Shown: positions 1 through 40,659 of the stretch, one piece after another
How the letters are laid out: each line of letters opens with the position of its first letter
How positions within the stretch are numbered: the first letter of the stretch is position 1
From: Candidatus Binatia bacterium
GTDB taxonomy: Bacteria > Desulfobacterota > Binatia > UBA9968
Reading direction: 5' to 3'
Length of the DNA stretch: 40,659 nt
Assembly (NCBI GenBank): GCA_044869705.1
Contig: JBIOXP010000397.1
Span: 1 to 40,659 of the forward strand
Translations under genes and position numbers: made by a program
Notes under the pieces: generated by a model
Seen by the model: only the letters and a program-made list of their open reading frames with translations
Database searches by the model: none
Told to the model about the DNA's origin: nothing

Positions 1-966
1 GTGTACCGGCTTCATTCGATGGTGCCCGACCTCATCGAATTTCGCGACCTCAAGCGGGATCCTAACGTCATCCGCCGAAAAATCCCGGTGCTGGAAACGG
101 TTCGTGGCAAGGCAACCGGGGCGCTGCGCGACGAAGGACTCGCAAACTGGGCGCTTTCGATGGGCCGTCAAAGACTGGGAGCTTTGACGCTGCAGAACAG
201 TCCGCTTTTTTTGCAGAACTTGTCGATGCCGCGATTGCCTGGCGGCAGCGGCAAAATCGACGTTCTCGCCCTCGACCTGATTCGCGATCGCGAGCGCGGC
301 GTACCGAGGTTCAACGAATTTCGCCGCCAGTACGGTCTCAAGCAGTTGACCAGCTTTGACGATTTTGCCGATCCCCATTTGCCGAAGGACTCTGCCGAGC
401 TTGCCGAACAGCGCCGGCTCATCGGCATTCTGCGTGAAAGTTACGGCCAACACCGCTGCGACGCTGCCAAAGTGATCACGAAAGCTCAAGTGAACGATGA
501 CGGTACCCCGATCAATGACTGTTTGGGACATGAAGATGACACTATCGTTGATAACATCGAAGATGTGGATGTTATCGTCGGCATGCTCGCAGAGTTTGCC
601 CGGCCGCATGGCTTCGCAATTTCGGAGACGCAGTTCCAGGTCTTTATCCTCAACGCATCGAGGCGTCTTTTTAGCGATCGTTTTTTTACTTCCAGCTTTC
701 GTCCGGAGTTTTACACCCAACTCGGATATGACTGGGTAATCAACAATGGGCCGGAAACGATGATCGAGAAGGGGCTCTCGAATGGGCATCAAATCGAAGT
801 CATGCCGCTCAAACGCGTGCTGATGCGAACCATTCCAGCGCTTCAAGCCGAGCTCGTACCCGTGATCGACGCCTTTGATCCGTGGGCGCGCGACCGCGGT
901 GAATACTACTCGCTGCAATGGAAGCCACGGGAAGGCGCCGAATCGGATGAATCGTTCAAGCGCTGA
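1..966 (+). CDS. animal-type haem peroxidase family protein, C-terminal part (5' end outside window)
   Basis: ORF is open to the window edge. 'DLIRDRERGVPRFNEFRRQYGL' and 'DVDVIVGMLAEF...SDRFFT' match the conserved RGRDHGLPxYNxFR and DLWVGGLAE...DRFW blocks of the animal haem peroxidase family. Confidence 0.8.
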   Translation: MYRLHSMVPDLIEFRDLKRDPNVIRRKIPVLETVRGKATGALRDEGLANWALSMGRQRLGALTLQNSPLFLQNLSMPRLPGGSGKIDVLALDLIRDRERGVPRFNEFRRQYGLKQLTSFDDFADPHLPKDSAELAEQRRLIGILRESYGQHRCDAAKVITKAQVNDDGTPINDCLGHEDDTIVDNIEDVDVIVGMLAEFARPHGFAISETQFQVFILNASRRLFSDRFFTSSFRPEFYTQLGYDWVINNGPETMIEKGLSNGHQIEVMPLKRVLMRTIPALQAELVPVIDAFDPWARDRGEYYSLQWKPREGAESDESFKR

Positions 967-971
967 TCGTG

Positions 972-1808
972 TTATCGGACAAATTTTTGCCGAGTGAGTT
1001 GGCTATTTCGATCTATCTGGATGTCCACCTGGTGGGCTTCGACGCTCTTTTGAGTAGGGGACTCAGTCGCCGCGGTTAGGCTGTTTGCGAGTAGATTGGC
1101 GACGCAGCCGTAGCTCAGGTCGTTCATGTGCAGGCCGTCGGCGGAAACAATTTCTTCTATTTTATACCGACCGCTCGAGACCCAGTGCCGCATCAGGGCG
1201 AAGCGCCGGAAAACTGCAACGTTCATGTCCTTGGCCACCGCGTCGATGGAGTCGACGATCAGCAGGTGGGTAGGCCGGGCGATAATGCGCGGCGAGAACT
1301 GGGGATCCATCAGGACGACATCGGCGTGCGCGGACTTGAGACGATTTACCCCCTCGCGAATAGTCGCCGTGTATCCGTCTACGTCGTCACTGGTGAGCGT
1401 CTGATTACTGCCGGTCTGCCATATGACCAGCTGCGGATGGTAAGCCAGCACGTCACGCTCGAACCGAGCCAACATTTGGAACGCCTTTTCGCCACCAACT
1501 CCCTGATTCAGCACCGTCAACGCGAGCTGCGGGAAGTTTCGGTGAAGGTCTTCCGCGAGCAGCGCGGGATAGGTGTGAGCGGAATCCGAGGCGCCGATGC
1601 CTTTTGTCGAGGAAGAACCAATACTGACGATGACCAGTGGCTGGCCCGAACGAATCGCTCGGGCGGTACTCGGCAGAGGCACTTTGAAGCGAGTAATCTC
1701 CGGGGGCGCCGGGCAATCTGGCATTTTGTGTGACTCGGCCGCCGATCTGGTTACGACCAGCAATGCGATTAGTCCGGCGGCAATCGCCGACCAGCGAGTG
1801 GTTCTCAT
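972..1808 (-). CDS. secreted SGNH/GDSL-family hydrolase or acyl-transferase (all four catalytic blocks present)
   Basis: Signal-peptide-like N-terminus (MRTTRWSAIAAGLIALLVV). SGNH blocks: I 'IGSSST', II 'NQGVGG', III 'QTGSN', V 'DGLH'. ATGA overlap with the upstream gene at 1805-1808. Confidence 0.75.
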   Translation of the reverse strand: MRTTRWSAIAAGLIALLVVTRSAAESHKMPDCPAPPEITRFKVPLPSTARAIRSGQPLVIVSIGSSSTKGIGASDSAHTYPALLAEDLHRNFPQLALTVLNQGVGGEKAFQMLARFERDVLAYHPQLVIWQTGSNQTLTSDDVDGYTATIREGVNRLKSAHADVVLMDPQFSPRIIARPTHLLIVDSIDAVAKDMNVAVFRRFALMRHWVSSGRYKIEEIVSADGLHMNDLSYGCVANLLANSLTAATESPTQKSVEAHQVDIQIDRNSQLTRQKFVR

Positions 1809-2599
1809 CGGACACTCCCCGACTTGATTCCGGGGGCATTTAGGGCTGGCATCCCGCGCATTACGAAATCGGCCATTGCCCGCCCGATGCAGCCATAAAG
1901 CTTGGCGGCCACACGCCGGCGTTGATCAGTGTCAGTGACTCTTAAATCCAAGAACCCGCTCTCCGCCCAATGTCGCATCATACCATGGCGACGAAACAAC
2001 GGCACGTCGCTGGCGTCAGCGACTTGGCTCATGGCAGCAAGATAAGGCTCGAAATGAATTACGGCTTCGCTGTCGCGCGAAAACTGCATGTTCATCAGCA
2101 CGGTTTCGATCCCGGCAGTTCTGAAATCCTCTATTCCAGCCCGCAGCGTTTCCCTAAACTCATCGATATCGGTTCCGCGAACCGCTTCCATGGTGCCGGT
2201 CTCCCAAACGACAAGATTGGGCTTCATTGGGATGACCTCACGCTCCAGCCGTTCCGCGGCCCGCTTGGCCGTTTGCCGAGCCACGGCTAGATTGACGACC
2301 TTTATCCGCCCCGATGGGAATTTCTCGGCGAGCGCTGCGCCGAAACGCTCGGGCCAGGCGAGGTCGGGCTTTCCCGCGGCAATGCTCAAGCTCGAGGCGC
2401 CCCCGAGCACGACGATGACGACTTCTTGACCGTGAAGGATGGCCTTGGGGGTTTTCGTCAATTGCGGCTCAGAAATGTAAAAGCGCTCGGGCACGGAGCA
2501 GTCCCGCTCCTGGGCAAAAATCGGCGCCGGTGCGCAGAGAAGCCCGATTTTGCCGGCTGCGATCAGCGTAAAACTTCGGCTCATCAAACGAAGCATCAT
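1805..2599 (-). CDS. SGNH-like paralog with degenerate catalytic blocks (probable non-catalytic partner)
   Basis: Aligns without gaps to the 972-1808 product across blocks I-V. Start set at ATGATG 2599: signal-like MMLRLMSRSFTLIAAGKIGLL and an ATGA overlap with the opgC stop. The track start at 2674 was not used. Block I Ser is kept ('GGASS'). Block II 'NLAVAR', block III 'GTM' and block V 'DQRR' lack the Gly, Asn and His. Confidence 0.65.
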   Translation of the reverse strand: MMLRLMSRSFTLIAAGKIGLLCAPAPIFAQERDCSVPERFYISEPQLTKTPKAILHGQEVVIVVLGGASSLSIAAGKPDLAWPERFGAALAEKFPSGRIKVVNLAVARQTAKRAAERLEREVIPMKPNLVVWETGTMEAVRGTDIDEFRETLRAGIEDFRTAGIETVLMNMQFSRDSEAVIHFEPYLAAMSQVADASDVPLFRRHGMMRHWAESGFLDLRVTDTDQRRRVAAKLYGCIGRAMADFVMRGMPALNAPGIKSGSVR

Positions 2600-3885
2600 C
2601 GTCGTGTCCCTCCGCCGATTGCTGGTGCTCGGAGCGCCGGGCTCCCGGATACGCGCTGTGCAGCGGCGAACCACTCCATCAACGCCGCCACGCTGATCAT
2701 AATGGTAATACCGACCGCGGAGACAAAGATCTGCATCAATGTACCGCCGAAAAATTCATTGAGCACCAGGTGCGCCAGCACCGACAGCAGGATCGCGAGG
2801 CAAAAGATGTGGAGGGAATTTCGCCCGCAGATCAAAAAGGCCCGCGCACCGCGACTCGCCAAAAACTGCGCCTGGGGATGAATCAGGCGCGACACGAGGA
2901 GCGCAACCGCAAGCACATTGGCGAACCGGAGTAGCCCCAAATCCCCTTTGCTCAACAACGGCCACAAGAATTCGATGCTGACGGGAACCGGAAGCGGATC
3001 GTAGAGGTCGTGCAATGTCCAACTAAACCGGATCACAAATCCGGCAAGGGCGGCGGCTGCCGCGAAATAGAAGAGCCAACGCTGTTTAAGCGATGTGACG
3101 CCGCCGTGATGATTACCGCGCCAGCCGAGCCATCCACCCAGGAAGAACAGACACTGCCAGGCAAAGGGGTTGAAGAACCACACATGGTCCGGACCGGGAT
3201 AGGCCGACAGTGCTACCCTTTTGTCGAACTGAACCGCCAGCCAGAGCGCTGCTGACGCAAAAATCACAACCCACGGGCGGGAAATAAATCCCCTCAGCAC
3301 GAAAGGCAATACTGCGAGCAGGACGATGTAAAGCGGCAGGATATCCATGAAAGCCGGCTGGAATTGCAACATCAGCGCTTTCACGACGGCCAGTCCCGGC
3401 TCGTTGAGAAAATTGGCGGCGCCGAACTCCTCGGCGTAGATCGGGTTGTTGAGAGCACCGACCGTAAATCCGACGGTCGCCATGAACATCATGAAGAGAA
3501 ACACATGCGCGACGTAAAGTTGCCAAACCCGGTGATAGATGCGCACCCCGCTGAGCAAAAAACCATGACGCTCCATGGCGCGACCGTACACCATGCCGGC
3601 GGTATAACCAGAGATGAAAATGAACACCTCGGCGGCATCGGCGAACATCACCGATTGGATGGTAAATCGCGCTAGGATGTTATCGGGCATGTGGTCGATG
3701 AACATGCAAAAGAGAGCCAAGCCACGAAAAAAATCGAGCCGCAAGTCGCGCTGCGCAATCGACTGACTGCTCGGCACAGCAGTGATTTCTTCCGAGTTAC
3801 TTTTGTCCACCGGGGTCAACGGGATAGCCGGTGTGTCTCGGCGCTCGATTCTATCCGGGTCGTGTTGACGGGCACGAAGCATCAT
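2596..3885 (-). CDS. opgC: OpgC-family membrane O-acyl(succinyl)transferase
   Basis: Polytopic membrane protein, hydrophobic throughout. N-terminal 'RDLRLDFFRGLALFCMFIDHMPDN' is the typical OpgC / acyltransferase-3-like entry motif. Confidence 0.7.
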   Translation of the reverse strand: MMLRARQHDPDRIERRDTPAIPLTPVDKSNSEEITAVPSSQSIAQRDLRLDFFRGLALFCMFIDHMPDNILARFTIQSVMFADAAEVFIFISGYTAGMVYGRAMERHGFLLSGVRIYHRVWQLYVAHVFLFMMFMATVGFTVGALNNPIYAEEFGAANFLNEPGLAVVKALMLQFQPAFMDILPLYIVLLAVLPFVLRGFISRPWVVIFASAALWLAVQFDKRVALSAYPGPDHVWFFNPFAWQCLFFLGGWLGWRGNHHGGVTSLKQRWLFYFAAAAALAGFVIRFSWTLHDLYDPLPVPVSIEFLWPLLSKGDLGLLRFANVLAVALLVSRLIHPQAQFLASRGARAFLICGRNSLHIFCLAILLSVLAHLVLNEFFGGTLMQIFVSAVGITIMISVAALMEWFAAAQRVSGSPALRAPAIGGGTRR

Positions 3886-4125
3886 TAACCTAGTCTGTAA
3901 CCGACCAATTGTGAGTTCTAAGATATCTCTGGGCTGGTTTCAAACCCAGCCGTCCGGCAGAGGGAGCGATGCCCGGCTGCGGCGAACGGAGACTCTCATG
4001 GCGGAGTGGAATTCCAGCTTTGCGGTACGTTTCGTTCAGTCTGCGTAAATCGTCTGGATGCTCGGTCAAGTCGTAAATAAAAATAGAGTAGCCCGATTTT
4101 AGCGATCGGGGCACGCGAATCTTGC

Positions 4126-5586
4126 TTAACGTTGTTCAGAACCCTCAAGCTCACGCTGCTGGTACTCGATCACAGCGAGGAAATCAGTGGAGGCAACAAT
4201 CTTCAAGTTTTCCTGTGGGTGGTTAGTTAAAAACTCGCTCGCTTGGCGCTTGAACGTCAAACAAAGGAAAGCCTCATGCTTAGCGAGCAGCCGCTCCAGT
4301 CCTTGCCGATCGATGGTTTCCACATGATCGCCGAGATAAAAACGGGGCGCCGGGTCCGCTACACCAAACGTGTAAAGTAGCGGCACGCGCTTCGCAAAAA
4401 TCGGGGTGCTTCGCAGTAACCGAACTTCCGGGCTGAAATCGAGAATATCGGAACTTTCCACAAACGGGCCGCGGCCATTAGCGATGCCAGGCAGCACGGC
4501 CAGAGTAGCGAGCAGTAATACGGCAACGCGTACCCGGTGGTCATGGACGAGTCTCATGATGCCAAGAGCGGCTACGAGAGCCGCACCCGCAAAAACGGGC
4601 GTAAGATACCCGCCGATCTTGGTTCTTTGTAGGCTCACGATCGTGAATGCCGCCAACGGCAAGACGCTAACTCCGGCAAGTAACCGATCGCGTTTAAAAA
4701 TGGCGACTCCTACGGCAAGTGCTATTCCAGCCGCATGAACAGGAGCGAGGAATCCGGCCTTATCAAAATAGGTCTCCAGATAGAAGAACGAACTCCCTTC
4801 GTGACCCTCTAACGGCCGAAGAAAGCGGTTCACGATATGAAAACCGAGGTATTGATCAAGAAAAGAACGACCATGTGTGATTATCGACCAAACGTGCCAG
4901 GGTAGCGCTACCGCTAAAGCTACAAATGTGGCAACCGCTATCTCTTTGGAATGTAAAAAGCGGACGCCGTGCTTTGCGACGCCGATTGATAGCAATCCGG
5001 GGATAAACAGAAAGGCGGCCACCGACTTCGTGAGGATGGCGAGCCCAAAAATTGCGCCGGTTGAAATCATAAAAGACGGTCGTGTCTCACCGTGTAGGAG
5101 AAGAACCACCGAAAGCATTCCCAAAGTCGTGAGGGGAATGTCCATCATCGCGAGCCGGCTATATGCGACAAACTGAGGGACACCGAGCAGTAAGAGCGCG
5201 GCCAGCAGGCCAGTCGTTCGGTCACCCATGCGGCGCCCGGCCAAGTACTGAAGCGCGATGGCAGTCGTTCCAAACAGCGCGCTCGGAAGGCGCAGAGCAA
5301 ACTCTGTCAGACCGAATACAAAGGAGCTTGCGCCCATCAGCCAAAATGCAAAGGGCGGTTTCTCGAACCATAAGCGGTCGCCATAGCGCAAGGTCAGCCC
5401 AGGATGTTCGAGAAGTTCGCGAGTTACTACGCCATAGATTGCTTCGTCCCAATTCGCTAAACTTTCCAGCCCCAGGCCCGGGAGAATGACAATGGCGGCA
5501 ATGACGGCAAGGCCGACGGCTACGGCGATGTCGCGACCGTCGAAGACAGCTACGTGAAGTCCAGAGTGGCTGGCCGCGGATTTCAT
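4126..5586 (-). CDS. GT-C fold membrane glycosyltransferase (ArnT/PMT_2-like, GT39/GT83-type)
   Basis: About 10 or more hydrophobic helices. First-loop 'WDEAIYGVVTRELLEHPG...WFEKPPFAFWLMG' carries the DE..Y motif and 'KPP' block typical of ArnT/PMT-family enzymes. Soluble C-terminal domain. Confidence 0.75.
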   Translation of the reverse strand: MKSAASHSGLHVAVFDGRDIAVAVGLAVIAAIVILPGLGLESLANWDEAIYGVVTRELLEHPGLTLRYGDRLWFEKPPFAFWLMGASSFVFGLTEFALRLPSALFGTTAIALQYLAGRRMGDRTTGLLAALLLLGVPQFVAYSRLAMMDIPLTTLGMLSVVLLLHGETRPSFMISTGAIFGLAILTKSVAAFLFIPGLLSIGVAKHGVRFLHSKEIAVATFVALAVALPWHVWSIITHGRSFLDQYLGFHIVNRFLRPLEGHEGSSFFYLETYFDKAGFLAPVHAAGIALAVGVAIFKRDRLLAGVSVLPLAAFTIVSLQRTKIGGYLTPVFAGAALVAALGIMRLVHDHRVRVAVLLLATLAVLPGIANGRGPFVESSDILDFSPEVRLLRSTPIFAKRVPLLYTFGVADPAPRFYLGDHVETIDRQGLERLLAKHEAFLCLTFKRQASEFLTNHPQENLKIVASTDFLAVIEYQQRELEGSEQR

Positions 5587-5721
5587 ACCTATTTTGTTTG
5601 AGCCCTTAGCTCATCATCTGCTTGCCAATTGAAGTGTAGCCCCGTAGGTCGGCTCAGAGACGTTCACGGTGCAGATTCAACCGTCCATATCGGTGGAGCA
5701 AATTCGCGGATAACACCCACG

Positions 5722-7968
5722 TTATCGCCGTCCATCAAGGATCTCATAAGTATGTTCAAGGACAGCAAACCCCGTTGGGCGGAGGAGGCGAAGGCTGAGC
5801 TGAGAGTCGGCTTGCGGCGCGGTCCATTCAATGGCCCCCGACCACGTCGTACCCGAGGCGAGTGTGGGCAAGGCGATCGCGCCGTGCGCAAAGACCCTCC
5901 GATCGTCCAGCGCAGCCACCGTCCACGCCAGAGAATAGCCCTGTAAGCTGTAGGCGGGCAGATCACGCTCGACCGGACCGCGAGCCCGCAGGATCACCGC
6001 CGCACGGTAGCCGCCGTTGGGGGCCATGGACATGCGGACACTGTCGAGTACCGCGGGGGCATAAGCCTCACGCAGCACGGTCCAAGAGCCTCGCCGCTGA
6101 CGCTGCGCATCGACCACGCCCATCGCCAGCCCGTTTGGCGTACGATGGTCCTGGTAGGTAAAGAAGATGGCGCCCGCGATGAACGGCCGGCTCCGGAACG
6201 CCGGCAGTTGCTCACGGATGAGTTGCTGGCGCACGTGATCAGCGGCCGCGGAGTCTGACGCCTGCTCAGGGGGGACGGCGTAATACTGCGACTGGTCATC
6301 GCCGCCACGCGGATGGATCCACTCCCAGTGAGCGGCGAAACCGTACTCCGAAATAATCACGGGTTTATCGGGCCAGGCGGCGTGGATGGCATCGAGCACC
6401 GGACCGAGCTCGGCCTTGGGCCCGCTCCAGGTGCCGAAGTATGCGTTGATCATTACGATGTCTGCAAGGGCGGTCGCATCGGCCCAGGGCTGATGTCCCA
6501 GGCGGTTGGAAGCGAACCCGACGGGTCGTGTGGGGTCGAGGGTTTTCGCCAGCGCGATCATCTCGCGGACAAACTCGTGTCCAGCCGTGGTATCAGAGGC
6601 AAATTCGTTACCCACACTCCAGGCCCAGACGGCAGGATGATTGGCGTGGGAGCGGATCATCTCCTGGAGCTGCTGCCGTGCGAGGGCTCGGACGGGGGGG
6701 TACGATAACTGCGCTGCGGAGAGCTGCCAGACCGGGATCTCGGGGATCAGCAGTAAGCCGTGGCGGTCGGCATAGTCGAGGACAAACTCCGCCTGCGGGT
6801 AATGTATCGGACGGGAGAGAACGGCGTTCAAGCGCTTCACGTCGGCGAAGTCAGCCGCCATTACGGCGAAGGGCTCCGCTAGGCCGTACGCAGGCGAATC
6901 GGCGTGGCGCGTAAGCCCCACTAGACGCACGGGCTCGCCGTTCAGATAGAGGCGGGCACCGCGCTGCTCGATCGTTCGGATACCGAACGTCTCGTCCGCG
7001 GTGTGGAGGATCGGGCCGTCAACGGCTCCAAGTATGGCTTGCCAGCGATATAGATGCGGGTGATCGAAGTGCCAGAGAAGAGGGTCTGAGAGCGTGGCGG
7101 TCAGGGTGATCTCCTGGCTTGCACCTGGCGGGAGGTGGACAGCCGTGGTTGGGGTGGCGGTCAACACTGACGGTCCCGCGGTCTCGTGGCGCACTTCGCC
7201 CCTCAACAACCCATCCAGCGGTTGGTCCGAGGCGTTCGTCACCGTCACCGTGGTCGTGACGGTCGCCGTTTCGGCCCGGCCGACATCAACGAGGGCGGGG
7301 ACCGCCACCAGCCGCTGCTGCGCAATGAACGCCCGGCTCGAGACGTGCACGGTTGCCTCGCGCACGACCCCTCCATAATGCCACCAATCGTACGACCAAG
7401 GCGTGGCGAGGGCTGCTGGCAGGCGGTCCATGGCCCGCCGATTGTCCACCCGTACGGCTAGCACGTTTGCCGCTCCCGGTTGGGCCAGGCCGCTGACGTC
7501 GAACTCAAAGGGGGTATAGCCGCCTTCGTGCTCACCCAGATAGACCCCATTCCACCAGACCTGAGCTAGGTAGAAGACGGCGCCAAAGCGCAGGCGCACA
7601 TGCGCCTCCCGAGCCATAGGAGGCAGCGTGAGCTGCCGTCGGTACCAGCCGATGCCCGCATAGTCGGCATACTCCGGCATAATGTTCCAGGTGTGCGGCA
7701 CAGTTACGGACCGCCAGCCGGTGTCATCGAATGCCGGATTTGCCCAGCCCCGCGCGTGCCCCTCACCATCGGGGTCGATTGCAAAGTGCCAGGTACCAGA
7801 CAGTGACAGCGTCTCCGGGGATACAGCGACGAAAGGGCGGGCATTGGCCTGAAATGACGGGGCGGTTGGGATCGGGTGGTGAACTAAGGTACAGCCTCCC
7901 AGGTCACCGACCAAAATGGGTCCGAGGAGGAGCACAATCAGCAAAGTGCGTAGCTGCGTGGCGCACAT
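5722..7968 (-). CDS. glycoside hydrolase family 2 (beta-galactosidase/glucuronidase/mannosidase-type), secreted or lipoprotein
   Basis: GH2 N-domain motifs 'WRSVTVPHTWN', 'WYRRQLTLP', 'FYLAQVWWNGVYLGEHEGGYTPFEFDVS', 'NVLAVRVDN'. TIM-barrel 'HYPQ..FVLDYADRHGLLLIPEIPVW'. Acid/base 'WSVGNE', nucleophile 'IISEYG'. N-terminal signal with 'LGGC'. Confidence 0.85.
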   Translation of the reverse strand: MCATQLRTLLIVLLLGPILVGDLGGCTLVHHPIPTAPSFQANARPFVAVSPETLSLSGTWHFAIDPDGEGHARGWANPAFDDTGWRSVTVPHTWNIMPEYADYAGIGWYRRQLTLPPMAREAHVRLRFGAVFYLAQVWWNGVYLGEHEGGYTPFEFDVSGLAQPGAANVLAVRVDNRRAMDRLPAALATPWSYDWWHYGGVVREATVHVSSRAFIAQQRLVAVPALVDVGRAETATVTTTVTVTNASDQPLDGLLRGEVRHETAGPSVLTATPTTAVHLPPGASQEITLTATLSDPLLWHFDHPHLYRWQAILGAVDGPILHTADETFGIRTIEQRGARLYLNGEPVRLVGLTRHADSPAYGLAEPFAVMAADFADVKRLNAVLSRPIHYPQAEFVLDYADRHGLLLIPEIPVWQLSAAQLSYPPVRALARQQLQEMIRSHANHPAVWAWSVGNEFASDTTAGHEFVREMIALAKTLDPTRPVGFASNRLGHQPWADATALADIVMINAYFGTWSGPKAELGPVLDAIHAAWPDKPVIISEYGFAAHWEWIHPRGGDDQSQYYAVPPEQASDSAAADHVRQQLIREQLPAFRSRPFIAGAIFFTYQDHRTPNGLAMGVVDAQRQRRGSWTVLREAYAPAVLDSVRMSMAPNGGYRAAVILRARGPVERDLPAYSLQGYSLAWTVAALDDRRVFAHGAIALPTLASGTTWSGAIEWTAPQADSQLSLRLLRPTGFAVLEHTYEILDGRR

Positions 7969-8008
7969 AACGACTCACTCTTAGCTCTTTCCGAGGCGAG
8001 CGTGCGTA

Positions 8009-9391
8009 TTACGGAACCATCGGCTGGCCTTCGCGCTGAGGAGATGTCTCTGCTTTGGTTCGTTTGAAAACATCGGAGGCAGCGGTGGCGGCGCGCACGA
8101 CGATGATGGCCAGGACCGGGTGCAGCGGCTCGGTGTAACGCATTTCGGCCCAGGTGATCGAGTGGACAAGCGTGAAATACGCACCGATGGCGATGAACGG
8201 CAGCAGTGGTCGGATACGACCGCGCAGCACTAAGAACACCAACGCGGCCAAAGCGAGTATGGGCAACTGCCGCGCCACAAGTATACGGAACACCTTTAGC
8301 GGCGGGTATGAGAACCAGCTGCGCCTCATGTGCCAGTCGTACATCTCCCAATACCCCCACCCGACCCACAAATAACCGGCCTTCTTCAGCGAGTAAATGG
8401 CGTATACCATCGGCTCGGCCCAGATCGAGTGAAGCCCGCGCTGGTTGAAGTATCGATCGCCTTCGATCGTGTGCGGGTCATACCCGCCATTACGCTGGGG
8501 GTTGAGCTCATTAACCCAGATATCAGCCATCTCCCGGTGACGTTGCACTAGGTGATAAAACTCCGGACTACCCTGCCACAGGGCGCCGGCTGAGATGCTC
8601 AGTGGCAGGAAGCGGTGAAATGTGCGCCAGTTGTGGTAGGTCCACGGCACGATGACCGCCACCATGGCGAGGACAAACGCTATGCAGATACCGGCCTTCT
8701 GCTTCAGGTGCCAGCGCCAGGGTAGCAATAAGGGCAAAACCAGTGGGAGCAGTGCGCTGGTGGGTCGGCAGAGGGTGACCAGGGCCATGCTCGCTCCGGC
8801 TACCGCGAAACGCCACGCCCGCGGCGCCTCCAATGCCCATAGGAGCGCCAGCAGCGCCACGAGGAGGAGCGGTGTGTACACGATCTCGGCATACATGTAG
8901 CGCGCCTGATCGACCAGTAAGTCATCGACGGCGACGATCCCGGCCGCGACAAGCGCCGGGATGATCCCGGCGAAGCGCCGGGCTAGTATGTATGTCAACG
9001 GGATGGTTGCCATACCGACGAAGGCCTGAACGTACAACAGCTTGGCAACAGAGCGCTCGTTCAAGGCGAAGTAAACTCCGGCGATGAACATCGGGTACAC
9101 CGGCACGCGCACAGGAGATTCAAAAAACACGCCTTTTACCAGAGCGTAGGCTAACCCTTCGTAACCGCTCTCGTCGCCGATTAGGTGTAAGGCCAGTTCA
9201 TCCGGTGCCTCGGAAATCCTTTGCCTGACGGCGTGCAAACGCAGCAACAATGCTCCCACCATCAGCAGAGTCAGGGCTACAGCAATCCATGTTCGGAAAC
9301 CAGCAGGGATGGGTAGCGGAGACATAACGGATTTATTTGTCTGGTCGCCGATAAACAACCGAGTTTTATAGCCCGAAAAGCACTGGACCAC
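8009..9391 (-). CDS. GT-C fold membrane glycosyltransferase (PMT_2/ArnT-like), second copy
   Basis: Polytopic membrane protein. First-loop 'IGDESGYEGLAYALVKG...VRVPVYPMFIAG' matches the DE..Y / 'R.P.YP' pattern of the PMT_2 family. The GTG at 9391 gives the maximal ORF. An ATG at 9325 (MSPLPIPAGFRTWIAVALTLL) is an equally plausible start. Confidence 0.65.
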   Translation of the reverse strand: MVQCFSGYKTRLFIGDQTNKSVMSPLPIPAGFRTWIAVALTLLMVGALLLRLHAVRQRISEAPDELALHLIGDESGYEGLAYALVKGVFFESPVRVPVYPMFIAGVYFALNERSVAKLLYVQAFVGMATIPLTYILARRFAGIIPALVAAGIVAVDDLLVDQARYMYAEIVYTPLLLVALLALLWALEAPRAWRFAVAGASMALVTLCRPTSALLPLVLPLLLPWRWHLKQKAGICIAFVLAMVAVIVPWTYHNWRTFHRFLPLSISAGALWQGSPEFYHLVQRHREMADIWVNELNPQRNGGYDPHTIEGDRYFNQRGLHSIWAEPMVYAIYSLKKAGYLWVGWGYWEMYDWHMRRSWFSYPPLKVFRILVARQLPILALAALVFLVLRGRIRPLLPFIAIGAYFTLVHSITWAEMRYTEPLHPVLAIIVVRAATAASDVFKRTKAETSPQREGQPMVP

Positions 9392-9626
9392 CAGATGAGT
9401 TCAATTCAGAGTACAACCGTAAAAGGATCACTCCCGCCCACACCGTGATCGGATGTAACGTAAATCCAAACCTAATCCGCGGGTACACCGGTGATGCTTG
9501 CAACTTGCGCCTGGACATTCTATTTATGCGCTCCTGCTCGTATTTCTTTCCCCTCTTTACTTCATCTATTCTCTTCTGCGCAATTCGGGTTCAACGGAAG
9601 GTTTCGGGGATAAGCCTTTGAGCGGC

Positions 9627-9656
9627 GACTGTGGACGCGGCAGGCGCCCGACAGTC
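9627..9656 (-). terminator. GC-rich hairpin about 50 nt downstream of the methyltransferase stop (no U-tract)
   Basis: Minus-strand GACTGT-c-GGGCGC-ctgcc-GCGTCC-ACAGTC forms 6 + 6 bp, with one bulge and one G-U pair. It lies inside the only >300-nt gap of the cluster. Confidence 0.3.
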
Positions 9657-9705
9657 CTCCCTTCCTTCGGCTCTCTTTGCAGGCGAGGGCAAGGCCCAGA
9701 ACCCC

Positions 9706-10335
9706 TTACGGCTGGCGACCTCCCATATGGTCTTTTTCGACGATATAGAGGCGGTTTAGGCCGAAGACGAACGGAATGGTCCCCGCGGGGTGAAGGTGGT
9801 TCTTCGCCAGGAGGTCCTTTACCGTCTCGTCCCAGAGTCCCTTGGCCTCCTCGTGCCCGATGCCTCGCTCGAGCTGATCGGGGTCATAGCGCCGCCGGAT
9901 GGCGTGGACGACAACGCCGACAACGGGATTGATCATGGTGATCAGCAGTTGCCCGTCATCCTTGAGAACCCTCCGGGCTTCCTGCAGCACCTGGCTCCGC
10001 TTCGATTGGGGCACGTGGTTCAAGCAGGCGAGCATGACCACAGTGTCGAAATGCTTATCTTGGAACGGCAGCCTCGTAGTATCACACAGCACATCCGTCC
10101 CCGGCCATGGCCAGACATCCACTCCGATGGCTGTGCCCTGTCGTAACCTGTAGCCTCGCGCGAGCTGGTTCGTACCACACCCGATATCGAGCAACAATCC
10201 GCGGCAGTGCCGCAACGTGATTGCCACTCGTTCCTCATCAATAGGGGTGAGACCGAGGGCTCGGGCGCGTTCCGACGGTAGGAAAGCGAGCAGCGGAAAG
10301 CACAAACGGTCTTTGATCTTCTGCCAGTGCGCCAA
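9706..10335 (-). CDS. class I SAM-dependent methyltransferase (Methyltransf_11-type)
   Basis: Motif I 'LLLDIGCGTNQL', post-I 'GVDV', and 'LPFQDKHFDTVVMLACLNHV...LKDDGQLLIT'. Confidence 0.8.
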   Translation of the reverse strand: MAHWQKIKDRLCFPLLAFLPSERARALGLTPIDEERVAITLRHCRGLLLDIGCGTNQLARGYRLRQGTAIGVDVWPWPGTDVLCDTTRLPFQDKHFDTVVMLACLNHVPQSKRSQVLQEARRVLKDDGQLLITMINPVVGVVVHAIRRRYDPDQLERGIGHEEAKGLWDETVKDLLAKNHLHPAGTIPFVFGLNRLYIVEKDHMGGRQP

Positions 10336-10358
10336 GACAGAACGTCCCTACAGGCCAA

Positions 10359-10718
10359 CTACTCGCGATGCGCCGAAGTTCGACTGACTGGCTCCGCCAG
10401 CTGCTCCAAGGCCATGCTTCTAACGATTTGCGTAATCTCCTCTTCGACCCGGTTAAGCGTCAGATGGATGCGGAAAATCAGATAGAAGGCGATGACGAAA
10501 CTAACATATATAATTAGATCGGCGCCCCTCCCAATTCCGACAAGCTCGGCCAGAAAAGTACTGGTATCGGGGTGGCTAACAATAATGGCTGCGCCAACCC
10601 AGACTACGAGCCAAAAAAGTAACTGGAACGTTCGCATCTCCCGGTATCTGTATTTAAGAACACCTTTCACCAGGGCAAACAGAATGAAAGCAAGAAGAAA
10701 AAACTGGATCGGTTTCAT
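10359..10718 (-). CDS. DUF2304-family small membrane protein (3 TM plus amphipathic tail)
   Basis: 119 aa. 'MKPIQFFLLAFILFALVKGVLKYR...' with three hydrophobic helices. Size, topology and position directly after a GT2 (ATGA overlap at 10715-10718) are typical for DUF2304. Confidence 0.65.
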   Translation of the reverse strand: MKPIQFFLLAFILFALVKGVLKYRYREMRTFQLLFWLVVWVGAAIIVSHPDTSTFLAELVGIGRGADLIIYVSFVIAFYLIFRIHLTLNRVEEEITQIVRSMALEQLAEPVSRTSAHRE

Positions 10719-11410
10719 AGCGCCCCCTTCTGCACTTTCGCCAAGACTAGTTTCCCTAGAGTACGTAATCCGACCTTTAGACTTTGACCTTTAGACATAG
10801 AATAGTCTGTATAAATAGCCCTTATCGGAACTTCCGTGTACCTCAAGCGGTTTCTGGCGGTCTCAGCGACAAATTCCGAGCTCACCTCCATGCCGTTGGT
10901 TGTAATGTGAATACGTGATGCCGCCTCGTGAGAAAAAGCCCGCAGACCCGATTGAGAATCTGTTGTCCGAATCCCGAAAAGAAGGTAGGTGACCAGGTCT
11001 GCGATCCAGTGCGCCACTCGGCGGGAAGTAGGTATCCCCTCAGAGTCCTGTCGGCGGCTTCCGACCACCACGTCCGCTTTGTCTTTCTCGATAGGCTCAA
11101 TGAGCTGCTCGATGTCATTGGGATCATGCTGGCCGTCCGCATCGAACGTGACGATGACCTCCGCCCCGAGACGCAGCGCGGCGTCGATTCCCGTTCCCAA
11201 TGCGCCGCCGAGCCCCCGGTTCAGGACATGGCGGAGCCAAATCACCCCCTCGTGGGACGCTAGCTCACCGGTGCGGTCGCTGCTGCCGTCGTCGATGACA
11301 ATGAGGGTTGTAAAGCCGTGCTGCTTGAGCCCTCGGATGACCTCGACGATTGTCCGCTCCTCATTGTAGGCGGGGATGACGACGACCACTTGCTTCTCAG
11401 TCATGGACAT
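10715..11410 (-). CDS. GT2 polyprenyl-phosphate glycosyltransferase (DPM1/GtrB/ArnC-like)
   Basis: 'VVVVIPAYNEERTIVEVI...LIVIDDGSSDRTGELA' and 'VTFDADGQHDP' (DxD), 231 aa with no TM synthase domain. GGAG lies 9 nt upstream of the ATG. Confidence 0.85.
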   Translation of the reverse strand: MSMTEKQVVVVIPAYNEERTIVEVIRGLKQHGFTTLIVIDDGSSDRTGELASHEGVIWLRHVLNRGLGGALGTGIDAALRLGAEVIVTFDADGQHDPNDIEQLIEPIEKDKADVVVGSRRQDSEGIPTSRRVAHWIADLVTYLLFGIRTTDSQSGLRAFSHEAASRIHITTNGMEVSSEFVAETARNRLRYTEVPIRAIYTDYSMSKGQSLKVGLRTLGKLVLAKVQKGAL

Positions 11411-11557
11411 TTACTCCTCTGCAGTCACCCGTCAGGCCTTACCGCTGCGTCAGAAACGGTGGTTGGTCTCACCATCTTCGTATAAGAAGAAAACTTCCGC
11501 CTCGGACAATCCGTGGCGACCCGGTAAACAAAAACGCTAACATGCGCGTCGTATAGC

Positions 11558-13528
11558 TCAATCCCCTGCCAGTCCTACGCGACGCCATCGCGCTGGATCT
11601 TGCATCGCCTGAATCGGCGCTAGCCCACTCAATGACATCCAGCGCGAACGGTGCCATGCATTGACGGCAAGCTCGATGCGTAACTGTCTGTGGGAAGGTG
11701 GCCCGCTAAGCCCGAGCGCTCGCCAGGGCAGCGAGACCTCAACTGTAATACGAGGCTGATCGCTTCCAAAGTACGTCGTCGTTGCGCCAGGAACAGAGTG
11801 GCAAGAGACTTGGTCCGCGCTGCACAGCAATGGCTTCATCATCGGGGCGCCGCGCTCGGGCACCACTCGAGGTGGAATCATATAGAGCTTGAAGCGATGC
11901 GGCCCGCCGCCCGCGTCAATGCCCCAATCCACCTGAAACGCCTCTTGCAATGGGAACTCGCCGTCATAGGCCAGCAGGTCTGGATCGTAATAATCCATCG
12001 CGATTACAGCCAGGTCTACGCCATCGGGATTCCAGGCCATGTATAGATCCCCGAACGGGATTTCAGGATCAGGGGCAATGAATGGCCCGAGCAGCGCCTG
12101 CTCTTTAGGCCATTCTCTTAGGGATCGGTCGCGGACATCGATCGCTGCACGGGGAATCTGCCAGGCGCCATCGCGAACCGAAGGGGTGGGTGGCGTCTGC
12201 TCATGGAGGGACGGCAGGTTGGGATTGACGCGACTGAACCCTTCCACGAGGCGCTCATAGGGTCGGTCATTGATATCAACCAGGCCGAAGTTATAGTCCT
12301 CGCCGTCCTCACGTCCTCCCTGCGGGTGGTCATAATACTGAAACCAGTGGAGTCCGACGATCTCTGGCTCGCGGGCGAAACGCTGTGCGGCCGCCATCGC
12401 ACCGTCGGCACGCTCAGCCTGCGTGGGGACGGTGAGCAAGTGACCGTTGTTGAGGTTGCCCGAACGATTTTCGTCTGCGGCAAAGAACCACTCGGAGATT
12501 AAGATCGGTTTACCTGGTGCGAGTTTTCGCAAGCCGTCAAAAAAATATCGCGCGAGCCATCCATCAGGGCTATCGACATTGTAGTTAGTCGATATGACAT
12601 CCACATACGGCACCATTGCTCGGACCGCGATGGGATCGTAATAGATCGGCAGGCGGTCGCCCATTATCAAAGCCTCAGGATCGGCCTCTCGAATCGCATC
12701 ATGCGCTATGCGGTAATATAGGCCGGTGATGATCCCGGTCCATTGCCGTACAAATTGGATTCCGGCACCGCCAGGTCGCAACTGCGGCGTGGGTTCCGTA
12801 TGGTGCAGCAAATCTTCGAACGAGGATGTGCCTGGGGGCGGAACGAAATCGTGGCTAAACCGGTCCCAGTTGTCGCCGTAATATTCCCGCAACCGAGCGA
12901 TGAGCTGCTGTTTGGTGTGGTTCGTTGCGGGCTGCTTCAGATAAAATATGAAAAGAGCACCATTCCACCAGCCGACTTCGTTATCAACAAAATAACCGAT
13001 GCGGTAAGGGTTACCTTTGTAGGGAAGCACGAGGCGCCGTGCCAACGTGTACATGCGGTCGATCGTGGCGGGATCAAATGGGTCAAACCAGTGAAAGCGG
13101 GCGGTCCTTCCCAACTCGAGATTGGGAGTGGTCGGTAGGTTCAATACCGTCGGTGGCAATGACCACGCCCCGGCTGTGTTGAAGCGCCAGACCTCTAGTC
13201 GTTGCTGTGTTGCGATAGCCCAACTTTCCAAGTCTGGATAGAAGCTCCCCCAATGGTAAGCAATATGTCCGTTATAGGCGCGTTGAGGAGCACCTCCATC
13301 GAGAACATTAACACCGAGCGAAAAGAAACGGTTGCCACACGGTGTGACCAACCAGTGCACACCGCCGCGGACAGTCGTCCGCCAGCGCGAATTAGGCGCC
13401 TCTTGCAGGTCTTTGCACAGCCCCGAGGAGCCGCTGGAAACGATCGTCGGCGGGGCGGTGCAGGCGAGCAGCAGAGCACTTAAAGCGAGCACGCAAATGC
13501 TCGGCAGTAGCGTCCGATGAAGTATCAC
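11558..13528 (-). CDS. lipoprotein, clan GH-A-like glycoside hydrolase with a C-terminal CBM9-like domain (family unassigned)
   Basis: Lipobox 'ALLLAC'. Candidate acid/base 'YFVDNEVGWW' and nucleophile 'ILISEWFF', plus 'DYNFGLVDINDRPY'. C-terminal ~200 aa ('DLYMAWNPDGVDLAV...') resembles carbohydrate-binding family 9. Confidence 0.55.
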   Translation of the reverse strand: MILHRTLLPSICVLALSALLLACTAPPTIVSSGSSGLCKDLQEAPNSRWRTTVRGGVHWLVTPCGNRFFSLGVNVLDGGAPQRAYNGHIAYHWGSFYPDLESWAIATQQRLEVWRFNTAGAWSLPPTVLNLPTTPNLELGRTARFHWFDPFDPATIDRMYTLARRLVLPYKGNPYRIGYFVDNEVGWWNGALFIFYLKQPATNHTKQQLIARLREYYGDNWDRFSHDFVPPPGTSSFEDLLHHTEPTPQLRPGGAGIQFVRQWTGIITGLYYRIAHDAIREADPEALIMGDRLPIYYDPIAVRAMVPYVDVISTNYNVDSPDGWLARYFFDGLRKLAPGKPILISEWFFAADENRSGNLNNGHLLTVPTQAERADGAMAAAQRFAREPEIVGLHWFQYYDHPQGGREDGEDYNFGLVDINDRPYERLVEGFSRVNPNLPSLHEQTPPTPSVRDGAWQIPRAAIDVRDRSLREWPKEQALLGPFIAPDPEIPFGDLYMAWNPDGVDLAVIAMDYYDPDLLAYDGEFPLQEAFQVDWGIDAGGGPHRFKLYMIPPRVVPERGAPMMKPLLCSADQVSCHSVPGATTTYFGSDQPRITVEVSLPWRALGLSGPPSHRQLRIELAVNAWHRSRWMSLSGLAPIQAMQDPARWRRVGLAGD

Positions 13529-14178
13529 TTTTCCTGAATTGCTTCGCCGGGCTTGACATAGAGTGTCATGAGTACTTCGAACTCAACACCTCGTTTCGTA
13601 CCCCTATGAAGTTCCTCGCTTTCGATCATGTACCCCACGTTGACAAAGAGATCTCGATACGTGCGGATGATCCAGGGACGGAGAAGCCAGTCCTCGGTCT
13701 CATCCATACTATTCGCCAGCATCAGTCGGCCGCCGCTGTTTGTTGCCTCGAAAAGCTGAACGGCGAGCCAAGCCACATCAAAAAATGGATAGAGCCAGCC
13801 CAGATAGCATATCGTTTCGCTAAAAACCACCAGATCCCACGGTCCATCGATCTGTGGATGATATTCCATGACATTCCCAACGCGGAAATCGATTTGTGTT
13901 TGGCCGGAACTTAACGAACGGGCTCGATCGATGGCGGCCTGCGATATGTCCAGAGCAACAATGCGGTCCGCGTGAGCAGCTAGCATGCCCGTGAGGTAAC
14001 CGGCGCCGCATCCGATCTCGAGTACTCGACCGTAACGCCTGCCCTCGACCATTTTGAGCAGCTGTGCACAACGATTCCGCTCATAATCCGAGCTTTCCAA
14101 GTCCCATGGATCGCCGCGTTCCCATAGGCTCTCCATGAAACGCCGTATTTTCTGATCAATAAGCTCGCGCTCCGTCAT
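13525..14178 (-). CDS. SAM-dependent methyltransferase, NodS-like
   Basis: 'GDPWDLESSDYERNRCAQLL...RVLEIGCGAGYLTGMLA...IVALDISQAAIDRAR...WDLVVFSETICYLG' follows the NodS-type (DPW...YE...LE.GC.AG) layout. ATGA overlap with the downstream GH at 13525-13528. Confidence 0.7.
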   Translation of the reverse strand: MTERELIDQKIRRFMESLWERGDPWDLESSDYERNRCAQLLKMVEGRRYGRVLEIGCGAGYLTGMLAAHADRIVALDISQAAIDRARSLSSGQTQIDFRVGNVMEYHPQIDGPWDLVVFSETICYLGWLYPFFDVAWLAVQLFEATNSGGRLMLANSMDETEDWLLRPWIIRTYRDLFVNVGYMIESEELHRGTKRGVEFEVLMTLYVKPGEAIQEK

Positions 14179-14328
14179 TGCCCCCAGCCTTATGGCTTTC
14201 GAAAGATTTGGCCTCCGGAAGCTCGGTCATCACGAATGCTCGCTCTACTTTTGCCAAAATTCCTTCAAGTGCTCGCTGATTAACTTCTCCATCGCTCGTG
14301 CTGGTTCTGCATGTACGACGTTGCTCGC

Positions 14329-15114
14329 TCAAACATCGCTTAGCGGCTGATTGCCGGCAGTACGAGTGTCCAAGAAGTTGGTAAACGACCGAAGACTGAT
14401 TCCCATCTCGGTTAGCCCGGCTCGTACTCGCGGATCGCACAAGATGCTGAGCTCCTCGAGACGCTCCCGAGAGTACAGGGTCTGCAGGTCGCACTTCGAA
14501 GCTGGATGACATGCCAGCTCTGTCCAACCCGGAGGTAACATCTCCAAAATCCCAAGCAGGCCATTGACGCTGATCACGCCGGGCAAGGCGGTACCATCGT
14601 CCGCTTGCCCATAGAAGCTACCGCAATAAGTGACTTCCGGAGAGCAACTTCGGAGCGGAACTCCCAGTCGGCGCGCGATGTCCAAAAGAATGGCACCGAC
14701 TGGCTCACGCAGGTGCACATGCTGGTGGGAATCGAGGTGAGTCGGAGGATGTCCCAGCAGGCGATCGAACACACCGAGCTGATGGTTTATTTCGTCTCGC
14801 ACCTCTGTCTCGCTTTTTAATGACACTACGCTGTAGAGCGGCACCCATTCTCCGTCGCGCAAAATCTGTTCACCGAGATCGATATGTAGACCGATGCTCA
14901 AGGCCGGATACTCTCGGGCGTAAGCGGCCGCCTCAGCGGCAGCGGGCCAACGCACCATCAGACTGGCGCTGGTGACGATACCGTTTCGAGAAGCGCTGAT
15001 GATACCCTGGTTGATTCCACGGCTCTGCCCAAAATCATCCGCGTTGACAATCAAGTTTTTAGCGGCATTGGTTCCTTCGGAATGCACGCGATTATTAGAG
15101 ACGTCTGGGAGCAT
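14329..15114 (-). CDS. YdjC/ChbG/HpnK-family carbohydrate deacetylase
   Basis: 'LIVNADDFGQSRGINQGIISA..NGIVTSASLMV' and 'LDSHQHVH' are the hallmark metal/catalytic motifs of the YdjC family. Confidence 0.8.
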   Translation of the reverse strand: MLPDVSNNRVHSEGTNAAKNLIVNADDFGQSRGINQGIISASRNGIVTSASLMVRWPAAAEAAAYAREYPALSIGLHIDLGEQILRDGEWVPLYSVVSLKSETEVRDEINHQLGVFDRLLGHPPTHLDSHQHVHLREPVGAILLDIARRLGVPLRSCSPEVTYCGSFYGQADDGTALPGVISVNGLLGILEMLPPGWTELACHPASKCDLQTLYSRERLEELSILCDPRVRAGLTEMGISLRSFTNFLDTRTAGNQPLSDV

Positions 15115-15129
15115 AAGCGTTGGCCTCGC

Positions 15130-16383
15130 CTACAAGCCTGCTTCGCTCATCACCTGCCGGAGTAGCTTTTCAGCATTGAAATACTCCGCGGCAATTTCTT
15201 TGGCAGCCTGCGAATGCCTAGCATAATCACTATTGATCTCCTCAATTGCAGGAGGGATATCCTCGAGCTTTTCAAACGCATACAAACCGAAGCCAGTGGG
15301 AATAAACTTGCTGAAACCGGTCTCCTGAGTGATTACTGGCTTGCCGGCAGCGAGATAGCAGGCGCTTCGCTCACTGAACCAACCGCTGCGCAAGCGTACG
15401 TTCATGTCCTTGGCGACCGTGAGTTCGCCGCGGGCAAGCCAAATGTACTCGCGGTAACTCTCTAGCGTCTTGGAAACCTTATAGGCGTCTTCGATGCGCC
15501 ACCCGTGGGCTTCGAGGATCTGCACGGCGGCCGGATCGTCTATGGCCAAGGCCAGAGAAAATTCCTGAGCCGTGCGGCTCGGCAGCTCGACGATTTTTAA
15601 AAACTCGCGATGCTTGCTCCAGGAGTAGCGTTCGCCGTTGTGCTCTAAGTCTTTAACCGACTGATCCCAATGAGCAATAGTCGTAAAGAAGCGCGTCGCC
15701 GGGTTACAGGGGGAATCCCAATAGTTGAGAATCACGGGAGAACGGGTGGGTTTATACGTGAAAGGCGCAACTGGAACAGCGCAATCCGTTTCGCCGTAAT
15801 TCGCTCCCCACGTGAAGAGCGCCGTGTGCGCCGACACGAGATCGATATATCTTTTCTCACCATTGGCGATGCGGATCTGATGCACTACGGGATCGGTTTC
15901 AAGATAGATGCGGATCGGACATCTCATGTGCTCGTCACGCAAAACCGTTCCGCCGAAAAGATTAATGATGGCGTCGGCGCGAGCATACAGATCTTCCACC
16001 TGACGCTCTGAGAGGCCGTAGCACCGATTATCGCTATGCGCGGCGACATAGGCCCATCTATCCTGGAAACCAAAGCGGTTCAGCAGCGCGCCGATGTAGC
16101 TCACTGGATACGTGCAATCGTCGCTTGTGGCATCGAAAGGCCAAACACCAGTCGCCTCCACGTAGTAGACATCATATCCAAGACGACGAAGCGCGATGAG
16201 ATGCTGGACAGTATTCCAGGCCACACCGGTTCCGGCCACCGGTAAACAGCCCATAATCCCTAGTACCACGACAACCTTGGGCTTACCGGTGTTCACGCGT
16301 TTTCTATTTTTCTCCACGCGTTCGAAACGTTCTCTAGAAGGCGGTAGGCGCGGAATCTCGGAAAACCCGTCAATCGCGGCCAT
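15130..16383 (-). CDS. GT-B-like glycosyltransferase, uncharacterised family (paralog 2)
   Basis: Paralog of 16370-17599. C-terminal 'RSACYLAAGKPVITQETGFSKFIPTGFGLYAFEKLEDIPPAIEEINSDY..H..AAKEIAAEYF' resembles the Glyco_trans_1_2/CgeB-type C-domain. Confidence 0.5.
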   Translation of the reverse strand: MAAIDGFSEIPRLPPSRERFERVEKNRKRVNTGKPKVVVVLGIMGCLPVAGTGVAWNTVQHLIALRRLGYDVYYVEATGVWPFDATSDDCTYPVSYIGALLNRFGFQDRWAYVAAHSDNRCYGLSERQVEDLYARADAIINLFGGTVLRDEHMRCPIRIYLETDPVVHQIRIANGEKRYIDLVSAHTALFTWGANYGETDCAVPVAPFTYKPTRSPVILNYWDSPCNPATRFFTTIAHWDQSVKDLEHNGERYSWSKHREFLKIVELPSRTAQEFSLALAIDDPAAVQILEAHGWRIEDAYKVSKTLESYREYIWLARGELTVAKDMNVRLRSGWFSERSACYLAAGKPVITQETGFSKFIPTGFGLYAFEKLEDIPPAIEEINSDYARHSQAAKEIAAEYFNAEKLLRQVMSEAGL

Positions 16384-17599
16384 TCATGGCCTCCTCCACC
16401 AGTCGGGTGAGCACTCGGCTCGCATCGAAATAGTCCGCAGCGATCTCACGGGCGGCCTTGGCATGCCGCCCATAGTTTGCTTCGATCTCCCTGATGGAAA
16501 CCACCGCATCCTCCAAAGTACTGAAGGCGAGAAGGCCCTCGCCTGTTGGAAGTACCGCGCTGAACCCGGTATCCTGAACCGCGACTGGCCGCCCCGCCGC
16601 TAAATAGCACGCCGACCGACAACTGAACCAACCTGGTCGTCCGACGACATAGCCATTTTTCGCGACGCTCCACTCGGCTTTAGAAGATTCGACGTAATTG
16701 CGATAGCTGTCGAGATCGGGACAGACCTCGGCTGGATCCACGACCCGCCATCCCTTACGGGCTAACAGGTGACGTGGAGTGCGGCGAGTTTTCCCGGCAT
16801 TGACAGCGATTTCCAGAGCCGTTGGAGCGATCAGCTGCGGCAACTCCTGGAACCGAACGAACTCGAGATCTTTTTGCCCATAGCTTCGATTGCCGTAGAC
16901 GACAGGCTTGTAACTCGTCCAGTTCATCACGGTAGTGAAAACCTCCCGAAATGGTTTTTCAGGATGCCACTCTGAGAGCACGATTGGCTGCCGTGTCGGG
17001 CGCCAGTGGTGACCAGTCTGAGGCACGTCCGACGAGAGAGATTCGCCGAAGCTAAACTGAACGTCATGGGCATCGATCCATTTGCGAAAATCGAGCTGAC
17101 CGCGCGCCAGCTTCAGCTGTGTGAAGACGGGATCCGAATCGATATAGGCCAGGCGCTTTACCTGTCGATATTCCTCGGGGCGCTCGATAGTTCCGGAAAC
17201 GTTGATGAGCAAGTCGGCGGAGCGAATAATCTCTTGTCGTTTCGCGTCAGAAAGCCCAAACCACTGCGATTGCCACGGGAAGCGATACGCCCACTGCCCA
17301 GCCAACCCATAACGCGACATGACAGTAGCGAGATATTGAACATTGAAATCACAGTCTTTGCCCAACCCGCCTTCTCGGGGGTTATAGGGCCATTGCCCGG
17401 TATCCTCGAGATAGTACACATCGTGGCCGAGTTGGGCGAGGCCGAGAACATACTGAAAGTAATCCCAAGTGACACCGCCTAGCGGGTACTGAGCGATGAG
17501 TCCTGTGACGATGATGCGTAGTCTCGATCTCACCTGAGCTGAAACTAACCCACGTCGCCCCAAACGCTGTGGATCTGGGAGGCCCGGGACGAAGGACAT
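16370..17599 (-). CDS. GT-B-like glycosyltransferase, uncharacterised family (paralog 1)
   Basis: 'IIVTGLIAQYPLGGVTWDYFQYVLGLAQLGHDVYYLED' N-domain. C-terminal 'RSACYLAAGRPVAVQDTGFSAVLPTGEGLLAFSTLEDAV..IREIEANY'. 14-nt overlap with paralog 2. Confidence 0.5.
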   Translation of the reverse strand: MSFVPGLPDPQRLGRRGLVSAQVRSRLRIIVTGLIAQYPLGGVTWDYFQYVLGLAQLGHDVYYLEDTGQWPYNPREGGLGKDCDFNVQYLATVMSRYGLAGQWAYRFPWQSQWFGLSDAKRQEIIRSADLLINVSGTIERPEEYRQVKRLAYIDSDPVFTQLKLARGQLDFRKWIDAHDVQFSFGESLSSDVPQTGHHWRPTRQPIVLSEWHPEKPFREVFTTVMNWTSYKPVVYGNRSYGQKDLEFVRFQELPQLIAPTALEIAVNAGKTRRTPRHLLARKGWRVVDPAEVCPDLDSYRNYVESSKAEWSVAKNGYVVGRPGWFSCRSACYLAAGRPVAVQDTGFSAVLPTGEGLLAFSTLEDAVVSIREIEANYGRHAKAAREIAADYFDASRVLTRLVEEAMNGRD

Positions 17600-17610
17600 A
17601 ATCTCTCTTG

Positions 17611-19392
17611 TTATTTTATCAGCCGGATTTTGCGCTGCTCTTCATGAAACGCGAACTGAGTTCGATACATCGATGCAAAGACTCCCCCGCGGCGCAGTAG
17701 CTCGGCGAACGTGCCTTGCTCTGCAATGCTGCCATCGCGCAAAACCAGGATGAGATCAGCCTGGCGGATGGTGGAGAGACGGTGTGCGATGATGAAGGTG
17801 GTTCTCCCCGCCATGAGACGCTGTAGCCCCTCCATGATGAGCGCCTCGGTTTCGGTATCGACAGAAGACGTGGGCTCGTCGAGGATCAGTATCGGTGCAT
17901 CGAGCAAAACCCCACGCGCAATCGTGAGGCGTAATTTCTGTCCTTCCGACAATGTGGCTGCCTGTTCTCCCACGACCGTGTCGTACTTTTCCGGTAGCTC
18001 TTCTATGAAATCGTGCACCTGGGCCACCTTCGCGGCGGCCGTAACTTCCTCCAAAGAAGCTTCCGGTCGGCCATAGGCGATGTTTTCCCGAATGCTGAAG
18101 GGGAAGAGCACAGGCGGTTGAAGAACCATGGCCATTTGCCGGCGCAAAGATTTCAGTTGAAACTGGCGGATATCGACACCGCCGATTGTGATTCGGCCGG
18201 ACTGCGGATCATGGAACCGCAGTAGCAGACTGACCAATGTTGATTTTCCCGCGCCCGTCGGACCGACAATAGCCACTTTCGTCCCTGGCGCGATCTGCAA
18301 ATTAATATTTTTTAGAACAGGTTTGGCTGAATCATACCCAAATATAACCTGCTCGAAAGAGATCTCAGTTTTCGCGCTTTGGTTCTCCAGCGCCTTATGC
18401 CCATCGGGCACGACCTGTTGCGAGTCGAGAATGTCGAAGGCTCTGCGGACGCCGATTTTTGCGCTTTGAACCAGCCCATAGGTCTCGAAAATACTATGAA
18501 GTGGCGCATAAAGAGACGCGAGATAGGAGGTAAACACAACCATGTCGCCAACCGAGAGTGCTCCGGACAAAACGTGCCGCGTACCTATCCATAAGACCGC
18601 GGCGGTTCCCGCTGCAATCGTCACGTTCACCACGGCAGAATAAAAATTCTGCAGATTAAAGAGGCGCAGATCCGCTGCCAGACTCTCGGTGCTGGCGTTG
18701 ACAAAGCGCCGCTCTTCATCCTCTTCTTTGGTAAAAGCCTGAATAACGCGTATTCCTGACAGCGTTCGCTGCACGAGAGAATAGACTAGACTCTCCTTAT
18801 GGCGCGCGTGCGCGGCCGCAGACGACATTTTCTTGTTTAGGAGCCCAATGGTAACGAACAATGCGGGGCATACCACGAGAGCCAATAACGTGAGATAGAG
18901 ATCCAACGAGAGCATCACGACAAACATGCCCGATAGGAGCACCAAAGCGGACAGGACGGAAAAGAATCCGTTCATCGTCAGCGTTTGAATGCCTAGGGTA
19001 TCGGCCGTGATCCGATACATGAGATCACCGATCTGCTGGCGGGTATGAAAAGAGAGGGATAGGCGCTGGAGGTGGCTGTACAAATCGCGACGCAGATCAT
19101 TTACCATTCCCTGCCCGATCCGTATCGTTGTGTAGTCGTTTAGCACGCGGAGCGCGCCCACGAGCAAATAAATAAGAACAAGGCTTATGCAAGCGGCCAC
19201 CAGGAGGGTCTCTGCCGACCAACTAAGACGAATCCCGAACGGAAGCGGGTGATTGCTCAGAATATTGTCAATGATAATCTTGAGCGGCCACGGCTTGAGG
19301 AGCTCAAGCGCGCTAATTACGATAACTTGCGCGAGCGCGAAAACGAAAGCTGGCCAATACGGCTTTAGGTAAGAACGAACCGTGCGTTTCAT
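17611..19392 (-). CDS. ABC exporter, fused TMD-NBD half-transporter (MsbA/NdvA class)
   Basis: Six-helix TMD, then Walker A 'GPTGAGKST', signature 'LSEGQ', Walker B 'ILILDEPTS', H-loop 'IIAHRLST'. Start set at ATG 19392 (MKRTVRSYLKPYW) because the longer track ORF would overlap the upstream gene. Confidence 0.9.
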   Translation of the reverse strand: MKRTVRSYLKPYWPAFVFALAQVIVISALELLKPWPLKIIIDNILSNHPLPFGIRLSWSAETLLVAACISLVLIYLLVGALRVLNDYTTIRIGQGMVNDLRRDLYSHLQRLSLSFHTRQQIGDLMYRITADTLGIQTLTMNGFFSVLSALVLLSGMFVVMLSLDLYLTLLALVVCPALFVTIGLLNKKMSSAAAHARHKESLVYSLVQRTLSGIRVIQAFTKEEDEERRFVNASTESLAADLRLFNLQNFYSAVVNVTIAAGTAAVLWIGTRHVLSGALSVGDMVVFTSYLASLYAPLHSIFETYGLVQSAKIGVRRAFDILDSQQVVPDGHKALENQSAKTEISFEQVIFGYDSAKPVLKNINLQIAPGTKVAIVGPTGAGKSTLVSLLLRFHDPQSGRITIGGVDIRQFQLKSLRRQMAMVLQPPVLFPFSIRENIAYGRPEASLEEVTAAAKVAQVHDFIEELPEKYDTVVGEQAATLSEGQKLRLTIARGVLLDAPILILDEPTSSVDTETEALIMEGLQRLMAGRTTFIIAHRLSTIRQADLILVLRDGSIAEQGTFAELLRRGGVFASMYRTQFAFHEEQRKIRLIK

Positions 19393-19405
19393 CAGCAGGC
19401 TGTTT

Positions 19406-22012
19406 TCACAGCGTGTCTTTAGCTTCCACCGGCACGAATTCGAGCTTGTGCGCCAACGATTCCATAACATGGTAGAGCAGGCGGCCAAGGCGGAACTTCT
19501 GGTAGAGAATAGCGCCGGCGTGAACAATGCCGATCGAGGCTGCTGCGAGGGCGAGTTGAGTCATATCCAGCGATGCTGCGATCGTTGTCGCGGCGGCGTA
19601 AACCCCCAGGCAACCCGCGGAAACTCTGGACATCCGCAGCGCGCAGCGCACTCTCAACAGACGCTTCGCCCCGCCGTGATTCTCGACGGCGGTTTTGATC
19701 TGGGCTTTGGCCCATGGCCCTTGGCAAATTTCCAAGTCCCATTGGCTCCAGCCCTGATCCATCGCGATGAGATACTTACGCGGCAGCAGAAATTCCATCA
19801 CCGCATGCAGCAGACTTTCCTTTTCCTGTCCACGCTCATTCCAGTACGACAGATAGAACGCCGCTTCATGCCACAAGATGCGTACTTCCTGCCGGGTGCC
19901 GTTGAATTCGAACGGCTTCACCTCGCGAAAGCGACGCAGACGCCAGCGATAACGCTCCAGCGTACGAATCAGCGGCCCGATATAAATTAACAACGCGATG
20001 AGAAGCGTTGCACGCCATCCCTGGAAAGGCGGCATCACTCGAGCATGCAGTGCGCTTGTGACGCAACGACTGAGCGTCAGTCCGAACGGCGCCAGCCCGA
20101 GCCAGAACCAGTCGCCTAATACCAGCGCGCAAGCCAAGAGCGCGAGCGAAAGCAAATTCCATTCGAGGGTCAGCGGCAGGCACGCAACCACGGACGGGGG
20201 AGGCTGGTATAGAGTCTGGAAAAGACCGCGCCCGAAAACTCCGGAATAAATCCGTTGCTGATGGCTCGCCAGGAAGGAAGATAAATCACCGTAGATTCTG
20301 CCGAACCAACGCGATTGACCCAGCACGTTAAAACGGCTGGGATGCTTGAAAAACAGCAGAGTTTCCGCCTTGCCGTAACCGCGTTGCTGCTTCAGATAAT
20401 CGCGCACGGTATTGCGGCGAAAGTGCCAGACCACCGCAGCCGGAGAGAAACCGATCTTGTAACCTTTGTTCTGCAGACGCCAGCACAGATCCACATCATC
20501 GCCTGCCGCACGGAAAATCGGATCGAATCCGGAGATCGCTTTAAGTGCGTCGTGACGAAACGCCATGTTGCAACCCGGAATGTGCTCCGCGACTTCGTCA
20601 TCCAGCAAGACGTGCGCTGGCGCGCCGGGTGAAACCGCGACACAAGACGCCACAAACGAGTCGTCGGGCGGCGTCAAATTAGGTCCGCCCACCGCAGCAA
20701 AGTCGGATGATTGAAAACGCGCCACCAAGTAGGTGAGCCAATCCGCATCGACCATGCAGTCGGCGTCGGTAAAAGCGATGATATCGCCGCCGGCTGCTCT
20801 GATGCCGACATTGCGGGCTTCGCTCAGGCCTTTATTGTCCTGATTGATGAGCCGAATGTACGAATAACCTTCGGCGATTTGCCGCGTCCGATCGGTCGAG
20901 CCATCGTTCACAACGACAACTTCGTAGTCGGGATAGTTAAGTTTCTTCAGCGACCCAAGACACGAATCGAGGGTACGCTCGCCATTGTAAACGCATACAA
21001 TGACCGAGACTTTAGGATGCGCGGGAAGCGGCGGCGGCAGCGTGCCGCCATAGTATTGTTGGACTGCCCCGAATGCAGGTTTTTTGTCTCGATAACGATC
21101 AACCAATCCGAAGGCCCAATCCTCGACCTGAAATCCCTCCGGACCGGAGTACGCGTGCCAATCGTCGGTCCAGGAAAAGACCACTGTTCCCGCCACTCCC
21201 GATTCAAAGCTGGCGCGCAATTGCCAGGATAGCGCGTCGGCCTGAAACTGGCGGCCCTGTCCTATCGAATCAATGCCGATTTCTGTCAGGACCAGCGGTC
21301 GGTCTCCGGCAAGATTATGGAGGTGAGATAAATAACGGCGAAAGTCTTCTTCACGATGAAGGTAAACATTGAAAGCCACGAAGTCCAAGAAATCGGTTTC
21401 GAGATATTCAGTCGATGGAAAGTTGGCATAACTCACCAGCGCGCCGGCATCGCCGCTCTTGGCCGTATCCACGAGAGTAGCGAGAAACCTGCGTATCTTT
21501 TTGGCGCCGTACCAGCGTACGATTTCCGGAGGAATCTCGTTGCCAACGAGATAAGCGAAGATCGCAGGGTGGGAGCTGCAGGTGCCTACTGCATGGGCGA
21601 TGGTTTCGCGAATTTCCGACCGCGTGCGCTTGGAATCCAGAAACGAAATGTGCTGCGGCCAAGGAATACCGACGATCACGCGAAGACCATGGGCCGCCGC
21701 TTTGTCGAGAATCGATTTAGGCGGAACGGTAAAAGTACGAAGGCAATTAACTCCGAGCTCTGCCATAAGCGAGAAGTCCAAGTCTACCTTCGCAAGCTCC
21801 GGAAATGGCACGCCGCCGGCGTTCGGGGCAAACGGTCCGTACGTCACCCCTTTGACGAAAAACTTTTGCTCTTTACGGAAAAAGAACCGTCCACGCTGAT
21901 CGATTCTCTCGAGGACTAAGGGTTTGCTCGAGCGGCGAACTTCGATCAGCGGCAAGCTCGGTACGCTTATGTCAGGCGTACCATGTAGCTCGAGCAACGA
22001 GGGCATCGACAT
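19406..22012 (-). CDS. fusion protein: N-terminal clan-GH-A-like barrel + GT2 glycosyltransferase + C-terminal multi-TM module (putative glycan synthase)
   Basis: aa ~45-320: 'FFVKGVTYGP', 'LVGNEIPPE' (E159), 'LVLTEIGID' (E244). aa ~334-555: 'VSVIVCVYNGERTL', 'VVVNDGSTD', 'FTDADC', 'GCNMAFR', 'GDDVDLCWRL', 'KQQRGYGKAE'. aa ~605-868: about five hydrophobic helices. Confidence 0.8.
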   Translation of the reverse strand: MSMPSLLELHGTPDISVPSLPLIEVRRSSKPLVLERIDQRGRFFFRKEQKFFVKGVTYGPFAPNAGGVPFPELAKVDLDFSLMAELGVNCLRTFTVPPKSILDKAAAHGLRVIVGIPWPQHISFLDSKRTRSEIRETIAHAVGTCSSHPAIFAYLVGNEIPPEIVRWYGAKKIRRFLATLVDTAKSGDAGALVSYANFPSTEYLETDFLDFVAFNVYLHREEDFRRYLSHLHNLAGDRPLVLTEIGIDSIGQGRQFQADALSWQLRASFESGVAGTVVFSWTDDWHAYSGPEGFQVEDWAFGLVDRYRDKKPAFGAVQQYYGGTLPPPLPAHPKVSVIVCVYNGERTLDSCLGSLKKLNYPDYEVVVVNDGSTDRTRQIAEGYSYIRLINQDNKGLSEARNVGIRAAGGDIIAFTDADCMVDADWLTYLVARFQSSDFAAVGGPNLTPPDDSFVASCVAVSPGAPAHVLLDDEVAEHIPGCNMAFRHDALKAISGFDPIFRAAGDDVDLCWRLQNKGYKIGFSPAAVVWHFRRNTVRDYLKQQRGYGKAETLLFFKHPSRFNVLGQSRWFGRIYGDLSSFLASHQQRIYSGVFGRGLFQTLYQPPPSVVACLPLTLEWNLLSLALLACALVLGDWFWLGLAPFGLTLSRCVTSALHARVMPPFQGWRATLLIALLIYIGPLIRTLERYRWRLRRFREVKPFEFNGTRQEVRILWHEAAFYLSYWNERGQEKESLLHAVMEFLLPRKYLIAMDQGWSQWDLEICQGPWAKAQIKTAVENHGGAKRLLRVRCALRMSRVSAGCLGVYAAATTIAASLDMTQLALAAASIGIVHAGAILYQKFRLGRLLYHVMESLAHKLEFVPVEAKDTL

Positions 22013-22791
22013 GTGTAGGTTGAATCGCTCCTTCTCTGTGCAGGCCTAAACCCGGAAAATGATTTCAGAATGGATACTGAAACGTCGAACTACGTGGCAA
22101 CAATGATGCCAGCAAACGGATGAACAGTTTTTATTGGTTTTACATACGGTTGCTTCATTGTTGGGACTGACACCTGCAGGGTTTAGCATTCACGAAATGG
22201 AACAGGGTGCCTTCCGGATTACTGATTGTACCGACATGACTATTAGACGCGTCTCACGCAATTCAATTCGAAAATTTTCCGCAGCTCGCTTGATGATTGC
22301 GATCTCGGAGGCGAAAAATTAGCGTCGCGCTCTGTAGCTAATTTTCGGCTGGTATTATTGTTATTGGCTGACTTTAATTGCGTTTGGTAGGGAACAATAC
22401 GCAAATCATCTGATCTCAGCGGGATTCGTAAAACAACTGACTCAGGTAGCGTGTGTAATGCCCGTTTTTTCCTCGTCGATGGTGGATTTTAAACCTAGTC
22501 CAATAAAATAAAACAATGGCAAAGACAAGTGCGGTTTCTGCACAAGAAACTCTCTCTGCATAGCGCGGAAGATACATCATTCGCGGCGTCGGGCCGTAGC
22601 GCAATCGGTCTCGGTCGCCGAAAGCCTGCACGCATGATCGTGATTCGAACGAAAATTCAAAACTGACGACGCACCAGAAAAGATAATTAGCGAACCGGAA
22701 AAACCAGCCTCCGGCACACGATTTGATCGCGTTATCGTAAAGTGATTGAGTACCAGGAACTCGAGTTAGTAGCACGGACTACGCATGAAAG
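22013..22791. promoter_or_regulatory. long AT-rich divergent intergenic / leader region between the glycan operon and the coiled-coil/AsmA genes
   Basis: Hand counts of 60-nt lines give 25/60, 23/60 and 28/60 GC, against 33-43/60 in the flanking genes. Both flanking genes point away from it. GAAGGAG lies about 14 nt upstream of the ATG at 22012. Confidence 0.45.
22063..22082. promoter_or_regulatory. perfect inverted repeat TTTCAG-N8-CTGAAA about 50-70 nt upstream of the synthase start
   Basis: Read directly: tttcag aatggata ctgaaa. Its position fits an operator or a 5'-UTR hairpin. Confidence 0.2.
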
Positions 22792-23628
22792 ATGAAATTT
22801 AGTTATTTCATGCCGATCGTAATCGCGGCGAATCTCGTCTTCCCGTTGGGCAGTGCTGCGAGCGAATCTACAAGGCAGCCCGCGCGCACTGTTGCGCCGT
22901 CGACTTCGGCGTCGGCGGCAAAAAGATTGCAGGCCACGCGGCGCATGCTGATCGAGCGAACGAAACAGTCTCGAGAGCATCTGCGCGAATCGCTACTCCA
23001 CTATGAACAGCGTTTGGCGGCGCAGCGGGCCGAGGTCAAAACGAAAACGAAGCTTTACGAGCAGGATCTGATTTCCAAGCTCGAGCTCGAAAACAGCCAG
23101 CAGGCGATGACCAACATGCAACTCGAGGCTGAGCGAATCCGCCATTGGATCGCCGAAGACGACGTAGCGTTGTCACTCGCAGATGAGAACGCCAGAGCCG
23201 AGACCGGCGGGCTAGGCAAATTAGCGCCGGGCAATTACCAGGAAACTCCGAGCCTCATTCGTTACCATGGCGTAGTGCCCTGGTCGCCGGCGGTGATCGC
23301 CAAAGTGCGGAAATTTTTTCAAACACGCTTTGCTACACAGCTGCCTGTGAGTGTCGCCGGTCAGTCTTTAACCCATGATCGTTTAGGCTATGACCACCGT
23401 GAAGCTGTAGATGTGGCGGTTTCACCTGATAGCCGCGAGGGCCGCGCTTTGATGAAATATTTACGCCAAGCCCGGATTCCATTTATTGCCTTTCGCGGTA
23501 AGGTGTCGGGTGTCTCCACTGGCCCGCACATTCATATCGGTCTGCCATCGCCCCGACTTCATTCGGCTGAAGCCAATCAGCGCAGCGTTCTAGCCGTCGA
23601 GCCGGCGCCAGTCGCCGGCGGCGGCTGA
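22792..23628 (+). CDS. secreted coiled-coil protein with a C-terminal LAS-like (M23/M15-type) metallopeptidase-like motif
   Basis: Signal peptide 'MKFSYFMPIVIAANLVFPLGSAAS'. Heptad-rich 'RLAAQRAEVKTKTKLYEQDLISKLELENSQQAMTNMQLEAERIR'. C-terminal 'YDHREAVDVAV' and 'GVSTGPHIHIG' resemble H..D and HxH zinc motifs. Confidence 0.5.
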   Translation: MKFSYFMPIVIAANLVFPLGSAASESTRQPARTVAPSTSASAAKRLQATRRMLIERTKQSREHLRESLLHYEQRLAAQRAEVKTKTKLYEQDLISKLELENSQQAMTNMQLEAERIRHWIAEDDVALSLADENARAETGGLGKLAPGNYQETPSLIRYHGVVPWSPAVIAKVRKFFQTRFATQLPVSVAGQSLTHDRLGYDHREAVDVAVSPDSREGRALMKYLRQARIPFIAFRGKVSGVSTGPHIHIGLPSPRLHSAEANQRSVLAVEPAPVAGGG

Positions 23629-23813
23629 GCTTCTGAGTTTACCGTTCAGATTCGAGCGCGCATTCCTGTGACGTGACACGCGTGCGGTGCAGCGGGACGG
23701 GTGTGCTAGCCCAGGATTCGAAGTTGCGTGACCCGCCGCCACTCGTTAAACTTATTCAATACTCCGGAGTCAAATTAGAGAGATGAACTGGGGCGACTTA
23801 GACGGGGGCCTCC

Positions 23814-26279
23814 ATGCGTAAATGGCTGATTGCCGGCGCAATTTTGCTGATATTGATTATCGTGGGAGTGGTCGGACTGCTCAATATCAATGCGCTCATT
23901 GCACGTAATAAGAACTATTTGATTGGCCAGGCCGAAGCCGCTTTGGGACGGAAAGTTTCCGTAGACAAAGTTGAGGCGACACTCTTCAGCGGCATCGGCG
24001 CGCGCCTTACAAATTTCACCATGGCCGATGATCCTGCCTATGCGAGCGGCGATTTTGTCCGGGCAAAGGATCTTCAGGTAATCGTGAAGTTTTGGCCGTT
24101 GTTAAGAAAGAGCGTGCAGGTGAAACGGGTGATTCTGCACGATCCCGTGATCCAGATCGTGCGCAATCGAGATGGCAATTTCAATTTCTCGACAATCGGC
24201 AAAACAGCCAAAGAGAAAACCGAGGATGAGCGTCGCAAACAAGCGCGCGCGCCAAGAGAAGAACAGTCGGCTCTGCTCATTTCGCTGGTCGATATCTCAA
24301 ACGGAAACATCCGTTATGTCGACAAGAAAAACGGCACCGACATGCAGGCGAAACAGATCGATCTCAAGATTGAGGATTTCGATTTTGCCAAGCCGTTTTC
24401 GATCAAGCTGAAGGCGGCGATTTTCGCGGACAAGCAAAACTTTTCACTGGCGAGCAGAGTGGGACCGCTCAATCAAAACGTTCCGGCGACCGAAATTCCC
24501 GTCGATGGCAAGATCGACATCGATCCCCTTAACATGACGCAATTGCGCGCTGCATTGCCGATAGCAAAGTCGGCTCTGCCCAGGGACTTCGATATCTCCG
24601 GCGTTTACCGGGTCAAGGACCTCAAATTCAAAGGAACGTTGAACAACCTGGCGCTCGACGGCCAGCTCGAAGGAACCAACGGTGCGCTGCGTTACGGCAA
24701 TGCTTTTCAAAAACCGGCAGGCGATCCCCTCGCGCTGAGCCTGGCCGTCAAGGTTGCCGGCAATAAAATCACGATCCGCAACGGCCAGCTGAAACTCCAT
24801 TCATTGGAGCTTGCCGCAGCCGGAGATATTCAGACGGGAGATAATCCAGCTCTTAACCTCTCGTTGGACTCGAAACCGGCGTCCCTGGAAGGTTGGGATC
24901 GGATTGTTCCTGCTCTTGCCGATTATCAACTGTCAGGAACTATAGATGTGAAAGCGACGATCCGCGGCAGCATCGGTAAGGGAGCCGCGCCACAGATTCA
25001 GGGGACGCTCGGACTGAGAAAAGTCAGCGCAAAACCACCGAGTTTTCCCAAACCGATCGAGGATCTCGATACCACGATCAAATTCTCCGGTCAGAGAGCC
25101 GATATCAGCGACATGACTCTGAGCCTTGGAAAGTCGCGCATTCGTGTCGCGGCGGCTATTGAAAAATTCGCCCCGCTAACGCTCTCGTACAAAATGTCGA
25201 CGGCCGAGCTTTGGCCCGCGGATTACAGCGCCGCGCTTCCGGAGGAACGCAAGAGCGACGTCATTCGTAATTTGCAGAGCGCGGGGCAGTTCAGCATGTC
25301 GAGCGGTGATATGGTCTACCAAGGAAGACTGAGCTCGGCGGACGGCACACTCTACAATGTGCCATATAAAGCTCTCGACGCGACGCTTTCGCTGGCCGAT
25401 AAGGTGGCCAACATCAAGAGTTTACGCGTCAATGCGCTCAGCGGCGCGTTACAGCTGGACGGGCAGTACTCGTTCAAAGAAGCTGTGCCGCAATTTTCGA
25501 TGGCGTCGAAGGTTCAAAACATCGATGTGAAAGAGCTCTACACACTTCTCGATGCCAAGGCGGAGCGCGACATACGCGGCAGGATGAATGCGGATATGAA
25601 GCTTGCCGGAAGCGGCAAGAGTTGGGAAACGATCAAACCGACATTACATGGCCAAGGTGATGCCGAAGTCATGCAAGGCGCTCTGCTCAATTTCAATATT
25701 GCCGACAACGTGATCACGGGGATTACCGGCATACCTGGACTGACCAACGCGATAAATCCCTCGTTGAAAGCAAAATATCCCGAGACTTTTACGGCCAAAG
25801 ACACCGAGTTCAAAGAGCTCAAAGCGAATTTTGATCTGGCGGACGGTCGAATGAACGTCAAAAACATGCGCATGGCCGCGGCGGACTTCGTGGTTCAAGG
25901 AAATGGCTGGGCGGATTTCGAGCGCAAGCTCGACTTTCGAGCGACACTAATCTTTTCCCAACGCTTATCGGCTGATCTCAGCCAATCGGCTCGGGAGATG
26001 AAATACCTTTTGAACAATCAAGGACAACTCGAGGTGCCGTTTGCTCTGACCGGCAGGATGCCCAACGTGAGGCCCAAGCCGGACACGCGCTACCTCGGCC
26101 AAATGGTGCAGCGCGGTTTTTTGCGAAAAGGAACGGAAGAGCTGCAGAATCGTTTTTTGGGCGGAGGCAAAGACTCCGCGGCGCAGAATGAACAAACGCC
26201 GAGTGACAGTAACAGAAAGAAAAAAACCTCGACCGAAGACATGATCCGGCGCGGGCTCGAAGGTCTCTTCAAACGCTGA
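23814..26279 (+). CDS. AsmA-family envelope protein (N-terminal anchor plus long beta-rich periplasmic domain)
   Basis: 'MRKWLIAGAILLILIIVGVVGLL' anchor. 'LGRKVSVDKVEATLFSGIGARLTNFTMADDP...FVRAKDLQVIVKFWPLL...VKRVILHDPVIQIVRNRDGNFNFS' is the canonical AsmA N-domain. AsmA_2-like C-terminal part. Confidence 0.85.
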   Translation: MRKWLIAGAILLILIIVGVVGLLNINALIARNKNYLIGQAEAALGRKVSVDKVEATLFSGIGARLTNFTMADDPAYASGDFVRAKDLQVIVKFWPLLRKSVQVKRVILHDPVIQIVRNRDGNFNFSTIGKTAKEKTEDERRKQARAPREEQSALLISLVDISNGNIRYVDKKNGTDMQAKQIDLKIEDFDFAKPFSIKLKAAIFADKQNFSLASRVGPLNQNVPATEIPVDGKIDIDPLNMTQLRAALPIAKSALPRDFDISGVYRVKDLKFKGTLNNLALDGQLEGTNGALRYGNAFQKPAGDPLALSLAVKVAGNKITIRNGQLKLHSLELAAAGDIQTGDNPALNLSLDSKPASLEGWDRIVPALADYQLSGTIDVKATIRGSIGKGAAPQIQGTLGLRKVSAKPPSFPKPIEDLDTTIKFSGQRADISDMTLSLGKSRIRVAAAIEKFAPLTLSYKMSTAELWPADYSAALPEERKSDVIRNLQSAGQFSMSSGDMVYQGRLSSADGTLYNVPYKALDATLSLADKVANIKSLRVNALSGALQLDGQYSFKEAVPQFSMASKVQNIDVKELYTLLDAKAERDIRGRMNADMKLAGSGKSWETIKPTLHGQGDAEVMQGALLNFNIADNVITGITGIPGLTNAINPSLKAKYPETFTAKDTEFKELKANFDLADGRMNVKNMRMAAADFVVQGNGWADFERKLDFRATLIFSQRLSADLSQSAREMKYLLNNQGQLEVPFALTGRMPNVRPKPDTRYLGQMVQRGFLRKGTEELQNRFLGGGKDSAAQNEQTPSDSNRKKKTSTEDMIRRGLEGLFKR

Positions 26280-26314
26280 GGGCCGGATCGTGCCTCTCTA
26301 ACGGCCAGTGAATG

Positions 26315-26329
26315 TCCCCTTCGGGGGGA
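26315..26329 (+). terminator. tetraloop-type hairpin TCCCC-ttcgg-GGGGA 36 nt after the asmA-like stop
   Basis: Read directly. No clear U-tract follows, so intrinsic-terminator status is uncertain. Confidence 0.3.
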
Positions 26330-26513
26330 TGGTTGAAACCCCTCACCTTCAGGCGAAGTGAAGGTTTGTCATGCCGGCGCTTCGACAAGTCCTAGGCTAC
26401 ACTCCGGCAGGCATCCAGGTTCGCTCTTGGTCCGAATACAAAAATCGGCCTGGATTTCGGCATGCGCCGGCATGCCGGAAACAGAAGTCGACTTCCATTC
26501 GATAAATTCAGAA

Positions 26514-26536
26514 GCCCCCGGCTTGGAGCCGAGGGC
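26514..26536 (-). terminator. hairpin GCCCUCGGC-uccaa-GCCGGGGGC followed by a U-rich tract, downstream of the cupin gene
   Basis: 9-bp GC-rich stem with one mismatch, 24 nt after the stop at 26560 on the minus strand, followed by 'ttctgaattta'. Confidence 0.35.
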
Positions 26537-26559
26537 TGTTCAGCGCGTCAACCGACCGA

Positions 26560-27060
26560 TCACACAGCTTTGTAAGCCAGCCGTTTCATCTTTTGCGTGT
26601 TTTTGCCTTCGATGCGCAGCAAACCCGTGGCGGCGACTCGTTTCGGCGAGTGCACATCGCCTTCGTTATAGACGTGCGCCATCCCCGGCTTGAGTGAGTA
26701 GACGCGGGCGCGACGAACTTTTCCGGGTTGGCCATCCGAAGCCGGGTCGAGGATTTCCCAATCGCTCATTTCCGTCTCGCCAAAGGCTTGGCCGTAAATC
26801 GCCCAGGAGCTTCCATGATCGTGCGGATTGGCTTCTCGGGCATCACGATTGACGTGAGCACAGACACAGAAACCTAGCTCCGGATCTTCATAGATGACCT
26901 GCCGATCCGGTGTATTGTCATTGATGTACGTGGCAATGAATTTGTCGTCCTTGAGCGCCTCTTGGACAAGATGACGAACTCTCTCGCGCCCTGCCGGGCT
27001 GGGATCTTGTTTGAGCGCTTCCTTCACATCGGCGGCAAACGATTCGAGTGTAAAGCCCAT
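26560..27060 (-). CDS. cupin-fold protein (cysteine-dioxygenase/PCO-like metal site)
   Basis: 166 aa. 'CAHVN....NPHDHGSSWAIYGQ' and 'GDVHSP' give an HxH...H cupin-type metal-binding pattern. Confidence 0.55.
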   Translation of the reverse strand: MGFTLESFAADVKEALKQDPSPAGRERVRHLVQEALKDDKFIATYINDNTPDRQVIYEDPELGFCVCAHVNRDAREANPHDHGSSWAIYGQAFGETEMSDWEILDPASDGQPGKVRRARVYSLKPGMAHVYNEGDVHSPKRVAATGLLRIEGKNTQKMKRLAYKAV

Positions 27061-27324
27061 GACGATGCTCCTTTCGCTAACTGATTTGAATCGTGTTTAC
27101 AAAATGACACCATGCCCGTCAAGTTGCAGCCTCCGGTGGCGGACAGATGCTGACCGGAAAATTGCGCTCATCGAAAAGATAATAGATGTCACTTCGCGCC
27201 CCGAGATACTCAATCGGTCCTCGGTTCGTCTTTGTGGCATCGTGCGATTCAACGGAGGACAATTCGGTAGAAGCGCGTCAACGGATGTAGTAGGTATCTG
27301 TCTTTACTGAGCGGAGGAGAGGTC

Positions 27325-28356
27325 ATGATTCACACAAGCCTTCAGCGCGCTCTGGTGATGAGCGCTGTCTTCGCGATCACTGTCAGCGCGCAAGCGCGCG
27401 CGCAGGATTTTTTCAAGGACAAGACAGTGACTTTTATCGTCGGGTATTCGCCAGGTGGCACGTATGACCAATATACGCGACTGCTTGCCCGGCACATGGG
27501 AAAGCACCTGAGCGGCAATCCCACGCGCATTGTCGAGAACATGCCCGGGGCTGGCGGGATTATCGCGGCTAATCATCTTTACAACCGGGTGAAAGCTGAC
27601 GGCCTGACGGTCGCGGCGTGGGCGTCGCCGCTCATCCTACAGCAGATTATGGGCAACGAGGCGACCAAATTTGACGCGCGCAAAGTCGGCTGGCTCGGGA
27701 TTCCCGGTCCCTACGACACGGCATGTCACTTCAACCAACAGAGTGGAATCAAGAGCGTGGACGACTGGTTTGCCGCCAAGCGGCCGCTCAAGGTCGCTTC
27801 GATCGGGCCGGGAACAAGCCTCTCCGACGTCCCAAAACTGCTGAAAGCGGCGCTCAATCTGCCGCTCGAAATGGTGGAGGGTTACAAGGGTGGAGCTGAA
27901 GCACGGCTGGCGGTCGAAAGCGGCGAGGTGGATGGCCTGTGCGCGTCATGGCAGGCGACGAAGGTCTCCTGGCGGAACCAGATCGAAACGGGCAAGATTC
28001 ACGTTGTCCTGCAGGCGACGCTAAAATCTCATCCCGACCTCAAGAAGGTGCCGCTGGCAATCAATTATGCCAAGACTGAAGAAGCGCGCACGCTGCTTCG
28101 AGTCGCCGATAATGTGCATGTCTACCAATTTCCTTTCTCAACTGCGCCCGGCACGCCGCCTGACCGATTGCAGGTTCTACAACAGGCTTTCGTGAATACG
28201 TTGCGCGACCCGGAGCTCATCAGCGAAGCTAAGAAAGCCGACCTCGAGATCGCGCCGATTGACGGTCCGACCACGGCGAAGACATTCAACAGTCTCTATG
28301 AGTTACCGCCTACCCTGATCGCAACGCTTAAGGAGCTGCTCATACCCAAGCGCTAG
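27325..28356 (+). CDS. Bug/TctC-family tripartite tricarboxylate transporter substrate-binding protein
   Basis: Signal peptide, then 'KTVTFIVGYSPGGTYDQYTRLLARHMGKHL.GNPTRIVENMPGAGGIIAAN', the hallmark Bug-family N-terminal block. GGAGGAG Shine-Dalgarno precedes the start. Confidence 0.85.
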   Translation: MIHTSLQRALVMSAVFAITVSAQARAQDFFKDKTVTFIVGYSPGGTYDQYTRLLARHMGKHLSGNPTRIVENMPGAGGIIAANHLYNRVKADGLTVAAWASPLILQQIMGNEATKFDARKVGWLGIPGPYDTACHFNQQSGIKSVDDWFAAKRPLKVASIGPGTSLSDVPKLLKAALNLPLEMVEGYKGGAEARLAVESGEVDGLCASWQATKVSWRNQIETGKIHVVLQATLKSHPDLKKVPLAINYAKTEEARTLLRVADNVHVYQFPFSTAPGTPPDRLQVLQQAFVNTLRDPELISEAKKADLEIAPIDGPTTAKTFNSLYELPPTLIATLKELLIPKR

Positions 28357-28422
28357 CTGAGGAAGGCGGTTCAAATCGTTCCAGCTGTGAAACCGTTTCA
28401 ATGTCCAGGAGAGATCGACTGA

Positions 28423-29304
28423 ATGAAAAAAGTCGTCGTCACCGGAGGGAGTGGCCGCCTGGGGCAGTTCGTGATTCGCGATTTGCTCGCGCACCGTTAT
28501 CAGGTGCTGAGTTTGGATCGCGTTGCGCCCCGGGAAAAGTTGTGCCCGACGTGGCTTGCGGACTTACGCCACTCGGGCGATTTGTTCGAGGCTATGGAAG
28601 GCGCCTACGGCGTAATTCATCTGGGCGCGTACCAAGCGCCAAACCTCGCGCCGGATACCGAGACGCTCGCCAACAACGTTTCGGCAACTTACAACGTGCT
28701 GCGCGCCGCGGCGGACACTAGTACTCAAAAAGTTGTCATTGCATCGAGCACGGCGGCATTCGGTTTCATTTATGCAAAACAACTTTGGGCGCCGGAGTAT
28801 CTGCCCGTAGATGAAAAGCATCCTTCGTCACCTCAAGACTCGTATGGTTTGTCGAAAGTGCTCGGTGAGCAGATCGCCGACTCGATCGTTTCTGTCCATC
28901 GCGAGCTGACCATTAGCAGCCTGCGGTTTCCGGGAGTCAATTTTGATCTTTCCTACGCAAGCTTCGCCGAGCGATGGCGTAATCCGCAAACCCGCGCAAG
29001 CGGATTTTGGACCTACATCGATGCCCGCGATGCGGCGACGATTTGCCGCTCCGCGCCGGAGGCGAAGTTTACCGGGCATCAGGTATTTATCGCCGCGGCG
29101 CCTAACAATTGCATGATTCAACCCACGCTTGAGCTGATCAGAAAATACCTGCCGCGTGGCGCGCGAATCAAAAAAACTGCCGGGTCGCACTGGAGCTGTG
29201 TAGATTCGACCAAAGCTCGGCGCGTTCTCGGATTCAAGCCGGAGCATGTCTGGCAAAAATATTACAAGCCGGATCCGGCGCAGTCGAGCTGGCTCACGAC
29301 TTGA
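28423..29304 (+). CDS. NAD-dependent epimerase/dehydratase family (extended SDR)
   Basis: 'MKKVVVTGGSGRLGQFVIRDL' Rossmann motif and catalytic 'YGLSKVLGE' (YxxxK). Confidence 0.8.
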   Translation: MKKVVVTGGSGRLGQFVIRDLLAHRYQVLSLDRVAPREKLCPTWLADLRHSGDLFEAMEGAYGVIHLGAYQAPNLAPDTETLANNVSATYNVLRAAADTSTQKVVIASSTAAFGFIYAKQLWAPEYLPVDEKHPSSPQDSYGLSKVLGEQIADSIVSVHRELTISSLRFPGVNFDLSYASFAERWRNPQTRASGFWTYIDARDAATICRSAPEAKFTGHQVFIAAAPNNCMIQPTLELIRKYLPRGARIKKTAGSHWSCVDSTKARRVLGFKPEHVWQKYYKPDPAQSSWLTT

Positions 29305-29367
29305 CGTTCAGTTGTGCTAACCTGATGCAAGACGAACAGCGCCTTGTTCGGGTGGTGAATTACGACG

Positions 29368-30411
29368 ATGGCCCACGCGGCGATCAAATTCGGCATTTTC
29401 GATTGGATCGATCGCAATCGAATGGCGATCGATCAACTCTACGAGCAGCGCTTGAGGCTCATCGAAGCTGCCGATCAAAGCGGTTTTTATTGTTACCACA
29501 TCGCCGAACATCACGGCTCGCCGCTCAACCTGACACCTTCGCCAAATCTGTTTCTAGCTGCCGCGGCGCAGCGCACCCAAAACATTCGACTGGGCACGCT
29601 TGTCTATGTGATGCCGGCTTATAATCCACTGCGACTGGCTGAAGAGATTTGCATGCTCGATCATCTGAGTCGGGGAAGATTGGACGTCGGAGTGGGGCGC
29701 GGCATTTCGCCCATCGAGCTGTCATTCTTCAATATCGAAGCCGCGCAGTCGCGCGAGATGTTTCGCGAGTCCCTCGAGGCGGTCGTGCGGGCATTATCGA
29801 CGGGCAAACTGTCCTACGCCGGGCGTTACTTTTCCTTCCACGATGTCGAGCTTCAGATCGAGCCTTTTCAGCGCCCCTATCCACCGCTTTGGTATCCGAC
29901 CAACAGCACAGAATCGATGGAATGGCTCGCGCGCGAAGGCTTCCACACCGTCGTCCACTATCAATCGATGCCGGTCATTCACGAGCTTTTTGCTTTATAT
30001 CGGCGTCTCTGGAATGAGCACCGCGGCAACGCTCAGCGGCTGAACGCGCACGTCACGGACCCGCTCTACGGCATCTCGCGGCACGTTTATATCGGCAAGA
30101 CCGATGCGGCAGCCTGGGAGGAAGCGAAAGCGGCGCTTACGGACTTCAACGACAACACCAGTTATCTGCAATCGCGCCGCGGCGACAACAAACGGAAGGA
30201 TTTTCTGAACGACTTCGCGGCGCGCCGCGCCGAAGGTCTCTATATCGCCGGATCGGCTGCGAGCGTGCGCGAGCAAGTGAAACAGCATCTGGAGATCACC
30301 GGCGGCAATTACTTCGTCGCTTCGTTCGCCTTTGGCAACTTGACTCACGAACAGGCCATGAACTCGCTACGTTCCTTCGCTCAAGAGGTCATGCCCGCGT
30401 TTGAACGGTGA
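29368..30411 (+). CDS. LLM-class (luciferase-like) flavin-dependent monooxygenase
   Basis: 'FGIFDWIDR....QLYEQRLRLIEAADQSGFYCYHIAEHHGSPL' and 'LDHLSRGRLDVGVGRG' are typical of the bacterial luciferase family. Confidence 0.85.
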   Translation: MAHAAIKFGIFDWIDRNRMAIDQLYEQRLRLIEAADQSGFYCYHIAEHHGSPLNLTPSPNLFLAAAAQRTQNIRLGTLVYVMPAYNPLRLAEEICMLDHLSRGRLDVGVGRGISPIELSFFNIEAAQSREMFRESLEAVVRALSTGKLSYAGRYFSFHDVELQIEPFQRPYPPLWYPTNSTESMEWLAREGFHTVVHYQSMPVIHELFALYRRLWNEHRGNAQRLNAHVTDPLYGISRHVYIGKTDAAAWEEAKAALTDFNDNTSYLQSRRGDNKRKDFLNDFAARRAEGLYIAGSAASVREQVKQHLEITGGNYFVASFAFGNLTHEQAMNSLRSFAQEVMPAFER

Positions 30412-30519
30412 TGATGTGTTGACGCTCTTATGACAGTCTGTGATGCGAGCGGCGAGAAGAAGCGGCTTCAATGGAGGACACTAAGGAAGCGGCAGGCCCA
30501 CGACCGAAAGTGATGAGAC

Positions 30520-31158
30520 ATGGAGGCGAAAGTGAATCAGGCGAGAACCGCTAATAAGATCGACGTACTTCCGGAACATTGGGACCGCTTATTTGCGCCG
30601 AGCGCGTGCCTTGTCACTATTACGACGGTCGATACGCGCGGACGTATCAACGCCGCGTCCTTCGGCACTTGCGTGCGCGTGTGTCACGATCCGGTGTTCA
30701 TCGCCTTCACCGTCGGCGCGCCGAAAGATACTTGCAATAACGTCCTCGCCACCGGTGAATTCGTTGTCAACGTGCCGCCGTTCGAAAGAGCAATCCTCGA
30801 GAAAGTGCGCGTCTGCGGTCTCGAGTTTCCGACGGGCGTGAACGAGTTGGAAAAAGCCGGCCTCACGGGTATTGCTTCAAAAATCGTCAAAGCCCCGCGC
30901 ATCGCCGAGTACCGCAGCCATTTCGAATGCCAGCTCGAATGGACGAAACAGTGGCTGCATCGCGTGATGGTCGTGGGCAAAGTCGTCGCGGCATCCGTAG
31001 ACGAAGGTTGCGTCGATGACCATGGCTACGTCGTCTGGGACAAGCTCAAGCCGGCGCATTACTGCGGGCATGAATACAAAACTGGCTTTGTCGCGGCTTA
31101 TCAGAAGATGGATGTTGACATGATCTACAAGGACCCGATTCCGCCGCGAAATGCATAG
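30520..31158 (+). CDS. flavin reductase-like domain protein (split-barrel FMN-binding)
   Basis: 'CLVTITTVDTRGRINAASFGTCVRVCHDPVFIAFTVG....NNVLATGEFVVNV' matches the flavin_reduct domain. Follows the LLM gene. Confidence 0.8.
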   Translation: MEAKVNQARTANKIDVLPEHWDRLFAPSACLVTITTVDTRGRINAASFGTCVRVCHDPVFIAFTVGAPKDTCNNVLATGEFVVNVPPFERAILEKVRVCGLEFPTGVNELEKAGLTGIASKIVKAPRIAEYRSHFECQLEWTKQWLHRVMVVGKVVAASVDEGCVDDHGYVVWDKLKPAHYCGHEYKTGFVAAYQKMDVDMIYKDPIPPRNA

Positions 31159-31160
31159 GT

Positions 31161-31184
31161 CCGGCGGGGTTCTGCCGCCCCCGG
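31161..31184 (+). terminator. GC-rich bulged hairpin 3 nt after the flavin reductase stop, in a convergent gap
   Basis: CCGG-c-GGGG ttctgc C-g-CCC-CCGG gives about 8 bp with two single-nt bulges. There is no adjacent U-tract. Confidence 0.25.
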
Positions 31185-31242
31185 CAGTGATATTGCGGGT
31201 TTCACAGAATCTCGTGAAGCAGATGTAGCTCAGAAGCGAGAA

Positions 31243-32217
31243 TTATCGCACCAGCTTCTCTAGACGGCCTCGAATAATCTCCTCGGCTTCGGCGACAGTG
31301 TCTTCAACGACGGCTTTGACGCTCTTGATCGAATCGATCAAACCGGCATCTTCACCGTAAGAGAGCGAGGCATTTTCGATGTCTCCCGCCGCCCGCGCCT
31401 GAGCTAGCTGTTTGCCGATCTCAGCTGCGTCTTGACGAATGGCCCATTCGCGTCCGGCCCAACGCTCGATAAACCGATTGCGCTTGGCACGCGACATGGC
31501 GCCCGGCCAGACCCGCTGGCCGGCGAGGTCGGGAATTTCCGTGAGCACGGTATCATGGCCGTCGCTATCGACGATCGCCTGCTTGAAGTTCGGATGTAGC
31601 GGCGATTCGTGGGTGGCGAGAAAGCGCGTCCCGAGCAGAACGCCTTCGGCACCCATCGCAAGCGCTGCCGCCAGGCCGCAGCCATCGGCAATGCCGCCGG
31701 CGCAAAGCACCGGAAGAGGCGCGAGTGCTTTGACCATCATGGGCAGCAGCGGCAACGATGACATCCAACCGACATGGCCGCCCGCTTCCGTTCCTTGCGC
31801 CACCAAAATGTCGGCGCCCGCTTCAGCGGCGCGCAGCGCTTCCGGAACTTCGCCCGCCATGTGCATGACCTTGCAGCCGGCGTCGTGCGCGCGCCGATAA
31901 TACTCGCGCAGATTCTGCTCTTTGCGCGCCCATGCGAAAGCAACGAGCGTCGGCTCGGCCGCAAGCGTTACCGCGAACATGTCCTCCTTGATCTGAAACA
32001 ACAGATGATTGATACCGAACGGTTTCTCGGTTCGCTCGCGAATTGAAGAGACCTCACGGTCGAGGCTCGCAGCATCAAAAGCTGATGTGCCGAGCGTGCC
32101 AAAGCCCCCCGCATTGGAAACCGCCGCGACCAGCGGCGCGGTCGTAGCATTGCCCATGCCGCCCAAAACGATCGGATGGGGAATACCGAGCAGATCGCAA
32201 ATACGCGTTCGGATCAT
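31243..32217 (-). CDS. nitronate monooxygenase / NMO family (FMN TIM barrel, FabK-like)
   Basis: 'ICDLLGIPHPIVLGGMGNATTAPLVAAVSNAGGFGTLG' and 'GADILVAQGTEAGGH', 'AAGGIADG'. Confidence 0.85.
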   Translation of the reverse strand: MIRTRICDLLGIPHPIVLGGMGNATTAPLVAAVSNAGGFGTLGTSAFDAASLDREVSSIRERTEKPFGINHLLFQIKEDMFAVTLAAEPTLVAFAWARKEQNLREYYRRAHDAGCKVMHMAGEVPEALRAAEAGADILVAQGTEAGGHVGWMSSLPLLPMMVKALAPLPVLCAGGIADGCGLAAALAMGAEGVLLGTRFLATHESPLHPNFKQAIVDSDGHDTVLTEIPDLAGQRVWPGAMSRAKRNRFIERWAGREWAIRQDAAEIGKQLAQARAAGDIENASLSYGEDAGLIDSIKSVKAVVEDTVAEAEEIIRGRLEKLVR

Positions 32218-32300
32218 AACGCCTCCGGTTGCGCGGCCGACGCTACTCTAGCCGCAAACTTTTCAAGCAAAATTGCAAAGCGCATTGAACAGCGCAATTT

Positions 32301-32873
32301 TCAACGCCACTCGGTTCGATCCGGATGGTACACCGCGGTGGCGAGGTGTTGTCCATTGAGATGAAAAATTCCAATCAAGCGAACTGCACGCCTGAGGGTG
32401 GCGTGCGGCGGCGAGCGATCCGCCCATTTAATGAACTCCCGGATCTTTTCAGGGCTTTCTTTGCTGTGGATTTTAATTTCGAAGGTAATTTCCTCGAATC
32501 CTCTATGTTCGTAACCGAGATCATAGAGATATTCTCCCCGACGATCGAACCACCCGCGCACTTGTTCTTCCAAAGATTCGATCTCCAGATCAAGAACGCC
32601 GGCGGCGCGGCCCCACTGAGTAAAATGGCTAAAACCAAATCCCGCTAAAAACGTATGCGCGGGGCTGACGCCTTTGCCGAACCCGGTGCTATGATCGTTC
32701 TCATCCGAGATTAGTTCCTGGTCGCGAATCCTGGTTTTCCCCGAACAATTTTCCAACCACGTGATCGTGACGTTGGGCGTCGACCGATAATCCTTGGGAT
32801 CCACTTTCTGGGGCAGCTCCACCAGCAGCTTGTCGAGATATTTCATTTTTTCTTTGTAAATTTTGATTGCCAT
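32301..32873 (-). CDS. OsmC/Ohr-fold protein lacking the usual cysteines
   Basis: 'SDENDHSTGFGKGVSPAHTFLAGFGFSHF' parallels the OsmC 'SDEP..GG...GpsP.ELLlaALa.C' block. 'ADRSPPHATLRRAV' parallels '..CPvs.tL'. Neither position has a Cys. Confidence 0.5.
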   Translation of the reverse strand: MAIKIYKEKMKYLDKLLVELPQKVDPKDYRSTPNVTITWLENCSGKTRIRDQELISDENDHSTGFGKGVSPAHTFLAGFGFSHFTQWGRAAGVLDLEIESLEEQVRGWFDRRGEYLYDLGYEHRGFEEITFEIKIHSKESPEKIREFIKWADRSPPHATLRRAVRLIGIFHLNGQHLATAVYHPDRTEWR

Positions 32874-32906
32874 AGTGAGCCTCCTTGCTGCGCGTTGATC
32901 CTAAAA

Positions 32907-33698
32907 TCAAATCCTTGCGCGCCAGTTTTCGACGGTGCCATGATTGTTTTGCGCAATCCAGTCGGTGGCCTCGATATGTTGCCCGGTCATTCCGCGGCCG
33001 TTCTGCGAGGCGAGAAACAGCGCCGGCGGCGCCATGATTTCTGGGCGCAGGAAAATAAGGTCGGGATTTTTTTTCAGCTGAGCGATTTTTTCCGGATCGG
33101 TGAGAATCGAGTGCTTGCCGGGGGACAGGGAATTGACGGTGATATTGTAGGGTTCGAATTCCAGAGCCAAACATTGCGTGAGAGCTTCCAAACCGAACTT
33201 CGAGGCGCAATAAGGGACTCTTCCCGCGATGCCTTTTTTGCCGCCGCCGGCGGAGATGTTGATAATAGTGCCGGCACCGCTGCGGCGCAGCAGCGGCAGA
33301 CATTCCTTGATGCATAAAAACGGCCCGCGGAGATTGACATTGATGGTCGAATCCCAATCCTCAAGCGTGAGATTCACGAACGGAATGTAGTAGCTCGATT
33401 TGTCGCCCAGTTGGTTCATACGCAGGGCAGCATTGTTGATCAGAATATCGAGACGGCCGAATCGGCTAGCGACGGCTTCCACCATGCGCCGAACGTCATC
33501 CGGCTGCGAAACGTCGGCCCGAATCGCGAGGGCTTGAGCGCCGACAGCTTGGCCTTCGCGGGCCGTCGCTTCGATATCCGCGAGCGTACGCGAAACGACC
33601 ACCAGGTGAGCGCCGGCTTTGGCAAAGCCGAGGGCCAGTGCTCTGCCGATGCCGCGGCCAGCGCCTGTGATTAGCGCTATCTTGCCATCCACTCCCAT
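32907..33698 (-). CDS. classical short-chain dehydrogenase/reductase (SDR)
   Basis: 'KIALITGAGRGIGRALA' (TGxxxGxG), 'NNAA', and catalytic 'YCASK'. Confidence 0.9.
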   Translation of the reverse strand: MGVDGKIALITGAGRGIGRALALGFAKAGAHLVVVSRTLADIEATAREGQAVGAQALAIRADVSQPDDVRRMVEAVASRFGRLDILINNAALRMNQLGDKSSYYIPFVNLTLEDWDSTINVNLRGPFLCIKECLPLLRRSGAGTIINISAGGGKKGIAGRVPYCASKFGLEALTQCLALEFEPYNITVNSLSPGKHSILTDPEKIAQLKKNPDLIFLRPEIMAPPALFLASQNGRGMTGQHIEATDWIAQNNHGTVENWRARI

Positions 33699-33702
33699 CG
33701 TA

Positions 33703-34827
33703 CTAACGAGAGAAAAGTTGCCGAGCGTTGGCGCCGAGAATCTTGTTTTTGACCGCCTCGCTGATGTCGGTCCGTTCGCGAAATTTCACAAATGAATTTG
33801 GGTGACTTTCGGAATGAGGCATATCCGATCCAAGTAAAAGACGGTCTTCACCAAGAAGATCGAGCGCGCCGCGCAGTTCGTCGTCGACTTCGCACACCAA
33901 ATAAATCCGCCCATCGCGCAAAATCTCGCCAGGCATCACTTTCGAATGGCCGAAATCGGGATCGTTCCTAAAAAAACCTTGGCCCATTCGCCAATAGGAA
34001 TCCATCACGTGAACTAGCCACGGTAGCCATTCGACGCCGGCTTCGGCAAAAACAAACCGCAGGTTGGGAAATCGCTCGGCAACTCCGGTGCCGACGATGG
34101 CGAGAAAGCCCATCAACAGCGAAGCCCGATTCGAGAAGGCGATCGACATAAAAAGATTTTGGAATAAACCGGTGAATGTCGGACTCTCAAAACCGATGTG
34201 CACATAGACGGGAATATTCAGTCGTTGGGCCTCCGCCCAAAACGGATCGAAATCGCGGCTGTCGAGCAATCGATCACCGGCCATGCCATGAATTTCCGCC
34301 GCCGCCGCGCCAAGATCAACGACGCGCCGCAGCTCGTCGACGGCGCTCTGTATATGGGTCAACCGGACCATCGCGTTCCAGCGGAGTCGGCCGCGACTTC
34401 GAGCGCAGGCTTCGGCGATCCAGGTGTTGTAAGCGCGGCATAATGCGTGCTCAAATTCGATATCAGGCGAGAGCGTGGCGTTGAGCAAAGTCGAGTTGAT
34501 GAGTTGCGTTTCGATACCGAAGCGGTCCAGATCGCGCAGTCTCTCCTGGATATCGGTCAGTTCCTGACTTGCGATAGCGAAAGGTTTTCGGCGGGCATGG
34601 TGCGAACTGGTCGGCGTGCCGAAGAGCGACAGGCCCTTTCCGGCCGTGCGCGGTACTACTGCGCCGTCAATCAACCAAAATGCATTCTGTCCCAGCAGCG
34701 CCGGTTCGCCTTCGAGCGTAACGGGAATCGGCCGCCGGCGGGAATATTTCTCATCGAGGTATTTCCATGTGTGGACGGATTCTTCGACATGGGCATCGAC
34801 GTCAAAAGTTGTGAAAGGCGTGTTCAC
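33703..34827 (-). CDS. amidohydrolase_2 family metal-dependent hydrolase/decarboxylase (ACMSD/LigW-like)
   Basis: 'FDVDAHVEE' N-terminal metal motif, 'VYVHIG', 'FAEAGVEWLPW', 'LLGSDMPHSE'. Confidence 0.8.
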   Translation of the reverse strand: MNTPFTTFDVDAHVEESVHTWKYLDEKYSRRRPIPVTLEGEPALLGQNAFWLIDGAVVPRTAGKGLSLFGTPTSSHHARRKPFAIASQELTDIQERLRDLDRFGIETQLINSTLLNATLSPDIEFEHALCRAYNTWIAEACARSRGRLRWNAMVRLTHIQSAVDELRRVVDLGAAAAEIHGMAGDRLLDSRDFDPFWAEAQRLNIPVYVHIGFESPTFTGLFQNLFMSIAFSNRASLLMGFLAIVGTGVAERFPNLRFVFAEAGVEWLPWLVHVMDSYWRMGQGFFRNDPDFGHSKVMPGEILRDGRIYLVCEVDDELRGALDLLGEDRLLLGSDMPHSESHPNSFVKFRERTDISEAVKNKILGANARQLFSR

Positions 34828-34877
34828 TTCCGCGTCCGATCGTTCAGGGTATACACCGTAGGGGAATGCGGTCCGAT

Positions 34878-35573
34878 TCAGTTTTTTGGCCAGGGCCGAA
34901 TCTCGGAATCCGATCGCAATTTTCGCGGATCGTAAACCTCCATATGTGTGAACTCAGAAATTTTTCGGCGCGGTTTGGCCTTCGGCCAGCTCTGAGCGTG
35001 GCCAATGGGCACGACCCAGAGAAGACGCAGCGGTTCGGGAACTTGAAACAATTGTCGCAATTCAGGTTCCACCTCTTCACGAACGGAAACCCATACCGTC
35101 CCGAGGTTCATGCTTGCCGCAGCGAGCATCATCTGCTGCACGGAATTGGCCATGCTCGCTTGAAAGAGCTTTTCCCGGTCTCCCTGCTGGCGCGTGGTTA
35201 AATAAACCGCCTTGGTTCTCGGATCGCCGCACGCGAGCACGATTACACTCACGTCGCCGACGTAATCTTTTTTGAGTCCTTTATAATTGACAGGGTCCTC
35301 GCGTTTGCGCTGGCGCCATTCGTTATCGTAGATTTCGCGGATGCGCCTCATTTTCTTTCGGTCACGGGTGACGACAAATTCCCACGGTTGCGTGTTGGCT
35401 CCCGAGGGCGCCCAGCGCGCCGCTTCGAGGATGAGGTTGAGCTGCGCTTCGCTCACTTTGCCGGTCTTATACACGCGCACGCTACGCCGCTTTTGAATGA
35501 TGCTCATCAGGTTTTGAACGGCGAGATCGACGGTCGCATTATTGGACGCCGACGTTTTTGCTGTTTGCGCCAT
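34878..35573 (-). CDS. nitroreductase family protein (FMN)
   Basis: 'RRSVRVYKTGKVSEAQLNLILEAARWAPSGANTQPWEFVV'. Confidence 0.85.
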   Translation of the reverse strand: MAQTAKTSASNNATVDLAVQNLMSIIQKRRSVRVYKTGKVSEAQLNLILEAARWAPSGANTQPWEFVVTRDRKKMRRIREIYDNEWRQRKREDPVNYKGLKKDYVGDVSVIVLACGDPRTKAVYLTTRQQGDREKLFQASMANSVQQMMLAAASMNLGTVWVSVREEVEPELRQLFQVPEPLRLLWVVPIGHAQSWPKAKPRRKISEFTHMEVYDPRKLRSDSEIRPWPKN

Positions 35574-35645
35574 GAAACCTCCAATCGGGATTTCGTCTCA
35601 GGACTTTCAGGCTGCGCTGATTTGGCGCCATGCGAGGCGCGCAGG

Positions 35646-35659
35646 GTTGTAATTCTAAC
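35646..35659. promoter_or_regulatory. candidate GntR-type operator GTTgtAATTctAAC in the divergent promoter region
   Basis: 10 of 14 positions are dyad-symmetric (GTT..AATT..AAC). It lies 37-50 nt upstream of the gntR ATG and 73-86 nt upstream of the nitroreductase ATG. GntR/HutC operators generally follow a GT-N-AC dyad logic. Confidence 0.25.
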
Positions 35660-35695
35660 GCAGTTGATCTACCCCTAAACATATACGTAGTCAAT

Positions 35696-36454
35696 ATGCG
35701 TTTGGCGAAACGAATTGCTTCTCCAGTGCCTTTGTATTTCAAAGTCATGATGGAGATTCGTGATGACGTCCTTTCGGGGAGATGGACTTATGGTCATCGT
35801 CTTCCCGGAGAAATCGAGCTCGCCCGCCGTCTCGGCGTCAGCGTCATTACGGTTCGACAAGCACTGGCGCAGCTGCGTGCGCAAAGTTTATTGACGCGTG
35901 AATGGCGCAAAGGGACGTTTGTCAGCTGGAAAGGCCCGCTCAAAAAATCGGTGCAGCTCGAAGTCGAAACGGACGAGCTGGCACCGGTCGAGACGGAAGG
36001 GACAACCTTCAAGGTGCTTAATTTGGAAGATGTGGAGCCGTCGCCGGAATTGCGCCGTGATTTCGCATTGTCGGGTCACGAAAAGGTCAGGAAGATCGAG
36101 CGCGTTCGTCTAGCGGATCGCCGGCCGCTCGCCTACGTGATCTCCTATCTGCCGGCGCGCATTGCCGGTCATGTGCGGATCAAAGGGATGAAGACCATAC
36201 CCTTGTCCACCGTGATTGAAAGCTCATTGCGCGTGAAGATCAGCGACGTCAAGCACATCATCGAAGCGAAACTGTCCGACGCTCTGGTGTCCACGCAGCT
36301 GCACATTCCGCAGGGCTCGCCGGTGCTTTACGTCGAGCGCGACCATTTTCATAAAAGACGCCTGATCATGCGCACCGCCGGGTTTTACCGAAGCGATCTG
36401 TTTCGCTACGAGCTGAAGTTGAAACGAAAAAGGATTCGATCGTCTCGTCCGTAG
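35696..36454 (+). CDS. GntR-family transcriptional regulator, HutC subfamily (wHTH + UTRA)
   Basis: 'PLYFKVMMEIRDDVLSGRW..GHRLPGEIELARRLGVSVITVRQALAQL', followed by a UTRA-like C-domain. Start moved to ATG 35696. Confidence 0.85.
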   Translation: MRLAKRIASPVPLYFKVMMEIRDDVLSGRWTYGHRLPGEIELARRLGVSVITVRQALAQLRAQSLLTREWRKGTFVSWKGPLKKSVQLEVETDELAPVETEGTTFKVLNLEDVEPSPELRRDFALSGHEKVRKIERVRLADRRPLAYVISYLPARIAGHVRIKGMKTIPLSTVIESSLRVKISDVKHIIEAKLSDALVSTQLHIPQGSPVLYVERDHFHKRRLIMRTAGFYRSDLFRYELKLKRKRIRSSRP

Positions 36455-36528
36455 CCAAGCGCTGGCTGAGGCCGACCGTCTCATCGGCGGCTCACCGATT
36501 ACCGGAATGTGTTTCTAGGAGGGTCCGC

Positions 36529-37608
36529 GTGGCAATTTTCAGCGGCGAAGTAGGTTTGCAGTTCACGACGCATCTAGCGAGCCGCTATTCGGTCGCGCAA
36601 TGGGTCGAGCTCGCAGCCCTCGCCCAACGGCACAACTTCAGCCAGATTTGGGTGAACGACAATCTGGGCCACAGAAACATTTTTGTGCTTCTGACCGCGA
36701 TCGCCTCGAAAGTACCGATCAAGCTTGGCACTGCGATCCTGGTGCCATATTTCAGAAATCCTGTCGATAGCGCCGATGCACTGGCGGCCTTATCGGAATG
36801 CATGGGCGGCCGCGAGATCAGCGTCGGGATTGCCCGTGGCGATTATGCGCAGGCCGGTAATCAGCTCCGCCTGGTCAAACCGATTGCCATGGTGAAACAA
36901 ACCGTGGAATGTCTAAAGAGCCTTTTGCAAGGCGATACGGTGACGTACGGCGACTACCCGGTTCTTTGCGAGTTCTTCAAGCTGCGCTCCGATTCCAAGA
37001 TCCGGTTAGGTTTTGCCGTGAAATCCCCGATTCGATTTTACTGCGGCGGCAACGGTCCGCGGATCATGGAAATTGCCGGACGCATCATGGATGGTGTTCT
37101 GATCGGCGGATTCTTCATTCCTCTCATCCGTAGCGGCAGGCTCGCCGGCGTGCTCCAGCAAGCCGAGCTCGGGAGAAGAAATGCGGGAAATTCAGCGACT
37201 CTTCGCAAGGTTTGCGAGATCAACATTTCCCTAGCCAGCGACTCCGAAGCAGCGAGAAATTTTCCCAAACGATACATCGCACATATGCTCGTGGTACTCG
37301 AGGCAATGGGTTTCTCCGATGATGAGTTCGGGGCATTGGGGGTGGATGCACAGCGAGTGAGGCAAATTAAGCAAGCCTTCGAAGCAGGCGGCACCATCGA
37401 GCAGGTCTCGGCTCTGATCACCGATGCCATGGTCGATGTCGGTTTTATTGCCGGTACGCCGAACCAGTGCATCGAATCACTCGAAGAAATGTGCGGCCAC
37501 GCGCAACGATACGGCTTCGATCAGATCTGCTTGTCCAAGCTCGGCCCGCACTACGAGGAAGCGATTAGCGTTCTGTCCCGCGATCTCTTGCCGTCGATTG
37601 CGCGATAG
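36529..37608 (+). CDS. LLM-class oxidoreductase (F420/FMN-dependent, Mer-like)
   Basis: 'FSQIWVNDNLGHRN', 'LGTAILVPYFRNP', 'ISVGIARGD'. GTG start with AGGAGG 7 nt upstream. Confidence 0.8.
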   Translation: MAIFSGEVGLQFTTHLASRYSVAQWVELAALAQRHNFSQIWVNDNLGHRNIFVLLTAIASKVPIKLGTAILVPYFRNPVDSADALAALSECMGGREISVGIARGDYAQAGNQLRLVKPIAMVKQTVECLKSLLQGDTVTYGDYPVLCEFFKLRSDSKIRLGFAVKSPIRFYCGGNGPRIMEIAGRIMDGVLIGGFFIPLIRSGRLAGVLQQAELGRRNAGNSATLRKVCEINISLASDSEAARNFPKRYIAHMLVVLEAMGFSDDEFGALGVDAQRVRQIKQAFEAGGTIEQVSALITDAMVDVGFIAGTPNQCIESLEEMCGHAQRYGFDQICLSKLGPHYEEAISVLSRDLLPSIAR

Positions 37609-37660
37609 CCGCCTTGGCTTCGCTTCCAATTATTCTGATTTTCCGACGAGGAATACTTTT

Positions 37661-38629
37661 GTGGCAAAGATGAATGCGCGCATGATGCGGACGAAAATGG
37701 CGCTCGAAGTGGCGGCGGAATTATATACGCGGCGCATGTTCAACATGGGCAACGTGGCGACGATCTCGATTCAGCCGAGTTCGCGCGAAGAGCAATTCCC
37801 GGGCGTTCATATGGGCATCAACGGCGATCTCATGGGCGGCATGAAAGCGCCGATCGAGGTGGCGAAACGACGGGTTGACGTCGCCTTCATCAATCCGTCG
37901 GCTATCGTCACCATGGCTTATCGCGGCAAAGGTTTTTACAAAGAGCGGCTGCCGCTGGGCGCGCTGGCCGCTTTTCCGTCGTGGGACAAAATGGCTTTCG
38001 CCGTCGCCAAGGAGCTGAAGCTCAAATCGCTATTTGAAATTCGCGAGCGCAAGTTGGCGCTGAGAGTCTCGACCCGACCTTCGGGCATCGACAATACGAC
38101 TTACTACTCGGTAACGCAGATTCTTTCGCTCTGCGGACTGTCGTTCGGCAAGATCAAGCAGTGGGGCGGAACGGTTCAGGAAACGCCGCGGCCGACGTCG
38201 CCGGAGCGCTTAGCCGGGATAAGAACGGGCAAGATCAACGCGATTTTCGACGAGGGCCTGCACAATTGGCTGGACGAAGCTCTCGAACACGGATTCGAAG
38301 TGTTGCCGATCGAGCCAAAGATTTTGAAACAGTTGTCGACTCTCGGCTATCAACCGTCGGTCATTCCGGCTTCAAGGTTTAACCGACTCAAAGCCGACGT
38401 CGATACTATTGATTTCAGTGGCTGGCCGCTCATTACGCATCGCGGTTTCAGCAGCGACCTTGCTTACGCCATTTGCCAGGCCATCGACGTGCGACAGGCA
38501 ATTATTCCGATCGACGACGAGGGCCCGCTCGACATGAAAACAATCGCCCGTGGGACAGAAGCCGCGCCCCTCGGCATTCCTCTGCATCCCGGCGCCAAAA
38601 GATACTATCAAGAGAAGGGTTATTTGTAG
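37661..38629 (+). CDS. TAXI-family (TRAP-associated) solute-binding-like protein without a recognisable signal peptide
   Basis: C-terminal 'GIPLHPGAKRYYQEKGYL' is the hallmark TAXI ending. 'VDVAFINPSAIVTMAYRGKGFY' is also present. GTG 37661 has GAGGA 8 nt upstream. The longer track ORF overlaps the LLM gene. Confidence 0.65.
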   Translation: MAKMNARMMRTKMALEVAAELYTRRMFNMGNVATISIQPSSREEQFPGVHMGINGDLMGGMKAPIEVAKRRVDVAFINPSAIVTMAYRGKGFYKERLPLGALAAFPSWDKMAFAVAKELKLKSLFEIRERKLALRVSTRPSGIDNTTYYSVTQILSLCGLSFGKIKQWGGTVQETPRPTSPERLAGIRTGKINAIFDEGLHNWLDEALEHGFEVLPIEPKILKQLSTLGYQPSVIPASRFNRLKADVDTIDFSGWPLITHRGFSSDLAYAICQAIDVRQAIIPIDDEGPLDMKTIARGTEAAPLGIPLHPGAKRYYQEKGYL

Positions 38630-38746
38630 GTCCTACGGACGATCGCAGGATTGGCTCGCACGTTCTTTTGTAGACCCAGAGTTTCTGCGCGTCTGTGAGC
38701 ATCAGCTTTCCATTATCCACGCCGAGCAGCGGTTTGACGGTCGGGC

Positions 38747-38766
38747 GCTTGTTTGATTAAACAAGC
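38747..38766 (+). terminator. perfect 8-bp hairpin GCTTGTTT-gatt-AAACAAGC between the TAXI-like and SBP genes
   Basis: Read directly. It lies 118 nt after the TAXI-like stop and 40 nt before the SBP ATG, and is followed by TT. It could be a weak terminator or an operator. Confidence 0.3.
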
Positions 38767-38805
38767 TTGGCTATCGCCTGCGCCGAAGAAAGTGAGCCTG
38801 TCTCG

Positions 38806-39870
38806 ATGCGCAAAACAGTCCGCCGACTGATATTTTTTGCATTCTGCATATCGCTGCTCCAAGGCGCGGCCGTCGGTGCCGTAACGACCGAGGAGATTGT
38901 CGCGAAAATAAAACTCCTCAACTCGCAAGACAGGTTGAACTATCTCGTTCAAGGGGCGCGCCAAGAAGGTGAGCTGGTCTATTACGGCACGCTCCCGATC
39001 GATGAATTTCTTCCGCTGGCGAGAGTTTTCAACGGCAGGTATCGGTCGCTGGCGCTGCAGCATTACTTCTCGCCCCGTGACGGCATTCTCAGCCGCACAC
39101 TCACGGAAGCGCGCGCGGGTCGGCACGCGGTCGACGTGGTTCAGGTGGATTTGAGTTACGGTTATCAGTTGTTGAACGCTAATCTGGTGCAGCCATACGC
39201 AATCGCCGCGGCCAACCAGTTTTATGAAGGGACGTACGATCCCAGCGGATTCTGGCACAGCATGTACTACTTGACCACGGCGCTGATCTACAACTCCAAC
39301 TCCGTCAAGGCGGAGCAAACGCCGAAAACCTACGACGATCTGCTCAATGTCGCGTGGCGAGGAAAAATGGTCTTCGACCCCGAGGCCGGTTATATTCTTG
39401 CGGCGCTGGAACAAGCTTGGGGCAGAGAAAAAGCGCTTGCGTATCTGAGCAAATTATCCAAGCAGGATCTAACCTACCGTCGCGGCGGCACCCTGACAAC
39501 GCAAGTTGTGAGCTCGGGCGAATTTCCCATCGGCATTGCCATCAACGGCGAGACTTCGGCGGCGATCCGCGACAAGGGCGCGCCTCTCGGATTCAAAGTT
39601 CTCGCGCCGACGATCGTCAAGCCCGAGGGCCTGTTTGTGGCGAAAAATGCGCCCCATCCGCACGCGGCGTTGTTGTTCGTCGAGTGGGTGCTTTCGCGGG
39701 AAGCGCAATCCTTCCTGGCCATGACCTTGGGCAAAGGAAGCGCAATGAAGGGCGTGCGCAGCAAGTACAGAGAGTTCGCCCTAAGGCCGGATTTTGTCGT
39801 GAGCCCGAAACTGGGCGCGAACTTGCAAAATTATATTCAGGATTTTCGCAAAGTGATGAATGCGCCGTAG
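38806..39870 (+). CDS. ABC transporter periplasmic substrate-binding protein (Fe3+/polyamine-type PBP2 fold)
   Basis: Signal peptide 'MRKTVRRLIFFAFCISLLQGAAVGA'. 'GELVYYGTLPIDEFLPLARVFN..Y', 'DVVQVD', 'LVQPY' are typical of SBP_bac_6/8-like proteins. Start moved to ATG 38806. Confidence 0.75.
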   Translation: MRKTVRRLIFFAFCISLLQGAAVGAVTTEEIVAKIKLLNSQDRLNYLVQGARQEGELVYYGTLPIDEFLPLARVFNGRYRSLALQHYFSPRDGILSRTLTEARAGRHAVDVVQVDLSYGYQLLNANLVQPYAIAAANQFYEGTYDPSGFWHSMYYLTTALIYNSNSVKAEQTPKTYDDLLNVAWRGKMVFDPEAGYILAALEQAWGREKALAYLSKLSKQDLTYRRGGTLTTQVVSSGEFPIGIAINGETSAAIRDKGAPLGFKVLAPTIVKPEGLFVAKNAPHPHAALLFVEWVLSREAQSFLAMTLGKGSAMKGVRSKYREFALRPDFVVSPKLGANLQNYIQDFRKVMNAP

Positions 39871-39985
39871 TGGCCGCATTAGAAGATGAAGAAAGATTTC
39901 CCGCTGCCGCTCGAAATGACAACTTACTTTTGGTGGCATTTGGAAGGCGCGAGCGACTGGGAAATACTTCTTAAAATAGACTGCT

Positions 39986-40659
39986 ATGAGACTTGAGATC
40001 GCGGAATTTCCGGTAAACTCGATTCGCCTGGGGCATCGCTTCGGATATAGCGATCATGTGCTCGATGTCGACAAAGAAGCTCTGCTTGCGCTGCTCTCGG
40101 AAGACCCGAGGATCACCGATGTAAAGCTGGCGGTTGCCTCTCCAGGTGAAAAGACGCGCATTACCGGAATACGGGACATCGTCGAACCGAGATGCAAGAT
40201 CTCGGGAAGCGGTGAGGTGTTTCCGGGAGTTTTGGGGCCGGTCGAGAATGTCGGCTCCGGGCGAACGCACCGGCTTTCAAGGATGACGGTGATTGCCGCG
40301 GCGGAGTACGAAGGCACTATCCGAGCCGGAACGACGGTACAAAGAAGCGCGATCCTCGATATGTCCGGACCGGGCGCGGAAGTATCCCGCTTCAGCTCCT
40401 ATGCGCATCTGGTATTGAGCTGCAAAATCTTGCCGGGGCTTGGCGAGCTCGACGCTCATAGCGCAATTCAACAGGCGGAGTGCAAAATCGCGCGGCGGCT
40501 CGCGCAGATCACCGCCGAAGTGACCCCGGCAAACACTATCTTTTATGATCTCAGCGCGAGAAATCCCGAGCTTCCGACCGTCTTGCTTGTGCAAGGATGC
40601 ATCACCGACCCGCAGCATGTACATTCGGGCGTCGGTTACTACGGACTCTCGTTGCGCAA
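39986..40659 (+). CDS. glycine/sarcosine/betaine reductase component B alpha/beta (GrdE/PrdA-like) family protein, N-terminal 224 aa (3' end outside window)
   Basis: Not in the supplied ORF track because it has no stop in the window. My translation: MRLEIAEFPVNSIRLGHRF...VASPGEKTRITGIRDIVEPRCKISGSGEVFPGVLGPVENVGSGRTHRL...ILDMSGPGAEVSRFSS. It matches the conserved GrdE pattern (MRLE..., PGE..RI..V.DV.EPR.K..G.G..FPG, VGSGRTH, DMSGPGAE). Confidence 0.8.
   Translation, partial: MRLEIAEFPVNSIRLGHRFGYSDHVLDVDKEALLALLSEDPRITDVKLAVASPGEKTRITGIRDIVEPRCKISGSGEVFPGVLGPVENVGSGRTHRLSRMTVIAAAEYEGTIRAGTTVQRSAILDMSGPGAEVSRFSSYAHLVLSCKILPGLGELDAHSAIQQAECKIARRLAQITAEVTPANTIFYDLSARNPELPTVLLVQGCITDPQHVHSGVGYYGLSLR

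Follow-up and report, generated by a model that had tools for sequence, protein, structure and literature searches.

Sixteen consecutive genes run on the minus strand from 22012 down to 972 of the window, the whole 40,659-nt stretch of DNA that was analysed. The list of open reading frames and direct reading of the sequence agree on this layout, and coding sequence takes up 19,953 of the 21,041 bases between 972 and 22012 (95%), bearing out the tight packing described in the initial annotation. Neighboring genes overlap by ATGA at 1805–1808, 2596–2599 and 10715–10718 (the last of these joins the GT2 stop to the start of the DUF2304 gene), and the sequence also bore out the 14-nt overlap between the ParA and ParB genes at 16370–16383. 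A fourth overlap described as ATGA, at 13525–13528 between the NodS-like and GH50-like genes, is indeed 4 nt long, but its letters are GTGA, since GTG is the start codon of the gene downstream. The remaining short gaps are 11, 13, 15, 23 and 40 nt, and five wider gaps measure 135, 147, 150, 240 and 314 nt.

Table 1. Features of the cluster and its upstream flank, in order of transcription.
Feature	Position	Strand	Evidence or remark
Gene-poor, lower-GC stretch upstream of Syn	22013–22791		no convincing ORF
Syn, 868 aa, first cluster gene	19406–22012	-	Pfam GT2 families, weak GH2_C match
ABC half-transporter, fused TMD-NBD, MsbA/NdvA/PglK class	17611–19392	-	Pfam ABC_membrane, ABC_tran
ParA, 409 aa, GT-B fold, GT4-like glycosyltransferase	16370–17599	-	AF2 model, Foldseek
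ParB, 417 aa, second GT-B glycosyltransferase	15130–16383	-	ParA paralogue
YdjC-family carbohydrate deacetylase, cytoplasmic	14329–15114	-	Pfam YdjC 163 bits
NodS-like class I SAM methyltransferase, cytoplasmic	13525–14178	-	Pfam NodS 64.6 bits (cut-off 24)
GH50-like periplasmic lipoprotein, 656 aa, lipobox LLAC, GTG start	11558–13528	-	PDB match
PpgS/GacI-like GT2, 231 aa, no TM helix	10715–11410	-	NCBIfam PpgS 169 bits (cut-off 370)
DUF2304 small membrane protein, GacJ/Rv3632 family	10359–10718	-	Pfam DUF2304 83 bits
Class I SAM methyltransferase, PpgS cassette	9706–10335	-	Pfam Methyltransf_11
GTC2, PMT_2-type GT-C glycosyltransferase	8009–9391	-	Pfam PMT_2 37 bits
GH2 periplasmic lipoprotein, lipobox LGGC	5722–7968	-	Pfam GH2 N, middle and C domains
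GTC1, ArnT-like GT-C glycosyltransferase	4126–5586	-	Pfam PMT_2 87 bits, PMT 50 bits
OpgC-family membrane acyltransferase, TmAT/AT3 superfamily	2596–3885	-	Pfam OpgC_C 357 bits
SGNH2, periplasmic SGNH-fold protein, degenerate catalytic motifs	1805–2599	-	Pfam NonGDSL 212 bits
SGNH1, periplasmic SGNH esterase/transferase, last cluster gene	972–1808	-	Pfam NonGDSL 188 bits, Lipase_GDSL_2

Nearly all functional labels in the initial annotation were confirmed by Pfam, NCBIfam or PDB searches or by a structure model. None of the 16 proteins matched an NCBIfam model at its curated cut-off, so all specificities are guesses. ParA, ParB, YdjC, the PpgS-like GT2, both methyltransferases and, within Syn, the N-terminal domains (all without signal peptide or TM helix) were assigned to the cytoplasmic side. 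The two GH and the two SGNH proteins, which carry signal peptides or lipoboxes, were assigned to the periplasmic side; both GT-C enzymes, OpgC, the DUF2304 protein and the ABC protein are polytopic. An AsmA-family gene at 23814–26279 indicates an outer membrane. The stretch ahead of Syn, which had no match in an Rfam search, is presumed to be the promoter or regulatory region and the cluster boundary. Similarity to related loci ends inside the 5' end of Syn (21757–21913) and thus does not reach upstream of this gene.

Syn joins a clan GH-A TIM barrel (approximately aa 36–330, with PDB 9fz9 matching aa 36–344) to a GT2 domain (approximately aa 330–590) and C-terminal membrane helices (approximately aa 608–686 and 818–836). 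All 28 homologues compared (37–75% identity) keep E159 (GNE) and E244 (TEIG) of the GH domain, together with the GT2 domain's DxD motif, D505/D506 and QQxxY. The Glu that was exchanged for Ala in PDB 9g4n, as compared with 9fz9, lines up with E244. From its sequence, the barrel is apparently catalytically competent and is predicted to sit in the cytoplasm, as neither a signal peptide nor a TM helix precedes the GT2 domain. The AF2 model of Syn had a pLDDT of 48, and the acceptor half and membrane region had no detectable PDB relatives. Syn may be processive, may glycosylate a lipid, or may have another role.

In most related loci Syn adjoins the ABC gene, which most likely starts at Met46 of the longest ORF (position 19392). 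The protein is then 593 aa long and the gap 13 nt wide, in line with homologues. Its NCBIfam scores (MsbA_rel 441 bits, MsbA 426 bits, NdvA-type PRK13657 391 bits) are all under the cut-offs, and it presumably exports or flips a cytoplasmic product. ParA had nothing above cut-off in Pfam. Its AF2 model (pLDDT 84) was matched by Foldseek to the GT4 enzymes tll1591, PimA, BshA and MshA with probability 1.0 at ∼12% identity. No other protein of the system is as conserved as ParA, which belongs to an uncharacterised GT-B family and has relatives in at least 575 GTDB species genomes and 634 clusters (50% identity) at E≤1e-30. ParB is 37% identical to ParA over 386 aa (E 2e-84), and close relatives keep the pair.

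Syn, the ABC exporter and one to five copies of the GT-B family form a three-gene core, and this linkage is seen in genomes whose labels span more than 10 phyla. Both Syn and ABC lie upstream in 26 of the 35 loci that have a ParA homologue of ≥50% identity with ≥7 kb of sequence ahead of it. We found no characterised homologue of this core. Close relatives share an eight-gene unit of Syn, ABC, ParA, ParB, YdjC, the NodS-like methyltransferase, the GH50-like lipoprotein and a GTC1-type GT-C; it recurs in loci L004, L084 and L163, while L086, L091 and L162 have parts of it. MAGs that carry the label Candidatus Binatia or ‘delta proteobacterium’ are the nearest relatives. Three accessory cassettes, PpgS-like GT2/DUF2304/methyltransferase/GTC2, GH2, and OpgC/SGNH2/SGNH1, occur in some of the relatives only. 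The 16 genes are an eight-gene unit plus three swappable cassettes, and not one co-conserved set. The neighborhood comparison proposed in the initial annotation gave a divided answer: chance juxtaposition is rejected, because parts of the locus are co-conserved elsewhere, but relatives keep only eight genes as a unit. The cassettes may also be transcribed separately from the core, as their variability and the five gaps of 135–314 nt would allow; promoter and terminator scans of the cluster did no better than shuffled sequence.

Within the eight-gene unit, YdjC scored under the cut-off against both chitin disaccharide deacetylase (134 bits) and HpnK (122 bits) in NCBIfam. The Pfam NodS match spans only profile positions 14–119 of 201, and the NCBIfam NodS score was 64.7 bits against a cut-off of 300. 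In close relatives the NodS-like gene always occurs with YdjC; the GH50-like gene comes after it in relatives. The YdjC and NodS-like genes occur together in ∼15 related loci, with or without the PpgS cassette, which ties them to the core product and not to the lipid-sugar donor. The GH50-like protein, which has a signal peptide and lipobox, had no Pfam or NCBIfam match, and GH50 beta-agarases (PDB 4bq2/5z6p) match its aa 269–437 (E 2e-20). GTC1 matches ArnT (PDB 5ezm, E 9e-21), has homologues of 63–69% identity in L004, L052, L083 and L084, and aligns over its full length with the terminal GT-C of L163 at 30% identity (E 1e-43), the motif WDEAIY being common to both. By sequence, GTC1 and the GT-C that closes the conserved unit are of one orthologue type.

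GTC2 is not orthologous to this terminal GT-C and travels with the PpgS cassette; L092 carries a 64% identical homologue inside its cassette, where the methyltransferase is likewise syntenic with PpgS, DUF2304 and GTC2. The GT2 of this cassette, predicted to be a polyprenyl-phosphate HexNAc/hexose synthase, scored 116 bits against NCBIfam AglJ, and its nearest PDB entries are DPMS (5mlz) and ArnC. The GT2 and DUF2304 pair had been labelled GtrB/ArnC-like, but PpgS/GacI-GacJ fits better, given the PpgS score and the precedent that GacJ stimulates GacI and Rv3632 stimulates PpgS (10.1101/180810). The GH2 gene has a GC content of 64.4%, compared to 49–60% in the other 15 genes, and positions 5663–8030 share 87.7% nucleotide identity with L084 (flanks 74–76%). 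It forms a separate cassette that looks recently exchanged; NCBIfam beta-galactosidase/beta-glucuronidase models gave 214–224 bits, under cut-off.

The OpgC-SGNH2-SGNH1 triad recurs in L120 and partly in L127. By their motifs, one SGNH protein is intact and the other degenerate: SGNH1, which has a signal peptide, retains the Ser-Gly-Asn-His set (GSSS, GVGG, GSN, DGLH), and SGNH2 has GGAS in place of GSS, GTM in place of GSN and no DxxH, and so is without the nucleophile position and the Asn. In Dickeya, succinylation of OPGs depends on OpgC (PMC4726272). The OpgC family belongs to the AT3 clan/superfamily, in which an SGNH domain beside AT3-family proteins performs the final acyl transfer, and such O-acylation of exported glycans is standard (PMC12423673). 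The three genes read as a split AT3-SGNH O-acyltransferase.

Scanning the entire window with Pfam revealed no Wzx, Wzy, Wza, PCP or priming phosphoglycosyltransferase, in agreement with the initial annotation, and no polyprenyl-P-sugar flippase of GtrA, Wzx or ArnEF type is present. Nucleotide-sugar genes had also been reported missing from the window; an SDR epimerase/dehydratase-family ORF at 28423–29304 (+) is a possible one, but it lies 6 kb outside the cluster, amid unrelated monooxygenase genes.

We give an even chance to the following scheme for an envelope-glycan assembly line in this uncultured diderm soil bacterium. At the cytoplasmic face, Syn, as a membrane-anchored GT2 with a GH-A barrel, would build a HexNAc-containing oligo- or polysaccharide with ParA and ParB; YdjC would remove N-acetyl groups, and the NodS-like enzyme would methylate the product, probably on the freed amine. 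The MsbA/NdvA-type half-transporter would carry it to the periplasmic face, where the ArnT-like GT-C enzymes would attach side-chain sugars from polyprenyl-phosphate-sugar donors. A dedicated donor would come, in this genome, from the PpgS-like GT2 and its DUF2304 helper, as in GacI/GacJ/GacL. OpgC would pass an acyl group (succinyl or acetyl) through the membrane to SGNH1, which would esterify the glycan, with SGNH2 possibly a non-catalytic partner. The GH50-like and GH2 lipoproteins would trim or release the product.

The initial annotation rightly recognized a glycan-building locus, its individual gene assignments are correct, and the tailored periplasmic or surface glycan it proposed is plausible. 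Its view that this gene set is not that of any characterised locus also stands as far as it was checked: targeted literature searches turned up none, and no NCBIfam model reached its cut-off. However, it overstated the oddity of combining modules from different systems. The streptococcal group A carbohydrate has an ABC-exported backbone with GacI/GacJ/GacL-type side chains from polyprenyl-P-sugar (10.1101/180810), the homologous PpgS/Rv3632/Rv3779 set decorates mycobacterial arabinogalactan (PMC9671496), and exported glycans are also routinely O-acylated by AT3-family and SGNH proteins; the PpgS cassette follows the GacI/GacJ/GacL side-chain logic. Cytoplasmic assembly, ABC export and periplasmic decoration already occur together in known systems, so the design as such is not alien. 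This is a real envelope-glycan cluster, and its overall design follows known systems.

The cluster consists of 16 consecutive genes on the minus strand, running from 22012 down to 972, as established from the ORF list and by direct reading of the gene junctions; the single-strand run proposed in the initial annotation is therefore present. Coding sequence accounts for 19,953 of the 21,041 bases (95%), counting ABC, the gene for the MsbA/NdvA-type exporter, from a start at 19392. This start, Met46 of the longest ORF, is most likely the correct one; as seen in homologues, it yields a protein of 593 aa and a gap of 13 nt after Syn, the synthase gene that opens the cluster. Five intergenic gaps measure 11–40 nt and five measure 135–314 nt, and three gaps of 135–240 nt coincide with the cassette boundaries described below. 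The 4-nt ATGA overlaps proposed at 1805–1808, 2596–2599 and 10715–10718 are present, as is the 14-nt overlap at 16370–16383. The overlap at 13525–13528 is also real, but it reads GTGA and not ATGA because the downstream gene starts with GTG. Pfam and NCBIfam searches bore out nearly all of the functional labels originally assigned, and none of the 16 proteins reached the curated cut-off of an NCBIfam model.

Genes of the minus-strand cluster in order of transcription, with the features on which each label is based
Gene	Position	Strand	Features
Syn (synthase)	19406-22012	-	weak GH2-type TIM barrel, GT2 domain and C-terminal membrane helices
ABC (exporter)	17611-19392	-	fused ABC half-transporter; top scores to MsbA-related and NdvA-type models, under every cut-off
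ParA	16370-17599	-	GT-B protein, paralogue of ParB (37% identical), no Pfam family
ParB	15130-16383	-	GT-B protein, paralogue of ParA, no Pfam family
YdjC	14329-15114	-	deacetylase
NodS-like	13525-14178	-	methyltransferase
GH50-like	11558-13528	-	lipoprotein of 656 aa without a Pfam family; GH50 agarases matched over residues 269-437 (E 2e-20)
PpgS-like	10715-11410	-	231-aa GT2; best model mycobacterial PpgS, 169 bits (cut-off 370)
DUF2304	10359-10718	-	small membrane protein
MT	9706-10335	-	methyltransferase
GTC2	8009-9391	-	PMT_2 GT-C
GH2	5722-7968	-	lipoprotein
GTC1	4126-5586	-	ArnT-like GT-C; PDB 5ezm, E 9e-21
OpgC	2596-3885	-	OpgC_C, 357 bits
SGNH2	1805-2599	-	SGNH-fold protein
SGNH1	972-1808	-	SGNH-fold protein

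Hydropathy and signal-peptide inspection placed seven enzymes or domains in the cytoplasm, one exporter, three polytopic transferases and one small helper in the membrane, and four cluster proteins, two of them with lipoboxes, in the periplasm. An AsmA-family gene lies near the cluster and indicates that the organism is diderm. As the initial annotation had stated, Pfam detected none of Wzx, Wzy, Wza, a PCP protein or a priming phosphoglycosyltransferase in the whole window, and Wzx with Wzy, Wzm with Wzt, PCP/OPX proteins and the priming enzyme were likewise undetected there when NCBIfam was included. Its companion statement, that nucleotide-sugar genes are missing from the window, has one possible exception, an ORF of the NAD-dependent epimerase/dehydratase (SDR epimerase) family at 28423–29304 on the plus strand, which is the sole nucleotide-sugar enzyme candidate in the window. 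This ORF lies outside the cluster and is probably unrelated to it, because its neighbours are luciferase-like monooxygenase, flavin reductase and TctC-type genes.

The cluster is clearly delimited. Upstream, similarity to related loci ends inside the 5′ end of Syn. Between Syn and a divergently oriented gene at 22792 lie 780 nt of lower GC content (22013–22791) with no convincing ORF, and the promoter and regulatory elements of the cluster could reside here. Promoter and terminator scans gave counts no better than those in shuffled sequence, and a search for riboswitches or leaders returned no Rfam match anywhere, including upstream of Syn. Beyond the other end of the cluster, a plus-strand ORF cut by the window edge (1–966) has a Pfam match (E 5e-26) to the animal haem peroxidases, a family that is uncommon in bacteria.

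Comparison with related loci, mostly from metagenome-assembled genomes (MAGs), divided the cluster into a conserved unit and a set of accessory genes. Close relatives share the order Syn, ABC, ParA, ParB, YdjC, an optional methyltransferase gene, NodS-like and GH50-like, followed by a gene for an ArnT/PMT-type GT-C. This eight-gene block is found in L004, L084 and L163, and in part in L003, L052, L086, L091 and L162. The L163 cluster ends after its terminal GT-C, which is 30% identical to GTC1 over its full length (E 1e-43, with WDEAIY in both) and essentially unrelated to GTC2. In L004 and L052, GTC1 comes about 330 bp after the GH50-like gene, so the stretch corresponding to window 5588–11557 is absent from both; in L084, only the GH2 gene occupies the site between GH50-like and GTC1. 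Judged from gene order in these relatives, the window is an eight-gene unit (Syn through GH50-like, plus GTC1) with three cassettes, two of which (PpgS-like/DUF2304/MT/GTC2, and GH2) sit at one hot spot between GH50-like and GTC1, while the third (OpgC/SGNH2/SGNH1) follows GTC1.

Window 5663–8030, comprising GH2 and its non-coding flanks, is 87.7% identical at the nucleotide level to L084 12142–14516, compared with 74–76% for the flanking matches and 74–84% locus-wide. The GC content of GH2 is 64.4% (GC3 73.8%) versus 49–60% for the other 15 genes. This pattern suggests a recent lateral exchange of a single gene. The PpgS cassette recurs in L092, where GH50-like is followed by PpgS-like, DUF2304, MT and GTC2 and then by unrelated genes. 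Within this cassette, a non-coding gap of 314 nt separates MT from GTC2 in the window (9392–9705); its L092 counterpart is about 210 nt, and the L092 MT ORF is shorter (141 aa vs 209 aa). No small ORF was found in 9392–9705 at a 30-aa threshold, and no cluster gap holds an ORF of at least 100 aa. OpgC and SGNH2, with or without SGNH1, follow GTC1 in L004 and L052. In L120 (1.3–4.0 kb) and L127 (0–1.9 kb), a stand-alone GH50-like gene has OpgC/SGNH genes a few kb away on the opposite strand; L120 carries both SGNH1 and SGNH2, in L127 only SGNH2 was detected, at the contig edge, and Syn, ABC and ParA are out of view in both. It may therefore be that the GH50-like protein and the acylation cassette act on a common substrate irrespective of the core.

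This mosaic raises the question of whether the window holds one system or a juxtaposition of two or three independent ones lying head to tail, with the Arn/Gac-like decoration and the OpgC/SGNH acylation each acting on a glycan other than that of the core unit. Such a reading accords with the absence of the cassettes from close relatives that retain the core, with the deviant GC content and higher identity of the GH2 cassette, with the gaps at cassette boundaries, and with the fact that GH50-like homologues of 54–65% identity mostly stand alone. Nevertheless, we regard it as very unlikely. The same cassettes recur beside the same core or GH50-like genes in different arrangements and different relatives (GTC1 in L004, L052, L083 and L084; OpgC/SGNH in L004, L052, L120 and L127; the PpgS block in L092; GH2 in L084 and L088–L090), the 16 genes are co-directional and densely coding, and the insertion site falls within the conserved unit. 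Moreover, decorating enzymes need an exported glycan as substrate, and the core provides one. Co-conservation within the cluster holds for the core and the eight-gene unit, which recur in relatives, and does not extend to all 16 genes as one set, the cassettes varying among relatives.

We surveyed linkage by searching all 16 window proteins against 81 loci with tblastn. Requiring ≥50% identity of the ParA homologue and ≥7 kb of sequence upstream left 35 loci, and in 26 of these both Syn and ABC lay upstream of ParA. Copies of the ParA family numbered from 1 to 5 or more per locus (median 2), and every core locus also had an ABC exporter. All-against-all ORF clustering identified Syn, ABC and ParA as the only families widely common among the loci; the remaining genes are lineage-specific tailoring functions, including classical GT4 enzymes, a pyruvyl transferase, APH-type kinases, a UXS-like epimerase, a hexapeptide acyltransferase and methyltransferases. 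A core accompanied by variable tailoring genes is a pattern typical of a variable surface or periplasmic glycan.

Soil metagenomes contain many Syn homologues at 70–91% identity, and ParA has homologues at 74–91% identity. Scanning GTDB with an alignment of ParA recovered relatives from at least 575 species genomes, whose labels include Acidobacteriota, Binatia, Nitrospirota, Chloroflexota, Planctomycetota, Methylomirabilota, Actinomycetota, Alpha- and Gammaproteobacteria, Bacteroidota, Gemmatimonadota and Verrucomicrobiota. MAGs make up nearly all of the carriers, Tateyamaria pelophila being one isolate; its strain DSM 17270 (L035) has ParA and ABC genes, and Asaia-related genomes (L051) carry Syn, ABC and three copies of ParA. 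In a library of 50%-identity representatives, 634 clusters matched ParA at E≤1e-30. Syn homologues 74–76% identical and ParA homologues 83–90% identical bear labels of different phyla (Binatia, Udaeobacter, Terriglobales, Pyrinomonadaceae, Planctomycetaceae, Tectomicrobia); identities of 74–90% across differently labelled MAGs could mean horizontal transfer or mis-binned short contigs.

Syn has no signal peptide and no hydrophobic segment ahead of residue 608, and its TIM barrel and GT2 domain are therefore both cytoplasmic. Similar to Pseudomonas NdvB, Syn combines an N-terminal clan GH-A TIM barrel and a membrane-bound GT2 in one polypeptide. However, the GH17 domain of NdvB is periplasmic, behind a signal peptide and with TM helices before the GT2. 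The window also encodes a separate ABC exporter, and Pfam found no GH17 match in Syn. An NdvB-type enzyme with a periplasmic GH domain was considered for Syn and ruled out by topology. In 28 Syn homologues (37–75% identity), E159 (GNE), E244 (TEIG), the GT2 DxD (D416/D418), D505/D506, Q542, Q543 and Y546 are invariant. The nearest solved structure to the N-terminal domain (window 21023–21925) is 9fz9, an unpublished “GH2 catalytic domain-containing protein,” whose INE motif aligns with E159. The mutant entry 9g4n differs from 9fz9 by a Glu to Ala change (TTEFG to TTAFG) at exactly the residue aligned with E244, so the depositors regard this Glu as the catalytic nucleophile. A literature search on PDB entries 9FZ9, 9G5G and 9G4N found no relevant paper. 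Because E159 and E244 are invariant and align with the INE motif of 9fz9 and the Glu mutated in 9g4n, the GH-A domain of Syn appears to be a retaining, catalytically competent glycosidase or transglycosylase of clan GH-A.

Profile searches placed the nucleotide-binding half of the Syn GT2 near soluble GT2 enzymes such as chondroitin polymerase, and the GH part near GH2 barrels and GH158; they returned nothing significant in the PDB for the acceptor half and TM region. Pfam matched Glyco_trans_2_3 (57 bits) and GT21, the ceramide glucosyltransferase family (E 1e-11), and the invariant motif is QQxxY, not the QxxRW of the processive membrane GT2s, with their own translocation channel, of synthase-dependent exopolysaccharide systems. 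An AF2 model of full-length Syn built from 26 homologues (69–91% identity) had a pLDDT of 48 and was unusable.

The Cgs/Cgt (NdvA, ChvA)/Cgm system of Brucella and rhizobia likewise joins a cytoplasmic synthase with hydrolase-type domains, an MsbA-like ABC exporter and a periplasmic OpgC-family modifier. By this precedent, which is documented (PMC4077732), the window would specify an OPG-like or cyclic periplasmic glucan: Syn would make a beta-glucan chain, its GH-A transglycosylase would limit, branch or cyclise it, an NdvA-like ABC would export it and OpgC would succinylate it. Glucan synthases fused to a GH domain exist, as in the GH17 + GT2 of Pseudomonas NdvB (PMC10237404), the GH catalytic Glu pair of Syn is invariant, some Syn homologues weakly match GH72 glucanosyltransferases, and OpgC belongs to the OpgC/Cgm acyltransferase family, matching Pfam OpgC_C over profile positions 1–356 of 358. 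The NdvA-type glucan exporter model PRK13657 gives the ABC protein 391 bits, well under the cut-off of 733; the score of this protein against TIGR01192, 316 bits, is also below the cut-off of 585, and MsbA-related models score higher. Thus, an NdvA/ChvA-type exporter was not identified by either model. In contrast to the GT84 and GH94 of Cgs, Syn combines GT2 with clan GH-A, and Pfam and NCBIfam found no Cgs-type GT84/GH94 synthase, OpgH or OpgG among the cluster proteins. The GH domain of Syn is on the opposite side of the membrane from the GH17 of NdvB. The GT-B enzymes, deacetylase and methyltransferases are linked to the core here, whereas OpgC is not conserved among relatives, several of which keep the core without it (L084, L163). 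One to five GT-B enzymes would be superfluous for a homoglucan, and the core-linked YdjC and NodS-like methyltransferase point to HexNAc, not glucose. We therefore consider a periplasmic glucan quite unlikely.

ParA, the most conserved of the enzymes, belongs to a family with no Pfam model; its match to PF13524 is marginal. Its AlphaFold model (pLDDT 84) matches GT4-type GT-B glycosyltransferases with a probability of 1.0 at only ~12% identity. Representatives of the family include many long fusions of 800–2148 aa, some with the ParA-like domain in mid-protein. In the arrangement we favor, a single tailored-glycan system, Syn, ParA and ParB would assemble the glycan at the cytoplasmic side of the membrane.

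YdjC and the NodS-like methyltransferase co-occur in about 15 related loci with or without the PpgS cassette, and because of this independence we assign their action to the core product. Deacetylation by YdjC of a polyprenyl-P-HexNAc made by the PpgS-like enzyme was also considered and ruled out, as YdjC is kept in relatives that lack the PpgS cassette. The NodC/NodB/NodS/NodIJ system, to which the pairs PgaC/PgaB and HpnI/HpnK are analogous, similarly links a membrane GT2 (Glyco_tranf_2_3/Glyco_trans_2_3) with an N-deacetylase, a NodS-family methyltransferase and an ABC exporter. By analogy, this linkage suggests that a HexNAc residue would be N-deacetylated and then N-methylated. Unlike in Nod systems, the deacetylase here is YdjC-type and not NodB/CE4, there is no NodA, and the exporter is not of the NodIJ type; the Nod equivalogs were not matched, the NodC model giving only 47 bits against a cut-off of 550 and the NodS model 65 bits against 300.

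The HpnI (GT2)/HpnK (YdjC) pair is also the precedent for a membrane glycolipid, in which Syn would glycosylate a hopanoid, ceramide or diacylglycerol-like lipid, ParA and ParB would extend the head group, YdjC would deacetylate it as HpnK does after HpnI, and the ABC protein would flip the product outward for further decoration. NCBIfam matches echo this pair (YdjC to HpnK, 122 bits; Syn to HpnI, 31 bits), the GT21 match of Syn fits it, and MsbA-like exporters do flip lipids. However, both Hpn scores are far under their cut-offs, lipid-synthesis genes are linked in none of the loci examined, and two periplasmic GHs plus a cytoplasmic GH domain suit a polymer better than a head group, leaving a glycolipid a poor prospect.

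Returning to the tailored glycan, the ABC half-transporter would then carry the product outward, where decoration could begin. The PpgS-like GT2 has no TM helix, and its nearest PDB entries are DPMS and ArnC. Its gene is immediately followed, through the ATGA overlap, by that of the DUF2304 protein (Pfam 83 bits). A short TM-free GT2 beside a DUF2304 helper (here with the 4-nt overlap) and a GT-C is the arrangement of GacI/GacJ/GacL and PpgS/Rv3632/Rv3779. In these experimentally established modules, the GT2 makes polyprenyl-P-HexNAc in the cytoplasm under stimulation by the DUF2304 protein, and the sugar is then attached by the GT-C to a polymer that has been exported (10.1101/180810; PMC9671496); the group A Streptococcus backbone is thought to be exported by an ABC transporter (10.1101/180810). 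A GT-C is present here as well, GTC2 traveling with the cassette in both the window and L092 and GTC1 being ArnT-like. The PpgS-like GT2, DUF2304 protein and GT-C would likewise supply a side-chain sugar from a polyprenyl-P donor. The logic of the Gac system, with a cytoplasmic backbone, ABC export and decoration outside from a polyprenyl-P-sugar, would be the same. In contrast to the Gac system, the exporter is a fused MsbA-type half-transporter and not Wzm/Wzt-like as GacD/E, the GacO/WecA primer, the rhamnosyltransferases and a GacK-type flippase are absent, the organism is diderm, and the cassette is accessory, missing from close relatives. No Pfam family of a polyprenyl-P-sugar flippase (GacK/Wzx, GtrA or ArnEF type) was found in any window ORF.

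The position of GTC1 admits another route, in which a lipid-linked oligosaccharide is built and tailored on its carrier, flipped by a PglK/MsbA-type ABC and transferred by GTC1 to protein, lipid A or another acceptor. A GTC1-type GT-C closes the unit even in relatives without a nearby PpgS-type donor gene, the exporter is a fused half-transporter as are MsbA and PglK, and with such a route no Wzx, Wzy or priming phosphoglycosyltransferase would be expected. There are also weak matches to archaeal Agl proteins (AglJ, 116 bits, for the small PpgS-like GT2; AglG, 84 bits, for Syn; Agl23/STT3 for the GT-C enzymes). Yet GTC1 resembles ArnT/PMT, which transfer single sugars from polyprenyl monophosphate, and not STT3/PglB, the DD, QQxxY, Glyco_trans_2_3 and GT21 features of Syn are typical of GT2s with hydroxyl acceptors and not polyprenyl phosphate, and no acceptor protein is evident. 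This route is unlikely, if less so than a glucan or a glycolipid.

The third cassette would act on the exported glycan by O-acylation. Succinylation of periplasmic glucans depends on OpgC (PMC4726272). The final transfer in AT3-SGNH fusions falls to the SGNH domain, and OpgC and AT3 belong to one transmembrane acyltransferase superfamily (PMC12423673); in Pfam, OpgC_C shares clan CL0316 with AT3. The OpgC, SGNH2 and SGNH1 genes are joined by two ATGA overlaps. SGNH1 keeps all four catalytic blocks (GSSS, GVGG, GSN, DGLH) with intact Ser/Gly/Asn/His, and SGNH2 lacks the nucleophile position as well as the Asn and DxxH. Because of the superfamily membership of OpgC and the role of SGNH domains in the fusions, OpgC and the translationally coupled SGNH2/SGNH1 can be read as a split AT3-SGNH O-acyltransferase. 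As in OafA/OafB, OatA and the OpgC succinyltransferase, a TmAT/AT3 membrane protein would be coupled to an intact periplasmic SGNH, but here the functions are on separate polypeptides, the membrane part is of the OpgC_C type, and a degenerate SGNH paralogue lies between. Finally, the GH50-like and GH2 lipoproteins may trim or release the product, by analogy with the periplasmic hydrolases of synthase-dependent systems (Bcs, Pga, Alg, Pel). An in-operon periplasmic GH, as in those systems, is encoded here by GH50-like within the conserved unit, and by GH2 as well.

Literature searches aimed at this gene combination turned up neither a description of it nor a characterised locus with the gene set, in agreement with the initial annotation. 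The design principle, with cytoplasmic assembly, ABC export, GT-C decoration from lipid-linked sugars and O-acylation by an AT3-type protein with SGNH, is established; only the core of a GH-A/GT2 Syn, an MsbA-like ABC and a new GT-B family is undescribed. Because each step has known precedent, current concepts are unchallenged. Going further, we speculate, while judging it unlikely, that the Syn-ABC-GT-B core, which occurs in genomes labelled as more than ten phyla, is an undescribed class of envelope-glycan machinery, in which a cytoplasmic, active GH-A transglycosylase limits, branches or cyclises the chain before MsbA-like export. It would be a third independent version of “synthase plus built-in glycosidase,” after Cgs and NdvB, and would yield a cationic, N-methylated amino-sugar glycan in the Binatia-like clade.

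Should the tailored-glycan model prove correct, many uncultured soil lineages would possess a conserved glycan system not yet characterised; by MAG label these lineages include Binatia, Acidobacteriota, Verrucomicrobiota, Planctomycetota, Chloroflexota and Actinomycetota. The best-conserved enzyme of the system would be a member of a GT-B family without a Pfam model, and the synthase would combine a GT2 with a cytoplasmic glycosidase-type domain. The window illustrates how glycan loci diversify, with decoration cassettes entering one hot spot inside a conserved unit, and it offers a useful lead for the glycobiology of uncultured bacteria and for enzyme discovery.

Follow-up and report, generated by a model that had tools for sequence, protein, structure and literature searches.

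We identified a gene whose product, judging from its sequence, is probably a membrane-anchored sugar-polymerizing enzyme with a fused β-1,3-glucanase-like domain on the cytoplasmic side. The gene occupies the minus strand of the window, the 40,659-nucleotide stretch of Candidatus Binatia bacterium DNA analyzed here, and its 868-aa open reading frame (19406-22012) starts with an ATG, upstream extension being impossible. Pfam and the AF2 model (pLDDT 81.5, pTM 0.78) agreed on the layout proposed in the initial annotation, an N-terminal glycoside hydrolase (GH) barrel followed by a GT2 and a C-terminal transmembrane (TM) part, and all motifs quoted there were present in the reading frame: FFVKGVTYGP at aa 51, LVGNE at 155 (E159), LTEIG at 242 (E244), NDGSTD at 369, DAD at 416 and 422, GDDVDL at 504 and QQRGY at 542. 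The features of the gene are as follows.

19406..22012, minus strand: GH157-like / GT2 / C-terminal membrane-module fusion, 868 aa (ORF, Pfam, AF2)
21908..22012, minus strand: aa 1-35, variable low-confidence leader without signal peptide or TM segment (AF2, relatives)
21038..21907, minus strand: aa 36-325, clan GH-A (β/α)8 barrel, GH157-like predicted retaining glycosidase/transglycosylase (phmmer, profile, Foldseek, AF2)
21536..21538, minus strand: codon of E159, predicted acid/base; the pair N158-E159 closes strand 4 (LaGH157 alignment)
21281..21283, minus strand: codon of E244, predicted nucleophile, strand 7 (LaGH157 alignment)
20345..21016, minus strand: aa 333-556, GT-A fold GT2 of the cellulose-synthase-like class (Pfam, NCBIfam, BLASTP)
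20192..20344, minus strand: aa 557-607, strongly conserved Gly/aromatic-rich segment, candidate gating/acceptor loop (conservation, AF2)
20045..20191, minus strand: aa 608-656, first TM hairpin, two helices joined by an outer turn of 3 residues (AF2, family hydropathy)
19922..20017, minus strand: aa 666-697, long amphipathic Arg-rich helix (hydropathy, AF2)
19628..19921, minus strand: aa 698-795, cytoplasmic α/β insert of six strands and one helix (separate model)
19499..19627, minus strand: aa 796-838, second TM hairpin, two helices joined by an outer turn of 3 residues (AF2, hydropathy)
19406-19408, minus strand: stop codon of the fusion gene

The fusion is not a chance feature, since the N-terminal domain occurs in at least 592 species-level genomes, mostly within the same architecture of 815-915 aa. 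At least 473 representatives of 50 %-identity clusters carry this domain (E<=1e-30), and more than 120 full-length homologues share 70-91 % identity with the 868-aa protein. The synthase family is mainly from uncultured soil phyla.

The N-terminal domain models with the glycosidase fold that the initial annotation had suspected, with eight alternating strand/helix units modeled at a pLDDT of ~90 and GH157 and GH2 barrels leading the Foldseek list. Both presumed catalytic glutamates occupy the positions on which that annotation had staked its assignment, E159 directly after strand 4 (151-158) and E244 within strand 7 (240-245). By sequence comparison, the closest known family of the barrel is GH157 (endo-β-1,3-glucanase), not GH2 and not GH17. 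Its best match in both sequence and fold over aa 36-325 was LaGH157 from Labilibaculum antarcticum (PDB 9fz9/9g4n/9g5g), crystallized with laminaribiose and laminaritriose (phmmer against 9fz9, E 1.3e-14 over aa 36-328; Foldseek top match 9g4n/9fz9, E 2e-14); BcellWH2_01931 of Bacteroides cellulosilyticus is another GH157 endo-β-1,3-glucanase. E159 aligns with the LaGH157 acid/base E132 ('LVINE'), and E244 with E224, the residue that the depositors mutated to Ala in the laminaritriose complex 9g4n. Across 51 sequences spanning 35-91 % identity, E159 and E244 were invariant, as were N89, W118, R166, D210, N215, Y227, D283 and W299, and Asn158, preceding E159, was at least 90 % conserved.

Profile searches gave GH157 an E-value of 3.5e-22 versus 1.4e-12 for the best GH2 entry, with further matches to GH158 (4e-8) and GH72 (1.2e-5), whose entries are 1,3-β-glucanosyltransferases; GH2-type glucuronidases and galactosidases were the next-best matches after GH157. 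The earlier leaning towards a GH2/GH5-like enzyme, with the family left open, finds an echo in a marginal match to the Pfam GH2 TIM-barrel (PF02836, aa 49-253, E 2.5e-5, 24 bits versus a cut-off of 21), but GH157 is closer by about ten orders of magnitude. The GH2 N-terminal sugar-binding (PF02837) and Ig-like (PF00703) domains are absent before the barrel, where only ~35 disordered residues are found, and the 868-aa protein yielded no Pfam match to GH17 (PF00332) at E<=1. The window also holds a true GH2 at 5722-7968, with all three GH2 domains present. GH157 and GH158 both count among the listed β-1,3-glucanase families (PMC10637969), and the GH157 enzymes described biochemically are endo-acting and need oligomeric or polymeric glucan substrates (PMC10229575). 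Because identity is only ~22 %, the specificity of GH157 is not safely transferable to the barrel, which could equally be a sister family of GH157. Whereas GH157 enzymes are secreted or surface-located, stand-alone and degradative, with an extra C-terminal region of ~200 aa (PMC10229575), the barrel described here has no signal peptide, and GT2 follows it directly in place of the accessory region.

The placement of this domain in the cytoplasm beside the GT2, as originally proposed, was borne out by a hydropathy scan of 51 family members, which detected no signal peptide or TM segment before the GT2: no 19-aa stretch ahead of it exceeded a hydropathy of 1.5 in the query and 50 relatives. The region ahead of the GH domain was non-hydrophobic and 7-62 aa long in 51 relatives, and in the query this leader was modeled with a pLDDT of only 32-39. 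Since no family member has a membrane-targeting segment ahead of the GT2, we place the GH domain in the cytoplasm.

The GT2 domain was recognized by Pfam PF00535 at aa 336-491 (E 6e-34), with PF13641, PF13632 and PF13506 also matching. Its key residues are D370, D416-x-D418, PGCNMAFR (479-486), D505-D506 and QQRGY (542-546, on helix 536-556). BLASTP against E. coli PgaC (5e-22) aligned all motifs end to end, pairing GDDVDLCWRLQ with TEDIDISWKLQ and D370, D416-A-D418 and D505-D506, invariant in relatives, with the D, DxD and ED motifs of PgaC. In the wider PgaC/BcsA/NodC class, the D, DxD, (E/D)D, Qxx(R/G)(W/Y) and G-x-x-x-x-F-R acceptor motifs correspond one to one (E. coli PgaC); unlike this class, however, the present protein has no N-terminal TM helices, and its C-terminal membrane part is not homologous. 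The full-length PgaC alignment also confirmed that QQRGY stands at the position of QxxRW. The canonical Q(Q/R)xRW is altered family-wide, with R replaced by G (G545) and W by Y (Y546), while Q542, Q543, Y546 and G547 are invariant (51 sequences); processivity of the GT2 is thus not assured. Among NCBIfam models, the best curated family was MftF (TIGR03965; 166.9 bits over aa 328-569, below the cut-off of 280), PgaC scored 104 bits (E 8e-30), NodC only 47 bits and HpnI weakly. MftF, a GT2 associated with the membrane, works iteratively in the cytoplasm and attaches as many as nine β-1,4-Glc units (PMC7491314); it differs from the protein studied here in lacking a GH domain and in using a RiPP-derived aglycone as substrate. 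No other mft (mycofactocin) genes were found within the window. In Foldseek, the non-processive GT2s 6p61, RmlT, TarS and ppGalNAcT, together with the 4-TM PcManGT, ranked above BcsA.

Following the GT2, aa 557-868 form a family-specific module that is probably too small to form a channel. Of the initial description, about five hydrophobic helices split by an insert of ~110 aa, the insert stood at ~100 aa, but the helices resolved into four TM helices in two hairpins plus one amphipathic helix. The segment 557-607, in which W569, G571 and G591 are invariant (pLDDT 24-59), is assigned to the cytoplasm because of its charge (K+R 5.7 versus D+E 1.8). The first hairpin comprises helices 608-632 and 636-656 (family hydropathy 1.3-1.7 and 1.2) and the second helices 796-814 and 818-856 (1.79 and 1.25); the positively charged loops of both, together with the insert, face the cytoplasm. 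Between them, a single helix at 666-695, with a mean hydropathy of 0.81 and then -1.63 and K+R of 2.2 and 4.4, belongs to an amphipathic element (666-697) that probably lies at the cytoplasmic membrane surface. Modeled separately, the insert reached a pLDDT of 90.7; it had no Pfam match and no PDB fold match at E<=1e-3, its best Foldseek matches, weak and non-significant (E >= 0.028), being START/Bet v1 lipid-binding and KA1 membrane-binding folds. There are no N-terminal TM helices, only these two hairpins; oligomers are conceivable.

The genes neighboring the synthase include conserved partners and accessory genes.

17611..19392, minus strand: ABCB/MsbA-type half-transporter, 593 aa, conserved partner (Pfam ABC_membrane and ABC_tran)
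16370..17599, minus strand: paralogue A, 409 aa, divergent CgeB-like GT-B candidate, conserved partner (PF13524)
15130..16383, minus strand: paralogue B, 417 aa, same GT-B-like family (35 % identical to paralogue A)
14329..15114, minus strand: YdjC-family carbohydrate deacetylase (PF04794, 1.7e-47)
13525..14178, minus strand: NodS-like SAM methyltransferase (PF05401, 1.5e-17)
2596..3885, minus strand: OpgC-family membrane acyltransferase at the far end of the cluster encoded on this strand (PF10129, 1.3e-106)

The ATG of the ABC gene lies 13 nt downstream of the synthase stop codon, and an ABC gene adjoined the synthase in 49 of the 71 loci with enough downstream DNA to be counted; verrucomicrobial synthase homologues had no adjacent ABC gene. 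The GH, GT2, C-terminal and ABC order was kept even in frameshifted copies. The ABC protein is a generic ABCB-type exporter that most resembles those for lipids and drugs, and it scored best against MsbA-related and MsbA models (441 bits for MsbA_rel and 391 bits for the glucan ABC transporter, every score lying under its cut-off); Cgt was not among its best 60 PDB matches. Paralogue A matched PF13524 at an E-value of 0.006 (26 of 53 family members matched it, best 5e-7) and gave weak GT-B matches in the PDB. Such GT-B-like paralogues were present in 46/65 loci, in one to four copies per locus, and the synthase-ABC-GT-B cassette recurs in Binatia, Methylomirabilota and related MAGs. No family besides the ABC and GT-B-like proteins recurred at synthase loci, and no conserved priming phosphoglycosyltransferase was found next to the synthase across loci. 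The YdjC protein (ChbG, chitin disaccharide deacetylase, 134 bits; HpnK 122 bits; both below cut-off) and the NodS-like protein (NF041650, 65 bits versus a cut-off of 300) are considered accessory, because their genes occurred in only 6/80 and 1-2/80 loci, respectively. The OpgC-family gene, 15.5 kb from the synthase, was absent within ±10 kb of the synthase in other loci; opgC is needed for OPG succinylation (PMC4726272). The same-strand cluster also contains candidate periplasmic GHs, which, like the OpgC-family gene, count in favor of the exported-glucan model proposed below, as well as a PpgS-like polyprenyl-P-sugar synthase and GT-C enzymes.

We propose, with a probability of roughly 0.45, that the protein is a bifunctional glycan synthase anchored in the inner membrane with all catalytic parts in the cytoplasm, whose product is cut or transglycosylated and then exported by the ABC protein. 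The identities of the domains, the position and invariance of the catalytic residues, the lack of an export signal and the conservation of the synthase-ABC-GT-B cassette are shown by the data; for the rest of this model we infer the sugar identity, the linkage, transglycosylation over hydrolysis, a free rather than lipid-linked product and the ABC export step. The GT2, predicted to be inverting (D/DxD/DD/QQxGY), would use a UDP-sugar to assemble a short β-linked glycan at the surface of the membrane, most likely a β-glucan, with β-1,3 linkage favored because of the affinities of the fused GH157-like domain. The barrel would then act on the nascent chain through E159 and E244; as cytoplasmic hydrolysis of its own product would be futile, a role as transglycosylase or chain-release enzyme, setting the length, branching or cyclizing, appears more probable. 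The C-terminal module would serve as an anchor and possibly as a regulatory or lipid-facing domain. Because it is probably too small for a BcsA-type export channel, the product would be handed to the adjacent ABCB-type exporter for delivery to the periplasm, and the one to four CgeB-like GT-B paralogues may add further sugars. A similar logic operates in the membrane-anchored cyclic β-1,2-glucan synthase Cgs with Cgt/ChvA/NdvA, where all catalytic domains are cytoplasmic, GH-type transglycosylase/length-control domains accompany the GT and the ABCB-type transporter Cgt carries the finished glucan out (PMC10901819). The parts are not homologous, however: Cgs combines GT84, an (α/α)6 cyclase and a GH94 phosphorylase in ~2,800 aa, whereas the present protein joins a GT2 to a GH157-like barrel in 868 aa.

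Other readings compete with this model, the most serious being a possible, if doubtful, lipid-linked pathway, in which the GT2, on a 4-TM anchor like that of DPMS or PcManGT, glycosylates polyprenyl phosphate, a glycerolipid or a hopanoid, the GT-B paralogues lengthen the sugar chain on the cytoplasmic side, an MsbA/PglK-like ABC protein flips the glycolipid, and the GH-like domain trims, edits or transfers the glycan en bloc. PcManGT (GT-A plus four TM helices) aligns over its whole length (TM-score 0.56-0.57, normalized to the target), PF13506 (GT21, lipid-directed) matches the GT2 at 1.3e-11 beside the weak HpnI match, and stepwise lipid-borne assembly typically employs GT-B partners; the preference of the ABC protein for MsbA models and ABCB lipid and drug exporters, the START/Bet v1 and KA1 resemblance of the insert and the PpgS-like and GT-C enzymes of the cluster point the same way. 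Against this, the GH domain is most closely related to endo-acting enzymes that require oligomeric or polymeric glucan (PMC10229575), the GT2 motifs align with the polymerizing PgaC and its closest curated family, MftF, is iterative, the START-like matches are not significant (E >= 0.028) and a conserved priming phosphoglycosyltransferase is missing beside the synthase. The YdjC and NodS-like genes in the window hint, against a β-glucan, at an amino-sugar product. What NodC makes remains in the cytoplasm, NodB and NodS modify it, and an ABC exporter then releases it. On this general precedent, the GT2 would polymerize GlcNAc into a Nod-factor- or PNAG-like oligosaccharide, YdjC de-N-acetylate it, the NodS-like enzyme, encoded in the same operon, N-methylate it, the GH-like domain limit its length and the ABC protein export it. 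Although PgaC is among the best curated GT2 matches with close motifs, and YdjC resembles chitin disaccharide deacetylase, this version is unlikely: the two modifying enzymes are rare among loci and score far below equivalog cut-offs, NodC matches poorly, and the GH relatives (GH157, GH158, GH72, GH2) are not known chitinases or hexosaminidases.

It is quite improbable that the barrel is catalytically inert, a carbohydrate-binding scaffold holding acceptor or product for the GT2. Inactive homologues normally lose their catalytic residues, whereas here E159, E244 and the other active-site-type residues persist throughout the family; the apparent wastefulness of hydrolyzing its own product and the poorly modeled loop 282-295 beside strand 8 would nevertheless fit such a role. 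The comparison with NdvB made in the initial annotation proved apt for domain composition (PMC11005184, PMC10237404): P. aeruginosa NdvB, the Pseudomonas 'Orphan' proteins and Glt1/3/7 likewise pair a clan-A β-1,3-glucan-type GH at the N terminus with a GT2 at the C terminus, fusing a GH17 to a GT2 that makes the chain on which the GH is proposed to act as transglycosylase (PMC11005184, PMC10237404). The NdvB-type GH17, however, is periplasmic, behind a signal peptide and with three TM helices before the GT2 (PMC10237404), and the protein described here is on this ground not an NdvB-family member; the candidate was rejected on topology and the missing GH17. A cyclic β-1,3-glucan synthase of NdvB type, with a periplasmic GH and a chain passing through the synthase's own channel, thus retains hardly any credence, despite the shared domain order and GH kinship with β-1,3-glucan enzymes (PMC11005184): GH17 did not match even at E<=1, the signal peptide and TM linker of NdvB-type proteins (PMC10237404) are absent in 51 members, and whereas the NdvB GT2 has a BcsA-like channel and canonical QRxRW, the TM helices here number only four, their outer loops span 3 residues, QQRGY takes the place of the canonical motif and an ABC exporter is encoded next to the synthase.

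It is unusual for a synthase to carry, on its cytoplasmic side, a clan-A glycosidase whose catalytic residues are intact, and this architecture predicts coupled synthesis and transglycosylation ahead of ABC export. Periplasmic and cyclic glucans play a central part in osmoadaptation, envelope signaling, symbiosis and antibiotic tolerance. To our knowledge, only a few routes to them have been worked out, all of them proteobacterial (OpgGH, NdvB, Cgs). We tentatively suggest that the family may have evolved independently to produce exported β-glucans that are perhaps cyclic or branched: an MftF/PgaC-like GT2 and a GH157-like transglycosylase would work next to each other in the cytoplasm on a growing chain, and a new C-terminal membrane and α/β module would couple them to a dedicated ABCB exporter. 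If so, GH157-like enzymes would extend from degradation to biosynthesis, a compact 868-aa enzyme would become available for making defined β-gluco-oligosaccharides, and Binatia, Methylomirabilota, Verrucomicrobiota, Planctomycetota and other uncultured soil phyla would possess, through a pathway other than those of OpgH, NdvB and Cgs, a functional equivalent of the proteobacterial osmoregulated or cyclic periplasmic glucans.

The three-part synthase is a real feature of this DNA, far from chance:

19406-22012, minus strand: synthase, an 868-aa ORF with an ATG start, comprising an N-terminal barrel (aa 36-325), a GT2 domain (aa 333-556) and a C-terminal membrane module (aa 557-868)

ORFs were called from the earliest start codon following a stop, which leaves this one no room for extension upstream. 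Pfam placed the GT2 at aa 336-491 (E 6e-34), with further matches to PF13641, PF13632 and PF13506, and returned a marginal, above-threshold GH2 TIM-barrel match at aa 49-253 (24 bits, where the cut-off is 21). All motifs quoted in the initial annotation lay where it had put them: LVGNE (E159), LTEIG (E244), NDGSTD (369), DAD (416/422), GDDVDL (504) and QQRGY (542). Conclusions at the domain level are solid; product and mechanism are what we infer from sequence.

In an AlphaFold2 model of the synthase built on 111 relatives (pLDDT 81.5, pTM 0.78), the N-terminal domain comprised eight β/α units, with N158-E159 at the C-terminal end of strand 4 (residues 151-158) and E244 within strand 7 (residues 240-245), and the modelled arrangement is that of clan GH-A (4/7). 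The glycosidase-type (β/α)8 barrel first read from the sequence, with a glutamate on each of strands 4 and 7, was recovered in this model, and its top Foldseek match (E 2e-14) was the GH157 enzyme LaGH157 of Labilibaculum antarcticum (PDB 9fz9/9g4n/9g5g), which was also the nearest solved protein by sequence (E 1.3e-14 over synthase aa 36-328). The Foldseek description, from which this identity was taken, records LaGH157 with laminaribiose and an E224A mutant with laminaritriose; no publication on 9FZ9/9G4N/9G5G, LaGH157 or Labilibaculum antarcticum with laminarin was found in the searchable literature. By residue count along the sequence alignment, E159 lies opposite E132 of LaGH157, and E244 opposite its mutated residue, E224.

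The domain profile gave GH157 at E 3.5e-22, far ahead of the best GH2 entry (1.4e-12), for a barrel whose Glu-Glu spacing the initial annotation had called more GH2/GH5-like while leaving the family open; GH158 (4e-8) and GH72 (1.2e-5) followed, the matched GH72 entries being 1,3-β-glucanosyltransferases. GH2 membership was rejected, since the accessory domains are absent and the GH157 match is far better. We term the barrel GH157-like and do not claim GH157 membership, given ~22% identity to LaGH157. A published listing puts both GH157 and GH158 among the β-1,3-glucanase families (PMC10637969); for one GH157 enzyme, cleavage of linear β-1,3-glucan was shown, while activity towards pustulan was below detection (PMC10229575). 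Across 51 full-length relatives (35-91% identity), E159, E244, N89, W118, R166, D210, N215, Y227, D283 and W299 were invariant (51/51) and N158 was conserved at ≥90%. Because the catalytic pair and these other residues are invariant, the barrel is very probably active.

A GT2 must meet its nucleotide sugars in the cytoplasm. No hydrophobic stretch preceded the GT2 in the synthase or in 50 aligned relatives (maximum 19-residue Kyte-Doolittle mean <1.5), and the leader ahead of the barrel, 7-62 aa long in these proteins, was poorly conserved and modelled as disordered. Since the GT2 needs cytoplasmic nucleotide sugars and no membrane crossing separates the two domains, we infer that the barrel must be cytoplasmic, in agreement with the initial annotation, which had argued this from the lack of a signal peptide or preceding TM helix. 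Its comparison with NdvB holds for the make-up, an N-terminal GH (GH17) with a C-terminal GT2 (PMC11005184), but fails for family and topology: the NdvB GH17 has a predicted periplasmic location, following a signal peptide and separated from the GT2 by a three-TM linker (PMC10237404), whereas the synthase has no TM segment before the GT2 and no GH17 match (PF00332) in Pfam even at E<=1. NdvB membership was rejected on these grounds. In its logic, the system proposed below matches Cgs, in which every catalytic domain is cytoplasmic and the finished glucan is exported by the ABC transporter Cgt (PMC10901819).

The best curated families for the GT2 were MftF, EpsD and PgaC. MftF, an iterative enzyme attaching as many as nine β-1,4-glucose units (PMC7491314), was rejected as an assignment at 167 bits, below its cut-off of 280. 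On annotated plasmids, the nearest GT2 relatives were MftF and archaeal GT2s (33-36% identity, GT-A core only), and the plasmid collection held no copy of the fusion. E. coli PgaC aligned over 248 residues (BLASTP, E 5e-22), with the following motif pairs, synthase first:

NDGSTD with NDGSTD
D416-A-D418 with DGD
PGCNMAFR with SGVIAAFR
GDDVDLCWRLQ with TEDIDISWKLQ
KQQRGY with KQRLRW

QQRGY, initially proposed as a QxxRW variant, does occupy the QxxRW position (R→G, W→Y). The whole family carries this variant, with Q542, Q543, Y546 and G547 invariant in the 51 relatives. Its sequence puts the domain in the cellulose-synthase-like GT2 branch; processivity is plausible, though unproven, and in Foldseek several non-processive GT2s and the four-TM PcManGT outrank BcsA.

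The layout of the C-terminal module was derived from family-wide hydropathy and charge statistics:

aa 608-632/636-656: TM hairpin 1, with a three-residue outer turn
aa 666-697: Arg-rich amphipathic helix
aa 698-795: α/β insert of ~100 aa
aa 796-814/818-838: TM hairpin 2, with a three-residue outer turn

Of the roughly five hydrophobic helices and ~110-aa insert initially described, the insert was retained at ~100 aa, and the helices resolved into two TM hairpins and the amphipathic helix. All charged segments fall on the K/R-rich side, presumably the cytoplasm. Modelled separately, aa 601-868 reached a pLDDT of 90.7. The module matched no Pfam family at E<=10 and had no significant structural neighbor in the PDB (best E 0.028), the weak fold matches being START/Bet v1- and KA1-like. 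A BcsA-type translocation channel formed by a monomer is disfavoured, as the module is small and has almost no outer loops. The preceding aa 557-607, aromatic/Gly-rich with W569, G571 and G591 invariant, are a candidate mobile gating or acceptor loop, because they are strongly conserved yet modelled at low confidence. PilZ-like regulation via the insert was rejected: an RxxxR-like run is present by eye and the DxSxxG motif is absent.

Thirteen nucleotides separate the synthase TGA from the ATG (19392, minus strand) of a 593-aa ABCB/MsbA-type half-transporter, the length also found in homologous loci L081 and L082; the mechanically called ORF (17611-19527, minus strand) begins at a TTG that lies within the synthase coding sequence. 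Ranking the exporter against solved transporters did not tell a glucan from a lipid substrate. Two paralogous proteins of ~410 aa follow. In their family, 26/53 members matched the CgeB-like GT-B domain PF13524 (best E 5e-7), on which their assignment as candidate CgeB-like GT-B enzymes rests; a PDB sequence search with the 409-aa partner gave no match, and the family profile hit only GT-B enzymes in the PDB, below threshold.

A scan of genome contigs with the single synthase protein, one genome per GTDB species, yielded at least 592 confirmed relatives. Among the matches listed, nearly all were MAGs of Binatia, Methylomirabilota/Rokubacteria, 'Deltaproteobacteria', Verrucomicrobiota, Gemmataceae, Armatimonadota and cyanobacteria, the closest being a Binatia MAG (91% identity). 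An exhaustive search with the N-terminal domain gave, at E<=1e-30, 473 cluster representatives (clustering at 50% identity); most of those that were complete were 815-915 aa long with the domain N-terminal. Apparent stand-alone GH genes were rejected as Rosetta-stone evidence, as they are pieces of the GH, GT2, C-terminal and ABC string on frameshift-prone contigs.

Eighty loci were kept from these relatives. Of the 71 that ran far enough downstream, 49 had the ABC gene next to the synthase, and one to four GT-B-like genes occurred in 46/65; no other neighbor family recurred in more than ~8 of the 80. Loci lacking the ABC neighbor were almost all from Verrucomicrobiota. In L053-L080 (Verrucomicrobiota, Gemmataceae; 41-48% identity), the adjacent exporter is usually missing, and in several of them queA comes next; these lineages must carry their export genes at another site or export by another route. 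Three or four tandem GT-B paralogues were seen in L003, L009, L013, L022, L023 and others, and this amplification suggests diversified decorating steps.

Further genes on the minus strand downstream of the synthase were as follows:

13525-15114, minus strand, inside the operon: YdjC deacetylase (ChbG-/HpnK-like, below cut-offs) and NodS-like methyltransferase
11558-13528, minus strand: 656-aa GH50-like lipoprotein (PDB 4bq2, GH50 β-agarases, E 2.4e-20)
within 5722-11410, minus strand: PpgS-like polyprenyl-phospho-sugar synthase (169 bits, cut-off 370)
within 5722-11410, minus strand: methyltransferase with a weak MftM match
within 5722-11410, minus strand: GT-C (PMT_2) and a complete three-domain GH2
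2596-3885, minus strand: OpgC-family acyltransferase (PF10129, E 1.3e-106)
1805-2674, 972-1808 and 4126-5586, minus strand: two NonGDSL/SGNH-type proteins and a second GT-C (PMT/PMT_2)

The GH50-like protein, with a lipoprotein-like N-terminus (…LLLAC) and no Pfam match, belongs to an unexpected family for the glycan cluster of a soil MAG, and homologues lay near the synthase in only 1-2/80 loci. Taken together, the genes within 5722-11410 resemble a module for glycosylation and trimming in the periplasm, with a lipid-phospho-sugar as donor. The OpgC-family gene, ~15.5 kb downstream on the synthase strand and flanked by the SGNH-type and second GT-C genes, hints that a periplasmic glycan is O-acylated; opgC is needed to succinylate osmoregulated periplasmic glucans (PMC4726272). 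None of the 80 loci had an OpgC-family gene in the 10 kb on either side of the synthase. Upstream, the 780-bp divergent intergenic region (22013-22791) had no consensus match to a σ70-like promoter, and the window contained no Rfam families or tRNAs. Beyond it lies a divergent AsmA/YhdP-family (bridge-like lipid transport) gene (23814-26279, plus strand), whose adjacency is not conserved elsewhere. A partial edge ORF (1-966, plus strand) matched animal haem peroxidase (PF03098, E 5e-26), a family uncommon in bacteria.

The best-supported model is one in which the GT2 would make a short β-glycan at the cytoplasmic face of the membrane, the fused retaining clan-A barrel would cut or transglycosylate the chain so as to control its length, branch it or cyclise it, GT-B enzymes would decorate it, and the adjacent ABC exporter would carry it to the periplasm. 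Sugar, linkage and transglycosylation are predicted here, and a β-1,3-glucan product has only the barrel's family affinities in its favour. The main competitor, less probable than this model, is a pathway to a lipid-linked glycoconjugate in which the ABC protein would act as flippase.

The pairing of YdjC and NodS-like genes recalls Nod-factor tailoring by deacetylation and then N-methylation, and would fit a GlcNAc-based, Nod/PNAG-like product; this is a lesser alternative, however, as YdjC occurred near the synthase in 6/80 loci and the NodS-like gene in 1-2/80, making both accessory. A catalytically inert barrel is unlikely with E159 and E244 unchanged throughout the full-length relatives.

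No description of this synthase family was found in the searchable literature. GH-GT2 fusions as such are already known; what is new in this proposed synthesis and export system is the GH157-like family of the GH, its cytoplasmic rather than periplasmic placement, the non-canonical QQxGY motif, a C-terminal module without an assigned fold, the conserved ABC/GT-B cassette and a broad spread in uncultured soil phyla.
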